Part shown: one piece after another, positions 1 through 64,000 of the stretch | How positions within the stretch are numbered: position 1 is the first letter of the stretch | Layout of the letters: each line of letters begins with the position of its first letter | Source of the DNA: Basidiobolus meristosporus CBS 931.73 | Taxonomy: Eukaryota; Fungi; Basidiobolomycota | Length of the DNA stretch: 64,000 nt | Assembly (NCBI GenBank): GCA_002104905.1 | Contig: MCFE01000493.1 | Location: 2,804 to 66,803, forward strand | Reading direction: 5' to 3' | Program-made: the position numbers and the translations under genes | The notes under the pieces: generated by a model | What the model was told of the DNA's origin: nothing | Database searches by the model: none | Seen by the model: the letters and a program-made list of their open reading frames with translations, nothing else

Positions 1-915
1 ACAAGTATAAAGTACTGTGTTATCTTCTGAGTGGCTCTTAGCTGTGTACTGACCAACTGTTGCTTGGTTGTATACTCCAATCAGGCTTGCAATTATATGC
101 TTCACTCCTTTGGCTGGCGGTAGAATCTTCATGCGTTGATTTTGCTAAATTTGTATAATACTTTCTCCCACTGTTTTGAGACTTAAACAGAGTGATAGCA
201 CGTCTAACAGCTCCATATTTAGCTCCTGGTACACTGGTTTCAGTATCAAAACACTTGATACAATTATAGCATTCTTCTAATGGATTGTGTAGTACATATC
301 CGTACTCCAGGTGGATATATATGTATTATATATCATTGGGATCCTTACAATTCAGGAAGCTTGTTTCTGAGATCTTTTTCCATCAGTAGATAGTCCAGAA
401 TGGCGGCTAACAGCTCCAGTATTTGCATTCTCAGCTGTATTTTGAATGGCAACAGATTTTTGGTAAAATCCTCCTCCGGCAATCATTAATAATGATGTAT
501 ATTTTTTTTTGCAATTCAGGATAATATCCTATCCAAGAGCTTGTCTAACAGTCAATTGGGGTCATATGAATACATATTGCAGTATATTTCATTGTAGATC
601 TGGACCCTCAATTGCTGGAATTACGCAATTTTCTTCAGTAGTGGTAGAGCACCAACATACTATATTTCTTGACACAATTACATGCCAGTTTGATTGACTC
701 TTCTTCATAACTAACTTGGATAGTTACTGAAGGCATCTTTTGAAGGCAAGGCCTTCTTCTCCACAGCAATATCCTCATAAACATAGTCCTTTAGCAGCGG
801 TAGTCTTCTTTAACCTTAGCAGAGCAATAGTGCGGAAAGTCTTTCTCCAGACTAGCAGAAAAGGATCCAAAGCATAGTAGACACCAAGAGGACAGCAAGC
901 TCGGGGCTCATAACA
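1..915 (-). mobile_element. Degenerate internal region of a copia-type LTR retrotransposon (family B)
   Basis: PBS-like GTTATGAGCCCC (minus strand, ~903-914) abuts the LTR at 916. The remainder is AT-rich, CpG-poor and has no intact ORF. Confidence 0.55.
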
Positions 916-1264
916 TGTTGCAATATTCTGAGGAGTATTGGAAGTGATGTGGAGAACTAGAAGATTTACATGTTATTCACTTGTAGATTTATTGATCAAA
1001 AGTATGGTATTTATACTTTTGATAAAGTAGAGGAAACAAACGTGTAGAGTTTGTTAAGGAAGGTCCCAAGAATATGTGTGCAAAGTTTGGGGTCTTTTGG
1101 ACGACTTTGAGAAAAATAATAATCTGGGTACCTGACAATTTGGTGAAAATATTCTAAGTAAATCCCGACAAGAAATCTAGTCAGGACAGAATGCTAATCA
1201 CAGAATAAGATCTATGTGACTAAGTTAGCATGAATATTTAGGTGACAATTCAATAATTACAACA
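916..1264 (-). mobile_element. 5' LTR of copia family B, inserted into gag of a family A element
   Basis: TGTTGCAA...TTACAACA termini. Homologous to 48987-49333 and 50898-51246. Family A gag sequence begins immediately at 1265. Confidence 0.85.
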
Positions 1265-2198
1265 CTTAATTCTTCATCCAGGAGCCTTCCATATATGTAA
1301 TTTAAGGTCAAATCTTCAGTTCTGGACTCTAGGGCTGATACAAGGCCCTGAAACTTGTCTGTCAGGCTATTCAGGATGGTAACTATCACATCCTCATCAG
1401 TAGTTGGTATGCCCACAGATTCCATCTCATCTACCAGCAGGGTAATTCTGTTAATTAGATTTTTCATTTCTTCTCCTGGCAGCATCTTTGTAGTAAAGAA
1501 TTTTTGTCTCAGATACATTTTCTTAGCAGCTGAACATGACTGGTAGGTGTCTTCTAATGCCTTCCAGGCATTCTTTGCTGTTTTTGCTCTTGAGCATTGA
1601 ATTAGCAATTTGTCTTTAACATTAAGGCAAATGCAGTTAAAGGCACTTTGCTCTTTCTTCTGGTACTTCAAGGCTTCCTCTCCCACGTTTTTAGGAGGGC
1701 ATTCTTCTCTCATGACAATATCTCAAACGCCTCTTTCTTGTAGTAGCATCTTCATCTTCACCTTCCACACTTGGTAGTTAGATCCATCCAACTTTTCAGC
1801 AGAGGGAAAAATTCCAGTAATAGCAGTAGTAGACATTGCAGAGAGTGACAGCTTGGGGCTCATAACCTGTTGTAAGAGTCTTAGAGGTATGGGAAGTGAT
1901 TGGGAGGACAAGTAGATGATGTGGTTTTCACTTAATGATTTATTGAATGTAAAAGTAGTATTTATACTTTTACCTGGTCTTGGCATTACAAACATGTAGA
2001 ATAGGGTAAGGAAGGTCCCAAGAACATGTGTGCAAAGTTTGGGGCTGTTTGGACAACTTTGAGAATTTTCATGTTCTGGGTAAATATTCAAAGTAAATCC
2101 CAACAAGGAATTTGTCAGTATTCTCTAGGATTTGAAGGTGATGATCTAAGTGACTAAGTTAGGTGAATATTTAGGTGGAAATACAAATTTTTACAACA
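1265..2198 (-). mobile_element. 5' part of copia family A element (gag fragment, PBS, 5' LTR 1868-2198)
   Basis: Near-identical to 46427-47376. Gag has a premature stop near 1723. PBS GGTTATGAGCCCC. LTR has TG...CA ends and a 17-bp deletion. Confidence 0.9.
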
Positions 2199-2239
2199 AT
2201 ATCATGCCTCAATTGGATTAGAATCATATGAATCTTGCA

Positions 2240-2676
2240 GGAGTGAGTTAGGAGTTTGTTATGTGACTTTTGGCAATATTGCAAATGATTAGGAGAACAA
2301 GCTGATTATGCGGTCTTCACTTAATTATTCATTGGATGTCATTGTAGTATTTGTACTTTGGGATGGTCTTGTCAAAACAAAGATGCAGAACACTTGATGA
2401 TTTATTGAGTGTTACTGTAGTACTTTACTCTAACATGGTCTTGGCAAGACAAAGACATGCAATATGTTTAGGAAGGTCCCAAGAACATGTGTGCAAAGTT
2501 TGGGGCTATTTGAACAACTTAAAATATTCTCACCAAAATGTCAGGTACCCACAGCATGAAATATTAATAAGCAAATCCTGGCAAGGAATTTGGTCAGAAT
2601 TCTCCAAGATTTGTAGACAATAATATAAGCAACTAAGTTAGGTGAATATTAAGGTGTAATTACAAAATTTACAACA
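2240..2676 (-). mobile_element. Diverged solo LTR relic
   Basis: Shares the LTR core GGAAGGTCCCAAGAACATGTGTGCAAAGTTTGGGGCT and the ...TTTACAACA end. Left boundary is approximate. Confidence 0.65.
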
Positions 2677-3107
2677 TATCCAACCACCAGTGTTGGTTGT
2701 CACAAGATAATAAAGCACATTTAACAAAGATTAAGACATACAAATCATCTGCGACTTGGCTTTGGGGAAGAGTTTATCACAATGACCATGAACCAATACT
2801 AAGTGCCCTTTCCACAACATGAAATGTGATATCTACACCAAATATCCATTCAATATCTACACCAACCAATCCATCCGATAGCAGATCGTTATAGACAGAG
2901 CATGTACTAACAGCTACAGCACTAGATATATGGACTCTGTAGTTAGCCCGCACCACACCGCTCCATGCAGACCAAACCCCCCAATCAAGAAGTGATGTAG
3001 AAAATGAGAAGATTTATTCGGATCACGTGGTGGTAAACCTAGATGGGAGTGTTAGCAACGGTAGGGAAAAGCAGGGATTGTTAGGAGGGGAGGAGAGGGG
3101 AGGGATC

Positions 3108-3182
3108 GATCCATCAGCAAAAAAAGCAAGTTGGAACCATGTGGTGTGTCTTAAAGACTAATCGTAAAACCATCATTGGATC
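3108..3182 (-). ncRNA. Box C/D snoRNA, copy A
   Basis: Box C-like AUGAUG (3176-3171), box D CUGA (3117-3114), and a 6-bp terminal stem GAUCCA/UGGAUC. The 12-nt CGAUUAGUCUUU is complementary to conserved LSU rRNA AAAGACUAAUCG. Confidence 0.75.
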
Positions 3183-3290
3183 ATGGGCGTGGATGTGAAT
3201 GGGACCGGATAGAAATGGATGGTTTACCTACGAGAAGAAGGGGTTAGCTTGGGTCGAGCTGGATAAAGGGTGGGAACACATCGGTTGGGT

Positions 3291-3358
3291 GCTCAGTGTA
3301 AAGTGCAAGTTGGAACCATGTGGTACGTCTTAAAGACTAATCGTAAAAGCATCATTGC
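3291..3358 (-). ncRNA. Box C/D snoRNA, copy B (paralog of A)
   Basis: AUGAUG (3355-3350), CUGA (3296-3293), the same guide, and a ~53-nt core nearly identical to copy A. The terminal stem is weaker. Confidence 0.7.
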
Positions 3359-3699
3359 TGCCGTGTGGATAAACAATACATTGATACCATCCACTCACCT
3401 GATAAACTCCCGAGCGTCTAACGGAACGTGCAGCAGAGAGGACGAGTGGTGGGGTTTTTATTCCATCGGGCAGGAGGGGAAGGGAGGGGAGGGGAGGGGG
3501 ATATAAGCCGGGGTGCCGCGCCATGATTGGCCCAGCTGACGAATGGAAGCGGGTTGGAAATTGTTGAGAGACCAGTAGTCACCCATTCGCAACTCGATGG
3601 GAGAAAAGAAAGGAAAAAAAAAATTCACCAACAGGAAATAGTCAGTCCAGGTGGGTTATTTATGACTTGCGTTTTTACGAACTGTGCACGGTAGTTACC

Positions 3700-5341
3700 A
3701 TGACTGAAGAGACCCCCAAAGAGACCGCCACCTTCGCTGACTTGGTACGCACCATTCAACCCACCCCCATGATCAACAAGGGTTCTAACGTTTGCATCAG
3801 GGTATCATTCCCCAATTGGTAGAAGCGTGTGAGCGCATGAATTTCAAGGCTCCTACCGAGATTCAGAGAGAGTCCATTCCCTATGCTATCCAAGGTATGT
3901 GCGAGTTTGAGCTCATCCCCGTCGTGAACCCACCGGCTAACTGTCCCCAAAAGGTCGGGACATTATCGGTTTGGCCCAAACCGGTTCTGGTAAGACCGCC
4001 GCCTTCGCGCTACCCATCCTTCAAGCGCTGTGGGAGAAACCGTCCGGCCTATTCGCCTGCGTCATGGCCCCCACCAGAGAGTTGGCCTTCCAGATCTCGG
4101 AGACTTTCGAGTCGCTTGGTGCGATCATCGGTGTTCGTTGCGCGGTAATCGTCGGTGGTATGGACATGATGTCTCAGGCGATCGCTTTATCGAAGAAGCC
4201 CCACATCCTTATTTGCACCCCTGGAAGATTGCAGGATCATTTGGAAAACACCAAGGGATTCTCCTTGAGAACCTTGAAATTCTTGGTACGTACGCGCTAC
4301 AGATGGCTTCGTGGTGCGACCGCCCCGCGGGCAACTGACTTTGAACCCTTCGATCGATAGGTAATGGATGAGGCTGATCGTCTCTTGGACATGGACTTCG
4401 GTCCCAAGATTGAGCAAATTCTGAAGGTGATTCCCAAGGAACGTACCACCTATCTGTTTTCGGCCACCATGACCACAAAGGTTGCCAAGCTCCAGAGAGC
4501 CTCTCTTCAATCCCCAGTCAAGGTCGAAGTGTCCACCAAGTAAGCGAACACACGGGCCAACGTTGCGACGAAGATCATATACTCACCTGTCCTTCCACTA
4601 CAACAGATACTCCACCGTCAGTACCCTTCTTCAATACTACTTGTTCTTCCCATTCAAGCACAAGGATTGCTACCTCGTCTACCTCCTGAATGAGTTGGCC
4701 GGAAACTCCACCATCGTATTCTCCAGAACGTGCAACGATACCCAGAGAATCGCCCTCTTGTTGAGAAACCTTGGTTTCCACGCCATCCCATTGCACGGGC
4801 AGCTCACCATGCAAAAGCGGTTGGGTGCGCTGAACAAGTTCAAGGCAGGCAGTCGAAACATCTTGATCGCCACCGATGTCGCTAGTAGAGGTCTGGACAT
4901 TCCCATGGTGGATGTGGTGATCAACTACGACATCCCCACCCATTCCAAGGACTACATCCATCGTGTAGGAAGAACTGCGCGTGCGGGTCGCGCAGGTAAG
5001 TCACTTACCCTGGTTACACAGTATGATGTGGAGCTTTTGCAGCGCATCGAAGCGGTGATCGACAAAAAGCTGGACGAGTTCCCGGTGGACAAGGACACCG
5101 TGCTGCTCCTACAAGAGCGTGTATCCGAAGCACAGAGAATCGCCACCATGGTAAGTTGCCGGCAGTCGTATCTCCAGGTGGCCCACCCATACTGACCCAG
5201 ACTCATCCACAGGAAATGAAGGAACTGAACGCATCCAAGAAGGGAGGGAAGCGCGGCAATGGGGGTGACGATGATGATATAGATCCTGCGCTCAAGAAGC
5301 TCACCCAGAGAAAGAAGGGTGCGAAGAGACAGCGTCATTAA
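3700..5341 (+). CDS. RRP3: DEAD-box rRNA helicase RRP3/DDX47 (multi-exon)
   Basis: [26 protein letters not shown] and [10 protein letters not shown] motifs across GT-AG introns. Lys/Arg-rich tail. Confidence 0.95.
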
Positions 5342-6392
5342 GCCCGCCAGGATCAGTATGCAAATAGAATTGTTTATTTAATTAAAAATTAATAAAATCG
5401 CCATGTGCCCATCGTATCTATCCCTGAAATATCGGTGCTCTGTGCTCGCTGGAGTAGGATGGTTTCCAAGCTGGATTCCACAACAGCAGCATCCTACTTT
5501 TCGCAACAAGGTGCAGCATCCCGCCTGAGATGGAGGAGCGGAGCCATGTTTCAGGCACTGAGGTGGACTTCTCGAAGGTCATCGTGCGCCTGTACGGTTT
5601 CTCCAAGGAGGGCCTTGACAATGGATCAGGAAGCAGGCTCCTATTATTGGCACCGTTCCCAAAATGAAATATGTGCCCCTCAATATGTATGGAATGGGTT
5701 ACTTTCACTATAATCGGCCAGTGAATAGAGCATTGTATGTGCACCAGAAAGAGTCCAATCATGCGACAAATTACGGTCCTGAGAAGCTGAGCAGCATGCG
5801 CTATAAATACGCTGCCTGGACATCCCCTCAAGGGCCACTTCACCACCGATAATGCTTTGTATCTCTCATCTGTTCACGTTCAAGCGCCACGCGAAATCGG
5901 TCTTCAAGCAGGGCGCAAGGTACAGCTGTCTCCAAGACCTAGACTACGAACCCTACACCACCGAGATAGCCCGTCAGGAGTTGGAATCGTTCATGTCCTC
6001 GCCAGCTGTGGACGCATACTCGGATGAGCAGAAGATAGAATTCGTGAGACTGGCGGAACTTCTAGAGCTTAGCTATCAACAGTTTGTTACTGGACCAAGC
6101 AACTCACAAGTCCTAACTCGCTAGCACCCGATATCCCTGGTTGCTTGATATATATAAGCTGCGGCTGCAGTGTGTATAACGTATGATACTTATCTAAAGG
6201 CTGACCATATCTCTTGCGGCATGTACATACCCAAATCTGCCCGTGTTAACTCATGGTACATAGAACCCTCCCCGCTTCATAGACTTTTCTAAACAAATAA
6301 ATCGACCTTGGTGTTTACAGTAGCTGCGCAGTTTATTAGCTTGGGAAATGGCAGGTATTCTATGACAAAACTGGGTGCTCACGGGGTGGAGC

Positions 6393-6713
6393 TTAGGCAG
6401 CGTACTTCTGGATCATCAGCTCCAGCTTCTTGACGTCAGCGCCGACCACCTCGTCAACCTTCTGGGAGTTCTTGAACACCATGAAAGTAGGCATGGCACT
6501 GACACTTAGTGGTTGGACAATGTTGGGAAAACGGTCGACGTCCACTTTGATAAAGTAGGCTTTACCCGAATACTTGTCGGAGAACTCCTCGAATTTTGGG
6601 GAAATCACCTTGCAAGGGCCACACCAGATGGCGTAGAAATCAACGATGATGGTGTGTCCGCTGTTGATGACCTTTTGGTATGCTTCGATGGAACCGATCT
6701 CAATGACAGGCAT
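6393..6713 (-). CDS. TRX: Thioredoxin (intronless)
   Basis: 106 aa with WCGPC, VDVD and AMPTF motifs. Confidence 0.97.
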   Translation of the reverse strand: MPVIEIGSIEAYQKVINSGHTIIVDFYAIWCGPCKVISPKFEEFSDKYSGKAYFIKVDVDRFPNIVQPLSVSAMPTFMVFKNSQKVDEVVGADVKKLELMIQKYAA

Positions 6714-6997
6714 GATGGGAGTTGTTTGAGGTTGGTCCCTCGGCGGAGTACTTTTTTATACGACCCCTCTTGGCCTTAATTAGCCATTGATCTCAGATCT
6801 ACGAGTGGCCATGATTTAGTCGTGCGTTTGCCCATGATTTCGATTACTAATCCGATGATACTTTGATGGTAGGTTCCTAATCAGGCCAGCCACTCTTGGT
6901 ATCCGATTCGTCCGTGGGGTTTACGAGCTCTTCCGAATGAGTCAAGAACTATTTTACATTTTGGTAATTGCTCTGGTCAGTTCTCAAGTGTGTTGTC

Positions 6998-8230
6998 ATG
7001 TCCGTAGATTTCAGTCACGTTTTGCCTCCTTCTTGGAAGACCAAGATTAACGAGTGGATTCAAGAAGATATTCCCTCCTTCGACTACGGTGGCTTCGTGG
7101 TCGGTGAAGAGGAGAAGGTCGCCATACTCTACGGTAAAGCTGAGGTAAGTGCTCCACTCCTGTCCATACTTTGCTACTCTGTTGCTTAGCGACATACCTT
7201 CCCGAAGGGAGTCTTGGCAGGTCGACCCTTTTTCGACGAGATATTTCGCCACTTCGAGTGCCGGTAAGTAGAGTCGGTTGCGAACTGGGTTTTCCTTTGG
7301 CTAAGAAGAGGTCTCTCGTGACAGCGTTGAGTGGTTGATACAGGAAGGCGAAGAGTTTCAGCCTATCAAGGAAGTCGCCAGAGTTTACGGTAAAGCCAGA
7401 AATATCCTCATGGGCGAGCGTCTAGGGCTCAATTTGATTGCTCGATGCAGTGGGGTCGCCACCAGGTACATACTTTTTGTGGTGTTTCGAGGAGGTTTTC
7501 TAAACCATGTGGCTAACACTGTAGAGCACGCCGTCTCGCTGATTTGAAGAAGGCTCACGGATATAAGGGGGTGATTGCCGGCACTCGTAAAACCACACCT
7601 GGTATGTTTCAATACTGACATGCTCGATGTTTGATGGGAGTAACCATGTATCTGTTTAGGATTCAAATTGATTGAGAAATACGCCATGCTGGTTGGTGGC
7701 GTCGATACCCATCGTATGGACCTGTCCTCCATGATCATGCTCAAGGACAATCATGTGTGGAGCCAAGGTTAGACCCTGCGGTAGGATACTTGGCTGGAGG
7801 GTGGGGCTGACTTCGTTTATGTAGGTTCCATCACCCGCGCTGTTCAGAAAGCAAAGTTGGTTGGGGGATTCTCACTCAAGATTGAAGTTGAATGTAGAAG
7901 CGAGGAGGAAGCCGACGAGGCCATCGAAGCCGGAGCAGATATCGTGATGTTGGATAACTTCTCTGCAGAGGGGTTGAAGGTCGCTGCCCGTAGTGTCAAG
8001 CAAAGATGGGCTGAGCGTGGTCGAACCGTTCTAGTGGAGGCCAGTGGAGGCATCACCGAGGAGACTGCAGTGTCCTACTTCTGTGATGGTATGTCTTATC
8101 CGTACATTGACTGTGCAGCACCGTTGCTGACGAGTTCGTTTACTCAGATATTGATATCCTCAGCTTGGGCGTTCTCACTCAGAGCGTGCCCCATATCGAT
8201 TACTCGCTCAAAATCAAGAGAGAGGCTTAA
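6998..8230 (+). CDS. BNA6: Nicotinate-nucleotide pyrophosphorylase (QPRTase), multi-exon
   Basis: [58 protein letters not shown] and EASGGI motifs. Confidence 0.95.
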
Positions 8231-8340
8231 TCTGCATGCATTACCTTTATTCGCAAAAAATAAAAGCATTCCAAGAGTATGGGTTATAATACAATTATCT
8301 TTATGTCATTGAGATGTGAGGAAAGGGGTCAGTTGAGCAG

Positions 8341-8939
8341 CTAGTAATAATACACGCCAAATGCCACAGCCACACAAAACAATGAATCCTAATCAAGGAA
8401 CTGTAAGTATGATGTGCCGCTGGTGGAGGCAGAAATTACTTACGTTGGTGAAGATGTCCTGGGCAACGTTATCCGTGTCAGCGTCCCACATGCATCTACA
8501 TCCCACACTTGAAAAAAATTAGTACGGCTATGACGACTGGCAAGAGCAACGCAAAGCATACCGTGCTGCTTCCCCTCGATTTTCCCCAAGGGTGACGTTC
8601 ACGATGTATTTGTAACGACTCAGCTCAAGTTCTAAAATATAAAAGAGAGATGAGAACCCATGCAATAGCCAAGGAATCTATACTGTGTACCTTTGAGTTT
8701 GTTTTTGATTGTTTCCGTGATGTCGGCCGTTACTTTGGATGCCTTTTCCGGGTCATAGGTTTGATTTTGAAGATGCTCCACCAACACCTGGTGGATTACC
8801 TTACTCACGACGGCCGGGCGAAACCTGAGAAACGGTTAACAAGGCGCTTTGAGCAGTTTCCAAACAGTGCTGCTTACTTCTGAGTGAAATTGGGGCGGAT
8901 GGAGACGGAGGCCTCTTGCTCCATAGTATCTGGCAGCAT
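8341..8939 (-). CDS. Tctex-1 family dynein light chain, TCTEX1D2/DYNLT2B-like (5 exons; missed by ORF track)
   Basis: Manual splicing gives MLPDTMEQEASVSIRPNFTQKFRPAVVSKVIHQVLVEHLQNQTYDPEKASKVTADITETIKNKLKELELSRYKYIVNVTLGENRGEAARVGCRCMWDADTDNVAQDIFTNDSLFCVAVAFGVYYY. All introns are GT-AG. Confidence 0.85.
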
Positions 8940-10172
8940 GGCTTGGTGAGTACAAGAAGCGATATTCGGCCATCATAATGCGCAGAAAGTAGGTATCACC
9001 CCCATTTCGAACATGATTTTGATAAATAACAATGCAATCAGCAGCAAACAATCTATCATCGAAATGGTAGTATTTGGTCAAGTTACCCAATACAATAAAG
9101 GAGCAGTGGGACAGTGCCCTGACTCAGGTTTCATCTTTTTTATTACCGTTCATTACCATTTGTCGATCAGCCCTTGCCATTGGAGTCTCTTTAGGGGTGG
9201 CGCTTGAATGGTCATTTATTAGTCTATATCTCATGTGGGAACACTCTGATAAGGAGATGCAGTAGGCATGGTTCTGGAGATGCAGTAGGTATGGTTCTGT
9301 ATTTTACATGCCAAACTGCTGCCGCAGACGGTTGAACAAAGGCTAAGCCACGACGAGAGGTAGTTTGAGACCATTGGTTACATGGATAGGGGCTACCTAT
9401 CTGGATCGAGAAGATTTAGTTAGTGTACCATACCATCAAGGCCTAGTATATTAAAATCACCCCTCGTCTACCATTCAATCTCCTCCAATCACCCCCCGTC
9501 TACCAGTCGACACCTCCAATGATACACCAACGTATCGCAACGTGGTCATTCTCTGCAGGCTATACATCTCGGGCCCCAACCACGAGGTAGAGGGAATGCC
9601 ACAGCACTTCCATAGAGTCATGTGTACACATTGGCATCTTTTCGCCAGATTCCCCTGATTTTGCCCTCCTTTCACCTTTGTCCATTCCCTCATTGTCTTA
9701 CGGAATAAATTGGTTTCAGTAAGTTGGAAGCTACCGCAGTGGAGTTTTCTTACCCTTTCGCCCTGGTGAAGTTTCACCAATGCATTGTAATACATGGGAG
9801 TGGGCAGTCTTGTGGGCAGTCCCAGGTGCTACTATAAATTGCTGGCGCTCTCTATCCACTGGCAGTTTGTACTATTGCTTCCCTTCCGCCATACAACCAA
9901 GAACCGACCAAATATTCATTCAAATTGACATACAAAGGGTGTGTAATCGATGCTTTACCAAATTGAAACTAACATTGTTGAATCATTCTAGCCAGTTCAT
10001 TGCCCACCCCCATAGCTTTCTGTTTCCCCAATAGACCTAGAGGTTCTTGCATCATCTCAACCCACCTTTAGCCTAGACACCTCCCCTTGCCGTCGACCAT
10101 TCTTGACGCGATCAATTGACCATTATTTATTTAGACTAGCAACCTCCCAATTCCATCCTACCATTACCACGT

Positions 10173-11947
10173 ATGAGTGAGAACAGAAAGGATCGTTTTT
10201 CCTCCCGTCCATTGGCTTCTTTCCAGCGTCGACCAAGTGATTCCGATCACTTTGATTTCGAGCTGGTGGATGCCAAACTCATGTGGGACGCCCTCCATGA
10301 TAATGACAACTCTTCCCTCCCCATTCATGTTGACCCAACCTCACTTTTCCTTCATTCTAAGCCTATGCCGCCGAGTGAAATGTAAGTAATTCTCCTGACC
10401 CGTTCCTCATGGATTGCGATGATTGATGGTCATTCAAGGAGTGAGCTCACAACAAGCTCAGAAAGTCATCCCAATTCTGATGCTGAATGTGGGGCTGAAG
10501 ACTGCCCTGAACCAGACCTCATTGCTCCCGCGCCAGACTGGATCAAAAGGTAGATTTTAGCGCTGTCTGCGTGTTTTTGTCGCCAAACTAAACAGTACGT
10601 AACAGCAGCAGTCATGAGGAGGTTGAGGACGAGGATGAGAACCTCCCTGAGATCGATGATATCGATCCAGATCTTATTCACTCGATGAGTGATATTGAAC
10701 CCATTGTGGCTGACGAGCCAACTCCTGTCAATAGAAGAGGGGGTTGGCTGAAGCTGATCCTGACATTGCTTCCGATCATATGCTCGGTTTTGCTGATCCA
10801 GATGCCTGATTCCACCCTGGATGTTCTTCTCACCACCTTGGAACGACATGGCCTCTTTCCAAGCTTGCATCAACAGCATCGCATGGACGCGAGCCCGATG
10901 CTAACGGAAACAATGTGCCTTGCCCCAGCATCAACCACTTTCTCGTATATGTTTTTGTCCGGCTGCTTCCATACCGAATGCGAGGTGGTTATCGTGGCCA
11001 AGGATCTCCGGGACAATCCAAAAAGCGCCGGTGGAGACAAGTTCACCGCCCTTGAAATCAACCATGAGTACAACAGCTCCTTATCTGTATATGACATTCA
11101 AAACGGACGCTACTTGGTGAACATACCTCGCACCACTCAAAACCCCGAATCCATCATTCATGTGTCGTTGACAAGTACCAGGAAGGAAATCAGCAACTCC
11201 CCATTGACCATCACTTGGCCAGTGGTTGAGGTGGTCCCGAGAGCTGACTCTTTGATAGTGGATGCGCAAAGTGAGGATGCCGATCAACCATATGATCGTC
11301 ACGTAGATACCACTACATTGCCAGATACTGAAGTAATGCCAGACGCCGATCCAATGTCCGTTCCCTCTGAGCAGGATTATGATGTCCAAGAATCTCCAAC
11401 TGATTCCGCGGTGCCACAAGACATAGCGGCCATCGAGGTTCAAGAACCTACGCATGTTGCAGAGGATATCCCCGAGCAAAGCTTGGTTACAGAGCCCCAG
11501 CACCTCGACTTTGAAGACCAAGATGTTGAGCTACCTCACACTGTTACTGATAATTATGACCCAGATGTTAATCAACTGCAGGGAGGGGACCGTTGTCCGA
11601 TCTATGCTCTTAATTGTCACCTGCGCCGCTCTGATATTGGTGCCAAGGTCAAGGTTGTGTACCATTCCGTACTGAGCGTCCGCACCAATATTCGTAACAG
11701 CATTCTGATTCTGTTGGACCACCTGAGTGGCGTGGTTCACAAACACCTGAAGCCTGTTGCCGGAAATTCGATATCCCACGTTGTCAAGGCAAGACATGTG
11801 ATTAGGGAAACCATTTTCAATAGTGTGGGCAAAGTAGGCAAGTATACCAAGACTGCAGGAAGGGTTATTACTACTTGGAGGCAACATACAAGAAGAAGCA
11901 TTTCAATTATTGGGGATAGAATCAAGCGACTCTTTCGTCGGGCTTGA
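10173..11947 (+). CDS. Hypothetical membrane protein (probably 3 exons)
   Basis: 420-aa ORF open upstream to an acceptor near 10595, with an upstream ATG exon 10173-10381. One hydrophobic helix (LKLILTLLPIICSVLLI), an acidic linker and a basic C-terminus. Confidence 0.6.
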
Positions 11948-12359
11948 AGGTTGGATTTAGGGGATTTTCACATCATTACGCACTCGCCTTGGCTTCCCCT
12001 ACTCATCACTCATACAACGGCACGGAACTCCCTTTCTTTGTGTCTAAAATTGAACATGGCTGTTTCTTCAATTCTTATGATCCCCCGAGCTTTGTCTGGC
12101 TTGTTGATACAAGTCCTAGACATCTCTCATAGTGTGGAAGCTCTTAGATAGCTCTCACCGTTTTCCCACCTCTCTTTCGATTTTCATGTAATTTTCCCTT
12201 AATGATCATGTCAGGATTTCCAAGCTCCCGACTGTGCACTTTGTAGACATGTGATCAGGATTGTTTGCTTTCATTTAATTTGTTCTTTCGCCTTTTACTT
12301 TTCTACAGCCTCTATAAAGATCTCGGACATTAGTGCTGACATCCAACAAATATTCTGAA

Positions 12360-12411
12360 TCCCATAAAGATCCCGAATGTTTATAATCACTGGGATTTCA
12401 TTGGTACCAGC
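12360..12411 (+). promoter_or_regulatory. TCCCAY + TATA-like bipartite promoter of RNA copy 1
   Basis: TCCCA at 12360-12364, then 16 nt, TTATAATC, 23 nt and the element start. The spacing matches the other three copies. Confidence 0.6.
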
Positions 12412-12590
12412 ATGGAAGTTTGTTTAGTCATATTTGATTAAATCGACTCCAACTATCCAATATATGTGCAAATATGGGGATGGCCGTTCAATGGCTTCGC
12501 TCCTTCCATGGTACATTATATCAATGTTGGGGCATCTGAAATTCGTGGTCGAATATTTCGCGCGAGTTATTATTGTCCACGACAATTCAT
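12412..12590 (+). ncRNA. Unassigned structured RNA candidate, copy 1 of 4
   Basis: 1 mismatch to copies 2 and 4, with sharp boundaries. AUGGAAG/CUUCCAU long-range stem and a 3' hairpin followed by ACA. Confidence 0.65.
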
Positions 12591-13202
12591 ATATAGTCTT
12601 ATTACAATCACTGAATCCAAACATAAATAATAATTACATCCGAGAATGCTGAAGCAGTAACGCTCGTCAACACGATAAATCACGATTGGCTTAATAAGAA
12701 GTAGATAAATTTTCTCATACTCACGCTCCAGACCAATCAGGAATCTCCCTGGTTATCAGAATGTTGGGCATGCATTGCTCATCAAGAGCAGGCGATCTTG
12801 ACGTTGTTTACGAACCAATTTACCGGTTATGTTCAGGAAAGTGGGAAGAAATTTCTCACCGCATGAGTTTTATCACCAGATTCATTCCCGCATTTGGAAC
12901 TTGATAGCCCATTGCTGAGAAATCTCTCTCCAGTTGCCATTGAAGCCAGTGAAGGTCACAACATCAGTATTAGCTGGCGTTAACTTTTTAAGAACAAATG
13001 GTCATTCGTGATTTCTGCCTTCTTTAAACGGGTAAATCCGGCTCGAAAATCGAGAACTCGCACAATTTCATGACCGCTTGCATCCCAGCTGGTGGATATG
13101 GTCCTCGTAATGGTGGGATCATCAACACACTGTTCTATAAAAGCCATCCCATGCTACCAGCATAATCATACAGTGAAGACTTCACTTTTATACTATCTAA
13201 GG

Positions 13203-14584
13203 ATGCGCTGCTCTGCTCTTCTCTCTTTAGTGTTGCTCTCTGCTTCGGGGCTGTTGGCAGCTCCAGTGACCGAGTTTCTGACTCGTCCTGTTCGCTATGA
13301 CAACCATAAGCTGCTCCAAGTGAAACGTTCAGATGCCTTGCTTGAACTCGTCAACAAAAACAATCTGGATGTTTGGCACAAGTCCAGCAGTGTCCTACAT
13401 ATTCGCGCGTCTCCTGAGGACATCGATGCACTTAGTGGGTTCGAATCAGAAGTAATCGACGAGAATGTCCAGAAGAGTATTGATGAAGAAACTGAGGTCT
13501 TGAAGCAAGCCTCGCTGGTGAAGCGTGCTGTTGATGATGCCACTTGGTTTCAAAGCTATCATACATTTGCTGACATAGTCCAATGGTTGCAGCAGCTCTC
13601 GAAAAAATACCCAGATCTGGTCACCTATGTGCCATCCATTGGCAAGACCACCCTGGGTAAGGACATCCCAGCCTTGAGGATTACCAGCAAGAACGGAGGA
13701 GAAAAGAAGAAGATCTGGTTCCAGGGACTTCAACATGCCAGAGAATGGATCGCTACCACGACCATGCAGTACCTGGCTGACGGATTCGCCTCAGGGTACG
13801 CCACCGACTCTGACATCAAGGGAATCCTTGACGCAGCCGAGATCATCATCATTCCAGTATCGAATCCAGATGGGTACGAATATACCTGGAACGGGGATCG
13901 TCTATGGAGAAAGAACCGTCGCAACAATGGTGGTGGAGTGTATGGGGTCGATTTGGTAAGCGCTCTATTGACTCTATTAGTATCATAAATAGTATGTAGT
14001 TACTGCATGATTGTGAATCCGTTGCTGATTCCCGGCCATTTCTATTTTAGAACCGTAACTGGCCTGATCATTGGAATCAAGGGGGCTCCTCCAAGAACCC
14101 CAGTGATGAGACTTTCATGGGACCATCAGGTGGCAGTGAGCCAGAGGTGAAGGCATTGATTAACTACTTTTTGCAACAGAAAAATGTTGTTGGGGCCATC
14201 GATTACCATTCTTATGGTGAGCTGATCATGTGGCCATACGCTTGGACCTACTCCAAGGTTGCCAAGAGTGCCGAATATGCCGCACTTGGCAAGGCCATGA
14301 AGAGTGCGATCCGAACTGTCAATACTAGTGAGAGATACACCACACAACAAATCAGTGATTTGTATGTGGCCTCAGGCAGCTCCTCCGACTGGTTCTACGG
14401 TGACCAAGTTGCTCAAGCGCAAGGATTCCGTAGCACTTCGATTGCAGTTGAGCTCTCCCCTTCAGGTTCAGGCGGAGCCAGTGGATTTGTGTTACCTCCT
14501 CAGAACATCATCCCGGTCGGTAAGCAAACACTCGCTGCAGCCAAGGTATTCATCAGCAATGTATTGAAAAGCCCTATCAATTAA
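13203..14584 (+). CDS. Secreted M14A zinc metallocarboxypeptidase (paralog 1); exons 13203-13955, 14051-14584
   Basis: Signal peptide and propeptide. HARE, RKNR, DLNRNW, DYHSY and catalytic VEL motifs. Confidence 0.95.
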
Positions 14585-14689
14585 GTTTACACGAGGCCAA
14601 ATACCATGAAGAGATCTGAATAAAGTAACTTCGACATGACCAAGATTTAGAGTTTGTGTAACTAAGGTAAATACATATAAGGATTATAT

Positions 14690-14868
14690 ATGAGTTGTCG
14701 TGGACAATAATAACTCGCGCGAAATATTCGACCACGAATTTCAGATGCCCCAACATTGATATAATGTACCATGGAAGGAGCGAAGCCATTGAACGGCCAT
14801 CCCCATATTTGCACATATATTGGATAGTTGGAGTCGATTTAATCAAATATGACTAAACAAACTTCCAT
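14690..14868 (-). ncRNA. Unassigned structured RNA candidate, copy 2 of 4
   Basis: Identical to copy 4 and inverted relative to copy 1. Confidence 0.65.
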
Positions 14869-14921
14869 AATGATGCCAAAGTCAGATGAGGGTATTTATT
14901 ACCGAGGGGAAATCTATGGGA
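14869..14921 (-). promoter_or_regulatory. TCCCAY + AATAAATA promoter of RNA copy 2
   Basis: On the minus strand: TCCCA (14921-14917), 16 nt, AATAAATA (14900-14893), then 24 nt. Confidence 0.6.
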
Positions 14922-15217
14922 GACTCACTGAATTCAGGCTATTTCCAGATAATTATCATCGTTTTGAGGCACCATGATGAGTAACTCAGGTCAAGCCCCA
15001 ATCCCGTTTTCTACCTGACCTTACAACATCAATACAGTACACTGGTGGCTAGAAAAAGATCCAAGCTGTTTACTGGTTGACTGATTGGCTGGGCTTGAAT
15101 TTACTGCCTCCACTTGTGGAGCCTAATTATATCATTTGAAGCTCTATCAATAGGGTCAACAACACCCCTCTATTGTTAACCTATTGCAAACTAAACCCAA
15201 CGTTACTTTCGTTTACC

Positions 15218-16059
15218 ATGAACCAACCTGGTGCTGGTAAGTCTAATACTTCCTTGGAAGCCGCGTATTTCCTGAGAGTCGTTTGCCTAACTTATCCCTC
15301 TCTAGATCGCAGACTGATGGCCTGGTTTCAGGCTGTTGATAGGTGAGTGTGAAGAGGCTAGTTTGATGGTGCCGGAGATGTTTTACTAAGCTTCATGTCA
15401 TCTATCCTCCAGTGATAAATCGGGCGACATCACTGCTGAAGAGCTTCAAGTCGCCTTGAAAAATGGTACACCTTGATCCCAGTTGATATATCCTCCCTTC
15501 TTTAAACTCACGCCCCACGTTTAGGGGACTGGACCCCCTTCAACATTGAGACCGTTCGTTTGATGATTAATCTTTTCGACCGTGACAACAACGGCACCAT
15601 CAACTACCAAGAGTTTGTTGGCCTGTGGCGCTACATCGAAGACTGGCAAAGATGCTTCATGGGCTTCGACAAAGATCGTAGCGGATACATCGACTCCCAA
15701 GAACTTCTAGAAGCCCTGAGAGCATTCGGATACAACCTCAGCCCACCATTCGTCAACCTTTTGATCCGCAAATACGATCGTAGAGGTACCGTTTTAGCTT
15801 TCATTCCCCTTCCGGGCGGAGCACTGACTCTCTGAATCTCACAGGAAAGGGCGATGTATCGTTCGACAACTTCATCCAAATCTGCGTAACCATTCGCTCG
15901 CTTACCGAGTCATTCCGCCGTTTCGATTCCAATGGTGATGGCTGGATTCAGATCAACTACGAGCAGGTAAGCTTCAGCGCCATTCCGCATCCAGGCCAAC
16001 CTTGACTAATCCTCGGATTCATCTAGTTCTTGGAGCTTGTTCTCTCCAACAACCGTTAA
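15218..16059 (+). CDS. PEF1: Penta-EF-hand protein (PEF1/ALG-2-like), multi-exon
   Basis: EF loops DKSGDITAEEL, DRDNNGTINYQEF, DKDRSGYIDSQEL and DSNGDGWIQINYEQF. Confidence 0.9.
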
Positions 16060-16283
16060 TTAGTTAGAATGGGCGATATTTAGTAATACCCCAGGTTTCC
16101 CATGATTGTTGATGTCGTCTAATATTATGTAACTTCCTCTTCTCTCACTCAGCCAAAATGCATCGATTGATTATATAAACCAAGATGAGCAAATCTGAAA
16201 CATGTACGGCTAACAAAAGCTAATAATGCACTGCATGGCGGCAGGATATAAATTAATTGACAAAGGATTGTTGTTGCCAAAGA

Positions 16284-17688
16284 ATGCGAACTGTTCACTC
16301 ATTTACTCTTCTACTCTTGACGTCGGCTCAAGTCTTCGGAACACCAGTCACGGACTTGATCAGGAAAGTAGTCCGTTTCGATGACAATAAATTGCTGGAG
16401 TTACGGAACACCCCGGCACTGGCGAGCTTCCTTGAAAGCAGGGATATGGATGTGTGGCGGGTGACTGAAGAAGTAGTACACATCAATGCCGATCCCATAG
16501 ACATGGTTAAACTGGCACCATTTGGATATCAGGTGTTGGTGGATAACCTTCAGGATCGCATTGACCAGGAAAGAGCTGGCCCCAAGTCGGTGAACACTGC
16601 TGACGATTCCAGCTGGTTCAATGAGTACCATACCTTTGACGAAGTTGTCAAGTGGCTGGAGAGGTTGGAGCAGAAGTACCCACGGCTGGTCAAGCTCGTC
16701 CCATCCATTGGCAAAACCACGCTTGGAAAGGATATTCCAGCGATCAAGATTAGCGGGAGTAGGTCAGGCCCAAAGAAGAAGTTCTGGCTGCAGGGGTAGG
16801 TGCATGTGGAGTGATTGTGTGAGGGAAGCGAGCTAAAACGGACCTATTCAGGGTCCAACATGCTAGGGAATGGATTGCTGGCTCGACTATGCAGTACGTC
16901 GCGCATACCTTGACCAATGGCTATGACTCCGATAGCCAGATTAAGAAAATCCTGGACACTACGGAGTTTGTCATTGTGCCTATTGCAAATCCAGATGGTA
17001 TGCCTTCATACATTGGATCTTCAGTCCGTTTTCTTACCCATTTGCAGGATATGAATATACCTGGACCACCAACAGATTCTGGCGTAAAAACATGCGCGAT
17101 AACGGTGATGGAAGCTACGGAGTAGACTTGGTAAATGCATATATAAATACACATGCTTCCCGCATAGCTAAATCTCGGGGTTAGAATCGCAACTGGCCGG
17201 ACCATTGGAACAAGGGTGGGTCCTCAAGCTACCCGAGCTCCTATGTGTATATGGGCCCAAGCCCTGCGAGTGAGCCAGAGGTCAAGTCGCTCATGGCTTA
17301 TTTTCTGAAGTCAGGTCCTTTCCATGGTGCGATTGATTTCCACAGTTATGGTGAATTGATCATGTATCCGTATGCATGGTCGAAGGACACACCAGCTAAT
17401 GGGAAAAGGTATCAGAAATTGGTGGAGTCAATGAAACCCACTGCAGAGTACACTGCCCAACAGAGCAGTGCACTCTACATTGCTTCCGGTGCCTCTGTGG
17501 ACTGGTGGGATAGCCCACAGGTAAAGAAGATCCAAGGGAAAGGTTGCGCCTCCCTCATCATCGAGCTGGAATCCAAGTCAGCAGATGTTGGGTTTGTTCT
17601 TCCACCCGATAGAATTGTCCCCGTTGGGGAGCAAATGATGTCCTCCATCAAGACATTTGTCAAAAGTGTGAGTGAAAACCCATTCTAG
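16284..17688 (+). CDS. Secreted M14A metallocarboxypeptidase (paralog 2, divergent); exons 16284-16795, 16854-16997, 17048-17130, 17185-17688
   Basis: Signal peptide. QHAREW, DLNRNW, DFHSY and IEL motifs after splicing. Confidence 0.93.
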
Positions 17689-17951
17689 CTCTGAATCGTT
17701 GTATATCTGGTTATATCCTTTAATGATGTAATAAAGTTTTGGAAATGATGCCCCTTTGACATGGACTGATCAAACCTGGAAGGCGAATGTTGTGTTTGTA
17801 CCTTTATTCTAGTCTAATAACGGTAGATAAATTACAATAATTGATGTGAAGGTAAAACAAAGGCAGTAAATATATATGAGGCAGAGCAATAAATATCACT
17901 GACAAAGCCCAAGTCATTGAGGAGGGCGCGGCAAAGAATAATGTACTGAGC

Positions 17952-19015
17952 CTAAATCTTCTTGGCCTTTTTCTTCTTCTTGGTGCTCTTATCGCCATCT
18001 TGCTCTGCGTGACGCTTTTTGTTAGCAGGGGTTTCGCCAACGTCTTGGGGAGCTTCCTCGGTAGGGATAAGTGATCCGCTTACGGTGATCATGTCGTTGG
18101 CCTTGACGAGGCTGTTGGACAAGGGTTAGCACGCAATCCACAATAACACAAACACCATAAACACTTACTCCTCGACAGTGAATTCCAACCAGCCATCTGT
18201 GCCGATGGGGGTACCGTTATGCTTAAATACCCATTCACCGGTGACAGGAGCCTCTTCGGACTCACTGGCCTCAGTAGTCTCTTGACGCCACTCGTATTTG
18301 GTTTTTGGAATACACTCGGCTGGAATGGAGGCGTTGAATGTATTGTACAAAAGCAAACCAATGTGATCTTGTGATTGTAGGTTGATGATACCGACTGGAT
18401 GAAGATCCCCGTTAATTTACGAACTTGCCACATCCCTCTCGACACATAACTACGTACCCAACTTGATTCCCTTCTTAGGTTTCCAAATGAGAAGATTGAC
18501 TGTAATCCAGAAGTGGGAGTAAGGCGAATCGTACATTATTCTGCCGGTCTTCTCGAGTATCTGCAAATCGGAGTGGGCTAAAACGATGCCATCCACTTGA
18601 GGTACATAGCTGAGACGAAGAAAAGTCAATATCCTGTGCCATCCCGGCAAAAATCTGTAAAAACCTACCGCATTAAGAAGCTGTTAAGTTGCTCGTTGAT
18701 GCCCTGAAGGGGATTGTTGCAAAAGCAAGGCGGGAGGGTGATGTACATTTTAATGCATGTTTCAGCAAATGGAGAAGCGCTTGCATTGTTCCGCTCTAGA
18801 TCGGGATAAGGCTTGGTGATAGGAATGGGCGACTTGAAGAAGGTTCGCTTCTTGGTGGGGGTGGCTGGAGCTTCGGGTTGGTCAACATTTTCGGTTTCAA
18901 GAGACACGATCTCTTCAGAGAGCTCCTTTGACTTTTTGGCTTTCTTTTGCTTTTTGGAAGGGGTAGCAACGGCTGGGCTACTCTCCAGCGTGACCGATTC
19001 TTTTCTCTTGGCCAT
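17952..19015 (-). CDS. RPA43: RNA polymerase I subunit RPA43, multi-exon
   Basis: YITLPP..GINEQLNSFLMRYVPQVDGIVLAH, IMYDSPYSHFW..WKPKKG, LLYNTFNASIP and WLEFTV motifs. Lys-rich ends. Confidence 0.9.
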
Positions 19016-19942
19016 TTCGGGTTGAAGGTGTTGAACCAGCCTAAACCTCTTCTCAGTGGAGTATCATTTTTTTTTCTTTAGTCGAACTTTTTTCTAATCA
19101 TTTTTTTTTACGCGTTAAAATTTTGACTGAAAATGTATGCAGTTAAAATCAAAGTTGTATGCAACATTGATTTTCTCGCCTGAATGGGAATGGAATGTTC
19201 GACTCGCTCAACCGCTGAATTCATATATAATACATAGCTCCATGACAACGCTCCTTTGAGATTCTACTTCACGTAGGAATCTTGCTGGATAACTTGCTCG
19301 GTATACATCGCTGGATATGACCATATCAAGGAAGACATCCTACATCAATTTATAGAGATATAATAGAGGAGCCACCAACACCTCAGAATTAACTTTAGCT
19401 GTGGGAATGTGCCTGAGACCTCTACAAACATTTCCTTTTTTCCAAGTTGGGGCGTACTTAAGCTCAACAATTAAACCCATTTACAAAGAGAACGTGGTAG
19501 TAAAGATCACCATAAACACAGAACAAACCGACCTTCTTCTCGCGGTAGTATCCATACAAAGCCTAGTCCCCTCATGTCCAAATTATATAGCCAAACTAAG
19601 TCCCAACACAAACCCAAAATATGGAAATGCCTGGGATACTTGTCAACCATTAGGTAACATTAAAATTCCAAGGTAAAATGAAAACATCGAAAAGATTTGA
19701 ATACGTTCCTTTTATGGGAATGTTCATTCAGCATTCATTTAGATGACATACTCATGGTTAGACTAATATATTTGTCGGCCAGTGGTTTAATGGGTACTTA
19801 GTAGTCACTCCTGAGGTTTCTCCCTTCTCCTCAGCTATTCTTATTTTTCGTCATATCCTGTACACTTCACTAAGGTCTTCGCTACTGTTGGATAAAACGA
19901 CAGTTGTTTTATAGAGAATCGATATATAGATATATATCTAAT

Positions 19943-22900
19943 ATGTCGAAGTTTCTAAGTAGAGTTGGTAATCAAATAGACGTACTACAACGTCGGTTAG
20001 AGTCCGGTAACAAGCCAACGGTCCAATTTAGCCCATTACCTGACTCACCACCTGAGGAATTTTGCACTTCGGTTGCTGATGACATACCGTCAGGACGGAG
20101 GAAGGACTTGAAATACCGTAGAAAAAGAAGGCAAAACACATTACTCTCCCTGTTTGGAATTGACCCTGTTCGTGAGAAATTAGGGACTTTCGAAGGAGTA
20201 TTCGTTCCTGTATGCTTATCCATCTGGGGAATCATGCTGTTTGTCAGACAGGGTTATATCATAGGGCAAGCTGGCTTGGTCGAGACTTTCGTCATGTTTA
20301 TTGTTGGCTACCTTATTGCATATTTCACCACCCTTTCTTTATCTGCTATTTCAGCAAATGGAACTGTTCGTGGTACGCTCTGCATTCTTCTCTTATCGAT
20401 ATGTGCCTTCGCACCTATTCAGAGGCGCTACGTGAATAGCCATACTAACTCGTTTTTCAGGTGGTGGTCCGTACTATCTCATTTCGCGTTCTTTGGGTCC
20501 AGAGTTTGGTGGTAGTATTGGCTTAGTTTTCTGGTTCGGAACCATTTTGGGCGGGGTGCTCAACCTGTTGGCCTTTGTCCAACCTTTGCTGACCACTTTC
20601 GGCGAGCAGCAAGGTGCTATGTTTAACGTATTACCGGAGGGGAAGGTAAGCCATTTATCAGAGTACTGCACTGTAATGAGCCTCTCCCAAGTTAACCATT
20701 TTAAACACTTCACCAACAAAGTGGAGCGGTTTTTTCTACAGTTCGGTTTTATTGCTTTGCTGTACTGGCGTCTGTCTCATTGGGTCCAAGGTATGGTTTA
20801 GAACGTTTCAATACAAGCCCTAGCTCTATGACCGTTGTAGTTAACTATTACCCTAGGTCTTCGCGCGCACCTCAATATTTCTCTCGTTTATTATTCTTGT
20901 GTCGACGTTGATTATTTTCCTCTCGTTCTTCATCCGATCCCCGTTTACTGACGTAGACAACGGCATTGAATATACGGGATTGAGCATTCAAACATTGAAG
21001 GAAAACCTGTGGCCGCAATATTCACCTTCAGCAGAGAACCCTAGTAAAGTGGAAAACTATCAAAGTATATTCGCTTTGGTGTTTCCGTGTTTTGTTGGAA
21101 TAATGGCAGGTAATTTGTTCTGCTCGTATAGTTTGCTAGCATGTAAGGCTAACGGTCAAGACGCCAGGAACCTCAATGTCTGGTAATCTTCGTAAGCCCA
21201 GCAAGTCCATCCCTAAGGGAACCTTGGCTGCTGTGGTGGTCACGTTCATGCTCTATATGATTATCAATATCATGTTGGCTGCTTCCACCACCAAAGAAAC
21301 CCTTTTGAAGCGCTTGAGCATCCTTCAGGATATTTCTATCTTCCCTAGTATGGTTGTAGCTGGCGCATTTGCTACCGCCACTTTTGCTACCCTCAGCGCT
21401 TTAATATCATCAGCCAAGATTATCCAAGCCATTGCTAGGTGAGTCTCCCCTAATTTCCTTGGCCGCTTCGTTGGCATTAATATTTCTTACAGAGATCACC
21501 TTCTTCCCATCCTGTCGCTATTCGACCAAGGCACTGACAGATCAGACGATCCCACCTACGCCATTATATTCTCCTATATTCTAATCCAGCTGTTGTTGCT
21601 TACTGGAAGCATTGGTGTGGTGGCGCCATACTTTACCATCTTGTCCATCCTGACATTCGGGATCACCAATCTTGCCTGCTTTTTGCTGAAGATTGGCTCT
21701 GCTCCCAATTTCAGACCCTCCTTCCACCATTTCAAGTGGTACACCGGGTTGATCGGTGTTTCCTTGTGCTTTACCACGATATTCATTATCGACCCACTTC
21801 TGGCCACAATCTCCACCGCGTTCATGAGTATCATGTTTGGTGTCATTCATTATACCACTCTGCCCAAGTCCTGGGGAGATGTCACCCAGAGCCTCATTTA
21901 TCATCAAGTTCGCAAGTACTTGCTAAGATTGGACACTCGTAAGGAACATGTGAAGTTTTGGAGGCCACAGGTAATACCAGCCACCCGAGACCATTGTGTG
22001 TCCATAAGCCAACTAACCATTGCCAAAGATCTTACTTCTAGTCAACAACCCCCGGAACAGCTATCATTTGATCCAGTTCTGCAACTCCCTCAAGAAGGGC
22101 TCGCTGTACATCCTGGGGCATGTGCTGAAGGGAAACTTCCGTTCCAACTTGAACGAATTCCGGAAACAACAAAACGTTTGGCTAAAGTTCGTGGATATCA
22201 CGCAGATCAAGGCTTTTGTTCAGCTGACTATCTCCGACTCGGACAGATTTGGGGCTCGGAATCTGATCGTGGTATGCGGATCCACCACTTCATTCTTGAG
22301 GGAAGCCGTCGTTGCTAATCAATTTGCTAGGGTTCTGGACTTGGTGGAATGCGGCCTAACATCGTCGTGCTTGGCTTTTTCAACTCGTCTAGTCATGAGG
22401 AGAGCCATAACAACAAGAGGAAGCACGTCTCAATCCCCATTGTTGGCTCTCTTCCCACCGACCGAAACAAGCAAGAAACACCGATTCCTATTACGGACTA
22501 TGTGTCCATCATCGAGGACACGCTGGCATTGAACAAGGCGATCGCGATCGCCCATGGCTTCTCCAACCTACGAGACCTACCACCGCTAGATGATGATAGT
22601 AATCTTTTCTCGGCGCACTCTGGCCAAAAATCCCGCAAGAAATACATAGACATCTGGCCCATTCAATTATCCATTCCTAGCGCTTACAACGAGAACGGAT
22701 ACTTGACCAATTTCGATACCTACACCATGGTGCTGCAGATGGGATGTATTCTGCACATGGTTCCATACTGGAAGCAGAACTTCACACTTCGTGTGATGTG
22801 CTTTGTGGAGCGTCGGAGTGATGTTGAGGAGGAGAGAAGGAGGGTTGAGGTGCTGCTAGAGAATTTGAGAGTAGAAGCGGAGCTGCATGTCTTCTGGCTG

Positions 22901-23506
22901 GATTGTGAGGAGCTCACCACATACTCTGCCATTGTCAAAGGTAAACATATCTCTCACCAGAACGATGGCCCCGAGCAATCCAACGGTGTGGATGTTGGGG
23001 AGTCGGCAAGCATGCCCATTGAGAGTGGGTCCTCCCAGTACCTTCGCTCCTCCGGGACTAACTTCAGCCAAGTCTCCCTGAGCTACTCGCAATCCGGTGT
23101 TGTTGGTATGAAAATCAACGTGCCGATCCCGGAGCGAGGGGATGATCATCTAAGTGAAGACTCTGACCTATCTGATATGGAGGAGGTTGAGGAGGAGCAC
23201 ACCCACAGCTTCCCACCCTCCGCTGCTGGATCGGTTGCTACCAGCCAGGAGACGCACAGTAACTCATCCACCGAATTCAACGACCTCCCACCCCACGCAC
23301 AAAATATTATTCTGAATGAGTTGATGCGCTTGCGCTCCAAAGACGCCACCATCCTCTTCACGTCGTTGCCAGCACCAGATCCTGGAACGTGCGAGGAGCA
23401 GGAGAAATGCGAGTACTACATGAACGACCTGAAGCTGCTGGTTAAGGACCTCCCACCCACTTTTCTCATCCACGCCAAATCCATGACCGTCACCACTCAT
23501 CTTTAG
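19943..23506 (+). CDS. VHC1: Cation-chloride cotransporter (SLC12/VHC1-like), multi-exon
   Basis: KLGTFEGVFVP..IWG, SAISANG, GGPYYLISRSLGPEFGGSIG, SGNLRKPSKSIPKGT, APNFRPSF and HVKFWRPQ motifs. C-terminal SMTVTTHL. Confidence 0.92.
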
Positions 23507-23924
23507 AACACCATCATGCGTAAACCTACGACACTGCTCACGTAACCCGAATATCTCCATTCTCTTAGCCATCCATACCTTTTGTGAATCTCAACCAACT
23601 AATACACGTGTGAATATCACAAACACTTGGTTGTTATGAATCCAATAAAGGCTTTATCACTCTGCCGACCGCAGCACCAAGTAAGCTGGCCCCACATTAC
23701 CGCTTTCGAACCAGAACTGCCGTCGTGATCGGAATTGACCATCCACTATTTCCTAATGCTGATCCGAAGCAGGATGCGCAGTAGGCGCCAGTGGCAAATT
23801 CGTACGTGGTGAAAAATCTGTCACTCCGGATTCCGAGGATTTAATGGCTGGTAAGTGACTTGCACTTTTGTCGATTCGTTTGTTTGAACACACCAAGCCA
23901 GGCCTGCTCCTTCCCCACTCGATA

Positions 23925-26153
23925 ATGCTCAAACGGTTCACCCTATTTCCCGAGAGGTCTCTCCCGGCCCTTCTTCTCAAGAAGCGCCCCGAACAGAAAA
24001 ACCTCGCCGCCCCAACTCCGCTCGCGCTGACTCGGAGCGAGGCCGCACACACCCTTGCCTTTGATACCAACCATCCCCACCTTGGCGCGAACTCCTCGGT
24101 GGTGGTGTCTAACTTCCAAAACGCACTCGTGCACAGGAACCTCGAGGGCGCTTGGAGCGCCTTCCAGTACCTGCTTGACAACCAACTGGAGAGTAGACTC
24201 ACCGCCAGTCAGCTCTCCCGGCTGCTTCAACTGTTGAACGGATTCAAAGGGAAGTCCGCCGAGTCCCAACAACGCAGTGCTCAGGTGGTGGTTTGCATCG
24301 ACCAGCTCGACGCCAAAAGGATGTTTCGAAACGCACGGGAATACTCTCCTTTGGTCTCCCACTACGCCAAACGGGGTCAAGTGGGTGAGGTGAACTCGCT
24401 GATTCTCGAGATGCTCGACAGAGGAGTTCAACCGGACGCGGTGATTTTCAACGACTTGATCAATGCCGCCGGCAAGGTCCACCCCGAGCAGGCATTCTCC
24501 GTGTACGACTCTATGCTGCAGCAAGGGATAGCGCCCACCAACGTGACATTCAACATCCTTCTGAATATCTGCAAACGTCAACGCAAGCTCGACTTCACGG
24601 TCAGAGTGCACAAGGCGGTACGAAGCTCGAATGTCCGCCCGGATAGCTCGGCGTACAACATTCTCATGGATCTGTACGCGAAATCCAACCTTCTGGACCA
24701 GGCGATCCTTACGTACGACGAGATGCTTGCTAACCACGTCGCGCCGGATACAGTCACGTACAACACCCTTTTGAACGCATTTGCCAAGAAGAGGTCCATG
24801 GACGGGGTCAGCCAAATGTTCGAGGCCATGTTGAGCCGAGGTGTCCCGCCGAACGTGGTCACCTTCAGTATCTTGATCGACGCTTACGCTAAGCATCAGG
24901 ATATCGAAGGGGCTATGAGGATCTACGAAGAGATGTTGCGGCGGGATATCCTTCCAGATACTCTGATCTACAACACTCTTATCAACGGCCACACAAAGAA
25001 TTCCAACACCGACCAGGCCATGATGCTCTATCATGAGATGGGGGCACGCCGTCTCCCCCGAAACATCGTCACCTACAACACTCTAATCAACCTTCATCTG
25101 AAGCAGGGGAATTTCGATCAGGCCCTGGAGCTGTTCAACGAGATGTCCTTGGGAACGACCCCGCCCGACGTGATCACCCTGAACACCATCATCAACGCAT
25201 ATGTGCGGAACGCTAGACTTGACGAGGCCACCAAATTCCTGGAGAATTTCGCCCGATTCAACATCCGCCCCGACACCATCACGTACAACACGCTCATCAA
25301 CGGCCATGTCAAGAATTCGAGGCTCGAGCACGCGGTTGACCTCTTCACCGAGATGCAGGCCAGAAACCTTTGCGACATCGTGTCGTATAACACCATCATC
25401 AACGCCCATGCGAAGAGCCTCGACCTGGAGGCGATGAGGAAGGTCTATCGTAGCATGGGCCAGCACAAGGTGTCGCCAGATATCATCACGTTCAACACGA
25501 TGCTTCACGCCTACTTCGAGAGCCGTGCCCTGGACCAATGCCAAACGCTACTGAAGGAAATGAGCCTTAGTCGGACCCACCCAAACATCAACACCTACAA
25601 CACGCTGATCAACGGCTACTCGAAGAACGGGGATATCCCACGCGCGTTGCAAATCTACGATGAGATCCAGTTCCAAGGGATCCGCCCCAACCCCACCACC
25701 TTCGGAGTCTTGATCAACTGTTACAATCTCTCCGGAGACCTTGAGAAAGCGTTCGAGATCTGGGACCAGGCGAAGAGACACACCACGGACAGGGAAAAGC
25801 TTGCTGCTCCGCTTTCCGCCCTCCTGGATGCCTGCGGGTATCACCACGAGTCCCGCCGGCTGACAGAGCTCTGGAGTGAGCTGGAGGTCACCAACCACCC
25901 TGTCACCGAGAACAACTTCAATTCATACCTAGAAGCGTTGTGCCGGTGTGGCAACTACTCCGAGGCTGTTCGAGCCTTTACCCACGACATGACGCTGCTG
26001 AACCTTCAGCCTACACTGAAAACGTGGCGAACCCTGTACACGGAGGTTAAGCGCTGCCATCCCTCCGGCATCGAAGAGATCGGAATGTTCCTAGAAAATG
26101 AACATCCCCACCTCTACCCGGACTTCCATCGCGCCCTGGAAGATGACCTGTAA
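23925..26153 (+). CDS. P-type pentatricopeptide repeat protein, probably mitochondrial (intronless)
   Basis: About 15 tandem 35-aa motifs (P[D/N]xxTYNxLI..). Basic, targeting-like N-terminus from the first true ATG. Confidence 0.92.
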   Translation: MLKRFTLFPERSLPALLLKKRPEQKNLAAPTPLALTRSEAAHTLAFDTNHPHLGANSSVVVSNFQNALVHRNLEGAWSAFQYLLDNQLESRLTASQLSRLLQLLNGFKGKSAESQQRSAQVVVCIDQLDAKRMFRNAREYSPLVSHYAKRGQVGEVNSLILEMLDRGVQPDAVIFNDLINAAGKVHPEQAFSVYDSMLQQGIAPTNVTFNILLNICKRQRKLDFTVRVHKAVRSSNVRPDSSAYNILMDLYAKSNLLDQAILTYDEMLANHVAPDTVTYNTLLNAFAKKRSMDGVSQMFEAMLSRGVPPNVVTFSILIDAYAKHQDIEGAMRIYEEMLRRDILPDTLIYNTLINGHTKNSNTDQAMMLYHEMGARRLPRNIVTYNTLINLHLKQGNFDQALELFNEMSLGTTPPDVITLNTIINAYVRNARLDEATKFLENFARFNIRPDTITYNTLINGHVKNSRLEHAVDLFTEMQARNLCDIVSYNTIINAHAKSLDLEAMRKVYRSMGQHKVSPDIITFNTMLHAYFESRALDQCQTLLKEMSLSRTHPNINTYNTLINGYSKNGDIPRALQIYDEIQFQGIRPNPTTFGVLINCYNLSGDLEKAFEIWDQAKRHTTDREKLAAPLSALLDACGYHHESRRLTELWSELEVTNHPVTENNFNSYLEALCRCGNYSEAVRAFTHDMTLLNLQPTLKTWRTLYTEVKRCHPSGIEEIGMFLENEHPHLYPDFHRALEDDL

Positions 26154-26444
26154 ATGTAGCGTATGAACATGGCTCTAATGTCCAGCATACGCAACCTCCC
26201 CCCCCCCGCCACCTGAGCCCTCGCACACTTGGCCGTTGTATCTTTCGTTGAACCTTGTCACTCCCCAGCAGCACGGGGTAGAATGTGTATAGCAAGAATG
26301 TACTTGAATAAATTCTCTCTCAAGAAGCACGTCGATGCCATTTATTTGTCTTTTTTGGGGGGGGGACGGGATGGGATGTGGTGTGGTGTGGTGTGGTGTG
26401 AGCTCTACCTAGTGGACAGGAAATCCCGGCCGAGTCACTTCTCT

Positions 26445-27332
26445 TCACTGTTTGGTGAAGTATTCGGGAAGGATGTAATGGAGCTTGTCGGACTTGCACG
26501 CCTCTGGTGGGGACATGATTCCATATTTCATACCGCCAAGGACACCCTTGGTGACGCTTCCATCAGCGATGCCCTGCTCAAGGGGCTCGAGAATGGCAAG
26601 CAACAGCTTCTTGGCGTTGCTTGCGTTGGTGACCATGGTTTTCATCACGGCATCGGCGGTGACGGCCTCTTCGGACTCTCTCCAGCAGTCGTAGTCAGTA
26701 GACATGCAGATCATCTGGTAGGCGATCTCTGCCTCGCGGGCCAACTTGGCCTCAGGTAGGGCGGACATGTTGATGACACCGCCGCCCCAAGAGCGGTAAA
26801 GGTTGGACTCGGCACGAGTGGAGAAAGCGGGACCTTCCATACATACCAAGAGCTTGTCCTTGTGAACGGTAAGGTTCTCGACAAGGTGGCTGTGGTTGGC
26901 GATGATTTCAGCCGCAGCGGGGCAGAAAGGATCGGCAAAGGAGGCATGGCCAATGATACCCTCTCCTTCGAAGTAGGTGGAGGGACGGATTCCCTTGGTG
27001 CGGTCAATGATTTGGTTGGGAAGGACGAAATGGGTGGGTGCGAGCTCCTCTTGAAGGGAACCGACGGCCGAGAAAGCGAGGATAAGCTTGACGCCGATGG
27101 ACTTCAAGGCGGCAATGTTCGCTCTGGCCGGGACCTCGGAGGGGCTGAATTGGTGGTGGGCGCCATGACGAGCCAGGAAAGCGATTCTCAACCCGCTGGG
27201 GATTTTCCCGATAATAATCTTGGAGGAGGGATAGCCCCAAGGGGTGTTTGGGTACACCTCCTCGACAATCTCCAGGTTGTCCAGGTTGTAAAGGCCAGAG
27301 CCGCCGATAACCGCAATGTTTACTGGATGCAT
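26445..27332 (-). CDS. MEU1: 5'-methylthioadenosine phosphorylase
   Basis: IGGSGLY, FLARHG, EGPAFSTRAES, INMSALPEAKLARE and STDYDCW motifs. Confidence 0.96.
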   Translation of the reverse strand: MHPVNIAVIGGSGLYNLDNLEIVEEVYPNTPWGYPSSKIIIGKIPSGLRIAFLARHGAHHQFSPSEVPARANIAALKSIGVKLILAFSAVGSLQEELAPTHFVLPNQIIDRTKGIRPSTYFEGEGIIGHASFADPFCPAAAEIIANHSHLVENLTVHKDKLLVCMEGPAFSTRAESNLYRSWGGGVINMSALPEAKLAREAEIAYQMICMSTDYDCWRESEEAVTADAVMKTMVTNASNAKKLLLAILEPLEQGIADGSVTKGVLGGMKYGIMSPPEACKSDKLHYILPEYFTKQ

Positions 27333-27733
27333 GGTAACAAAGAGTAGGCCGAGAAAATTTGGCCAAGTGGGTTATTTGAACCAGCGTCCTTTCTTGATTT
27401 GGCCTAGATTTCCTCGAAATGGTGCAATCATGTCGGTCGGGATTCTCAGCAGGCCAATAGGTAGCTGGCCTTTCTCCCCTGAGTCGCGGGTGGAATTCGA
27501 TAAGTGGGCCCCACCAATGAATTCGTAGGATCATATCGACCACCATCACCCGGATTTCGTGCTGGTTATTGCGAAGAAACAAGGGTTAAGCAGAATTAGG
27601 ATGCTTGCTTATTTTAGTTGGTTAGATATGGTAAGCGGGTCAATGATTAGTTTTCCTAAGCCAGTTATGGAATTCCCTTAACAGAGAAATTGGTTAAAGC
27701 ACTGTTTACGAAGGATTGTTCGCTTGGTTTACT

Positions 27734-29572
27734 ATGGATTCTCACGCCGCCTACAATGAGCACAGCCATCAACATGGCCATGAACACGGTCATGGACATG
27801 AGCATGGAAAAGAACACGCCCATGGTGACGTCAAGGAAGAGCACTTGAAGGAGGAGCAGGAGCATTTCAGAAAGGTCATCGCCACCTTCGCTTCCTATCG
27901 TGTTCACAGCCACGGAACAAACAAGAGGAAGAAGGAAAGCTATGCTGCACTTTCTGAGGAACACAAGGCTTTGATACCCTTCTACTTGGATCGTTTGAGC
28001 CAGATCGACGAGGCCATCAACAAGAACTACTCATTCTTGAAAGCGATCGTTGCCGATCATCAGATCTTCGTGGAGCAGGAGGGCCAGGTAATGCTCAAAG
28101 TACCTACACACTCCCCCATTTTCGACACAGTCGATTCATACGGCTTCGCCAACAGGAGATCTCTCACCTTCAGATCCAGCCCAACAAGGAGCGTCCTGCT
28201 GTTACGGAGTTCGACATGGACAAATTGCGTAGCACTTTGAAGCAGTTTGTTCGCGACTGGAGCGAAAAGGTAGGGCTGCCGTTTACCCTCGACGCACGCG
28301 CATCACTCAACACCAACTTGCAACTTTCGTCGCTTCGCTAGGGAAAACATGAGCGTGAGGCAGCCTATTCGCCAATTTTGGAGGAGCTTGAGAACTACTA
28401 CGGCGATGTTCCTGTGGACCAAAGGTAATCTTTGACACACGCACCCGTCCATCGTCAATTCAAACTCTTGCTAACCGGAGTATTCAACAGGGGTAATCTT
28501 CGAGTTCTAGTCCCGGGGGCCGGTTTAGGCCGGTTGGCATACGACATCTGTAAGAAAGGTATAGTGCACTGGTCGTGATGGTTGGATTCCACAGATTATT
28601 AATCGATTCGAACCATCTCACCCAGGCTTCAGCTGCCAAGGTAATTTCTCAATACACTGTAATGCTTGCTTGGACCCGGAACTTAACAGAGATTCACTTC
28701 TTAAGGCAACGAGTTCTCCTTCTACATGGTAAGTCGCGCAGGTTTTAAGCGAGCCAGCGCACGTCAACTGACAAATTACGAACCCTATCTCTTAGCTTCT
28801 GGCCTCGAACTTTATCCTGAACAGGTGAGTTAGCTCATGGCCCTATCTCCGGACCAACGTTGAACTAACCACGGGAAACAGAGCAGCAGAGGTAGAGCAA
28901 TTCGAAATCTTTCCTTTCGTCCATTCCCAATCGAATGCGCTCCGCGAAGAGCACATCTTGCAGAGTGTGCGTATTCCTGACGTACTACCCTCTGGACTTC
29001 CCCCGAGCTCCGACTTCTCCATGGTTGCCGGGGACTTCTTGGAGGTGTACGGGGCGGAAAGCGATAGCGTTGGTAAGAAAGAAAATCCTCGGTGGAGTCC
29101 TGCACCAACCCATTAACCAGCAATCCAATCAGGCACCTGGGATTGCATCGTGACGTGCTTCTTTATCGACACCGCCAAGAACATCATCCAATATCTGGAG
29201 ACCATCTACAACGCGTTAAAGAAGGGTGGAGTGTGGATCAACTTGGGTATGCTCCGGCGAGATAGAAGTAGCGCGTGGATGTTCAGCTAATAGGGATTTT
29301 CTAGGCCCACTTCTCTACCACTTCGAGAACACCCCTGGGGAGATGTCGATCGAGCTGACTTTGGAGGAAGTCAAAGCCTTGGCCACCAAAGTTGGTTTCA
29401 CCATTCAGGTAACTACTTTCTCCTACCCTACCCTCTCGCCACTTCAGCCGACTGACCGTTCGATTCTCTCAATCAGCGCGAGGCCATGCACGAATCCGCA
29501 TACACCGCCAACGTTCAATCCATGCTGAGATACACCTACAACTGCGCCTTCTTCTCCGCGATCAAAGAGTAG
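27734..29572 (+). CDS. Carnosine N-methyltransferase (CARNMT1/YNL092W-like), many small exons
   Basis: [50 protein letters not shown] and [13 protein letters not shown] motifs. His-rich N-terminus. Confidence 0.92.
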
Positions 29573-29660
29573 CACGTGTCTTGTCTCCCCATTCAACAAT
29601 AAAGGTGGCTTGCTTAGAGAACGTTTATTGAAATATGAAATCAACATAGATAGTGAGCAT

Positions 29661-32600
29661 CTAGGAGTAAACTGGCAATATGGTTACCTGCGCATTTGCA
29701 TCAGCCTTGGGGGAATCGGGAGCGATGTTGCCCACGGGCAAGATGGAAACTGGGGCATTCAAATCCTCCACTACATCTGCCTCGTTCACAGGCAAAATAG
29801 AGACCGGGCCATTCAAGTCCTCCTGCAAAGCGTCAGAGGGGCTGGGCTCTACCTCGTTAACTGGTAGTATGGAAACCGGAGCATTCAAGTCCTCCTGCAA
29901 AACGTCAGAGGGGTTGAATTGGCCGATGGGAGTATCGGTTGATTGAGGGCTGATCGATTCGCCCAGAGTGATCAGTTCACTTGGGTCGGGGTTGTTGATC
30001 ATACGGTCGCAGTCGAAGTCCCATCTAGATCTCCACCTGTGTTGGATGCATTGTTGCTTGGTCCAAGGAGTGCCGTACACCAAAGGACTGAACGAAACGA
30101 ACACATACACGACCACGAGTGAGCTGACCAAAAGTACCAGCCAGCGAGCTTTAGTGTTCAGGCGTGAGGTGAACAGGTCGAACGTCACTCCGGTCAGGAG
30201 GATACCGAAGTAGATGGCCGGCAGGTAATGGTGCAGGAAAAGCTGTCTTCCCATCAAGAAGAATGGCAAGTAGTGCAAGAACCAGCCGAGGAAGAAGAAC
30301 CCGGCCGACGAGAAGTAGAGATTGAAGTATTCTATGCATGGGAAAAGAGGTCGGTTAGTTCCAGGGAATCGTGCATTCGAATCGGCCAAATTTACCGTAG
30401 GCGCCATCGTTGTAGCCTCTCTTTTGGCGCAGAATCAGCAAGGCGTTAACGGCAATGTAAAGACCAACCGCTGCAGCCGCTGCCCACCAGATAATGGGGT
30501 TTCCGAGAAGGTAGATTTGTGCGGAGTCCTTCGACCAGAAGCTGATTCCTCTATTGATGAGCGGCCAGGCAGAAGGTCTGGAGTCGAAGGGATGGGAGTC
30601 GGTCAAGCCGTTGTTGATGGTCCACATACGCTTCTGAAGCTCCCAGAACTTCTTGAAAAAGCCTGGTGTACGATAGTTCACTCTAGGGGCATCCTCAGGG
30701 ACTATAGACAACACAGAAACATCAGTGAATACGAGAGCATGCTTTGTGCTTAATACGAAGCGTCCTTACGCCTTGGGTCAACGTTGGTGTCAATCAACCA
30801 CAGAGTTTTCTCTAGCTTGGCGCTCTTCATACAAGTGACTTCCTGTTGTTCCGATGCCCACTTGGGCAATTTTACATCGTGTGAGAATAAATGGCAGTGT
30901 TGTCCGATATGAACAAGTCGGAATCTGCTGTAAATAGCCATCAGTCTGTCGGCAGATTCGGGGACACGGTCGTCGTGATCGATGATCTCCACTCTCCAGT
31001 GATCATTGATGTCTCCCCATTCGTACCCACTACACAGTCAAAACCAATTAATAAAGCAGGACTTCATTCGTTACGAAGGATGCGCAATCGTACCTGACTT
31101 CGTTGTGATGCTCTGCTTCAGTAATCGGGGCACGAACATCGTGGCTGTGTAGGCGTTTGCCGGTAGAAGGGTGGAGTAGGCGAACAATGTCGCCATTCTT
31201 TACCCACTCCAACTCAGTCTCGTTGTACGGAACCTCGGGGTCCTCAATCTTGGTGATGACCCACCAGTTGTTTTCGTCGCGGTGTGGATAGAGGGTAATT
31301 TGTTGTTCTATATATCTGATAGTTAAGCGTGCTGTGGCTCAATCAACAATCCCCTCTTCAACTTACGTTTACTTCCGGTAGGGTAGAAAAGATCGTGAGA
31401 ATGAAGGTATCCTCCGTTGGTGTTCAGATGGCGGATATAAACCTTGGAGCCGTAGGCGACATCTAGGAATGCGTGGGTTAAGGCGAGAGCTGAGAAAATG
31501 AACAGCGTTGAGCAAACCCATTACCAGCTGGAGTATCCCCAATGCCACCTCCACTCAGGGTGCTTTGAAACTCTGGCGACATAAACCCATTTCCGTCACC
31601 GCTGTTTCTCAGGCAGAAAAAGTGGATTTGGAATAGTGCCAAATAAACTACGACGGGAACAGCGATCAAGCTGAACGCGCGAGCAAAGAAATGCTTGGCG
31701 ACAACACTCTAAAAGGACAGCTGATTAGGACCAATCGAAATCTCTAGGTTACACAAAAATTACCGGGGGAACCGAGCTATCCACAGTGAAATCCCAAAGT
31801 TGCTTGATAGTTGAAAGTCCGATCAATGCGATGATGAACAGCCCAACCCATTTCACACTGGATGGAAGAATTAGTAAACTCCAACAGCCTACGATCAACT
31901 GATGAGGAAAGTACCTGACGGACAGCCCAAGGAACAAGCCAGTAGAGGTTAGCCAGAACCACCATGAGGAAGAGAATGGGCTGGAAACCTGGGATTAGAT
32001 TGAATTGCTCCGCTCAAGCTATATGCGTGTAGACTACCTTTCACTCTGATTGCAGAATTGCACCCACGACAGTGCGGTCAAAGCAGTAAAAAACAATAAA
32101 GGAGAGTCCAATAAGATCAAACGAGACTGGGTCACCAAGGCATTGTCTGTTGATGGAGAGTATACATTTAGATACCCGCCAAATGTTCAAGTATGCCAAA
32201 TGTACGCGCTTACCGAAGGTCACGAAAAGTGCGCTCAAAGTAGCAGCTGGTGTGGAATGACCCGATAACTTGACTGTCAAGTAAGAAATAGGCACCAAAA
32301 GCCAACCCATAATTGCCGGTAGCAAGCGCATGGCAACATATGGCACCTGTGGCTCGATGTAATCTCTGTAAAAGCAGCATACGTCAATAACCTCGGTGTT
32401 TGTTCTAGAGACTAAATAGCAACCTACTTTCCGATTTCACTAAAGTCGAAATTTCCATCAAAGCCCCCAAACCAACCAGCAGCGGCAAGTAACATCTTGG
32501 CAAGTGGAGGATGTACATCCATAAAGAACCTACCATGAATGTACTTGCTTGCAAAGCCTCCAAAGTGCACTTCGTCAAAACTGCCCTCGCAAAGGAACAA

Positions 32601-32868
32601 CAGAGAAACATTACACTCTGGAAAACAAGGTTGAAGAAAATAGAGAGGGGAGAACTTACACTACCGAAGTTGGATGATCCAGTCTATAAAAGCGCACAAA
32701 CCCTGCAAAGACTGTCAGGGCGGCGACAATGTACCATTGAGTTTTAGACAAGTGCAAGCTTTTGCGGGAAACGGGCTTCTTTCCGGATTTGAAATTGTCA
32801 TCTTCCCAGTATTCATTCGACTCGTCGAGCAGAGGCTCCTGGAATTGCTTCCGATTTCGGACGTACAT
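29661..32868 (-). CDS. Dolichyl-phosphate-mannose protein O-mannosyltransferase (PMT1/2 type), multi-exon
   Basis: [23 protein letters not shown] domains ([20 protein letters not shown]), GNPIIWW and [11 protein letters not shown] motifs. Confidence 0.93.
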
Positions 32869-33203
32869 GATCAATCGGAGGTTATGGTTAACTTCTGGAA
32901 GTGAGCTCCTCTAGTAACCAACAGCTTTGGAATTTTCACCAATCCGAATCAATTGGTGACGCCAATGTGTCTACAGTATTGGATACCCAGCAAATCTATG
33001 ATTATTCATGTGATTTATGTCAACATTCGTGACTCTATGCCTAGAATTGCTGGAATCCACGATGGCTTTTGATTGGCACATCAAGCGAAATAGCAACCAT
33101 TAGTTGACCGAGCCTGGTCGCTTCGATGACGCATCAACCGACGTTAATATGTGATTAAAAGTAGATCGATCATTTAGGTTTGTTGTTTGCGTTGTATGTT
33201 GAA

Positions 33204-33381
33204 ATGAGTGTTGTGAGCAATAATAACTCGAGCGAAATATTCGACCACGAATTTCAGATGCCCCGACATCGATATAATGTACCATGGAAGGAGCGAAGCC
33301 ATTGAACGGCCATCCCCATATTTGCACATATATTGGATAGTTGGAGTCGATTTAATCAAATATGACTAAACAAACTTCCAT
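33204..33381 (-). ncRNA. Unassigned structured RNA candidate, copy 3 of 4 (variant)
   Basis: The 5' ~100 nt are identical to the other copies. A few changes lie in the 3' hairpin, and ACA is retained. Confidence 0.6.
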
Positions 33382-33435
33382 GGTCATCTCCCAACCATCA
33401 GGATGCTATTTATTGGATCGACCACCTCTGTGGGA
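33382..33435 (-). promoter_or_regulatory. TCCCAY + AATAAATA promoter of RNA copy 3
   Basis: TCCCA (33435-33431), 16 nt, AATAAATA (33414-33407), then 25 nt. Confidence 0.6.
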
Positions 33436-33565
33436 CGTTAGTTATTCGTGGTTGTAAAATACTATTGATAGAATGTTTCACCATGACGTCTAAAAGAAAG
33501 GGAACAGTGCTGATCTTCGGGATGTATAAAAGCCATGAAAACCATCAGAATTGACATATCCAAAG

Positions 33566-34932
33566 ATGCGTATATCTTCTCTCTTTTTCGCTTTATTCGC
33601 CACTGAGGGGTTGTTGGCGGCTCCAGTGACCGAGTTTCTGGCTCGGCCTATTCGTTATGACAACCATAAACTGCTTCAGGTGAGGCGCTCGGGTACTTTG
33701 CTTGAAATTGTTAACAAGAACGACCTGGATGTCTGGCACAGGTCTGCCAGTGTTTTACATATTCGAGTGTCTCCCAAACAGTTCGAATCGCTGAGTGGGC
33801 TTGAATCAATAATACTAGACGAGAATATACAGAGGAGTATTGATGAAGAAACTGAGGTCTTGAAGCAAGCCTCGCTGGTGAAGCGTGCTGTTGATGATGC
33901 CACTTGGTTTCAAAGCTATCATACATTTGCTGACATAGTCCAATGGTTGCAGCAGCTCTCGAAAAAATACCCAGATCTGGTCACCTATGTGCCATCCATT
34001 GGCAAGACCACCCTGGGTAAGGACATCCCAGCCTTGAGGATTACCAGCAAGAACGGAGGAGAAAAGAAGAAGATCTGGTTCCAGGGACTTCAACATGCCA
34101 GAGAATGGATCGCTACCACGACCATGCAGTACCTGGCTGACGGACTCGCCTCAGGGTACGCCACCGACTCTGACATCAAGGGAATCCTTGACGCAGCCGA
34201 GATCATCATCATTCCAGTATCGAATCCAGATGGGTACGAATATACCTGGAACGGGGATCGTCTATGGAGAAAGAACCGTCGCAACAATGGTGGTGGAGTG
34301 TATGGTGTTGATTTGGTAAGCACGCAACCAAATTTATTACCGAATGTTCCCTGAATGCTGTGGAATCCGTTACTGATTCCCGGCCATTTCTATTTTAGAA
34401 CCGTAACTGGCCTGATCATTGGAACCAAGGGGGCTCCTCCAAGGACCCCAGTGATGAGACTTTCATGGGACCATCAGGTGGCAGTGAGCCAGAGGTGAAG
34501 GCATTGATTAACTACTTTTTGCAACAGAAAAATGTTGTTGGGGCCATCGATTACCATTCTTATGGTGAGCTGATCATGTGGCCATATGGCTGGACTACGT
34601 CTAAGGTTGCCAAGAATACTGAATATGCCGCACTTGGCAAGGCCATGAAGAGTGCGATCCGAACTGTCAATACTAGTGAGAGATACACCACACAACAAAT
34701 CAGTGATTTGTATGTGGCCTCAGGCAGCTCCTCCGACTGGTTCTACGGTGAGCAAGTTGCTCAAGCGCAAGGATTCCGTAGCACTTCGATTGCGGTCGAG
34801 CTCTCACCCCCCTCGGCGAGACGGGGATTAGGATTCATACTACCTCCGGAGGAAATCATTCCTGTCGGTAATGAAACCCTCGCAGCAGCCAAGGTATTCA
34901 TCAGCAATGTATTGAATGAACCTATCAATTAA
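33566..34932 (+). CDS. Secreted M14A metallocarboxypeptidase (paralog 3, close to paralog 1); exons 33566-34315, 34399-34932
   Basis: Same motifs and intron position as 13203-14584. Confidence 0.95.
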
Positions 34933-35028
34933 GTTTCCACACGTTTGAAAAAACATGAATCTTGGAATCACAAGAGAGGCGGGAAAGTAAACAGATTTAG
35001 ACATTCAGTTGTTGTAAATGTATACAAT

Positions 35029-35207
35029 ATGAGTTGTCGTGGACAATAATAACTCGCGCGAAATATTCGACCACGAATTTCAGATGCCCCAACATTGATA
35101 TAATGTACCATGGAAGGAGCGAAGCCATTGAACGGCCATCCCCATATTTGCACATATATTGGATAGTTGGAGTCGATTTAATCAAATATGACTAAACAAA
35201 CTTCCAT
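35029..35207 (-). ncRNA. Unassigned structured RNA candidate, copy 4 of 4
   Basis: Identical to copy 2 and in the same position just downstream of a carboxypeptidase stop codon. Confidence 0.65.
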
Positions 35208-35260
35208 ACGGACATCCAAACAAGTTGCGGATATTTATTAGGACGATCGCCTCAGTGGGA
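35208..35260 (-). promoter_or_regulatory. TCCCAY + AATAAATA promoter of RNA copy 4
   Basis: TCCCA (35260-35256), 16 nt, AATAAATA (35239-35232), then 24 nt. Confidence 0.6.
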
Positions 35261-35469
35261 CGCCATTTATTCATGATCGGTTAGGGTAAAATATTCATCT
35301 ATTGACAGATTCGGGGGTAGCGGTTCCTTGGTGATTATGAGATTTAACATCAAGTCAGCTCTATTTACAGTAATGTATCACCCATCTCTTTGCTTGGAGG
35401 TGAGAGAGGAAATGGTCGTATTGGTACAATGGAAGGTTACTAAATATCAAACAAACGGGATGCCAAGTC

Positions 35470-35919
35470 TTAGACTGAAGCTACCCGCAAAGCTAGCTGA
35501 TTCTCGATCGCAAAGACTCGAAGCAACTCCCTCTCCGGCAAGGTTCTCTTGGTGTTCGGTTTCCGGTGGTTAATTATATCGACAAGAACGCTACCCTCCA
35601 AGGCAAGCTCCGGAGTGATTCTGGACTTGATTTTATGGGGTCTGCTGACGGTCACCTTAGAAGGTTTTACTATTTGGCGGCTAGAGGGTGGGATAAATAT
35701 ACGCGGTGGTTCGTTGAGGGTGGGATACTCGTGATAGGAAAAAGTGGTCATTGGAATGACTACGTCAGGATCGACCGGAGTCCCTTTCTGGATCTCGGTT
35801 TTAAAGCCTCCGCCGAAAGCAAGCTCTTGAGCTACATAAGAAGCTGCGCATTGTGCCACCCGATCAGCTTTTACTTCAAGTTCGGTGGCTCGAAAGGTTG
35901 CGTAGAACGACGAGTTCAT
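35470..35919 (-). CDS. Hypothetical protein (149 aa)
   Basis: ATG-initiated ORF with protein-like composition and no recognised domain. Confidence 0.4.
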   Translation of the reverse strand: MNSSFYATFRATELEVKADRVAQCAASYVAQELAFGGGFKTEIQKGTPVDPDVVIPMTTFSYHEYPTLNEPPRIFIPPSSRQIVKPSKVTVSRPHKIKSRITPELALEGSVLVDIINHRKPNTKRTLPERELLRVFAIENQLALRVASV

Positions 35920-36397
35920 TGAGAAAGTTGGGAAATGGAAAAGTGGGAAAAGCGGGAAATTTAGCGATTAGTAATCGTTTGGGTATTTACAGTGAAGAAT
36001 CCATTCAAGAACAAGATCCATTGCTTGGCTTTTATTTGCCAAGGGAAACCGGAATAGGCGATGGAGGTTTCATGACGCTTCCCAATCAGACTATCCCCAA
36101 TACACCAATGTGCATTCCGGAGATTTTAGCGTATTACTAAACATACCACCCCAGTCATATGGCGGCTGATATATATGGCCATTCATATGATTATTCATCG
36201 ATTGGATTAGTGTACATTGGCTGACTGTTTGGCCAACTATTTGCACTTGCATCCACTGATAATGACCAAAAAAGTCCCTAAACGAAGTTGTTGATCAACA
36301 TGTTCATATCGTTACTGCTTCCGACCGTGATAAGCCCAAAAAGGCTATATCCGCAGATGCCGTTTATTTCAGTGAGCCTTGGTTATCGATCCATTGC

Positions 36398-37681
36398 CTA
36401 ATTAGCCAACGAGTAGACCATAAGGTTGGGGGAGTTCCCTCTCAATCCCCTAACTACATTACGGGTGGCGCGACTAGTCAACATATTGTAGACTGTTTGC
36501 GGCGAATTGGCCGAGCCCTGGCCCAAGTGTAGTGCGGCAATACCAGCTACGTGGGGGCTAGCCATGCTGGTACCGGATAGACTGCTGCGGGCACTTGGAC
36601 TCCCGATGTATGTAGAAAGGATGTTGGAACCAGGTGCTTGAATGTTCACGCATCGACCCCAGTTGCTGTAGTTGGCCAAGTTGTCATAGTAGTCGGTGGC
36701 ACCAACAGTGAAGGCGGAACGACTATTAGCCGGCGACACATTACATGCATCTTGAGCTTCATTACCAGCCGCAACAATCACTGGGATCCCTGCTTGAACA
36801 GCGGCATCCACGGCAGCATTGAGCGCGTTACTATTGCCGCCGCCAAGCGACATATTAATGACACTTCTGCGTCCAGTGGATCTAGCCTGACGAGCGACCC
36901 AATTGACACCAGCAATAATTCCAGATGTACTGCCGCGACCATCTCTCCCCAAGACCTTGACACCAATTAATCTGACCTTTTTGGCAACACCGTAAGTATT
37001 GCCGCCAACAATACCTGCTACATGGGTGCCGTGACCATTAAGATCTTCGGCAGGCTCGCCGTTGATGAAGCTTACCGGGAGACTAGCTCTGCCGCCAAAG
37101 TCACTGTGGCGTGTATTGATACCAGTATCAATTACATATACATCAACGCCTTGTCCAGCAGAGTCGGGAAAGTTGTAGGGAGCATTGGGGTTCCGCTGGC
37201 GCTGGGAAACTCTTGCCAGCCCCCAGTTAGGGGAGTTGGTTTGAACCGCGGCCATCGTAAATACCTGCTCCTGCTCTACATACTCAATGTCGGGGTTGCT
37301 ACGAAGCGATTTGACCAGATCCTGGCTAAAGGTGCCCGATATGGCTTTATAACGGCCCAAATTGTACTTCTGGAAGATTTTACTGAAGACGTGGGTATTA
37401 TTGCCGCCAGCGGTGCCTTGCGCGCCAAAGATGGAGTTTACCGCGTTATTGAAAGTCGCGACTTTCTCGTGGATCAAGCTGTCGACTGGTGGGGATTCTA
37501 CAGGTGAGTTTAATGACTTCGAACATGCAGCCACTGGAATATTACCTTTTTTAACATCGGCGCTGTTATGGAACTTCACAATGTATTTGTTCGGGATGAA
37601 TTGTTGCTTCCCTTCGGTCAATGGCACAGCCAAGAAGATAGCAACAACAACTCCAGAAGCAATAAATTGGAAAGAGACCAT
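36398..37681 (-). CDS. Secreted subtilisin (S8A, proteinase K-like) with I9 propeptide, intronless
   Basis: Signal peptide and the DTG, HGTH and GTSMASPH catalytic triad. Confidence 0.97.
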   Translation of the reverse strand: MVSFQFIASGVVVAIFLAVPLTEGKQQFIPNKYIVKFHNSADVKKGNIPVAACSKSLNSPVESPPVDSLIHEKVATFNNAVNSIFGAQGTAGGNNTHVFSKIFQKYNLGRYKAISGTFSQDLVKSLRSNPDIEYVEQEQVFTMAAVQTNSPNWGLARVSQRQRNPNAPYNFPDSAGQGVDVYVIDTGINTRHSDFGGRASLPVSFINGEPAEDLNGHGTHVAGIVGGNTYGVAKKVRLIGVKVLGRDGRGSTSGIIAGVNWVARQARSTGRRSVINMSLGGGNSNALNAAVDAAVQAGIPVIVAAGNEAQDACNVSPANSRSAFTVGATDYYDNLANYSNWGRCVNIQAPGSNILSTYIGSPSARSSLSGTSMASPHVAGIAALHLGQGSANSPQTVYNMLTSRATRNVVRGLRGNSPNLMVYSLAN

Positions 37682-38154
37682 GGTTAATCAGACTAGCTGA
37701 GGTAGAATATGGTGTTAGCAGAGGGATACCTGGTCATTTTTATAGCTGATTTCCAAGACGTTGTGTAGTGAGAAGTAATGAAAATGATCGTCACTCATTA
37801 TGCAGTCTTGAATTGCTAGTGCTACAAACAGAATTTAACTCACATATTTGGCGCGATCTATGGGAACTTCGGTCCTATCTGACTTGTGGAACCTTGCTTC
37901 GTTTAGACACTGGTAATCATTCTAGGTAGCGGAGGTTTGCTTTTGAGTAGCAACTATTTTATGCTTTTTTGTGCTTTTTTGTTTATTATTCAATACCGCT
38001 TCGATACACAAAGAACAGGTCGTTTTGAACGGGTCCATAGATTAATAGCCGATCCGAAAGCCGAAAATTGCTTTCCAAACGATTAATCGATTCTCGGAGG
38101 TTTGAAGTGTTGAAAAATTCTCTACAGCAGCGATTCTGCACTCTTCAGTTCAAC

Positions 38155-38394
38155 ATGCTCCCAAGTGTCCCAGCTCGTCGCTATACGCATCTTATCTCGA
38201 GGTAATTCCATATTGAAAGGAAGCATCCACCTTTATTGATACTAAGTGGGATTCTACGTAGCCGTGGCGATGCCATACTCGCTATAAGTGCCGGCTGTTT
38301 CTCATACTGGTTATATGAGCGAGACAACCCACGCGAACCTGGTAAAACCCTTTACGAGATGGCCGAGCGTAGAATTCGGAAGTGGAGGCAATAA
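38155..38394 (+). CDS. NCE101: NCE101-like microprotein (59 aa; exons 38155-38201, 38262-38394; missed by ORF track)
   Basis: Spliced product MLPSVPARRYTHLISSRGDAILAISAGCFSYWLYERDNPREPGKTLYEMAERRIRKWRQ resembles yeast Nce101 (GCLSYYVYER...RPQGHHLHEL). GT-AG intron with a TACTAA branch. Confidence 0.8.
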
Positions 38395-38691
38395 CTCGCG
38401 CTTCTTCACGCTATCCGCGCCCATTCATTAAACGCATTGTCTACGAAATTAGCAGTTAATACGCACCATAATAATATCTCCTTCAACTGCCGACTGCTTC
38501 TCATGATGATACGTACACATATGTCAATCAATTATAGATTGAAGTGAGGACATTTGGTAAACTTTGTCTAACGAAGGAATGGTTATTATAATTCCCCTAT
38601 ATTGCTTGCATTGCTTATATTGCTTACATCGCCTACAATGCCTACATCGATTCAATCTTACTGAGACTCGATCTTCTTGCTGAATGCTATC

Positions 38692-38723
38692 AGGGTTAGG
38701 GTTAGGGTTAGGGTTAGGTTAGG
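38692..38723 (+). repeat. Interstitial telomere-like (TTAGGG)n tract
   Basis: AGGG(TTAGGG)3 TTAGG TTAGG. Confidence 0.9.
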
Positions 38724-38879
38724 CCAATGAGAGCCCCCTTTTACGGGATAATATAGCAGTCATCACTGCCCAAGTGCTGGGCTGATGTTTAATTGTGGTA
38801 TCTAGTGTTGATAGTAAATATTCTCCTTTCCTGCTGCTATTTAATAAGTGTACTCTCCAGTGGTAGTTTGAAATATATC

Positions 38880-40331
38880 ATGAAACATCGCTTTATTGCT
38901 TGGATATATTTGGGGGCTTTCCCGGTTTCTTTAGCAAGTTATGAGATTGGGGTAAACGAACATTACTGCTCTGCCACGACTCCCACCGCTGAAACGTATA
39001 GTGTACCTGTAAGGGCTTTGTCAAAGTGTTTCTGTCATTGGGTCGACAGCCGTCTGAGATATTGTTTCTTATCTAGAAGGGCGTTGAATTAAGGCACGTT
39101 CAAGTCATCGTGCGACATGGTGATCGCACTCCAATCTCCATCTTACCACAGCAGTCGAAATATAACGTTCTATGGAACTGTACCAACGAGGCCCCGGAAT
39201 TTAGTTACCTCAAGCTTCAGAATTTCGAAACCAGCCAAACCTACGGTTTGATGCTTGACAATTCTAATGCCAATCCGTTTTCTAAAGAATATATCACGGG
39301 AACCTGCATGACTGGCCAATTAACCCCCAAGGGGATGCGTCAGCAACAGAATGTGGGTAAGAAATTACGAGAGATTTATGTAGATTTGTTGGGCTATCTT
39401 CCCAGGACCCTGAACAGAAGAAACCTACAAAAAGCGATTTTTGTGCGCCATACCGAAAAGACGTATGGCACCATTCATCTTATTTGGCTCACTTATCGTT
39501 GGTTAACTTGTACTTCAAACCAGTCGCACAAAGCAAACTGCCATCGCCCTAGTATCTGGGCTGTACCCAAAAGAAAAGTTGCAGGGAAGGCTTGGGATCC
39601 CTCTTTTCTACCTTCCGGAGCAAATCGAGACTATGATTTATCAATCGGGATTATGCTCCCGTCTTGCCAAGTTGCAGGAGGCAATGCTCAATGAAAAACG
39701 CTATAATGAATATTGGGGCAGTCAGCAAGAGGTGAAGAAAAAGATGGATGCGATTCTACAGACCACAACTACACCTGCGTATCAAGGCAGGAGTCTGGTG
39801 CGTTACATGGATGCGTTCCGTCCATTGACATGCAACAACTACCCACTACCATGTAGCCTTGATAACAGCAATCAGTGTATTAGTGATGAAATGGCCGTTC
39901 GATCCTTCGTTGGGAACGATTTTGAAGCTGCTTGGACTATGCGAGATTCACCGCTTTCGCATGAAGCCAATCGATTAGGAATCGGCCTCTTTCTGTCTGA
40001 ATTGCGACGAAGCATCCATAACTCTCTTGGAAAAGGCCTCAAATCTCCAGCCAAGATGGAGATATTTTCCGGACACGATACTACTGTTCAGCCGATACTT
40101 GGGGTTTTAAGGGCGGATGATTTTAGATGGCCGCCCTACGCTTCAAGTCTTATCTTTGAGCTTTGGCAAGATAAGCATACTGGTGCTGCCTTCTTGCGAG
40201 TTTTGTATAATGGTGACGTCCTTCGGAGCCCAGTGTGTGACTTTAACCTTTGTCCACTGGAAACCTTCCTAAGTCAAATTGATCACTATATACCACTGGA
40301 CATTCTCACTGAATGTAAACAATCATCGTAG
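38880..40331 (+). CDS. Secreted histidine acid phosphatase (branch 2), 3 exons
   Basis: Signal peptide, RHGDRTP and GHDTT motifs. Confidence 0.92.
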
Positions 40332-40779
40332 CATTAAATTTTGCCCATTTCAACTTTGGTGGTTAGCCTGTAGGCTGGGCGAAATGGAAGTGTCCACTGT
40401 AGAACCCAAACACTCAGTTCCATTTTCATCTTGGCAAGCTATGGGCTTGATGGGGTAGAAATGGGTGCCAGGTGATGATTTGGAGTTATCAGTGAGTTTC
40501 TTACTTATTAAACATATATATTTGTAATCTGGCCAGATTTGGACAAAAGAAATAATAAGCAGTGTGATTGTGGCTGGCTGATACACTCGATAGAATGAAA
40601 GTGATTGTACTTTTGGTCAAGTTTTGGAAGAGAATATCTTGAGGAAGCCTTGTTCAAAGTTCTTGGTATTTCCAGGAAGCTGGAATCACTGAAGTCCTGA
40701 GAAATACCGTTGCATTCCAAGAATTGGTAAATAGCACACCTACCAATACTTTGAATTAGTAATATGCAAAGTAAGAAGC

Positions 40780-41101
40780 ATATGTTATAAAAATACTTAT
40801 AGTACTTCATTAGGTAACACCTTATGAAAAGTACTTCTAACAATTACATCAAAAGACTACCTGAAGGCTGAGATCTTGTGACAAAGAAGCATTGATGCTC
40901 TCTGTATACCATCCAAGTGATGTCAGAATCCAGTGAATAATAGAAGTGGTTGGGAGTACAAGTAGATCATGTTACTCTTACCTAATGATTTATCAAATGT
41001 AAAGGCAGTTTTATAGTTTTAAATGGATTTAGCACATTAAGCACATATTTTATGCCTAGTAGAGTCTCAAGAAAATATGTGCAAAGCTTGTGGGCTTTTG
41101 G
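40780..41101 (-). mobile_element. Highly degenerate LTR relic
   Basis: Residual core AAGAAAATATGTGCAAAGCTTGTGGGCTTTTGGA at ~41067-41101. Left boundary is approximate. Confidence 0.4.
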
Positions 41102-42320
41102 AGTTGTAAAATTTGTAATTCCACCTAAATATTCACCTAGCTTAGTCAATTAGATCATTACCTTCAAATCCTAAAGAATACTGACCAAACTCCTTGTTGG
41201 GATTTACTTAGAATATTTACCCAGAACTATGAAAATTAGGATAAATTGTCCAAACAGCCCCAAACTTGCACACATGCTCTTGGGACCTTCCTTAACCTAT
41301 TCTACGTGTTTGCTAATGCCAAGACCAAGTAAAAGTATAATTATTACTTTTACATTCAATAAATCATTAAGTGAAAAACCACATAATCTACTTGTCTCCC
41401 AATCACTTCCAATATCTCCAAGACTCTTACAACAGGTTATGAGCCCCAAGCTATCACTCTCTGCAATGTCTACTACTGCTATTACTGGAATTTTCCCTCT
41501 GCTGAAAAGTTGGATGGATCTAACCACCAAGTGTGGAAGGAGAAAATGAAGATGCTGCTACAAGAAAGAGGCCTTTGGGATATTGTCATGGGAGAGGAAT
41601 GCCCTCCTAGAAATATGGGAGAGGAAGCCTTAAGGTACCAGAAGAAAGAACAATGAGAACTTTTCAATCCAGAGGACTCTACAACTGATGGTTCAGCCTG
41701 AAGCAGTGCCCAGGAATATCCCAGAAGTGATCATTCCAGTATTCAAATGCCAGAAGATCCAACCTGAACAAGAAATAGCCCAAATTACTGTATCAATGAG
41801 GGTACAAACTTAGCCTATGCCTATTCAGTCCATATTAATGAGCCCAGACTGTAAAAGAGGCCCAAAATAGCCCTCAGACAAAGTTTTGGAGATTTGCAAT
41901 GACTGAGGAATATCAGGCCCTGATGGAAAATCAAATTTGGGATGTAGTCAAATTACCAATCAACCAAAAATCAATTGGATGCAGATGGGTCTTCAAGACA
42001 AAATACAAGGCTGATGCCAAGCAAGACTTGTGGCCAAAGGATACTCTCAAACAAAAGGACCTGACTATACTGAGACCTTTGCACTGGCAGCCAAGTTTAA
42101 ATCCATCAAATTTATGTTGGCTATTGCAGCCAAATATATATTTTTTATTCATCAAATGGATGTAAAAACTGCATTTTTGAATGGAGAACTTGATGAAGAT
42201 GTGTATATGAACTAGCCTGATGGGTTTGCTGACCAAGATAATCCCCATGGGGTCTGCAAGCTTCAAAGTCTCTATATGGACTCAAACAATCACCAAGAGC
42301 CTGGAATTGCAAGATTTTAA
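41102..42320 (+). mobile_element. Internally deleted copia family A element
   Basis: LTR 41102-41434 and PBS GGTTATGAGCCCC. The gag start is joined at ~41650 to the integrase-RT linker, followed by a frameshifted RT fragment. Confidence 0.88.
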
Positions 42321-42690
42321 CGGAGTTACTTGTTGAGTGTGGAGTTGGGCTCAATGTTAGTGTAGGGTAAAGGGACTTGTATAGGTCAGTACAATTGGCA
42401 ATTGAGGTACAACTGAAGTTTCAACAGAAATAAATCAATTTGTACACATAAAAAGTAAGAAAAATGGTTGTGTCAGGAAGTAAGGAGTGTGAAAAAGAGG
42501 CAATAACCAATCAATGTACACAAATGTAGGAGGTGATCAACTGTCCAGGCTCAGAAAGTGAGCAAATTGGCAGGGAACCAATCAAAAGCCACTAACATAT
42601 TGTTGGGATGAAGAATATTGACCAAGTTTTCTGTGAAATCTGGGTGCAATTACTGTTCAATGGTCTCTGCACAGTGTCTGATGGAATCAG

Positions 42691-45600
42691 TGCTGTAAGA
42701 GTCTTGGAGATATTGGAAGTGATTGGGAGAACAAGTAGATTATGTGGTTTTCACTTAATGATTTATTGAATGTAAAAGTAGTATTTATACTTTTACCTGG
42801 TCTTGGCATTACAAAGCACGTAGAATAGGTTAAGGAAGGTCCCGAGAACATGTGTGCAAAGTTTGGGGCTGTTTGGACAACTTTGAGAATTTTCATGTTC
42901 TGGGTACCTGGCAATTTGGTGAAAATATTCTAAGTAAATCCCGACAAGGAATTTGGTCAGGTATTCTCTAGGATTTGAAGGTGATGATCAAAGTGACTAA
43001 GTTAGGTGAATATTTAGGTGGAAATACAAATTTTTACAACACTCCCACTCAGCTAAATGTTCATACTGACTAGTCCTAATTTTGACCTAAGATATTCAAA
43101 CTTGTCTCTAGCTAATGGTTTGTTAAATATGTCTGCAATTATTTCATCTGTAGGACAGTAAACTAAGCTAACTAAGTTATTCTCTATAGCTTCACGTATG
43201 AAATGATGTCTAATATCTATGTGCTTGGTTCTAGCATGAAAAGTTGGATTTCTACCTAATTGTATACATCCTTGATTATCTTGAAATAAAGTAATAGGCG
43301 TTTTTTGACATAGGCCTAAATCTGTAAGGAGCTTTCTTAACCACATTGCTTCTTTTGTAGCTTCACAGGCTGCCATATACTCTGCCTCTGTAGTAGAAAG
43401 TGCTACGGTTGGTTGCTTTCTTGAATTCCATGAAATTGCTCCTTTACAGTAAAGAAAGGTGTATCCTGTGGTGGATCTTCTGTCTGCCAAATTTTGTCCC
43501 CAATCAGCATCAGAGTATCCCACAAGATCCTGTTCTGAATTCTTATAAGTGTATCTTAAGCAGATATCAGCAGTTCCTTTTAGGTATCTAAAAATCCGCT
43601 TAACTGCTGCAATATGATCATATCCATAATTCTGATTATGTTGGCTGACAACTCCCACTGAATATGAGATATCTGGACGTGTTCCAAGCATGATATACAT
43701 CAGACTGCCGACCATAGATTGATAAGGAAAGTCAGGGCTTTCAGATGGCACCAAGCTCTCTTGATTTGGTTGAGTTTTGACCAAGTTAAGGTTTGTCTCC
43801 ATTGGGGTAGCTGCCGGTTTACAGTCTTCCATTTTGTACTTCTTTAGTATATCTTGAATATACTTGGATTGGCTTAGGGTAATAGTCTGGGTACTTCTGT
43901 CTATGGAGAACTTAATCCCTAAGTAGTAACTAAGTTCTCCTAGATTGGACATCTTGAACTCCTTGGATAGGCTGAATTTAGTCTCTTCCAATGTTTCTAG
44001 GTTATTGGTGGCTATAATAAGATCATCCACATATAGAGCTAATAGAACTGGATTTGCTCTATCTGGCTTATAGTATATACTATAGTCAGCATTACTTCTT
44101 TTGAAACTCAAAGATTCCAAATAAGAATCTATCTTGCAATTCCAGGCTCTTGGTGATTGTTTGAGACCATATAGTGACTTTTTAAGCTTGCAGACCAAAT
44201 GGGGGTTATCTTGGTCAACAAACCCATCAGGCTGGTCCATATACACATCCTCATCAAGCTCTCCATTCAAAAATGCAGTTTTTACATCCATTTGATGAAT
44301 AAAAAACTTATATTTGGCTGCAATAGCCAATATTAATCTGATGGAATTAAACTTGGCTACCGGTGCAAAGGTCTCAGTATAGTCAAGTCCTTTTGTTTGA
44401 GAGTATCCTTTGGCTACAAGTCTTGCTTTGTATCTTTCAATTGTACCATCAGCCTTGTATTTTGTCTTGAAGACCCATCTGCCTCCAATTGATTTTTGGT
44501 TGATTGGTAATTTGACTAAGTCCCAAGTTTGATTTTCCATCAGGGCCTGATATTCCTCAGTCATTGCAGATCTCCAACACTTTGTCTGAGGGCTATTTAG
44601 GGCCTCTTTTACAGTCTGGGGTTCATCAATATGGACTGAATAGGCATAGGCTAAGTTTGTACCCTCATTGATATAGTAATTTGGGCTATTTCTTGTCTGA
44701 TTGGATCTCCGGGCATTTGATACTGGAATGATCACTTCTGGGATATTCCTGGGCACTGATTCTGGCTGAACCATGGTTGTAGAGTCCTCTGGAGTGAAAA
44801 AATTCTCATTGTTTTGCTCTGATTCAATCCTGACAATTGGTGGACTTGAGATCAAATTTTTGTCATCATCTGATGTCATTTTTTGTGAAAATTTTGAGTT
44901 TTCATCAAACAACACATCCCTGGACTTGATAAGCTTCTTTGCTTTGGTATTGTAGAGTCTGTATGCCTTACTCTCATTGCAGTAGCCCAAAAATATGCAT
45001 TTTACACTTTTTGGCTCAAATTTTGACTGATTTCCGGCCAGTTTTTTGGCATATGCTATACACCCAAATATTCTTAGATGTTCTGCACTTGGTCTGTATC
45101 CATACCATGCTTCAAATGGAGTAGAATCACAAAGTAATCTGTTATAACTGCTATTTTTAAGATATACAGCAGTGGCAACTGATTCCGCCCAAAAATCATA
45201 GGATAATTTTTGATCATGGATCATAGATCTTGCCATATCAATTATTGATCTGTTAGCTTGTTCTGCTACTCCATTTTGCTGTGGGGAGTATGGTGCAGTA
45301 GTCTCTTGCTTTATCCCATGAATTTTGCAGAAGTGGATGAAGAGTTTTGAGGTATATTCTCCACCATTGTCAGAGCGTATTTTCTTGATTTTTTCACCAG
45401 TTTCTCTCTCCACCATGGTTTTAAACTCCCTGAACTTAGACAGAGCTTCTTCCTTTCTCTCCATGAAGTAGACCCATGTGTATCTTGTATAATCATCAAT
45501 AAAAGTGATTAAATACTTCATCCCGCCTAAGGATAAATTTTGCATAGGTCCACACAGATCTGAGTGAAATAGATCTAATTTTTTCTTAGTTTTGATTAAC

Positions 45601-47376
45601 CCAGAGCTCTTGAACAGTTGTCTGGCTTGTTTCCCATATATGCAGGCTTCACAGTGCTCCAAATTAGCTGGGGGATCAATTTTCACTCCAGAAATTAGCT
45701 GATCTTTGATCATTTTGCGCAAATAATCAGAATTGATGTGCCCAAATCTCCTGTGCCAAAGCATTGGTGTTTCTTCATTTAAGTTACTTATATTGGCATC
45801 CAGATATGATGGAGTATAAGTCAACTTGTATAGATTCTGATCTCTGATGCCTGAAGCAATATGAGCACCATTTTGATCAGTGATCCTGCATCCAGAATTG
45901 TCAAAACTGAAACTGAGTCCTTCTGCTGTGGCCTTGCTTACAGAGAGTAGGTTCTTGGCTATTTCTGGTACATAGAGTACTTCTTTAAAGGTCAGTGTAT
46001 GGCTTCCTTCACTGCTTCTAAGGTTTACTTGGATAGTTCCTTCTCCCACTGCATCAAGTGTTCTATTGTCACCCATGAAAACCTTCTTAATTGGAATTTC
46101 TTGATATTTGGTAAAAAGTTCTTTTTGGTGTTTAAAGTGTTGAGAAGCTCCAGAGTCAATATACCATGTCTGAGAATCCTTGTTTGTGGTCATATTTAGT
46201 GCAGATATGAATAGTCTATCTTCAGTTGTTGCAGCATTTCCATATTCAGGCTTCTTTTGCTGATTATCTTTCTTTTTGAGACACCGGTCTGATGTGTGTC
46301 CTTTCCTTTTGCAGTAGTTGCAAAATAGGTTGCTGTTGCCTTTGTAGGGTCTTGGGTACCTCCTTTGTTGGTTATCATTGCTTATTAAAGCATTTTCTTC
46401 TTCCTTCTTATTGGCACTTGATTTTCTTAATTCTTCATCCAGGAGCCTTCCATATACGTAATTTAAGGTCAAATCTTCAGTTCTGGACTCTACGGCTGAT
46501 ACAAGGCCCTGAAACTCGTCTGTCAGGCTATTCAGGATGGTAACTATCACATCCTCATCAGTAGTTGGTACGCCCACAGATTCCATCTCATCTACCAGCA
46601 GGGTAATTCTGTTAATTAGATTTTTCATTTCTTCTCCTGGCAGCATCTTTGTAGTAAAGAATTTTTGTCTCAGATACATTTTCTTGGCAGCTGAACATGA
46701 CTGGTAGGTGTCTTCTAATGCCTTCCAGGCATTCTTTGCCGTTTTTGCTCTTGAGCATTGAATTAGCAAGTTGTCCTTGACATTAAGGCAAATGCAGTTA
46801 AAGGCACTTTGTTCTTTCTTCTGGTACTTTAAGGCTTCCTCTCCCACGTTTTTAGGAGGGCATTCTTCTCCCATAACAATATCCCAAAGGCCTCTTTCTT
46901 GTAGCAGCATCTTCATCCTCACCTTCCACACTTGGTAGTTAGATCCATCCAACTTTTCAGCAGAGGGGAAAATTCCAGTAATAGCAGTAGTAGACATTGC
47001 AGAGAGTGACAGCTTGGGGCTCATAACCTGTTGTAAGAGTCTTGGAGTTATTGGAAGTGATTGGGAGAACATGTAGATTATGTGTTTTTCACTTAATGAT
47101 TTATTGAATGTAAAAGTAGTATTATACTTTTACCTGGTCTTGGCATTACAAACACGTAGAATAGGTTAAGGAAGGTCCCAAGAACATGTGTGCAAAGTTT
47201 GGGGCTGTTTGGACAACTTTGAAAATTTTCATGTTCTGGGTACCTGGCAATTTGGTGAAAATATTCTAAGTAAATCCCAACAAGGAATTTGGTCAGTATT
47301 CTCTAGGATTTGAAGGTGATGATCAAAGTGACTAAGTTAGGTGAATATTTAGGTGGAAATACAAACTTTTACAACA
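42691..47376 (-). mobile_element. Full-length Ty1/copia retrotransposon (family A)
   Basis: LTRs 42691-43041 and 47029-47376 (8 substitutions and 3 one-nt indels by eye). TSD ATCAG on both sides. PBS GGTTATGAGCCCC and PPT GAGTGGGAG. Confidence 0.97.
43053..47072 (-). CDS. Copia Gag-Pol polyprotein (single ORF)
   Basis: CCHC knuckle, protease IDSGAS, HRRFGH..CEAC, integrase D-D-E, RT YVDD and RNase H (YSDADW, TEAEY, FQDNQ), in INT-before-RT order. The true start codon is uncertain. Confidence 0.96.
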   Translation of the reverse strand: MFSQSLPITPRLLQQVMSPKLSLSAMSTTAITGIFPSAEKLDGSNYQVWKVRMKMLLQERGLWDIVMGEECPPKNVGEEALKYQKKEQSAFNCICLNVKDNLLIQCSRAKTAKNAWKALEDTYQSCSAAKKMYLRQKFFTTKMLPGEEMKNLINRITLLVDEMESVGVPTTDEDVIVTILNSLTDEFQGLVSAVESRTEDLTLNYVYGRLLDEELRKSSANKKEEENALISNDNQQRRYPRPYKGNSNLFCNYCKRKGHTSDRCLKKKDNQQKKPEYGNAATTEDRLFISALNMTTNKDSQTWYIDSGASQHFKHQKELFTKYQEIPIKKVFMGDNRTLDAVGEGTIQVNLRSSEGSHTLTFKEVLYVPEIAKNLLSVSKATAEGLSFSFDNSGCRITDQNGAHIASGIRDQNLYKLTYTPSYLDANISNLNEETPMLWHRRFGHINSDYLRKMIKDQLISGVKIDPPANLEHCEACIYGKQARQLFKSSGLIKTKKKLDLFHSDLCGPMQNLSLGGMKYLITFIDDYTRYTWVYFMERKEEALSKFREFKTMVERETGEKIKKIRSDNGGEYTSKLFIHFCKIHGIKQETTAPYSPQQNGVAEQANRSIIDMARSMIHDQKLSYDFWAESVATAVYLKNSSYNRLLCDSTPFEAWYGYRPSAEHLRIFGCIAYAKKLAGNQSKFEPKSVKCIFLGYCNESKAYRLYNTKAKKLIKSRDVLFDENSKFSQKMTSDDDKNLISSPPIVRIESEQNNENFFTPEDSTTMVQPESVPRNIPEVIIPVSNARRSNQTRNSPNYYINEGTNLAYAYSVHIDEPQTVKEALNSPQTKCWRSAMTEEYQALMENQTWDLVKLPINQKSIGGRWVFKTKYKADGTIERYKARLVAKGYSQTKGLDYTETFAPVAKFNSIRLILAIAAKYKFFIHQMDVKTAFLNGELDEDVYMDQPDGFVDQDNPHLVCKLKKSLYGLKQSPRAWNCKIDSYLESLSFKRSNADYSIYYKPDRANPVLLALYVDDLIIATNNLETLEETKFSLSKEFKMSNLGELSYYLGIKFSIDRSTQTITLSQSKYIQDILKKYKMEDCKPAATPMETNLNLVKTQPNQESLVPSESPDFPYQSMVGSLMYIMLGTRPDISYSVGVVSQHNQNYGYDHIAAVKRIFRYLKGTADICLRYTYKNSEQDLVGYSDADWGQNLADRRSTTGYTFLYCKGAISWNSRKQPTVALSTTEAEYMAACEATKEAMWLRKLLTDLGLCQKTPITLFQDNQGCIQLGRNPTFHARTKHIDIRHHFIREAIENNLVSLVYCPTDEIIADIFNKPLARDKFEYLRSKLGLVSMNI

Positions 47377-47429
47377 ATCAGTACCTCTTAGTCATGGGAC
47401 TTTAAATCTGTGATGGCCTTTTGACACAA

Positions 47430-50400
47430 TCATCACAATAAATTCTCATAGGGACTGTTTGGGTCTTTATAGGGCTTATACTCCTCAGTCATTTCAGATC
47501 TCCAAAACTGTGTCTGAGGGCTACTCAGTGCCTCTTTTACAGTCAGGGGCTCATCAATATGGGCAGAATAGGCATAGGCCAAGTTTGTACCCTCATGGAT
47601 ATAGTAATTAGGGCTATATCTGGTCCAGTTGGATCTCCTGGTTTGTGATACTTGATTGATCACTTCTGGGATATTCCTGGGCACTGATTCAGGCTGAACC
47701 ACAGTTGTAGAGTCCTCTGGAGTGAAAAAAGCTTCATTGTTTTGCTCTGATTTGATCATGACTATGGATGGACTTAGAACCAGATTTTTGTCATCATCTA
47801 ATGTTATTTTTTGTGAATATTTCAATTTTCATCAAGCAGCACATCCCTGGACCTGACCAGCTTCTTTGCTTTGGTCTTGTAGTGCTAGTATGCCTTACTC
47901 TCATAGCAGTAGCCAAAAAATATTCATTTTGCACTTTTTGGCTCAAATTTTGACTGATTTCTGTATAGTTTCTTGGCATATGCTGTACACCTAAATATTT
48001 TAAGATGTTCTGCACTAGATCTTTATCCATACTATGCATCAAGTGGAGTAGAATCACAAAGTATTCTGCTATAACTCCTATTTTCTAGATATACAGCTGT
48101 AGCAACTGATACCCCCCAAAAATCTTAGGATAATTCTTGATCTTGGATCTTGCCATATCAATTATTGATTGGTTTGAGCATTCTGCCACTCCATTTTGCT
48201 GCAAAGAGTGTGGTACAGGAGTCTCTTGCTTTATCCTATGAATTTTGCAGATGTGGATGAAGAGTTTTGGGGTCTATTCTCCACCATTGTCACAGTGTAG
48301 TTTCTTGATTTTTTCACCAGTTTCTCTCTTCACCATGACTTTAAGCTCCTTGAACTTAGACAGAGCTTTTTCCTTTCTTTGCATGAAGTAGACCCATGTG
48401 TATCATGTATATTCATCAATAAAAGTGATTAAATACTTCATACCACCTAGGGATAAATTTTGCATAGGTCCACACAGATCTGAGTAAACTAGATTTAATT
48501 TTTTCTTAGTTTTGATTAACTCAGAGCTCTAGAATGTTTATCTGGCTTGTTTCCCAAATATGCAGACTTCACAGTGCTCCAAATTAGCTGGGGGATCAAT
48601 TTTTACTCCAAAAATTAGCTGATCTTTGATCATTTTGCACAAATAATCAAAATTGATGAGTCCAAATCTCCTGTATCAAAGCATTGGTATTTCATCATTC
48701 AAGTTATTTATATTTGCTTTCAGATTTGATGGAATATAAGTCAGCTTGTGTTAATTTGGATATCTGGTATCCAAAGCAATGTGGGCACCATTTTGATCAG
48801 CGATCCTTCATCCAGAATTGTCAAAACTGGAACTGAGTCCTTCTGCTGTGGCCTTGCTAACAAATAGTAGGTTCTTGGCTATTTCTGGTACATAGAGTAC
48901 TTTTTTGAAGGTTGGTGTGTGGCTTCCTTCACTGCTTCTGAGGCTTACTTGGATAGTTCCTTCTCAACAGCATCAAGCGATTTATTTGTTGTAATTATTA
49001 AGTTGTCACCAAAATAGTCATGCTAAATTAGTCACATAGATCTTATTCTTTGATTAGCATTCTGTCCTGACCAAATTTCTTGTTGGGATTTACTTTGAAT
49101 ATTTTCACCAAATTGTCAGGTACCCAGATTATTATTTTTCTCAAAGTCATCCAAGCAACCCCAAACTTTGCACACAAATTCTTGGGACCTTCCTTAACAA
49201 ACTCTACATGTTTGTTTCCTCTACTTTATCAAAAGTATATACTGCAGTTTTGATCAATAAACCTACAAGTGGATAACATGTAAATCCTCTAGTTCTCCAC
49301 ATCACTTCCAATACTCCTCAGAATATTGCAACATAATTGTCACCCATGAAAATCTTCTTGATTGGAATTTCTTGATATTGGGTAAACAGTTCTTTTTGGT
49401 GTGTAAAGTTATGAGATACTTCAGAGTCAATATACTACATCTGAGAATTCTTGTTTACAGTCATATCAGTGCAGATATGAATAGTCTATCTTCAGTTGTT
49501 GCTGTATTTCCTTATTTAGGCCTTTTCTTGCTGATTAGCTTTCTTTCTGAGGCACCAGTCTGATGTGTGTCCTTCCTGTTGCAGTAGTTGCCTGACAGGT
49601 TGCTGCTGCCTTTGTAGGGTCCTGGGTACCTCCTTTGTTGGTTATCATTGCTGATTAAAGCACTTTCTTCTTCCTTTTTACTGACACTTGTTTTTCTTAA
49701 GCCTTTGATATACATAATTCAAGGTCAAATCTTCAGTTCTGAGCTCCAGGGCTGAAACAAGGCCTGAAACCTGTCTGTCAGGCTATTCAGGATGGTAACT
49801 ATCACATCCTCATCTCTAGTTGGTATGCCCACAGATTCCATCTCATCAACCAATGGGGCAATTCTGTTAATTAAATTTTTCATTTCTTCTCCTGGCAGCA
49901 AATTTGTGGTAAAGAATTTTTGTCTCATATACATTCTCTTAGCGGCTGAACAAGATTGGTAGGTGTCTTGTAATGCCTTCCAGGCATTCTTTACCACTTA
50001 TACTCTTATGCATTGAATTAGCAACTTGACTCTATCACTAAAGCAAATGCAGTTAAAGGCACTTTGTTCTTTCTTCTGTTACTTTAAGACTTCCACTCCC
50101 ACACTTTTAGGAGGGCATTCTTCTCCCATGAAATATCCCAAAGGCCTTTTTCCTGTAGTAGCATCTCCATCTTCACCTTTGAGACTTGGTAGACAGATGC
50201 ATCCAACTTTTCAGCAGAGGGAAAAATTCCACTAGTAGCAGTAGTAGACATTGTAGTGAGTGATGGTTTGGGGCTCATAACCTGTTGTAAGAGTCTTGGA
50301 GATATTGGAAGTGCTTGGGAGGACAAGTAGATTTTGAGGTTTTCACTTAATGATTTATTGAATGTAAAGGCAATATTTATACTTTTACACGGTATTGGCA

Positions 50401-50631
50401 TAAGATTCATGTAGAGTAAGTTTAGGAAGATCCCAAGAGCATGTGTGCAAAGTTTGGGGCTGTTTGGACAACTTTGAGAATTTTCATGTTCTAGGTGCCT
50501 GATATTTGGTGATAATTTTCTAAGTAAATCCTGACAAGAAGTTTGGTTGGTATTCACTAAGATTTTGTAGGTAATGATCTAAGTCACCAAGTTAGATGAA
50601 TATTTAGGCAAAAATGCAAACTTTTACAACA
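47430..50631 (-). mobile_element. Older degenerate copia element, 3'-truncated, 5' LTR 50283-50631
   Basis: Colinear with the full-length copy from gag to the start of RT, with many stops and frameshifts. PBS present. Confidence 0.9.
48987..49333 (+). mobile_element. Solo LTR (family B) nested in the older copia, opposite orientation
   Basis: TGTTGTAA...TTGCAACA termini. Flanks TTATT/TAATT form a TSD with one mismatch. The host sequence resumes on both sides. Confidence 0.88.
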
Positions 50632-50897
50632 CTTTCAAGGTAGGTAAACCACCAAGTGAAACAATTTAGAATAGGCTAGTAGAACATCATCAACTGATCA
50701 GCTTGATTCTAACTTTCCCAAAAGTGACAACTCTCAATTTCCCAGGTACTGGCTTATCAGACAAGCAGACATTCTTTCTATTGAGAGACTAAGCCAACTT
50801 GTACTCATACAAAATTTGGTTATCAGCTGCACATTATTTCTGCCAAAAATTGCAGCTGAAAATTTGATACAGAAACACCTGCTTAATACAGGTAAAT

Positions 50898-51246
50898 TGT
50901 TGCAATATTCTAAGGAGTATTGGAAGTGTTGTGGAGCACCAGAGGACTTACCTATTATGCACTTGTAGATTTATTGGTCAACAGTGTGGTATTTATACTT
51001 CTGATAAAGTAGAGTAGACAAACATGTAGAGTTTATCAAGGAAGATCTCAAGAATATGTGTGCCCACTTTGGGGTCTTTTGGACAGCTTTGACAAAGGTC
51101 ATAAACTGAGTACCTGATAATTTGGGGAAAATATTTGAAGTGAATCCCAAAAAGAAATATGGTCAGGAGAGATTGCTAATTGCAGAATAAGATCTATATG
51201 ACTAAGTTAGCATGAATATTTAGATGACAACTTAATAGTTACAACA
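50898..51246 (-). mobile_element. Solo LTR (family B)
   Basis: TGTTGCAA...TTACAACA termini, with flanks TAAAT/AAAAT. Confidence 0.8.
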
Positions 51247-51956
51247 AAAATAACATCAGAAAAGCAGCAAAAAATCCAATAAATTCCAAGTTTGAGACTT
51301 TTCATAGGGGAATGGCTTCCTTCACTACTCATTTGGTATATTAAATATTACCTTTCATAATTGCATCAAATGTTCTTTAGTGTCCCATGATACCTTGTTA
51401 GTTGGAACTTATAGATATTTGATAAATAGTTTTTTTGGTGTGCAAAGTGTAAAGAAGTACCAGAGCTAATGAGTAACATCTATGATATGAATAGTTTAAC
51501 TTTAGTGGTTGCAGCAATTCCATGCTTGAGCTTGTTTTGCTGATGATCTCTCCATACAAAAAAAAACCCAAAAAAGGCCAGCAGAATACCTATATAAAAT
51601 CAGCTGAGTTCAAGGTTTCTTCAAGCTCACAACTCTCAATACTTGGGTTACTGGCTATTTGGCAGACAAGAAGATATATTATGCAGGAGGGGACCAGACC
51701 AACTGGCTTATACACCAAGTGTAGTAAGCAGCTACTCACAACATTGACCAAAAGCTGCAACTAGAAATTTGAAGCAAAAATGCCAGCTGAATGCCAGAAA
51801 AATACTGTCAAATAATAGCAGAACACTATCAGCTACTCATATGAACTCCAAGTCTGAGATTTTTACAAGGCCACTTTTGTAAGAACCAGTCTGATGAGTG
51901 CATTCCTTCAACAGTAGCCACAAGCACAGATGTTCCTGCCTTCAAAGGGTGTCAAG

Positions 51957-53190
51957 TGTTGTAAAAATATGTAATTCCAGCTAAATATTCTCCTAACTAA
52001 GTCACTTAGAGCATTACCTACAAGTCTTGGAGAATACTGACCAAATTCATTGTTGGAAATTACTTTGAGTATTTTCACCAAAACATTGTGTACCCAGAAC
52101 ATGCCATTGCTCAAAGTTGTCCAACTGCCAAAGTTTGCACACATGTTCTTGGCACCTTCAAGTTATGATTCTTCTACCTAATGATTGATTGAATATACAA
52201 GTAGTATATATACTTTTACATAGTCTTGGCAAAGAAAAGACACAGAATATGATTAGGAAGGTCCTAAGTGCATGTATGCAAATCTTGGGGCTGTTTGGAC
52301 AACTTCAAGAAATTTTGTATGCTAGGCATGTGATATTATGGTGAGAATATTCCAAGTGAATCCTGAAAAGGAATTGTGTTGGAACTCTCCAAGATTGTAG
52401 GTAACAATCTAAGTGAATAAGTTAGGTTAATATATAGGTAGAATTGCAAACCTTACAACACTCTCAAGATACTTCTTATCATCTCAATGCTGGCCTAAAT
52501 CCATTTGCTCATTTGAATCCAGGATAATGCTCATGGTACAGATCTAGTGCATTCTGCTTGGCCTTTAGTTCCTGAAAGTCCCATGGTATGCTGGCCTTTG
52601 GATGATGGCATGCCAGACTTCTTGTGGCCTCTTGTATATTAGCCCACTTTTTGTCATTGCACATAATAGCTTCACAGTGTGGGGCTGTATAAGTCCAAGG
52701 GAGAGATATGTCCAACAATCCTTGGTGTTTTGTGTGTATGGAGTTCACAGGGTGCACAAGCCTCAGACAAAGGCTTGCAAGGAATACTTGGGTTTTTTTC
52801 TTTACCCTAGTGTGAAGGGGAATGAAGCCTCAAGCTTGTCAGAGGACAGCTATTGAGCTACAATCCCCAACTTAGTTGGTGTCTTGGCAAAAGTATGTGC
52901 TGGGTTTAGCATCCATTGAGACAACAATGTACTAAAGCTTCCAAAGTCAACACAACTATAAACTCCACCAGCAGGGACTTGATCAGAATTCAGCTTTGGT
53001 CAATATCTCAAGAAATCAATCAAGAGAAATCTCACTGGTTGTGTATATTTTCAGGTATATCAAAAGTGTTGTAAGAATTTATAATTCCACCTAAATATTC
53101 ACCCAACTTAGTCACTTAGATTATTACCTACATATCTCAGAGAATACTGACCAAATTCCTTGTTGGGATTTACTTAGAATATTTTCTAAC
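51957..53190. mobile_element. Partial LTR relics in both orientations (51957-52160, ~52175-52460, 53067-53190)
   Basis: TGTTGTAA and TTACAACA ends plus the shared LTR core motif. Confidence 0.65.
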
Positions 53191-55839
53191 TTCTGTAGCA
53201 CTCTCTCAATGTGCACTTATGTATGTGGCCTCCTTAATACATACATTAATACCAGTTCTTGTGTGATATAGTAGTAACTCTTATGACTTTTGTGAATCCA
53301 GGAATTAGTAAATACCTGTACTGTGGCCAACCATTTCACACTTTTGGAATTCCAAATCTGAGAATTTACATCAAGATAATAGTTGCAAATGGCTCAGGAT
53401 GATCTGGCAGTATTAATTACTAGTTGGAATTGATTTTTGGAAGTAATCTTGCTGGATGCTTGGCTACTACTGTGGAATTACAGGCATATCACAAAGAATA
53501 GTAAAGGCCCTGGATTATGCCTGTATATTTTTGGCACCCACCCCAACACAATTATTCAACACACCAAGTCAATAAGCGGAAACCACTTCCAAGGCATCAC
53601 CCACTCCCGTTACAGGATTTTTGTACTTGCCCTCTTATGAGCCACTTGAAGCAATGGGCCTAAAAACATGCGGCAAATAGGCACTAGCTTAAACATTACA
53701 GAGGCATGATAAAAGGCCAGGTGGAAGATAAGAAAAGTCTTGGTGTCCAGATGTCTTTTGGAGTGGTTGGGGATTTTCGATCTTTGCAGGGTTTCCACAC
53801 CTCGGAAGAAATGGCGGAGTATCCTTGGATGTTGAGGCCAACGGTAAAATTGGTCTCTATATAATGGCCAAGCTCACTATCGTGATATGTGTGAATAATC
53901 GAGCTCCATATCAAGCACTCCCAGCAGTAAGCACACTAGCAAAAGCAGCTTTTACAAATACCCAAGTGGGGTGGCAGAAATTAATGGTCACTTGGTAAGA
54001 TATCATCGAAGAATACGTAAGATCGCAAGAGGAGCTCGGCAGGGCTAACTTAGTCGAAAGAAAGCTGGCTTTCAATTGGCTACACTACCAAGAGTGCCAA
54101 GTGAAATTGTGGAATGCAGACAAAAGAAACTGGTCCTTGCATCTGGATTTGACTGGATCACCACATGAAGACCAATTCCAAACATTGAAAGATTGAAATG
54201 GCCGGATCAAGTACCGTGATAAGCAAAGGTGCTGTACTCTGGAAAACCATTGATGTTTCTATTCCCCAGATTAACCATCGGGCATGTACAATATGATGAC
54301 TGCGCACTTCCAACTGTTCCTATGGAACAACTGCTTGTAGAGTAGGCAGATGATCGCAAATTGGGCGATTTGAGGTTTTGAAAATTTTATGCCAATTACA
54401 GCTCTCGGAATTGCCCAGGAAATAAGTGACTCAGGGTAAGAATTCCAATACTCCGACCGTAAACATGCTATGACATCAGGTACAAATGGCTTATTGCGAT
54501 AAATAAGTACAACCAGTTCTCTGGGCCCTAAATCAGTATTGTTACGCTGAATATACATCAGGGCCTGATAATTGGGTCACCGACCAATGCTTAAAATCAA
54601 TTTATCTAGAAGTCAAGCTAGCCAAAAAGGCTAATCACATCCGAAATAGCCAATAGTCTAAACCCTGCTGATCAGTTTCAGATGTTCCTTCATTTTTGCC
54701 ACGTCTGATTTTTATGCGCTGATCTGAGAACAGTTAACACGTGTAGCCGAATGCGGGATCGCGTCCTATATTGGGGAAAATCCAACACCATCAACTTGAG
54801 GGTTACCAACAAATTGGTTCATGGCTTTCACGGTGCTCCACGCCAGATTTTGGGAAATCCTTAGAGCGTCTTATCGATACCAATAAGGTAACAATGCATT
54901 GGTCCAACTATTCATTGGCCATGATTACCTGAGAGCGGTTCTAAGTAATACGCGTACTTGGTAGATGTTGATATTGATATTGATGGACTTTGTCATAACA
55001 GGACATAAATATTGATAAGTGAACACAGCTGGCCAGATCTGGGATACGTTCGGTTATGGCTTAGTTCGAGACGGTACGATCACAGAAGTATATCACTCTT
55101 GGTCACATTCTCAAATTTCAGGTATTGATATACAAGCTGATCCGAACTTGGACCACAACAGGCCACCATTTATGTGATATTCCGAAAGAAACGGGGTTAC
55201 TATAGATTCTTCATTCTTCCCTACATTGTCTAAAAAATCCAATGCGATACTCAACGAAAGAATACACATTTCCCACAATCATTCCTAACTAATAATGGGT
55301 TTGGTTCCAGATATACCGTGGGCATGGTTCTTGGTTGGCTAGCCCAACAAGATATGCCGCTATGATAAAACCGGATAATCCAATGGATCTTACGCAGTGC
55401 ACCCTATTTCACGGCCATGCAAAAAATGTTCGTATGCGGGTGAAAGTGGAAATGCATTTCTTTCACAAACCAACCTACAACAGCGAAGTAGTCACCTTGA
55501 CAAACTAAACCGCCTCAAACCACATCATAATAGGGTATTTGGGGATAGTTGACTTGAGCCTATTTTTATCTCCCTCACTTAAATATCAGTGGGAGATGAG
55601 AAATATATGACTTGATTTCATTTCCTCCAGGATGGCTGATGGGGTAATTGGCTAGGCACGGGCGGCTAGGTCTAGTTAGCATTTGCTATGTAGTATGAAG
55701 AAATTTCATACGGCTTCTGTTTATTTAATAAAGAATAAGCTTTCGGTCCACGGGCAAACAGATAGTAAATTTTTAGTCTAACCGGGCCGACAATCTATAT
55801 GTAGGGTACAAACAACCGCCACCTACAGTTCTATGGGAA

Positions 55840-58800
55840 TCACTTCCAATCACAAATAATCGATTGGCCAAGAGTTTTACAAACTGTGCCGCTAGCACAA
55901 TGGTTTTGAATCAAACGACCGTTGCTGCAGACGAAGAAGACTGGTGAAGTACCAGATTGCAGACAACTATACTGCCCGTCAGTGCACACCCCACGGTGAG
56001 TGGTCTTTGCATGGTTTTCTTCCCGCGTAACCGTCACGGTTTGAATATTGTGCAAAGTGACAGTTTGCACAGTGGTAACCGTAACCGGAGTAACATCAGT
56101 GACAGAAACAGTCAGAGTGGCTGTAGCACAGCCCGGGGCACATGTGGTGACAGAGGAAATTGGGAGACCTAAGAAATAAGCAAGTCAGAATGCTGTATAT
56201 ATAGTATCATACGAAATACACTTACCGCTTGCCTGAGGAGAATTGGAAATAATGTTGGAAACCATATGGGTACCACCTCCTACAGAAGCAGAAGGCTGAA
56301 CAATGACAGTGCGGTCAATTACAGTGTGAACCTTGCCATCTGTCTCCGTAACAGTAACAGTGCGAGCTCCGCTTTCAACGGATACCGTGGGCTGAACAGT
56401 GACAGTGTAAGCATTACCATCTGTCTGAGTAACGGTAATGGTGCGAACACCACTTCCGACGGAAGCATTAGGCTGAACTATTACAGTGCGAACATCGCCA
56501 TGTGTCTCGGTGATAGTAACGGTGCGAGCACCGCTTTCGACAGAACTAGTAGGCTGTACAGTGACGGCACGGTCAACGACAGTATGAACCTTGTCGTTAG
56601 CCTTAGTAATGGTAACAGTACGAGCACCGGTTTCCACGGAAACAGTAGGCTGGACAGTGACTGTGCGAACATTGCCATCAGTCTCAGTAACGGTAACGGT
56701 GTGAGCACCGCTTTCGACGGATACAGCTGGCTGAACAGAGACAGTGTGGTCAGCGATAGTGTGTACGTTGCCATCTGTCTCGGTAATGGTAACTGTGTGA
56801 GGAGCGCTTTCCACAGAAACAGTGGGCTGAACAGTGACAGCGCGGTCAACCACAGTATGAACCTTGCCGTTAGCCTTGGTGATGGTAACAGTGCGAGCAC
56901 CGGTTTCGACGGAAACAGTAGGCTGGACAGTGACTGTGCGAACATTGCCATCAGTCTCAGTAACGGTAACGGTGTGAGCACCGCCTTCGACGGATACAGC
57001 TGGCTGAACAGAGACAGTGTGGTCAACGATAGTGTGTACGTTGCCATCTGTCTCGGTGATAGTAACTGTGCGAGGACCGCTTTCCAGGGAAACAGTAGGC
57101 TGAACAGTGACAGTGCGGTCAACAACACCGTTAGCCTTAGTAATGGTGACGGTACGAGCACCTGTTTCGACGGACACAGTAGGCTGAACAACGACAGTGC
57201 GAACATTGCCATCGGTCTCAGTAACGGTAAGGGTGCGAGCACCGCTCTCCACGGAAGTAGTAGGCTGAATAGTGACAGTGCGGTCAACGACGGTGCGTAC
57301 ATTACCGTCAGTCTCAGTAATAGTGACTGTGTGCGCACCGCTTTCGACGGAAACAGTAGGTTGAACAGTGACAGTGCGAACCTTGGCATTAGTCTCAGTA
57401 ACGGTAACGGTGCGAGCACCAGTTTCAACAGAAACAGTAGGCTGAACAGTGACGGAGCGCTCAATGACAGTGTGAACCTTGCCGTCAGTTTCGATGATAG
57501 TAAGGGTGCGAGCACCGCTCTCAACGGAAACTGTAGGTTGCACAATGACAGTGTGGTCAACAACAGTGCGAACCTTGCCGTCAGTCTCAATAATGGTAAC
57601 GGTATGAGCACCGCTCTCGACGGAAACAGTAGGCTGAGCAGTGACAGTGTGGTCAACAACAGTATGAACCTTGTCATCAGTCTCAGTAACGGTAAAGGTG
57701 CGAGCACCACTCTCCACAGAAACGGTAGGCTGAACAGTGACAGTACGGTCAACGACAGTGCGAACCTTGCCGTCAGTCTCAGTAATAGTAATGGTACGAC
57801 CACCGCTCTCGACAGAAACAGTAGGCTGAACAGTGACAGTGCGGTCAACAACAGTGTGAACGTTGCCGTCGGTCTCAGTGATAGTAACGGTACGAGCACC
57901 GCTCTCGACAGAAACGATAGGCTGAACATTGGCCGTGCGGTCAATGACAGTGTGTACCTTGCCATCAGTCTCAGTGATGGTAACAGTGCGAGCACTGCTC
58001 TCGACAGAAACCGTAGGTTGAACAGTGACAGTACGGTCAATGACAGTGTGAACCTTGCCATCAGTCTCTGTTATAGTAACGGTGCGAGCACCACTTTCGA
58101 CGGAAACCGTAGGTTGAACAGTGACAGTACGGTCAATGACAGTGTGAACCTTGCCATCAGTCTCAGTAATGGTAACAGTGCGAGCACCGCTCTCGACGGA
58201 AACAGTAGGCTGAACAGTAACAGTGCGGTCAATGACAGTGTGAACCTTGCCATCAGTCTCTGTTATAGTAACGGTGCGAGCACCACTTTCGACGGAAACC
58301 GTAGGTTGAACAGTGACAGTACGGTCAATGACAGTGTGAACCTTGCCATCAGTCTCAGTAATGGTAACAGTGCGAGCACCGCTCTCGACGGAAACAGTAG
58401 GCTGAACAGTAACAGTGCGGTCAATGACAGTGTGAACCTTGCCATCAGTCTCTGTTATAGTAACGGTGCGAGCACCACTTTCGACGGAAACAGTAGGCTG
58501 AACATTGACGGTGCGGTCAATGACAGTGTGTACCTTGCCATCAGTCTCAGTAATAGTAATGGTACGGGCGCCGCTCTCGACGGATGCAGTAGGCAGAACA
58601 GTGAAAGTACGGTCAATGACAGTGTGAACCTTGTCGTCAGTCTCAGTAGTGGTAACGGTGTGAGCACCACTTTCGACGGAAGCCGTAGGTTGAACAGTGA
58701 CAGTGCGGTCAATGACAGTGTGAACCCTGCCATCGGTTTCAGTAATAGTAATGGTACGAGCGCCACTCTTAGCGGAAGTAGCAGGCTGAGCAGTGACGGT

Positions 58801-61800
58801 GCGGTTAACAATAGTGCGAACCTTGCCGTCAGTCTCAGTAATGGTAACGGTGCGAGCACCTCTTTCGACGGAAACAGTAGGCTGAACGGTGATAGTGCGG
58901 TCAATGACAGTGCGAACCTTGCCATCAGTCTCAGTAATGGTAATGGTGCGAGCACCACTTTCGACGGAAACCGTAGGTTGAACAGTGACAGTACGGTCAA
59001 TGACAGTGTGAACCTTGCCATCAGTCTCAGTGATAGTAACAGTACGAGCACCACTTTCGACGGAAACAGTAGGCTGAACGGTGATAGTGCGGTCAATGAC
59101 AGTGTGAACCTTGCCATCAGTCTCCGTAATAGTAATGGTGCGAGCACCACTTTCGACGGAAACAGTAGGCTGAACATTGACAGTGCGGTCAATGACAGTG
59201 TGAACCTTGCCATCAGTCTCAGTAATGGTAACGGTGCGAGCACCACTTTCGACAGAAACAGTAGGCTGAACATTGGCCGTGCGGTCAATGATAGTGTGTA
59301 CCTTGCCATCAGTCTCCGTAATAGTAATGGTGCGAGCACCGCTTTCGACGGAAACAGTAGACTGAACATTGACGGTGCGGTCAATGACAGTGTGTACCTT
59401 GCTATCAGTCTCAGTAATAGTAATGGTACGGGCGCCGCTCTCGACGGAAGCAGTAGGCAGAACAGTGACAGTACGGTCAATGGCAGTGTGAACCTTGTCG
59501 TCAGTCTCAGTAATGGTAACAGTACGAGCGCCGCTCTCGACGGAAACAGTAGGTTGACCAGTGACAGTACGGTCAATGACAGTGTGAACCTTGCCATCAG
59601 TCTCAGTAATGGTAACGGTGCGATCACCACTTTCGACGGAAACACTAGGTTGACCGGTGACAGTGCGGTCAATGACAGTGTGATCCTTGCCGTCAGTCTC
59701 AGTAAGGGTAACAGTGCGAGCACCGCTCTCTACGGAAATAGTATGGTCAATGACAGTGTGAACCTTGTCGTCAGTCTCAGTAATGGTAACGGTGTGAGCA
59801 CCACTTTCGACGGAAACCGTAGGTTGAACAGTAACAGTACGGTCAATGACAGTGTGAACCTTGCCATCAGTCTCAGTAATGGTAACAGTGCGAGCACCAC
59901 TTTCGACGGAAATACTCGGTTGAACAGTGATAGTGCGATCAATGACAGTGTGAACCTTGCCATCAGTCTCAGTAATGGTAACGGTGTGAGCACCGCTCTC
60001 GACGGAAACCGTAGGTTGAACAGTGATAGTACGGTCAATGACAGTGTGAACCTTACTGTCAGTCTCAGTAACGGTAACGGTGCGAGCACCACTTTCGACA
60101 GAAACAGTAGGCTGAACAGTGACAGTGCGATCAATGACAGTGTGAACCTTGCCATCAGTCTCAGTGATAGTAACAGTACGAGTACCACTTTCGACGGAAA
60201 CAGTAGGCTGAACACTGACCGTGCGGTCAATGACAGTGTGAGCCTTGCCATCAGTCTCAGTAGTGGTAACGGTGCGAGCACCGCTCTCGACGGAAATAGT
60301 CGGTTGAGCAGTGATAGTGCGGTCAATGACAGTGTGTACCTTGCCATCAGTCTCAGTAGTGGTAACGGTGCGAGCACCGCTCTCGACAGAAACTGTATTC
60401 TGAACAGTAACAGTGTGGTCGACCACAGTGTGAACCGTACGAGCACCACTCTTGATGGAAACCATAGGTTGAACGGTTACAGTACGGTCAACAATTGTGT
60501 GTACCTTGCCATCAGTCTCAGTAACGGTAACGGTGCGAGCACCGCTCTCGACGGAAACAGTGGGTTGAATAGTGACGGTGCGGTCAATGACAGTGTGTAC
60601 CTTGCCATCAGTCTCAGTAACAGTAACGGTGCGAGCACCGCTCTCCACGGAAACTGTAGGTGGAACGGTTACAGTACGATCAACAATAGTGTGAACGTTA
60701 CCGTCAGTCTCAGTAACGGTAACGGTGCGAGCACCACTTTCGACAGAAACAGTAGGCTGAACAGTGACAGTGCGATCAATGACAGTGTGAACCTTGCCAT
60801 CAGTTTCAGTAACGGTAACGGTGCGAGCACCGCTCTCGACGGAAACCGTAGGTAGAACGGTGACAGTACGGTCAACAATAGTGTGTACCTTGCCATCGGT
60901 CTCAGTGATTGTGACGGTGCGAGCACCGCTCTCGACGGAAACCGTAGGCTGAACAGTGACAGTACGGTCAACCACAGTGTGAACCTTGTCGTCAGTCTCA
61001 GTAACGGTAAAGGTACGAGCACCACTTTCGACAGAAACCGTAGGTTGGATGGTGACAGTACGGTCAACAATAGTGTGAACCTTACCGTCAGTCGCAGTAA
61101 CGGTAACGGTGTGGGCTCCGCTCTCGTCGGAAACTGTAGGTTGGGCGGTAACAGTGTGGTCAACCACAGTGCGAACCTTGCCGTCAGTCTCCGTAATGGT
61201 AACTGTGCGAGCGCCGCTCTCGACGGAAACAGTAGGCTGTATGGTTGCAGTATGGACTTTGCCTTTAGTCTTTATCACAGTAACAGTGGGCTCAGTAATC
61301 GTTACATCAACTGAAGTTTCAGGTTGAACGGTAACCACCTCAGATGGTGTGATAGTCACGGAGTATTTGTCAGTTAGTGTTGGCTCCGTTACTGTAACTG
61401 TGGGCTCGGTAATTGTGACTTCCATTGATGTATCATAGTGAATTGTGACTTCCTTCAAAGGCACCGTAGTAACAGAGTGCTTATTGGTAACTACACGTTC
61501 ACTACGACGACTCTCGGTCTGTTGAGACTTAATTTGATGGTGTTGCGAAGCGCGAGCTTTCTCAGTCTCCTTAGAACCAGTGCGGTAATCTTTACTGGGG
61601 TGAGGCTTCTCAGTTTCCTCGGACTCGGTATGATAGCGCTCGCTTGAGTATGGCGTCTCGGTCTTCTTATACGCAGTATGATCATGCACGCTTGAGTGAG
61701 GCTTCGCAGTTTCTTTAGACTCCGAACGATGGTGTTCACTAAAGTGAGGCTTCGCGGTCTCCTTGGACTCAGTGTGATGGTGTTCACTAGAGTGAGGCTT

Positions 61801-64000
61801 TGCGGTATCCTTGGACTCGGTGTGTTGGCGTTCACTGGAGTGAGATTTCTCAGTTTCCTGGGACTCAGTGTGCTGGCGTTCACTGGAGTGAGGCTTCTCA
61901 GTTTGCTGGGACTCGATGTGATGACGCTCACTAGAGTGAGGCTTCACAGTTTCCTTGGATTCCGAACGATGGTGTTCGCTGGAGTATGGCTTCTCGGTCT
62001 CCTTGGTCTCGGTGTGCTGGCGTTCACGGGAGTGGGGCTTTTCAGTTTCCTTGGACTCCGGACGATGGTGTTGGCTCGAGCGAGGCTTCTCAGTCTCCTT
62101 GGACTTGGTGTGATGGTGTTCGCTGGAGTGAGGCTTCACGGTCTCCTTGGACTCGATGTGATGGCGCTCACTAGAGTGAGGCTTCACAGTTTCCTTGGAT
62201 TCCGAACGATGGTGTTCGCTGGAGTATGGCTTCTCGGTCTCCTTGGTCTCGGTGTGCTGGCGTTCACGGGAGTGGGGCTTTTCAGTTTCCTTGGACTCCG
62301 AACGATGGTGTTGGCTGGAGTGAGGCTTCTCAGTCTCCTTGGACTTGGTGTGATGGTGTTCGCTGGAGTGAGGCTTCACGGTCTCCTTGGACTCGATGTG
62401 ATGACGCTCACTAGAGTGAGGCTTCACAGTTTCCTTGGATTCCGAACGACGGTGTTCGCTGGAGTGAGGCTTCTCGGTCTCCTTGGACTCGGAATGATGG
62501 CGCTCATTGGAATGAGGCTTCTCAGTTTCCTTGGACTCCGAACGATGGTGTTCGCTAGAGTGAGGCTTCTCGGTCTCCTTGGACTTGGTGTGATAATGTT
62601 CGCTGGAGTGAGGCTTCTCGGTCTCCTTGGACTCCGAACGATGGTGTTGGCTGGAGTGAGGCTTCTCAGTCTCCTTGGACTTGGTGTGATGGTGTTCGCT
62701 GGAGTGAGGCTTCTCGGTCTTCTTGGACTCGGTGTGATGGCGCTCACTGGAATGAGGCTTCTCAGTTTCCTTGGACTCGGTGTGATGGCGCTCACTGGAA
62801 TGAGGCTTCTCGGTTTCCTTGGATTCCGAACGATGGTGTTCGCTGGAGTGAGGCTTCTCGGTCTCCTTGGACTTGGTGTGATGGCGCTCACTGGAATGAG
62901 GCTTCTCAGTTTCCTTTGACTCCGAACGATGGTGTTCGCTGATGTGAGGCTTCTCGGTCTCCTTGGACTCGATGTGATCGCGTTCACTGGAATGAGGCTT
63001 CTCAGTTTCCTTGGACTCCGAACGATGGTGTTCGCTGGAGTGAGGCTTCTCGGTCTCCTTGGACTCGGAATGATGGCGCTCATTGGAATGAGGCTTCTCA
63101 GTTTCCTTGGACTCAGTGTGATGGTGTTCGCTGGAGTGAGGCTTCTCGGTCTCCTTGGACTCGGTGTGATGGCGCTCACTGGAATGAGGCTTCTCAGTTT
63201 CCTTGGACTCCGAACGATGGTGTTGGCTGGAGTGAGGCTTCTCGGTCTCCTTGGATTCAATGTGATGACGCTCACTAGAGTGAGGCTTCTCAGTTTCCTT
63301 GGACTCCGAACGATGGTGTTCGCTGGAGTGAAGCTTCTCGGTCTCCTTGGACTCGGTATGATGGCGCTCACTGGAATGAGGCTTCACAGTTTCTTTAGAC
63401 TCCGAACGATGGTGTTCACTAAAGTGAGGCTTCGCGGTCTCCTTGGACTCAGTGTGATGGTGTTCACTAGAGTGAGGCTTCACAGTTTGCTTGGATTCCG
63501 AACGACGGTGTTCGCTAGAGTGAGGCTTCTCGGTCTCCTTGGACTCGGAATGATGGCGCTCACTGGAATGAGGCTTCTCAGTTTCCTTGGACTCAGTGTG
63601 ATGGTGTTGGCTGGAGTGAGGCTTCTCGGTCTCCTTGGACTCGGTGTGATGGCGCTCACTGGAATGAGGCTTCTCAGTTTCCTTGGACTCCGAACGATGG
63701 TGTTGGCTGGAGTGAGGCTTCTCGGTCTCCTTGGACTTGGTGTGATGGTGTTCGCTGGAGTAAGGCTTCTCGGTCTCCTTGGATTCAATGTGATGACGCT
63801 CACTAGAGTGAGGCTTCACAGTTTCCTTGGATTTCGAACGATGGTGTTCGCTGGAGTGAAGCTTCTCGGTCTCCTTGGACTCGGTATGATGGCGCTCACT
63901 GGAATGAGGCTTCTCAGTTTCCTTGGACTCCGAACGATGGTGTTCGCTGGAGTGAGGCTTCTCGGTCTCCTTGGACTCGATGTGATGACGCTCACTAGAG
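55840..64000 (-). CDS. 3' part of a giant repetitive cell-surface protein: His-rich repeats, Thr/Val-rich repeats, C-terminal CBM19-like module
   Basis: The frame is open from the window end to 56226. Intron 56225-56169 (GTAAGT...TTAG). The last exon ends CTDGQYSCLQSGTSPVFFVCSNGRLIQNHCASGTVCKTLGQSIICDWK. The 5' end lies outside the window. Confidence 0.9.
56290..61260 (-). repeat. Coding minisatellite, 96-bp unit (TVTITETDGKVHTVIDRTVTVQPTVSVESGAR), roughly 50 copies
   Basis: Periodicity is directly visible. Confidence 0.95.
61520..64000 (-). repeat. Coding minisatellite, 48-bp unit (ESKETEKPHSSE[H/R]H[H/R][S/T]), roughly 50 copies, continuing past the window end
   Basis: Periodicity is directly visible. 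Confidence 0.95.

Follow-up and report, generated by a model that had tools for sequence, protein, structure and literature searches.

A locus in the fungus Basidiobolus meristosporus CBS 931.73 raises the question of whether two very short introns in a small snoRNA host gene can touch, with no exon nucleotide left between them, and what such an arrangement might be for. The locus lies on the minus strand of contig MCFE01000493.1; the stretch analysed, called the window here, comprises 64,000 nucleotides starting at base 2804 of that contig, and positions are given in its own numbering. A sequence-only reading of the window had placed there a series of splice signals running from a donor at 3398 to an AATAAA, all of which, with their coordinates, proved correct when the minus strand was read again. 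From these signals and from a comparison with Basidiobolus ranarum, we consider it probable that the host gene of B. meristosporus contains two abutting snoRNA introns with a zero-length exon between them.

Recursive splicing is best known from the ratchet-point introns of Drosophila and vertebrates, which are tens to hundreds of kilobases long and in which step-wise removal is tied to length. The Basidiobolus locus resembles them in that an AG/GT junction (the slash marks the splice border throughout) would regenerate a donor after the first step, but its halves are shorter than 200 nt, and the likely reason for the arrangement is the release of snoRNAs. The sequence-only reading had regarded recursive splicing as mainly a feature of very long animal introns, a view outdated since 2018, when zero-length exons were demonstrated in Schizosaccharomyces pombe and Cryptococcus neoformans; the present locus would add to these fungal zero-length exons already known.

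Table 1. Motifs and predicted features of the snoRNA host locus and its surroundings (positions in the window), and of related loci (positions preceded by a locus handle).
Feature	Position	Strand	Remarks
Remnants of copia-type gag	1225-2106	minus	Retrotran_gag_2, E = 8e-37; DUF4219
Putative last exon	2995-3038	minus	about 40 nt
AATAAA	3018-3013	minus	in putative last exon
TAG/GT at last acceptor	3037-3041	minus	B. ranarum: L001 622-626
Predicted intron 2	3039-3227	minus	189 nt; GTAAAC donor, snoRNA A, branch site, TAG acceptor (TAG ends at 3039)
Branch site of intron 2	3055-3051	minus	CTAAC within GCTAAC
Box C/D snoRNA A	3108-3182	minus	C box from 3176, D box ends at 3114; 6-bp terminal stem, GAUCCA paired with UGGAUC
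AG/GT junction, predicted zero-length exon	3226-3229	minus	intron 1 acceptor abuts intron 2 donor; TAG ends at 3228, GTAAAC starts at 3227
Inner composite signal	3247-3222	minus	CTAAC, 12 nt, TAG/GTAAAC
Predicted intron 1	3228-3398	minus	171 nt; GTGAGT donor (CAG/GTGAGT, G at 3398), snoRNA B, branch site, pyrimidine tract, TAG acceptor
Branch site of intron 1	3247-3243	minus	CTAAC within GCTAAC; branch A 16 nt before intron end
Box C/D snoRNA B	3291-3359	minus	C box from 3355, D box ends at 3293; 12-nt LSU rRNA complement
Putative exon 1	3399-3465	minus	pyrimidine-rich, without ATG, ends in CAG; 5' end guessed from an A-rich, TATA-like stretch
GGCCAATCA (CCAAT-type) box	3524-3532	minus	putative promoter element in the region common to the host and divergent RRP3; B. 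ranarum: L001 1135-1127
RRP3 (rRNA helicase)	from 3700	plus	adjacent gene, divergent from the snoRNA host
Tilletiaria anomala BOT1	L009 1576-1760		single 185-nt intron, one snoRNA
Tulasnella sp. 403 BOT1	L011 1035-1416		GCA_019632305.1; annotated as a single 382-nt intron
Possible halves of the Tulasnella intron	L011 1035-1261, 1262-1416		227 nt and 155 nt, meeting at TTTAG/GTAAGA
Botryobasidium botryosum BOT1	L007		two snoRNA introns with GAG between them
Amanita, Desarmillaria, Suillus and soil BOT1	L005, L006, L012, L002-L004		snoRNA intron, AG/GT, 62-70-nt spacer intron, 3-nt exon, then intron with second snoRNA
Suillus cothurnatus BOT1	L012 1330-1710		snoRNA intron 1330-1497, AG/GT, spacer intron 1498-1567, 3-nt exon GAT 1568-1570, intron 1571-1710
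Smittium BOT1	L010		no intron at the corresponding site
Single-intron model omitting GAG, Amanita inopinata	L005 2072-2487		
Single-intron model omitting GAG, Botryobasidium	L007 2083-2487		
Second BOT1 snoRNA, in the next intron	L003 5517-5687; L004 1080-1262; L005 2292-2487; L006 2390-2560; L007 2291-2487		different box C/D snoRNA

No gene is called at the snoRNA host locus in the annotation; another open reading frame of the window, of 420 aa, matches a protein of B. meristosporus CBS 931.73 with 100% identity. Each of the two predicted introns has its own set of signals (Table 1), and at the border between them a branch site, a pyrimidine tract and an AG directly abutting a GT donor follow one another, the combination by which a zero-length exon was defined. 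The expected place of an intronic snoRNA was about 50 nt upstream of the branch point, with 60-90 nt to the acceptor. SnoRNA B has its D box ending 65 nt, and snoRNA A 75 nt, before the 3' splice site. In intron 1, D box and branch A are 49 nt apart in either species; in intron 2 they are 62 nt apart in B. meristosporus and 54 nt in B. ranarum, in agreement with the expected spacing. Neither species has an ATG in its predicted exons, which leaves the host with no reading frame. In both, the presumed first exon is rich in pyrimidines, which recalls the 5'TOP starts known from snoRNA hosts of animals. At the last acceptor, too, the two species have TAG/GT, followed by poor donor sequences (GTTTAC and GTCTTC), so that AG/GT by itself is weak evidence.

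In a stwintron, an outer intron has its donor, its branch site or its acceptor broken up by another intron lying inside it. The stwintrons of filamentous fungi are like the predicted Basidiobolus case in comprising two spliceosomal introns removed by consecutive reactions from one intervening sequence; unlike them, the Basidiobolus introns lie side by side, each with complete signals of its own and none interrupted, and a stwintron was therefore rejected, in line with the sequence-only reading, which had set stwintrons apart.

The host is divergent from RRP3, and the GGCCAATCA box in the region common to the two lies upstream of the first donor, by 132 nt in B. meristosporus and by 138 nt in B. 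ranarum, where the same 9-mer is found. On the downstream side of the host is an AT-rich block (36-39% G+C over positions 1-3000) containing the gag remnants. A plus-strand open reading frame at 3270-3506 was rejected as coding: it overlaps the snoRNAs and lies in a region without protein-level conservation.

SnoRNAs A and B are paralogues with intact C and D boxes. Their 18-nt core occurs exactly twice in the window (0.02 occurrences expected by chance) and also twice in B. ranarum, upstream of RRP3 and on the opposite strand; between the species the snoRNAs are about 85% identical. The RUGAUGA-like C boxes read AUGAUGC, AUGAUGG or GUGAUGC, and in each of the four Basidiobolus copies the C box and the D box (CUGA) are separated by 63 nt. 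In B. ranarum, copy A has a terminal stem (5 bp, UUCAU paired with AUGAA) formed by other letters than that of B. meristosporus, a compensatory change; the B copies have a terminal stem of merely 2-3 bp. The guide CGAUUAGUCUUU is a perfect 12-nt complement of AAAGACUAAUCG in fungal LSU rRNA, where 10 nt or more next to a D or D' box were required, and another conserved element, AUGGUU(C), is complementary to the neighbouring (G)AACCAU (LSU rRNA letters were taken from a published fungal LSU sequence and a standard 28S primer). The AAGAC that follows the guide probably contains the D' box, since it is invariant in 12 of 12 aligned family members, including one whose guide has changed. By the fifth-nucleotide rule the predicted methylation target would be the last A of AAAGAC in LSU rRNA. 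A search of Rfam with the window, the B. ranarum locus and the three soil contigs described below (L001-L004) gave no family match at gathering or E-value thresholds, and this LSU-targeting snoRNA family appears to be uncatalogued.

If the inner sites are used, they ought to be kept in relatives, a check that the sequence-only reading had proposed. The orthologous locus of B. ranarum (L001, assembly GCA_040143965.1) was reached through the neighbouring gene and RRP3 synteny, RRP3 and the 420-aa gene sharing one 13.5-kb contig in that species; the comparison within the genus covers these two species. The end of exon 1, CAG/GTGAGT in B. meristosporus, aligns with AAG/GTAAAA in B. ranarum, and introns 1 and 2 measure 179 and 193 nt in the latter. 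The inner junction of B. ranarum is TTAG/GTAAAT, preceded by the branch site ACTAAT, with 68 and 75 nt from D box to acceptor in the two introns and, in intron 1, the same 49 nt from D box to branch A. An AATAAA comes soon after the last acceptor in both species (in B. ranarum AATAAAT, 16 nt past it). Intron base composition differs widely, at 46-47% G+C in B. meristosporus and 28-31% in B. ranarum, and outside the snoRNAs the host genes are 40-43% identical, near the level that unrelated sequences reach when aligned with gaps. TAGGTAA, at the junction, and AATAAAT are the longest stretches outside the snoRNAs in which the two species agree letter for letter. Thus B. ranarum keeps the branch site, TAG/GTAAA and the spacing, at a like offset and between flanks that are about 42% identical, which supports the earlier proposal of one intron per snoRNA, touching inner sites and a donor re-formed by splicing.

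The frequency at which such a junction arises by chance was estimated from composition-matched shuffles of the inter-snoRNA spacer of each species, the composite signal being defined as a branch motif, 6-22 nt without AG, and a YAG abutting GTA. It appeared in 0.07% of the shuffled spacers of B. meristosporus and 0.13% of those of B. ranarum; the real signals stand at offsets of 65 and 68 nt, respectively. Taken together, conservation and rarity bear, on the sequence evidence, the signature of selection acting on both inner splice sites, acceptor and donor. A looser version of the motif occurs three times in the window (0.86 expected), one of the three being an ordinary RRP3 acceptor, and AG followed by GT is seen at ordinary acceptors as well, that of RRP3 intron 3 being an example. 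To judge the inner donor, annotated proteins were threaded through both genomes, giving 17 coding introns, which range from 56 to 76 nt. The usual GTAAGT is a stronger donor than GTAAAC; the latter is acceptable, since the annotated donors of either species include some that lack G at +5 (GTAGAT, GTATTG, GTACTT and GTAACT among them), which this lineage therefore does not require.

The same observations bear on other ways of reading the locus. Both snoRNAs might lie in a single 360-nt intron and be cut from it after excision, with the inner sites unused, as in plant intronic snoRNA clusters, where snoRNAs are cut out of one excised intron. The outer GTGAGT donor and the last acceptor are indeed the strongest signals present, and comparable BOT1 regions of Amanita, Botryobasidium and Tulasnella are annotated as single introns of 382-416 nt. 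Unused inner signals, however, should decay, yet these are kept at a like offset while their flanks are near saturation; at 360 nt the intron would be longer than is customary in these genomes by a factor of about 5-6; and in C. neoformans an intron annotated as single turned out to be two. We regard a single intron as unlikely.

A short but real middle exon, created by another acceptor upstream or a donor downstream of 3227, seems quite unlikely as well. Candidate sites can be found: AG dinucleotides lie upstream of the branch site in both species (a CAG near 3260 would give an exon of about 31 nt ending in TAG), and B. ranarum has a GTAGAA 20 nt past the junction. None is conserved in position or sequence, the two-species comparison revealing no further shared splice site, donor or acceptor, in the stretch from one snoRNA to the next, and none is accompanied by a suitably spaced branch motif; past the junction, the sole candidate donor of B. 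meristosporus is GTCCCA, and C at +3 occurs in none of the donor set. It is very improbable that the snoRNAs are independent genes, or parts of a nuclease-processed polycistron, beside splice-like signals that arose by chance: donor, branch site and acceptor are each present twice, spaced from the snoRNAs as is typical of intronic ones, and both sets are conserved in B. ranarum, and no repeated promoter motif precedes each snoRNA copy.

With two abutting introns as the preferred reading, the locus would be a small non-coding snoRNA host transcribed divergently from RRP3, its transcript starting downstream of the conserved CCAAT box common to the RRP3 region. The primary transcript would contain two touching spliceosomal introns with one copy of the box C/D snoRNA each, about 50-60 nt ahead of the branch point of the intron in question, such that each snoRNA would come from a separate lariat, debranched and then trimmed to a snoRNP. 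The inner TAG/GTAAAC would serve as acceptor first and as donor second: intron 1 would presumably be removed first because it is transcribed first, and the resulting CAG/GTAAAC, which matches U1 slightly better than the unspliced TAG/GTAAAC, would then be joined to the 3039 acceptor. Removing intron 2 before intron 1 would lead to an identical product. As the factors binding acceptor and donor would overlap at an exon of 0 nt, the two reactions are probably sequential, not simultaneous. The leftover exon RNA, of about 100 nt, would be polyadenylated, as the conserved AATAAA suggests, and, having no ATG or reading frame, is probably short-lived or discarded. In having a single snoRNA in each intron, in its non-coding exons and in the fixed distance of the snoRNA upstream of the branch point, such a gene is like the UHG/GAS5-type hosts and the fungal hosts with one snoRNA per intron; both of these kinds of host have real exons between their introns, whereas the middle exon in Basidiobolus would be 0 nt.

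How the zero-length exon came about may have more than one answer. That a middle exon had shrunk to 0 nt, as the sequence-only reading supposed, stands as one possible origin. An equally zero-length border would result if an entire intron had been duplicated in tandem. This route is also possible and fits the fact that A and B are paralogues; it would take one step and be frame-neutral in coding hosts such as BOT1.

Two fungal cases published in 2018 provide the closest comparisons. In the non-coding RNA SPNCRNA.445 of S. pombe, the host of snoRNA61, spliceosome profiling revealed a zero-length exon in a 336-nt intron, which was proven by 5'-P and 3'-OH end mapping and RT-PCR and is conserved in other Schizosaccharomyces species (Chen et al. 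2018, bioRxiv 10.1101/226894). The Basidiobolus locus shares with it a non-coding fungal snoRNA host, a short intron split where an acceptor abuts a donor, and conservation in a sister species; the S. pombe case is experimentally shown and the Basidiobolus case predicted, and the paper names one snoRNA whereas in Basidiobolus each half carries a copy. Our search of the literature found no sequence or target for S. pombe snoRNA61. In C. neoformans BOT1 (CNAG_07884), 375 nt that the annotation gave as one intron turned out to be excised in two parts, of 210 and 165 nt, on either side of a zero-nucleotide exon (Burke et al. 2018, bioRxiv 10.1101/224170). The halves are similar in size to those of Basidiobolus; the host is protein-coding in C. 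neoformans and non-coding in Basidiobolus. Two extra 3'-end peaks in the CNAG_07884 intron were interpreted by Burke et al. as premature transcripts (bioRxiv 10.1101/224170); the peaks might instead mark the 3' termini of two snoRNAs within the intron. A study of vesicle RNA put intron and exon reads of CNAG_07884 at 66 versus 0.5, an excess that fits a stable intronic RNA. Neither report (10.1101/226894 or 10.1101/224170) links zero-length exons to the presence of more than one snoRNA.

The connection between BOT1 and the Basidiobolus snoRNAs came from a pattern scan of metagenome contigs, in which three soil contigs (L002-L004) were found to carry the same snoRNA family within an intron of a Bot1p-family gene (PF12298, E = 2e-18), which encodes a mitochondrial ribosomal protein; the closest proteins come from Agaricomycetes. 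For several genomes, the BOT1 locus was retrieved and the annotated protein threaded through it (the named Bot1 representatives numbered 30, with no Cryptococcus among them). The snoRNA family followed by AG/GT was present in BOT1 of Tulasnella, Amanita, Desarmillaria and Suillus as well as in the soil contigs, in the arrangements listed in Table 1. The intron position of C. neoformans BOT1 hosts the family together with AG/GT in other Basidiomycota, from which we infer that each half of the CNAG_07884 intron may contain a snoRNA.

The Tulasnella intron looks like two abutting halves, each with one paralogue of the snoRNA, the first copy having a different guide; this two-half design is like that of the Basidiobolus host. 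The single copy of Tilletiaria (L009) has CUUG instead of CUUU before AAGAC, a change in the residue beside the putative D' box, at a position that tolerates an rRNA mismatch.

For Suillus, evidence on the transcript comes from JGI contig Ga0484015_014643 (L013), which contains an uninterrupted 322-aa frame, is 97-100% identical to the S. cothurnatus genome, and reads AAAAAG-GAT-GGTAAACC across the BOT1 site. This shows that the Suillus 3-nt exon is used in RNA and that its surroundings are removed, evidence that covers the 3-nt exon and not the 0-nt site. Several further contigs encode the same extra residue. The 3-nt exon is included in the gene models of Desarmillaria and S. cothurnatus, and it is omitted from single-intron models of Amanita inopinata and Botryobasidium (GAG in both; Table 1) and likewise from the Suillus weaverae model (protein P0404; GAT); the models without it are probably small annotation errors. 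The second snoRNA, in the next BOT1 intron, has the conserved elements CAUUCGCGA and CAACCCCAU, just before the D box, and gave no Rfam match.

Recursive splicing in fungi was published in 2018 without a reason for it, and the Basidiobolus locus suggests one that can be tested: one snoRNA per intron. The supporting pattern is the occurrence of one snoRNA family beside AG/GT junctions in two phyla. The work also flags likely annotation errors in BOT1, where a 3-nt exon has been skipped, and adds a snoRNA family that targets LSU rRNA. We hypothesize, tentatively, that zero-length and 3-nt exons are a general fungal means of placing several snoRNAs at one intron site, because each snoRNA needs its own branch point and duplication of the whole intron is the only frame-neutral way of adding one. 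If this is true, it would explain the recursive splicing of both C. neoformans BOT1 and the S. pombe snoRNA61 host, and each half of the CNAG_07884 intron would contain a box C/D snoRNA ending at one of the two 3'-end peaks; a guide with CGAUUAGUC in one of those halves would tie the published case to the Basidiobolus snoRNA family.

Follow-up and report, generated by a model that had tools for sequence, protein, structure and literature searches.

A four-copy, independently promoted small-RNA gene of Basidiobolus meristosporus that is most likely a box H/ACA guide with a conserved 5′ extension

In a 64,000-nucleotide window of the Basidiobolus meristosporus CBS 931.73 genome (contig MCFE01000493.1, positions 2,804 to 66,803, forward strand), four near-identical copies of a small-RNA gene lie beside two M14 carboxypeptidase genes (Table 1), and we conclude that the RNA is most likely an uncatalogued box H/ACA guide for rRNA pseudouridylation. 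Judged by sequence and synteny, the four repeats are real genes and the family is under selection. The best explanation, which we consider probable, is a Pol II-type, independently transcribed box H/ACA snoRNA of ~175 nt with its own promoter at every copy. In this RNA, whose exact ends are predicted from the sequence, a conserved 5′ extension of 52 nt made up of hairpin A (nt 2-40) and a linker would precede a canonical hairpin-H box-hairpin-ACA core, and the core would assemble with Cbf5, Nop10, Nhp2 and Gar1.

An alignment of the copies with 100-nt flanks, together with a window search in which a 43-nt core gave exactly 4 matches against 0 expected, bears out the four near-identical copies located by an earlier note, and nhmmer found no copy in the window beyond these. 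Nucleotides 1-111 are the same in all four. As the earlier note had described, c2 and c4 are identical (to nt 181), c1 is one base off (c1 and c2 differ solely at nt 175, 3′ of the ACA) and c3 has a few 3′ changes, namely 6 substitutions and one deletion, all in nt 112-174 (A112G at the last A of the H box, U117C, G151U, U165C/C166U, G170A and one deletion past the ACA); U165C and C166U both keep pairing. The flanks had been called unalignable, which does not hold for the M14 gene and its downstream RNA copy: M14a with c2 and M14b with c4 are segmental duplicates (13217-14901 against 33575-35240, 87.7% identity over 1695 bp). The DNA around c2 and c4 has diverged by 12%, yet the two copies inside the duplicate are identical.

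Table 1. Coordinates of the RNA copies, their promoters and the neighbouring genes in the window.
Feature	Position	Strand	Remarks
c1 promoter	12360..12387	+	ATCCCATAAAG, TCCCA at -52; AT box TTTATAAT(C) at -32
RNA copy c1	12412..12587	+	nt 1-176 of the ~175-nt RNA
c1 hairpin A	12413-12451	+	
c1 H/ACA hairpin 1	12464-12516	+	pocket strands 12470-12475, 12504-12510
c1 H box	12518-12523	+	
c1 hairpin 2	12529-12580	+	pocket strands 12535-12539, 12569-12573
c1 ACA	12582-12584	+	
M14 carboxypeptidase paralogue a (M14a)	13092..14584	+	between c1 and c2
RNA copy c2	14693..14868	-	same sequence as c4; convergent with the M14a gene
c2 promoter	14893..14921	-	TCCCATAGAT, 16 nt after TCCCA, then AATAAATA
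RNA copy c3 (variant)	33207..33381	-	
c3 promoter	33407..33435	-	TCCCACAGAG, 16 nt after TCCCA, then AATAAATA
M14 carboxypeptidase paralogue b (M14b)	33551..34900 (3′ limit approximate)	+	between c3 and c4
RNA copy c4	35032..35207	-	
c4 promoter	35232..35260	-	TCCCACTGAG, 16 nt after TCCCA, then AATAAATA

The promoter geometry first seen by eye is found in 4/4 copies: the TCCCA of TCCCAY lies at -52 to -54, an AT-rich octamer begins 16 nt past TCCCA, and nt 1 follows a further 23-25 nt on. A strict form of this pattern has 3 matches against 0 expected and none at other sites, c1 having TTATAATC instead. The motifs are not part of the conserved block but precede it at fixed spacing, and the flanks around them are otherwise unrelated. 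All four B. meristosporus copies and the one full copy of B. ranarum (1/1) carry the TCCCAY core together with an AT box at -32, the spacing between TCCCA and AT box being 16 nt in B. meristosporus and 26 nt in B. ranarum. No T4+ run occurs within 45 nt downstream of any copy, and the proposed absence of a T-run terminator, which fits Pol II, is therefore confirmed. Each copy would be an independently transcribed gene with a USE-like TCCCAY and a TATA-like box, probably read by Pol II. A 152-nt contig from a putative RNA-library run, the RNA nature of which is only guessed, corresponds to nt 16-167 of the element, with no sequence from either flank; it differs from the window at 6 positions.

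In B. ranarum there are at least three homologues of the RNA (83-87% identity), two of which flank the orthologous M14 carboxypeptidase gene, and on one contig (L003) the order RNA(+)-M14(+)-RNA(-) is that of c1-M14a-c2; the intergenic flanks of the two species do not align. Because the B. ranarum homologues flank the orthologous M14 gene, we regard the RNA as a conserved gene family and not as a mobile element. Several near-identical copies within 23 kb, and B. ranarum assembly contigs that break inside the element, are what a dispersed repeat without a function of its own (a SINE, a MITE or a retro-copied small RNA) might produce, but such a repeat is highly improbable, as the element boundaries have no target-site duplications, terminal inverted repeats, A/T tail or conserved A/B boxes, the promoter motifs keep a fixed distance outside the conserved block although the flanks there are unrelated, and the stems carry the compensatory substitutions described below. 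The copies moreover occur solely beside one M14 lineage, syntenic in B. ranarum, and the other M14 paralogue loci examined are without one. The earlier note's view of an independently promoted, conserved small-RNA gene that is neither repeat nor MITE is upheld.

The favoured fold consists of the conserved 5′ hairpin A, H/ACA hairpin 1 (nt 53-105), the H box AUAUCA (nt 107-112), H/ACA hairpin 2 (nt 118-169) and the ACA (nt 171-173). The same three hairpins appear in independent MFE folds of both species (z-scores -3.8 and -3.3), RNAalifold agrees on hairpins 1 and 2, and 98.5% of cells are paired on the fold model against 40-47% in slid controls. All but one of the stem substitutions between the two species keep pairing, with compensatory changes at three pairs (74-82 CG>UA, 139-149 CG>UA, and 121-165). 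The helices 53-58/100-105 and 65-68/89-92, which delimit the 5′ pocket, contain no substitution, so that covariation is no test of them. Overall, the pockets show no variation, the stems show covariation and the apical parts vary. The hinge A107-N-A-N-N-A112 reads AUAUCA, AUAGUA or AUAGAA among 7 sequences and the X1 contig, its variation falling on the N positions except for G112 of c3, and in the MFE folds some of the proposed H-box nucleotides are paired, with partners that differ between the species. The ACA is invariant in 7 copies, including, as had been pointed out, the variant c3, and sequence conservation ends right after it. In hairpin 1, 14 nt (nt 93-106) separate the upper stem from A107, which would place the target U 15 nt from the H box; in hairpin 2, the stretch from the upper stem to A171 is 13 nt long (nt 158-170), which would place it 14 nt from the ACA. 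Both pockets are within the canonical 14-16 nt of a box.

An H/ACA-like reading had been proposed for this element before, and its 3′ half survives, as the 3′ hairpin and terminal ACA are as originally drawn and have covariation support. The 5′ half does not. The long-range AUGGAAG/CUUCCAU closing stem is chosen by neither MFE folding nor RNAalifold (-33 kcal/mol against -44 kcal/mol for the alternative); the complementarity is present but shrinks to 5 bp in B. ranarum, and a run of 7 nt is roughly what a 175-nt sequence would hold by chance. The ACAUUA that had been taken as the H box is only 9 nt away from the pocket and belongs to the lower stem of hairpin 1, and A107-U-A-N-N-A112 is preferred as the hinge motif because it gives the canonical distance.

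The 5′ pocket, AAAUAU / UUCCAUG, pairs with 18S 5′-CAUGGAA-[U]A-AUR-3′ through 7 Watson-Crick and 3 further bp around one U, as read on surrogate fungal rDNA and not that of Basidiobolus. The target stretch (the CAUGGAAUAAU site) is identical in 54 recovered eukaryotic rDNA loci, and the target U is U805 in yeast numbering, homologous to human 18S psi863. Human U863 is a SNORA24-guided pseudouridine that has been probed by SCARLET oligonucleotides (PMC6776443). Since 19% of shuffled pockets also reach at least 10 bp somewhere in rRNA, the target call rests on the coincidence with a known pseudouridine site. On this basis the 5′ pocket would direct pseudouridylation of the uridine homologous to psi863. 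The 3′ pocket, UCUGA / AUUAU, would guide a second site, for which the candidates, 18S U894 or U909 (yeast numbering), are weak at 8-9 bp only. For the 5′ extension no long stretch complementary to rRNA was found on the surrogate rDNA.

Two of the points against a plain H/ACA guide stand out from the sequence itself. No Rfam H/ACA family matches at E ≤ 10, and conservation is stronger in the 5′ extension than in the guide core, which plain guide function does not explain: nt 1-52 have 3 substitutions and one indel, whereas nt 53-176 have about 19 changes. The earlier note had seen no likeness to U1-U6, U11/U12, U3, SRP, RNase P/MRP, 5S or tRNA, and cmscan gave no Rfam match, either for the window at the gathering score or for c1 and its flanks at E ≤ 10. 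Both points would suit a lineage-specific snRNA-like RNA that forms no H/ACA RNP, its boxes and pockets being coincidental and its function residing in the highly conserved 5′ domain (nt 3-47) and the long invariant single-stranded stretches; so would the snRNA-type promoter, the looseness of the ANANNA motif and the invariance of the pocket-defining helices, on which covariation is silent. We nevertheless consider this rather unlikely, for conservation stops exactly at the ACA, hinge variation is confined to the N positions of ANANNA, both internal loops lie at the canonical box distance, the 5′ loop fits a known 18S pseudouridine site, and snRNP signatures such as an Sm site or a K-turn are lacking. 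A tentative further reading, which we also consider rather unlikely, is a composite in which the H/ACA guide core is joined to a 5′ domain of 52 nt, conserved more strongly than the guide and with a second, non-guide role, under a plant/amoeba-type TCCCAY USE + TATA promoter code in an early-diverging fungus.

Minor-spliceosome snRNAs resemble the RNA in size range and in having a snRNA-type promoter, and a minor spliceosome is active in this organism. B. meristosporus is reported to have 249 minor introns (PMC10639083), and its U11, U12 and U6atac have been found with high confidence, U4atac being only putative and divergent (PMC11347168). Those reports and the multicopy, snRNA-type gene could point to a divergent U4atac or other minor-spliceosome snRNA, an identity that is very unlikely given that cmscan at E ≤ 10 over the copy found no U4atac, U11, U12 or U6atac match; the published U4atac candidate is therefore a different locus, having been found with the same Rfam model. 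In contrast to U4atac and its relatives, the RNA also lacks an Sm site of the form RAU3-6GR between stems and a 5′ stem-loop with a tandem G.A K-turn; inspection of its sequence showed no AAGGA-type or branch-site-type complementarity to splice sites and none of the U6atac type.

Box H/ACA snoRNAs appear to be the closest known system, with human SNORA24, a guide for 18S psi863 and psi609, as the functionally nearest member. The two RNAs have in common the hairpin-hinge-hairpin-tail layout, the ANANNA hinge box, an ACA closing the conserved block, pockets 14-15 nt from the boxes and, for the 5′ pocket of the Basidiobolus RNA, complementarity to the 18S site homologous to psi863. They differ in that the second pocket of the Basidiobolus RNA is no match for psi609, no sequence or covariance-model similarity to SNORA24 or to Rfam H/ACA families is detectable, the RNA has a conserved 5′ extension of 52 nt, and the gene is an independent, multicopy one with an external promoter, whereas most vertebrate H/ACA snoRNAs are encoded in introns. 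Yeast has independently transcribed H/ACA snoRNAs with extra domains (snR30/U17, snR10 and snR37), whose genes have a TATA box and are transcribed by Pol II, as is probable here, and which likewise add further hairpins to the two of the guide. An accessory function of the extra 5′ domain is conceivable. The yeast genes are single-copy, however, and the 3′ hairpin loop of the Basidiobolus RNA does not contain the snR30 m1/m2 motifs (AUAUUCCUA, AAACCAU).

The promoter finds its nearest likeness elsewhere. Plant snRNA promoters, common to the U-snRNA genes of a genome, combine the USE RTCCCACATCG with a TATA box at -30, the USE lying some one to three helical turns upstream of it, and the Dictyostelium DUSE is [A/T]CCCAYAA; both share with the Basidiobolus promoter a TCCCAY(A) core, an AT/TATA box near -30, a fixed spacing and a small stable RNA gene. 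In the B. ranarum copy the element lies one helical turn further upstream than in B. meristosporus, a shift that recalls the plant rule by which Pol II and Pol III genes differ in the distance from USE to TATA box. The 16-nt spacing of B. meristosporus is shorter than that of either plant class.

The earlier note's claim of categorical novelty is not supported, as the RNA is built like an ordinary two-hairpin H/ACA guide that also has a 5′ extension, and its 5′ pocket matches an rRNA pseudouridylation site that is already known; the RNA is a useful annotation and not a new RNA class. To our knowledge very few snoRNAs of early-diverging fungi have been catalogued, and the present family is missed by Rfam completely. 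The psi863-homologous site is, as far as we know, not among the modified 18S sites of budding yeast. If the target call is true, the human SNORA24 site is also guided in a zoopagomycete, which bears on the rRNA modification map and on guide turnover. Under the composite reading, the 5′ domain would have a role such as that of a pre-rRNA chaperone, or one in processing or regulation, and a USE + TATA code with one-helical-turn spacing shifts would point to an ancestral eukaryotic small-RNA promoter element. The gene also provides a clean, four-fold replicated small-RNA promoter (TCCCAY + AT box) of this lineage, useful for annotation and expression tools.

Aligned together with 100 nt of flanking DNA, the four copies of the ~175-nt RNA (c1, 12412..12587 on the plus strand; c2, 14693..14868, c3, 33207..33381, and c4, 35032..35207, all on the minus strand) are identical over nt 1-111, counted from the first nucleotide of the copy, in keeping with the near-invariance described in the earlier note. 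Copies c2 and c4 have the same sequence, c1 differs from both solely at nt 175, and all changes in the variant copy c3 (6 substitutions, A112G among them, and 1 deletion) fall in the 3′ third. A 43-nt core has 4 matches in the window against 0 expected, and an nhmmer profile run over the window returned no copy beyond these four. The same note had called the flanks unalignable, a description that fails for one pair: the M14 carboxypeptidase gene lying between c1 and c2 (M14 a) and that lying between c3 and c4 (M14 b), each with its downstream RNA copy, form a segmental duplicate (13217-14901 versus 33575-35240) of 87.7% identity over 1695 bp. Since c2 and c4 are still identical inside this diverged duplicate, selection or gene conversion appears to act on the RNA. 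The upstream copies c1 (+) and c3 (-) have opposite orientations relative to their respective M14 genes.

The M14 ORF matches a protein of Basidiobolus meristosporus CBS 931.73 at 100% identity. Contigs of B. ranarum were retrieved via the neighbouring proteins. One of them (L008) bears a full homologue on its minus strand (12429-12598, 87% identity), and two partial homologues lie one at each end of a 2.8-kb contig (L003), on either side of the M14 orthologue, in an order, RNA(+)-M14(+)-RNA(-), that is also the order of c1, M14 a and c2. Between the species the RNA aligns and the intergenic flanks do not. The other M14 paralogue loci of both species (contigs L001, L002, L004 and L005) hold no RNA copy, and a metagenome scan with a conserved 19-mer gave just two chance matches, in coding-like DNA. 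Contig L003 (JASJQH010009870.1) starts and stops inside RNA copies, at RNA nt 34 and nt 37, which marks the RNA as an assembly-breaking repeat in the B. ranarum draft and its copy number there as undercounted.

The long-range AUGGAAG/CUUCCAU stem proposed in the earlier note is not favoured, as it gives -33.4 kcal/mol versus -43.8 for an alternative fold and -53.8 for the MFE fold, which is that alternative plus an extension. The stem has only 5 bp in B. ranarum, and a 7-nt complement within 175 nt is a chance expectation. Separate MFE folds of both species and RNAalifold share a layout of three hairpins, A, 1 and 2 (see table). On the alignment of the B. meristosporus and B. ranarum copies, 98.5% of cells are paired under this model, compared with 40-47% in a control with slid partners. 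Compensatory changes occur at three pairs (74-82, 139-149 and 121-165), four more substitutions are wobble-compatible, and the lone exception to pairing is 135-151. The helices bounding the 5′ loop (53-58/100-105 and 65-68/89-92) are invariant in this alignment, so that covariation gives no test of them.

Predicted secondary structure elements of the RNA (RNA positions) and candidate rRNA partners of its 3′ loop
Feature	Position	Basis or pairing
Hairpin A	nt 2-40	MFE folds/RNAalifold layout
Hairpin 1 lower stem	nt 53-58/100-105	MFE folds/RNAalifold layout
Hairpin 1 internal loop	nt 59-64 and 93-99	MFE folds/RNAalifold layout
Hairpin 1 upper stems	nt 65-68/89-92 and 72-75/81-84	MFE folds/RNAalifold layout
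Hairpin 2 lower stem	nt 118-123/163-169	MFE folds/RNAalifold layout
Hairpin 2 internal loop	nt 124-128 and 158-162	MFE folds/RNAalifold layout
Hairpin 2 upper stem	nt 129-136/150-157	MFE folds/RNAalifold layout
Hairpin 2 apical stem	nt 139-142/146-149	MFE folds/RNAalifold layout
3′-loop candidate	18S U909	3+6 bp
3′-loop candidate	18S U894	3+5 bp; 4+5 in some taxa
3′-loop candidate	25S U1819	6+3 bp

Between the two species the RNA varies in the manner of a guide H/ACA RNA, with no change in either internal loop, covarying stems and variable apical parts. The hinge reads A107-N-A109-N-N-A112, its three A's kept between species and positions 110 and 111 varying (AUAUCA, AUAGUA, AUAGAA), and the ACA at nt 171-173 is invariant in all seven copies, with similarity stopping directly after it. 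From the top of the loop to the box there are 15 nt in hairpin 1 and 14 nt in hairpin 2, the canonical distance being 14-16 nt. The ACAUUA previously suggested as H box belongs to hairpin 1's lower stem, too near the loop. The RNA is probably a box H/ACA snoRNA. It is also possible that it is a novel snRNA outside this class, a reading that would suit the 5′ domain being the most conserved portion, the invariance of the key helices and the lack of a match to any Rfam family; neither at the gathering score nor at permissive settings did searches of the window, the copy or related loci return anything relevant, in agreement with the lack of resemblance to the RNA families listed in the earlier note. 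U4atac, or another minor snRNA, was worth considering given the literature on B. meristosporus and was rejected on features, as there is no U4atac match at E ≤ 10, no Sm site and no K-turn. Telomerase RNA was set aside as the sequence has no telomere-template-like repeat, a C/D box RNA for want of a RUGAUGA/CUGA pair accompanied by a terminal stem, and a mobile element (SINE or MITE) on account of synteny, the external promoter, covariation and the absence of TSDs or TIRs.

Returning to the probable H/ACA snoRNA, its pockets were compared with rDNA units of eukaryotes present as contaminants in GTDB assemblies, a surrogate for Basidiobolus's own rDNA that includes S. cerevisiae-like units whose 18S measures 1800 nt. 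With the surrogate 18S the 5′ loop forms seven Watson-Crick pairs (UUCCAUG with CAUGGAA) and three more (AUA with UAU) flanking a single uridine, and the 5′ pocket would pair with the predicted target site CAUGGAAUAAU. The 18S site GCAUGGAA[U]AAUR is identical in 54 rDNA loci, and its uridine is U805 in yeast numbering. Human 18S U863, which is pseudouridylated with SNORA24 as guide, was placed at GGAA[U]AAUGG, the same uridine as in the 5′-loop match, by a SCARLET chimera and splint oligonucleotides (PMC6776443). As 19% of shuffled loops also reach a match of at least 10 bp somewhere in rRNA, the target argument rests on the coincidence with a known pseudouridine site. Such a coincidence presumably applies, by our own estimate, to roughly one U in fifteen. 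That the 5′ pocket guides this specific 18S site is a prediction to which we give even chances. For the 3′ loop (UCUGA / AUUAU) the surrogate rDNA offers candidates of 8-9 bp only; U909 in yeast numbering would be the counterpart of human 18S psi966 by numbering offsets only, and the papers searched gave no sequence context for the human site. The 5′ extension has no complementarity above chance to the surrogate rRNA.

The contaminant rDNA contigs in the GTDB set (L010-L129) occur in many bacterial assemblies; one set, from numerous 'NPDC' actinomycete assemblies, consists of contigs that are all 7682 bp long, and another of S. cerevisiae-like rDNA units of ~9.1-9.3 kb. IMGVR_UViG_3300028530_000142, a contig catalogued as viral, ends in the terminal ~390 nt of an LSU rRNA of eukaryotic type (12735-13115, Rfam 222 bits), and bears a tRNA too.

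The promoter geometry reported earlier was recovered: the position of TCCCA ranges from -52 to -54, the AT-rich octamer starts after a further 16 nt, and another 23-25 nt lead to nt 1. The core, RTCCCAY(A/T)RAK, resembles the USE of plants and the DUSE of Dictyostelium, and a literature search for a USE motif in fungi returned nothing relevant. In the B. ranarum copy TTCCCATAAAT stands at -64 and an AT box again at ~-31, the USE lying one helical turn farther out. As had been stated, no T4+ terminator follows, here checked over the 45 nt beyond each copy, which fits Pol II. The sole public run with the sequence, presumed to be RNA, holds a 152-nt contig that lies wholly inside the element (12427-12578) and does not reach into the flanks. 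It has six differences from the window, among which U85C converts G71.U85 to a G-C pair, while the only two differences within the hinge motif, U110G and C111U, fall on N positions of the H box. This contig lends modest support to the idea that a paralogue or close relative yields a discrete small transcript.

Sites of similar design lie elsewhere in the window. At 9213-9240 (-) the promoter-like sequence TCCCACATGAG is followed, 14 nt after TCCCA, by TAATAAAT, and this may be another small-RNA gene; for the ~200 nt downstream (about 9000-9188, minus strand) neither Rfam nor blastn against the B. ranarum locus L008 gave a match. At 3012-3048 (-) TCCCAT is followed after 24 nt by GAATAAAT, a long spacing like that upstream of the RNA in B. 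ranarum, with nothing recognisable downstream and no Rfam match over 2300-3700. Two ~65-nt units upstream of a DEAD-box helicase gene (3114-3178 and 3291-3360, versus L008 699-760 and 883-952) are 86-96% conserved in B. ranarum and are likely intronic snoRNAs. A lone 51-nt block (9302-9351 versus L008 8319-8369) is 86% conserved between the Basidiobolus species amid unalignable intergenic DNA, and 43053-47072 (-) is an intact-looking copia-type gag-pol ORF of 1339 aa with gag, integrase and RVT_2 domains.

The promoter is worth a separate look. We consider it likely that these copies represent a multicopy family of box H/ACA snoRNA genes of Basidiobolus, each with its own promoter and hitherto uncatalogued, whose conserved 5′ extension is not accounted for by a guide role alone.
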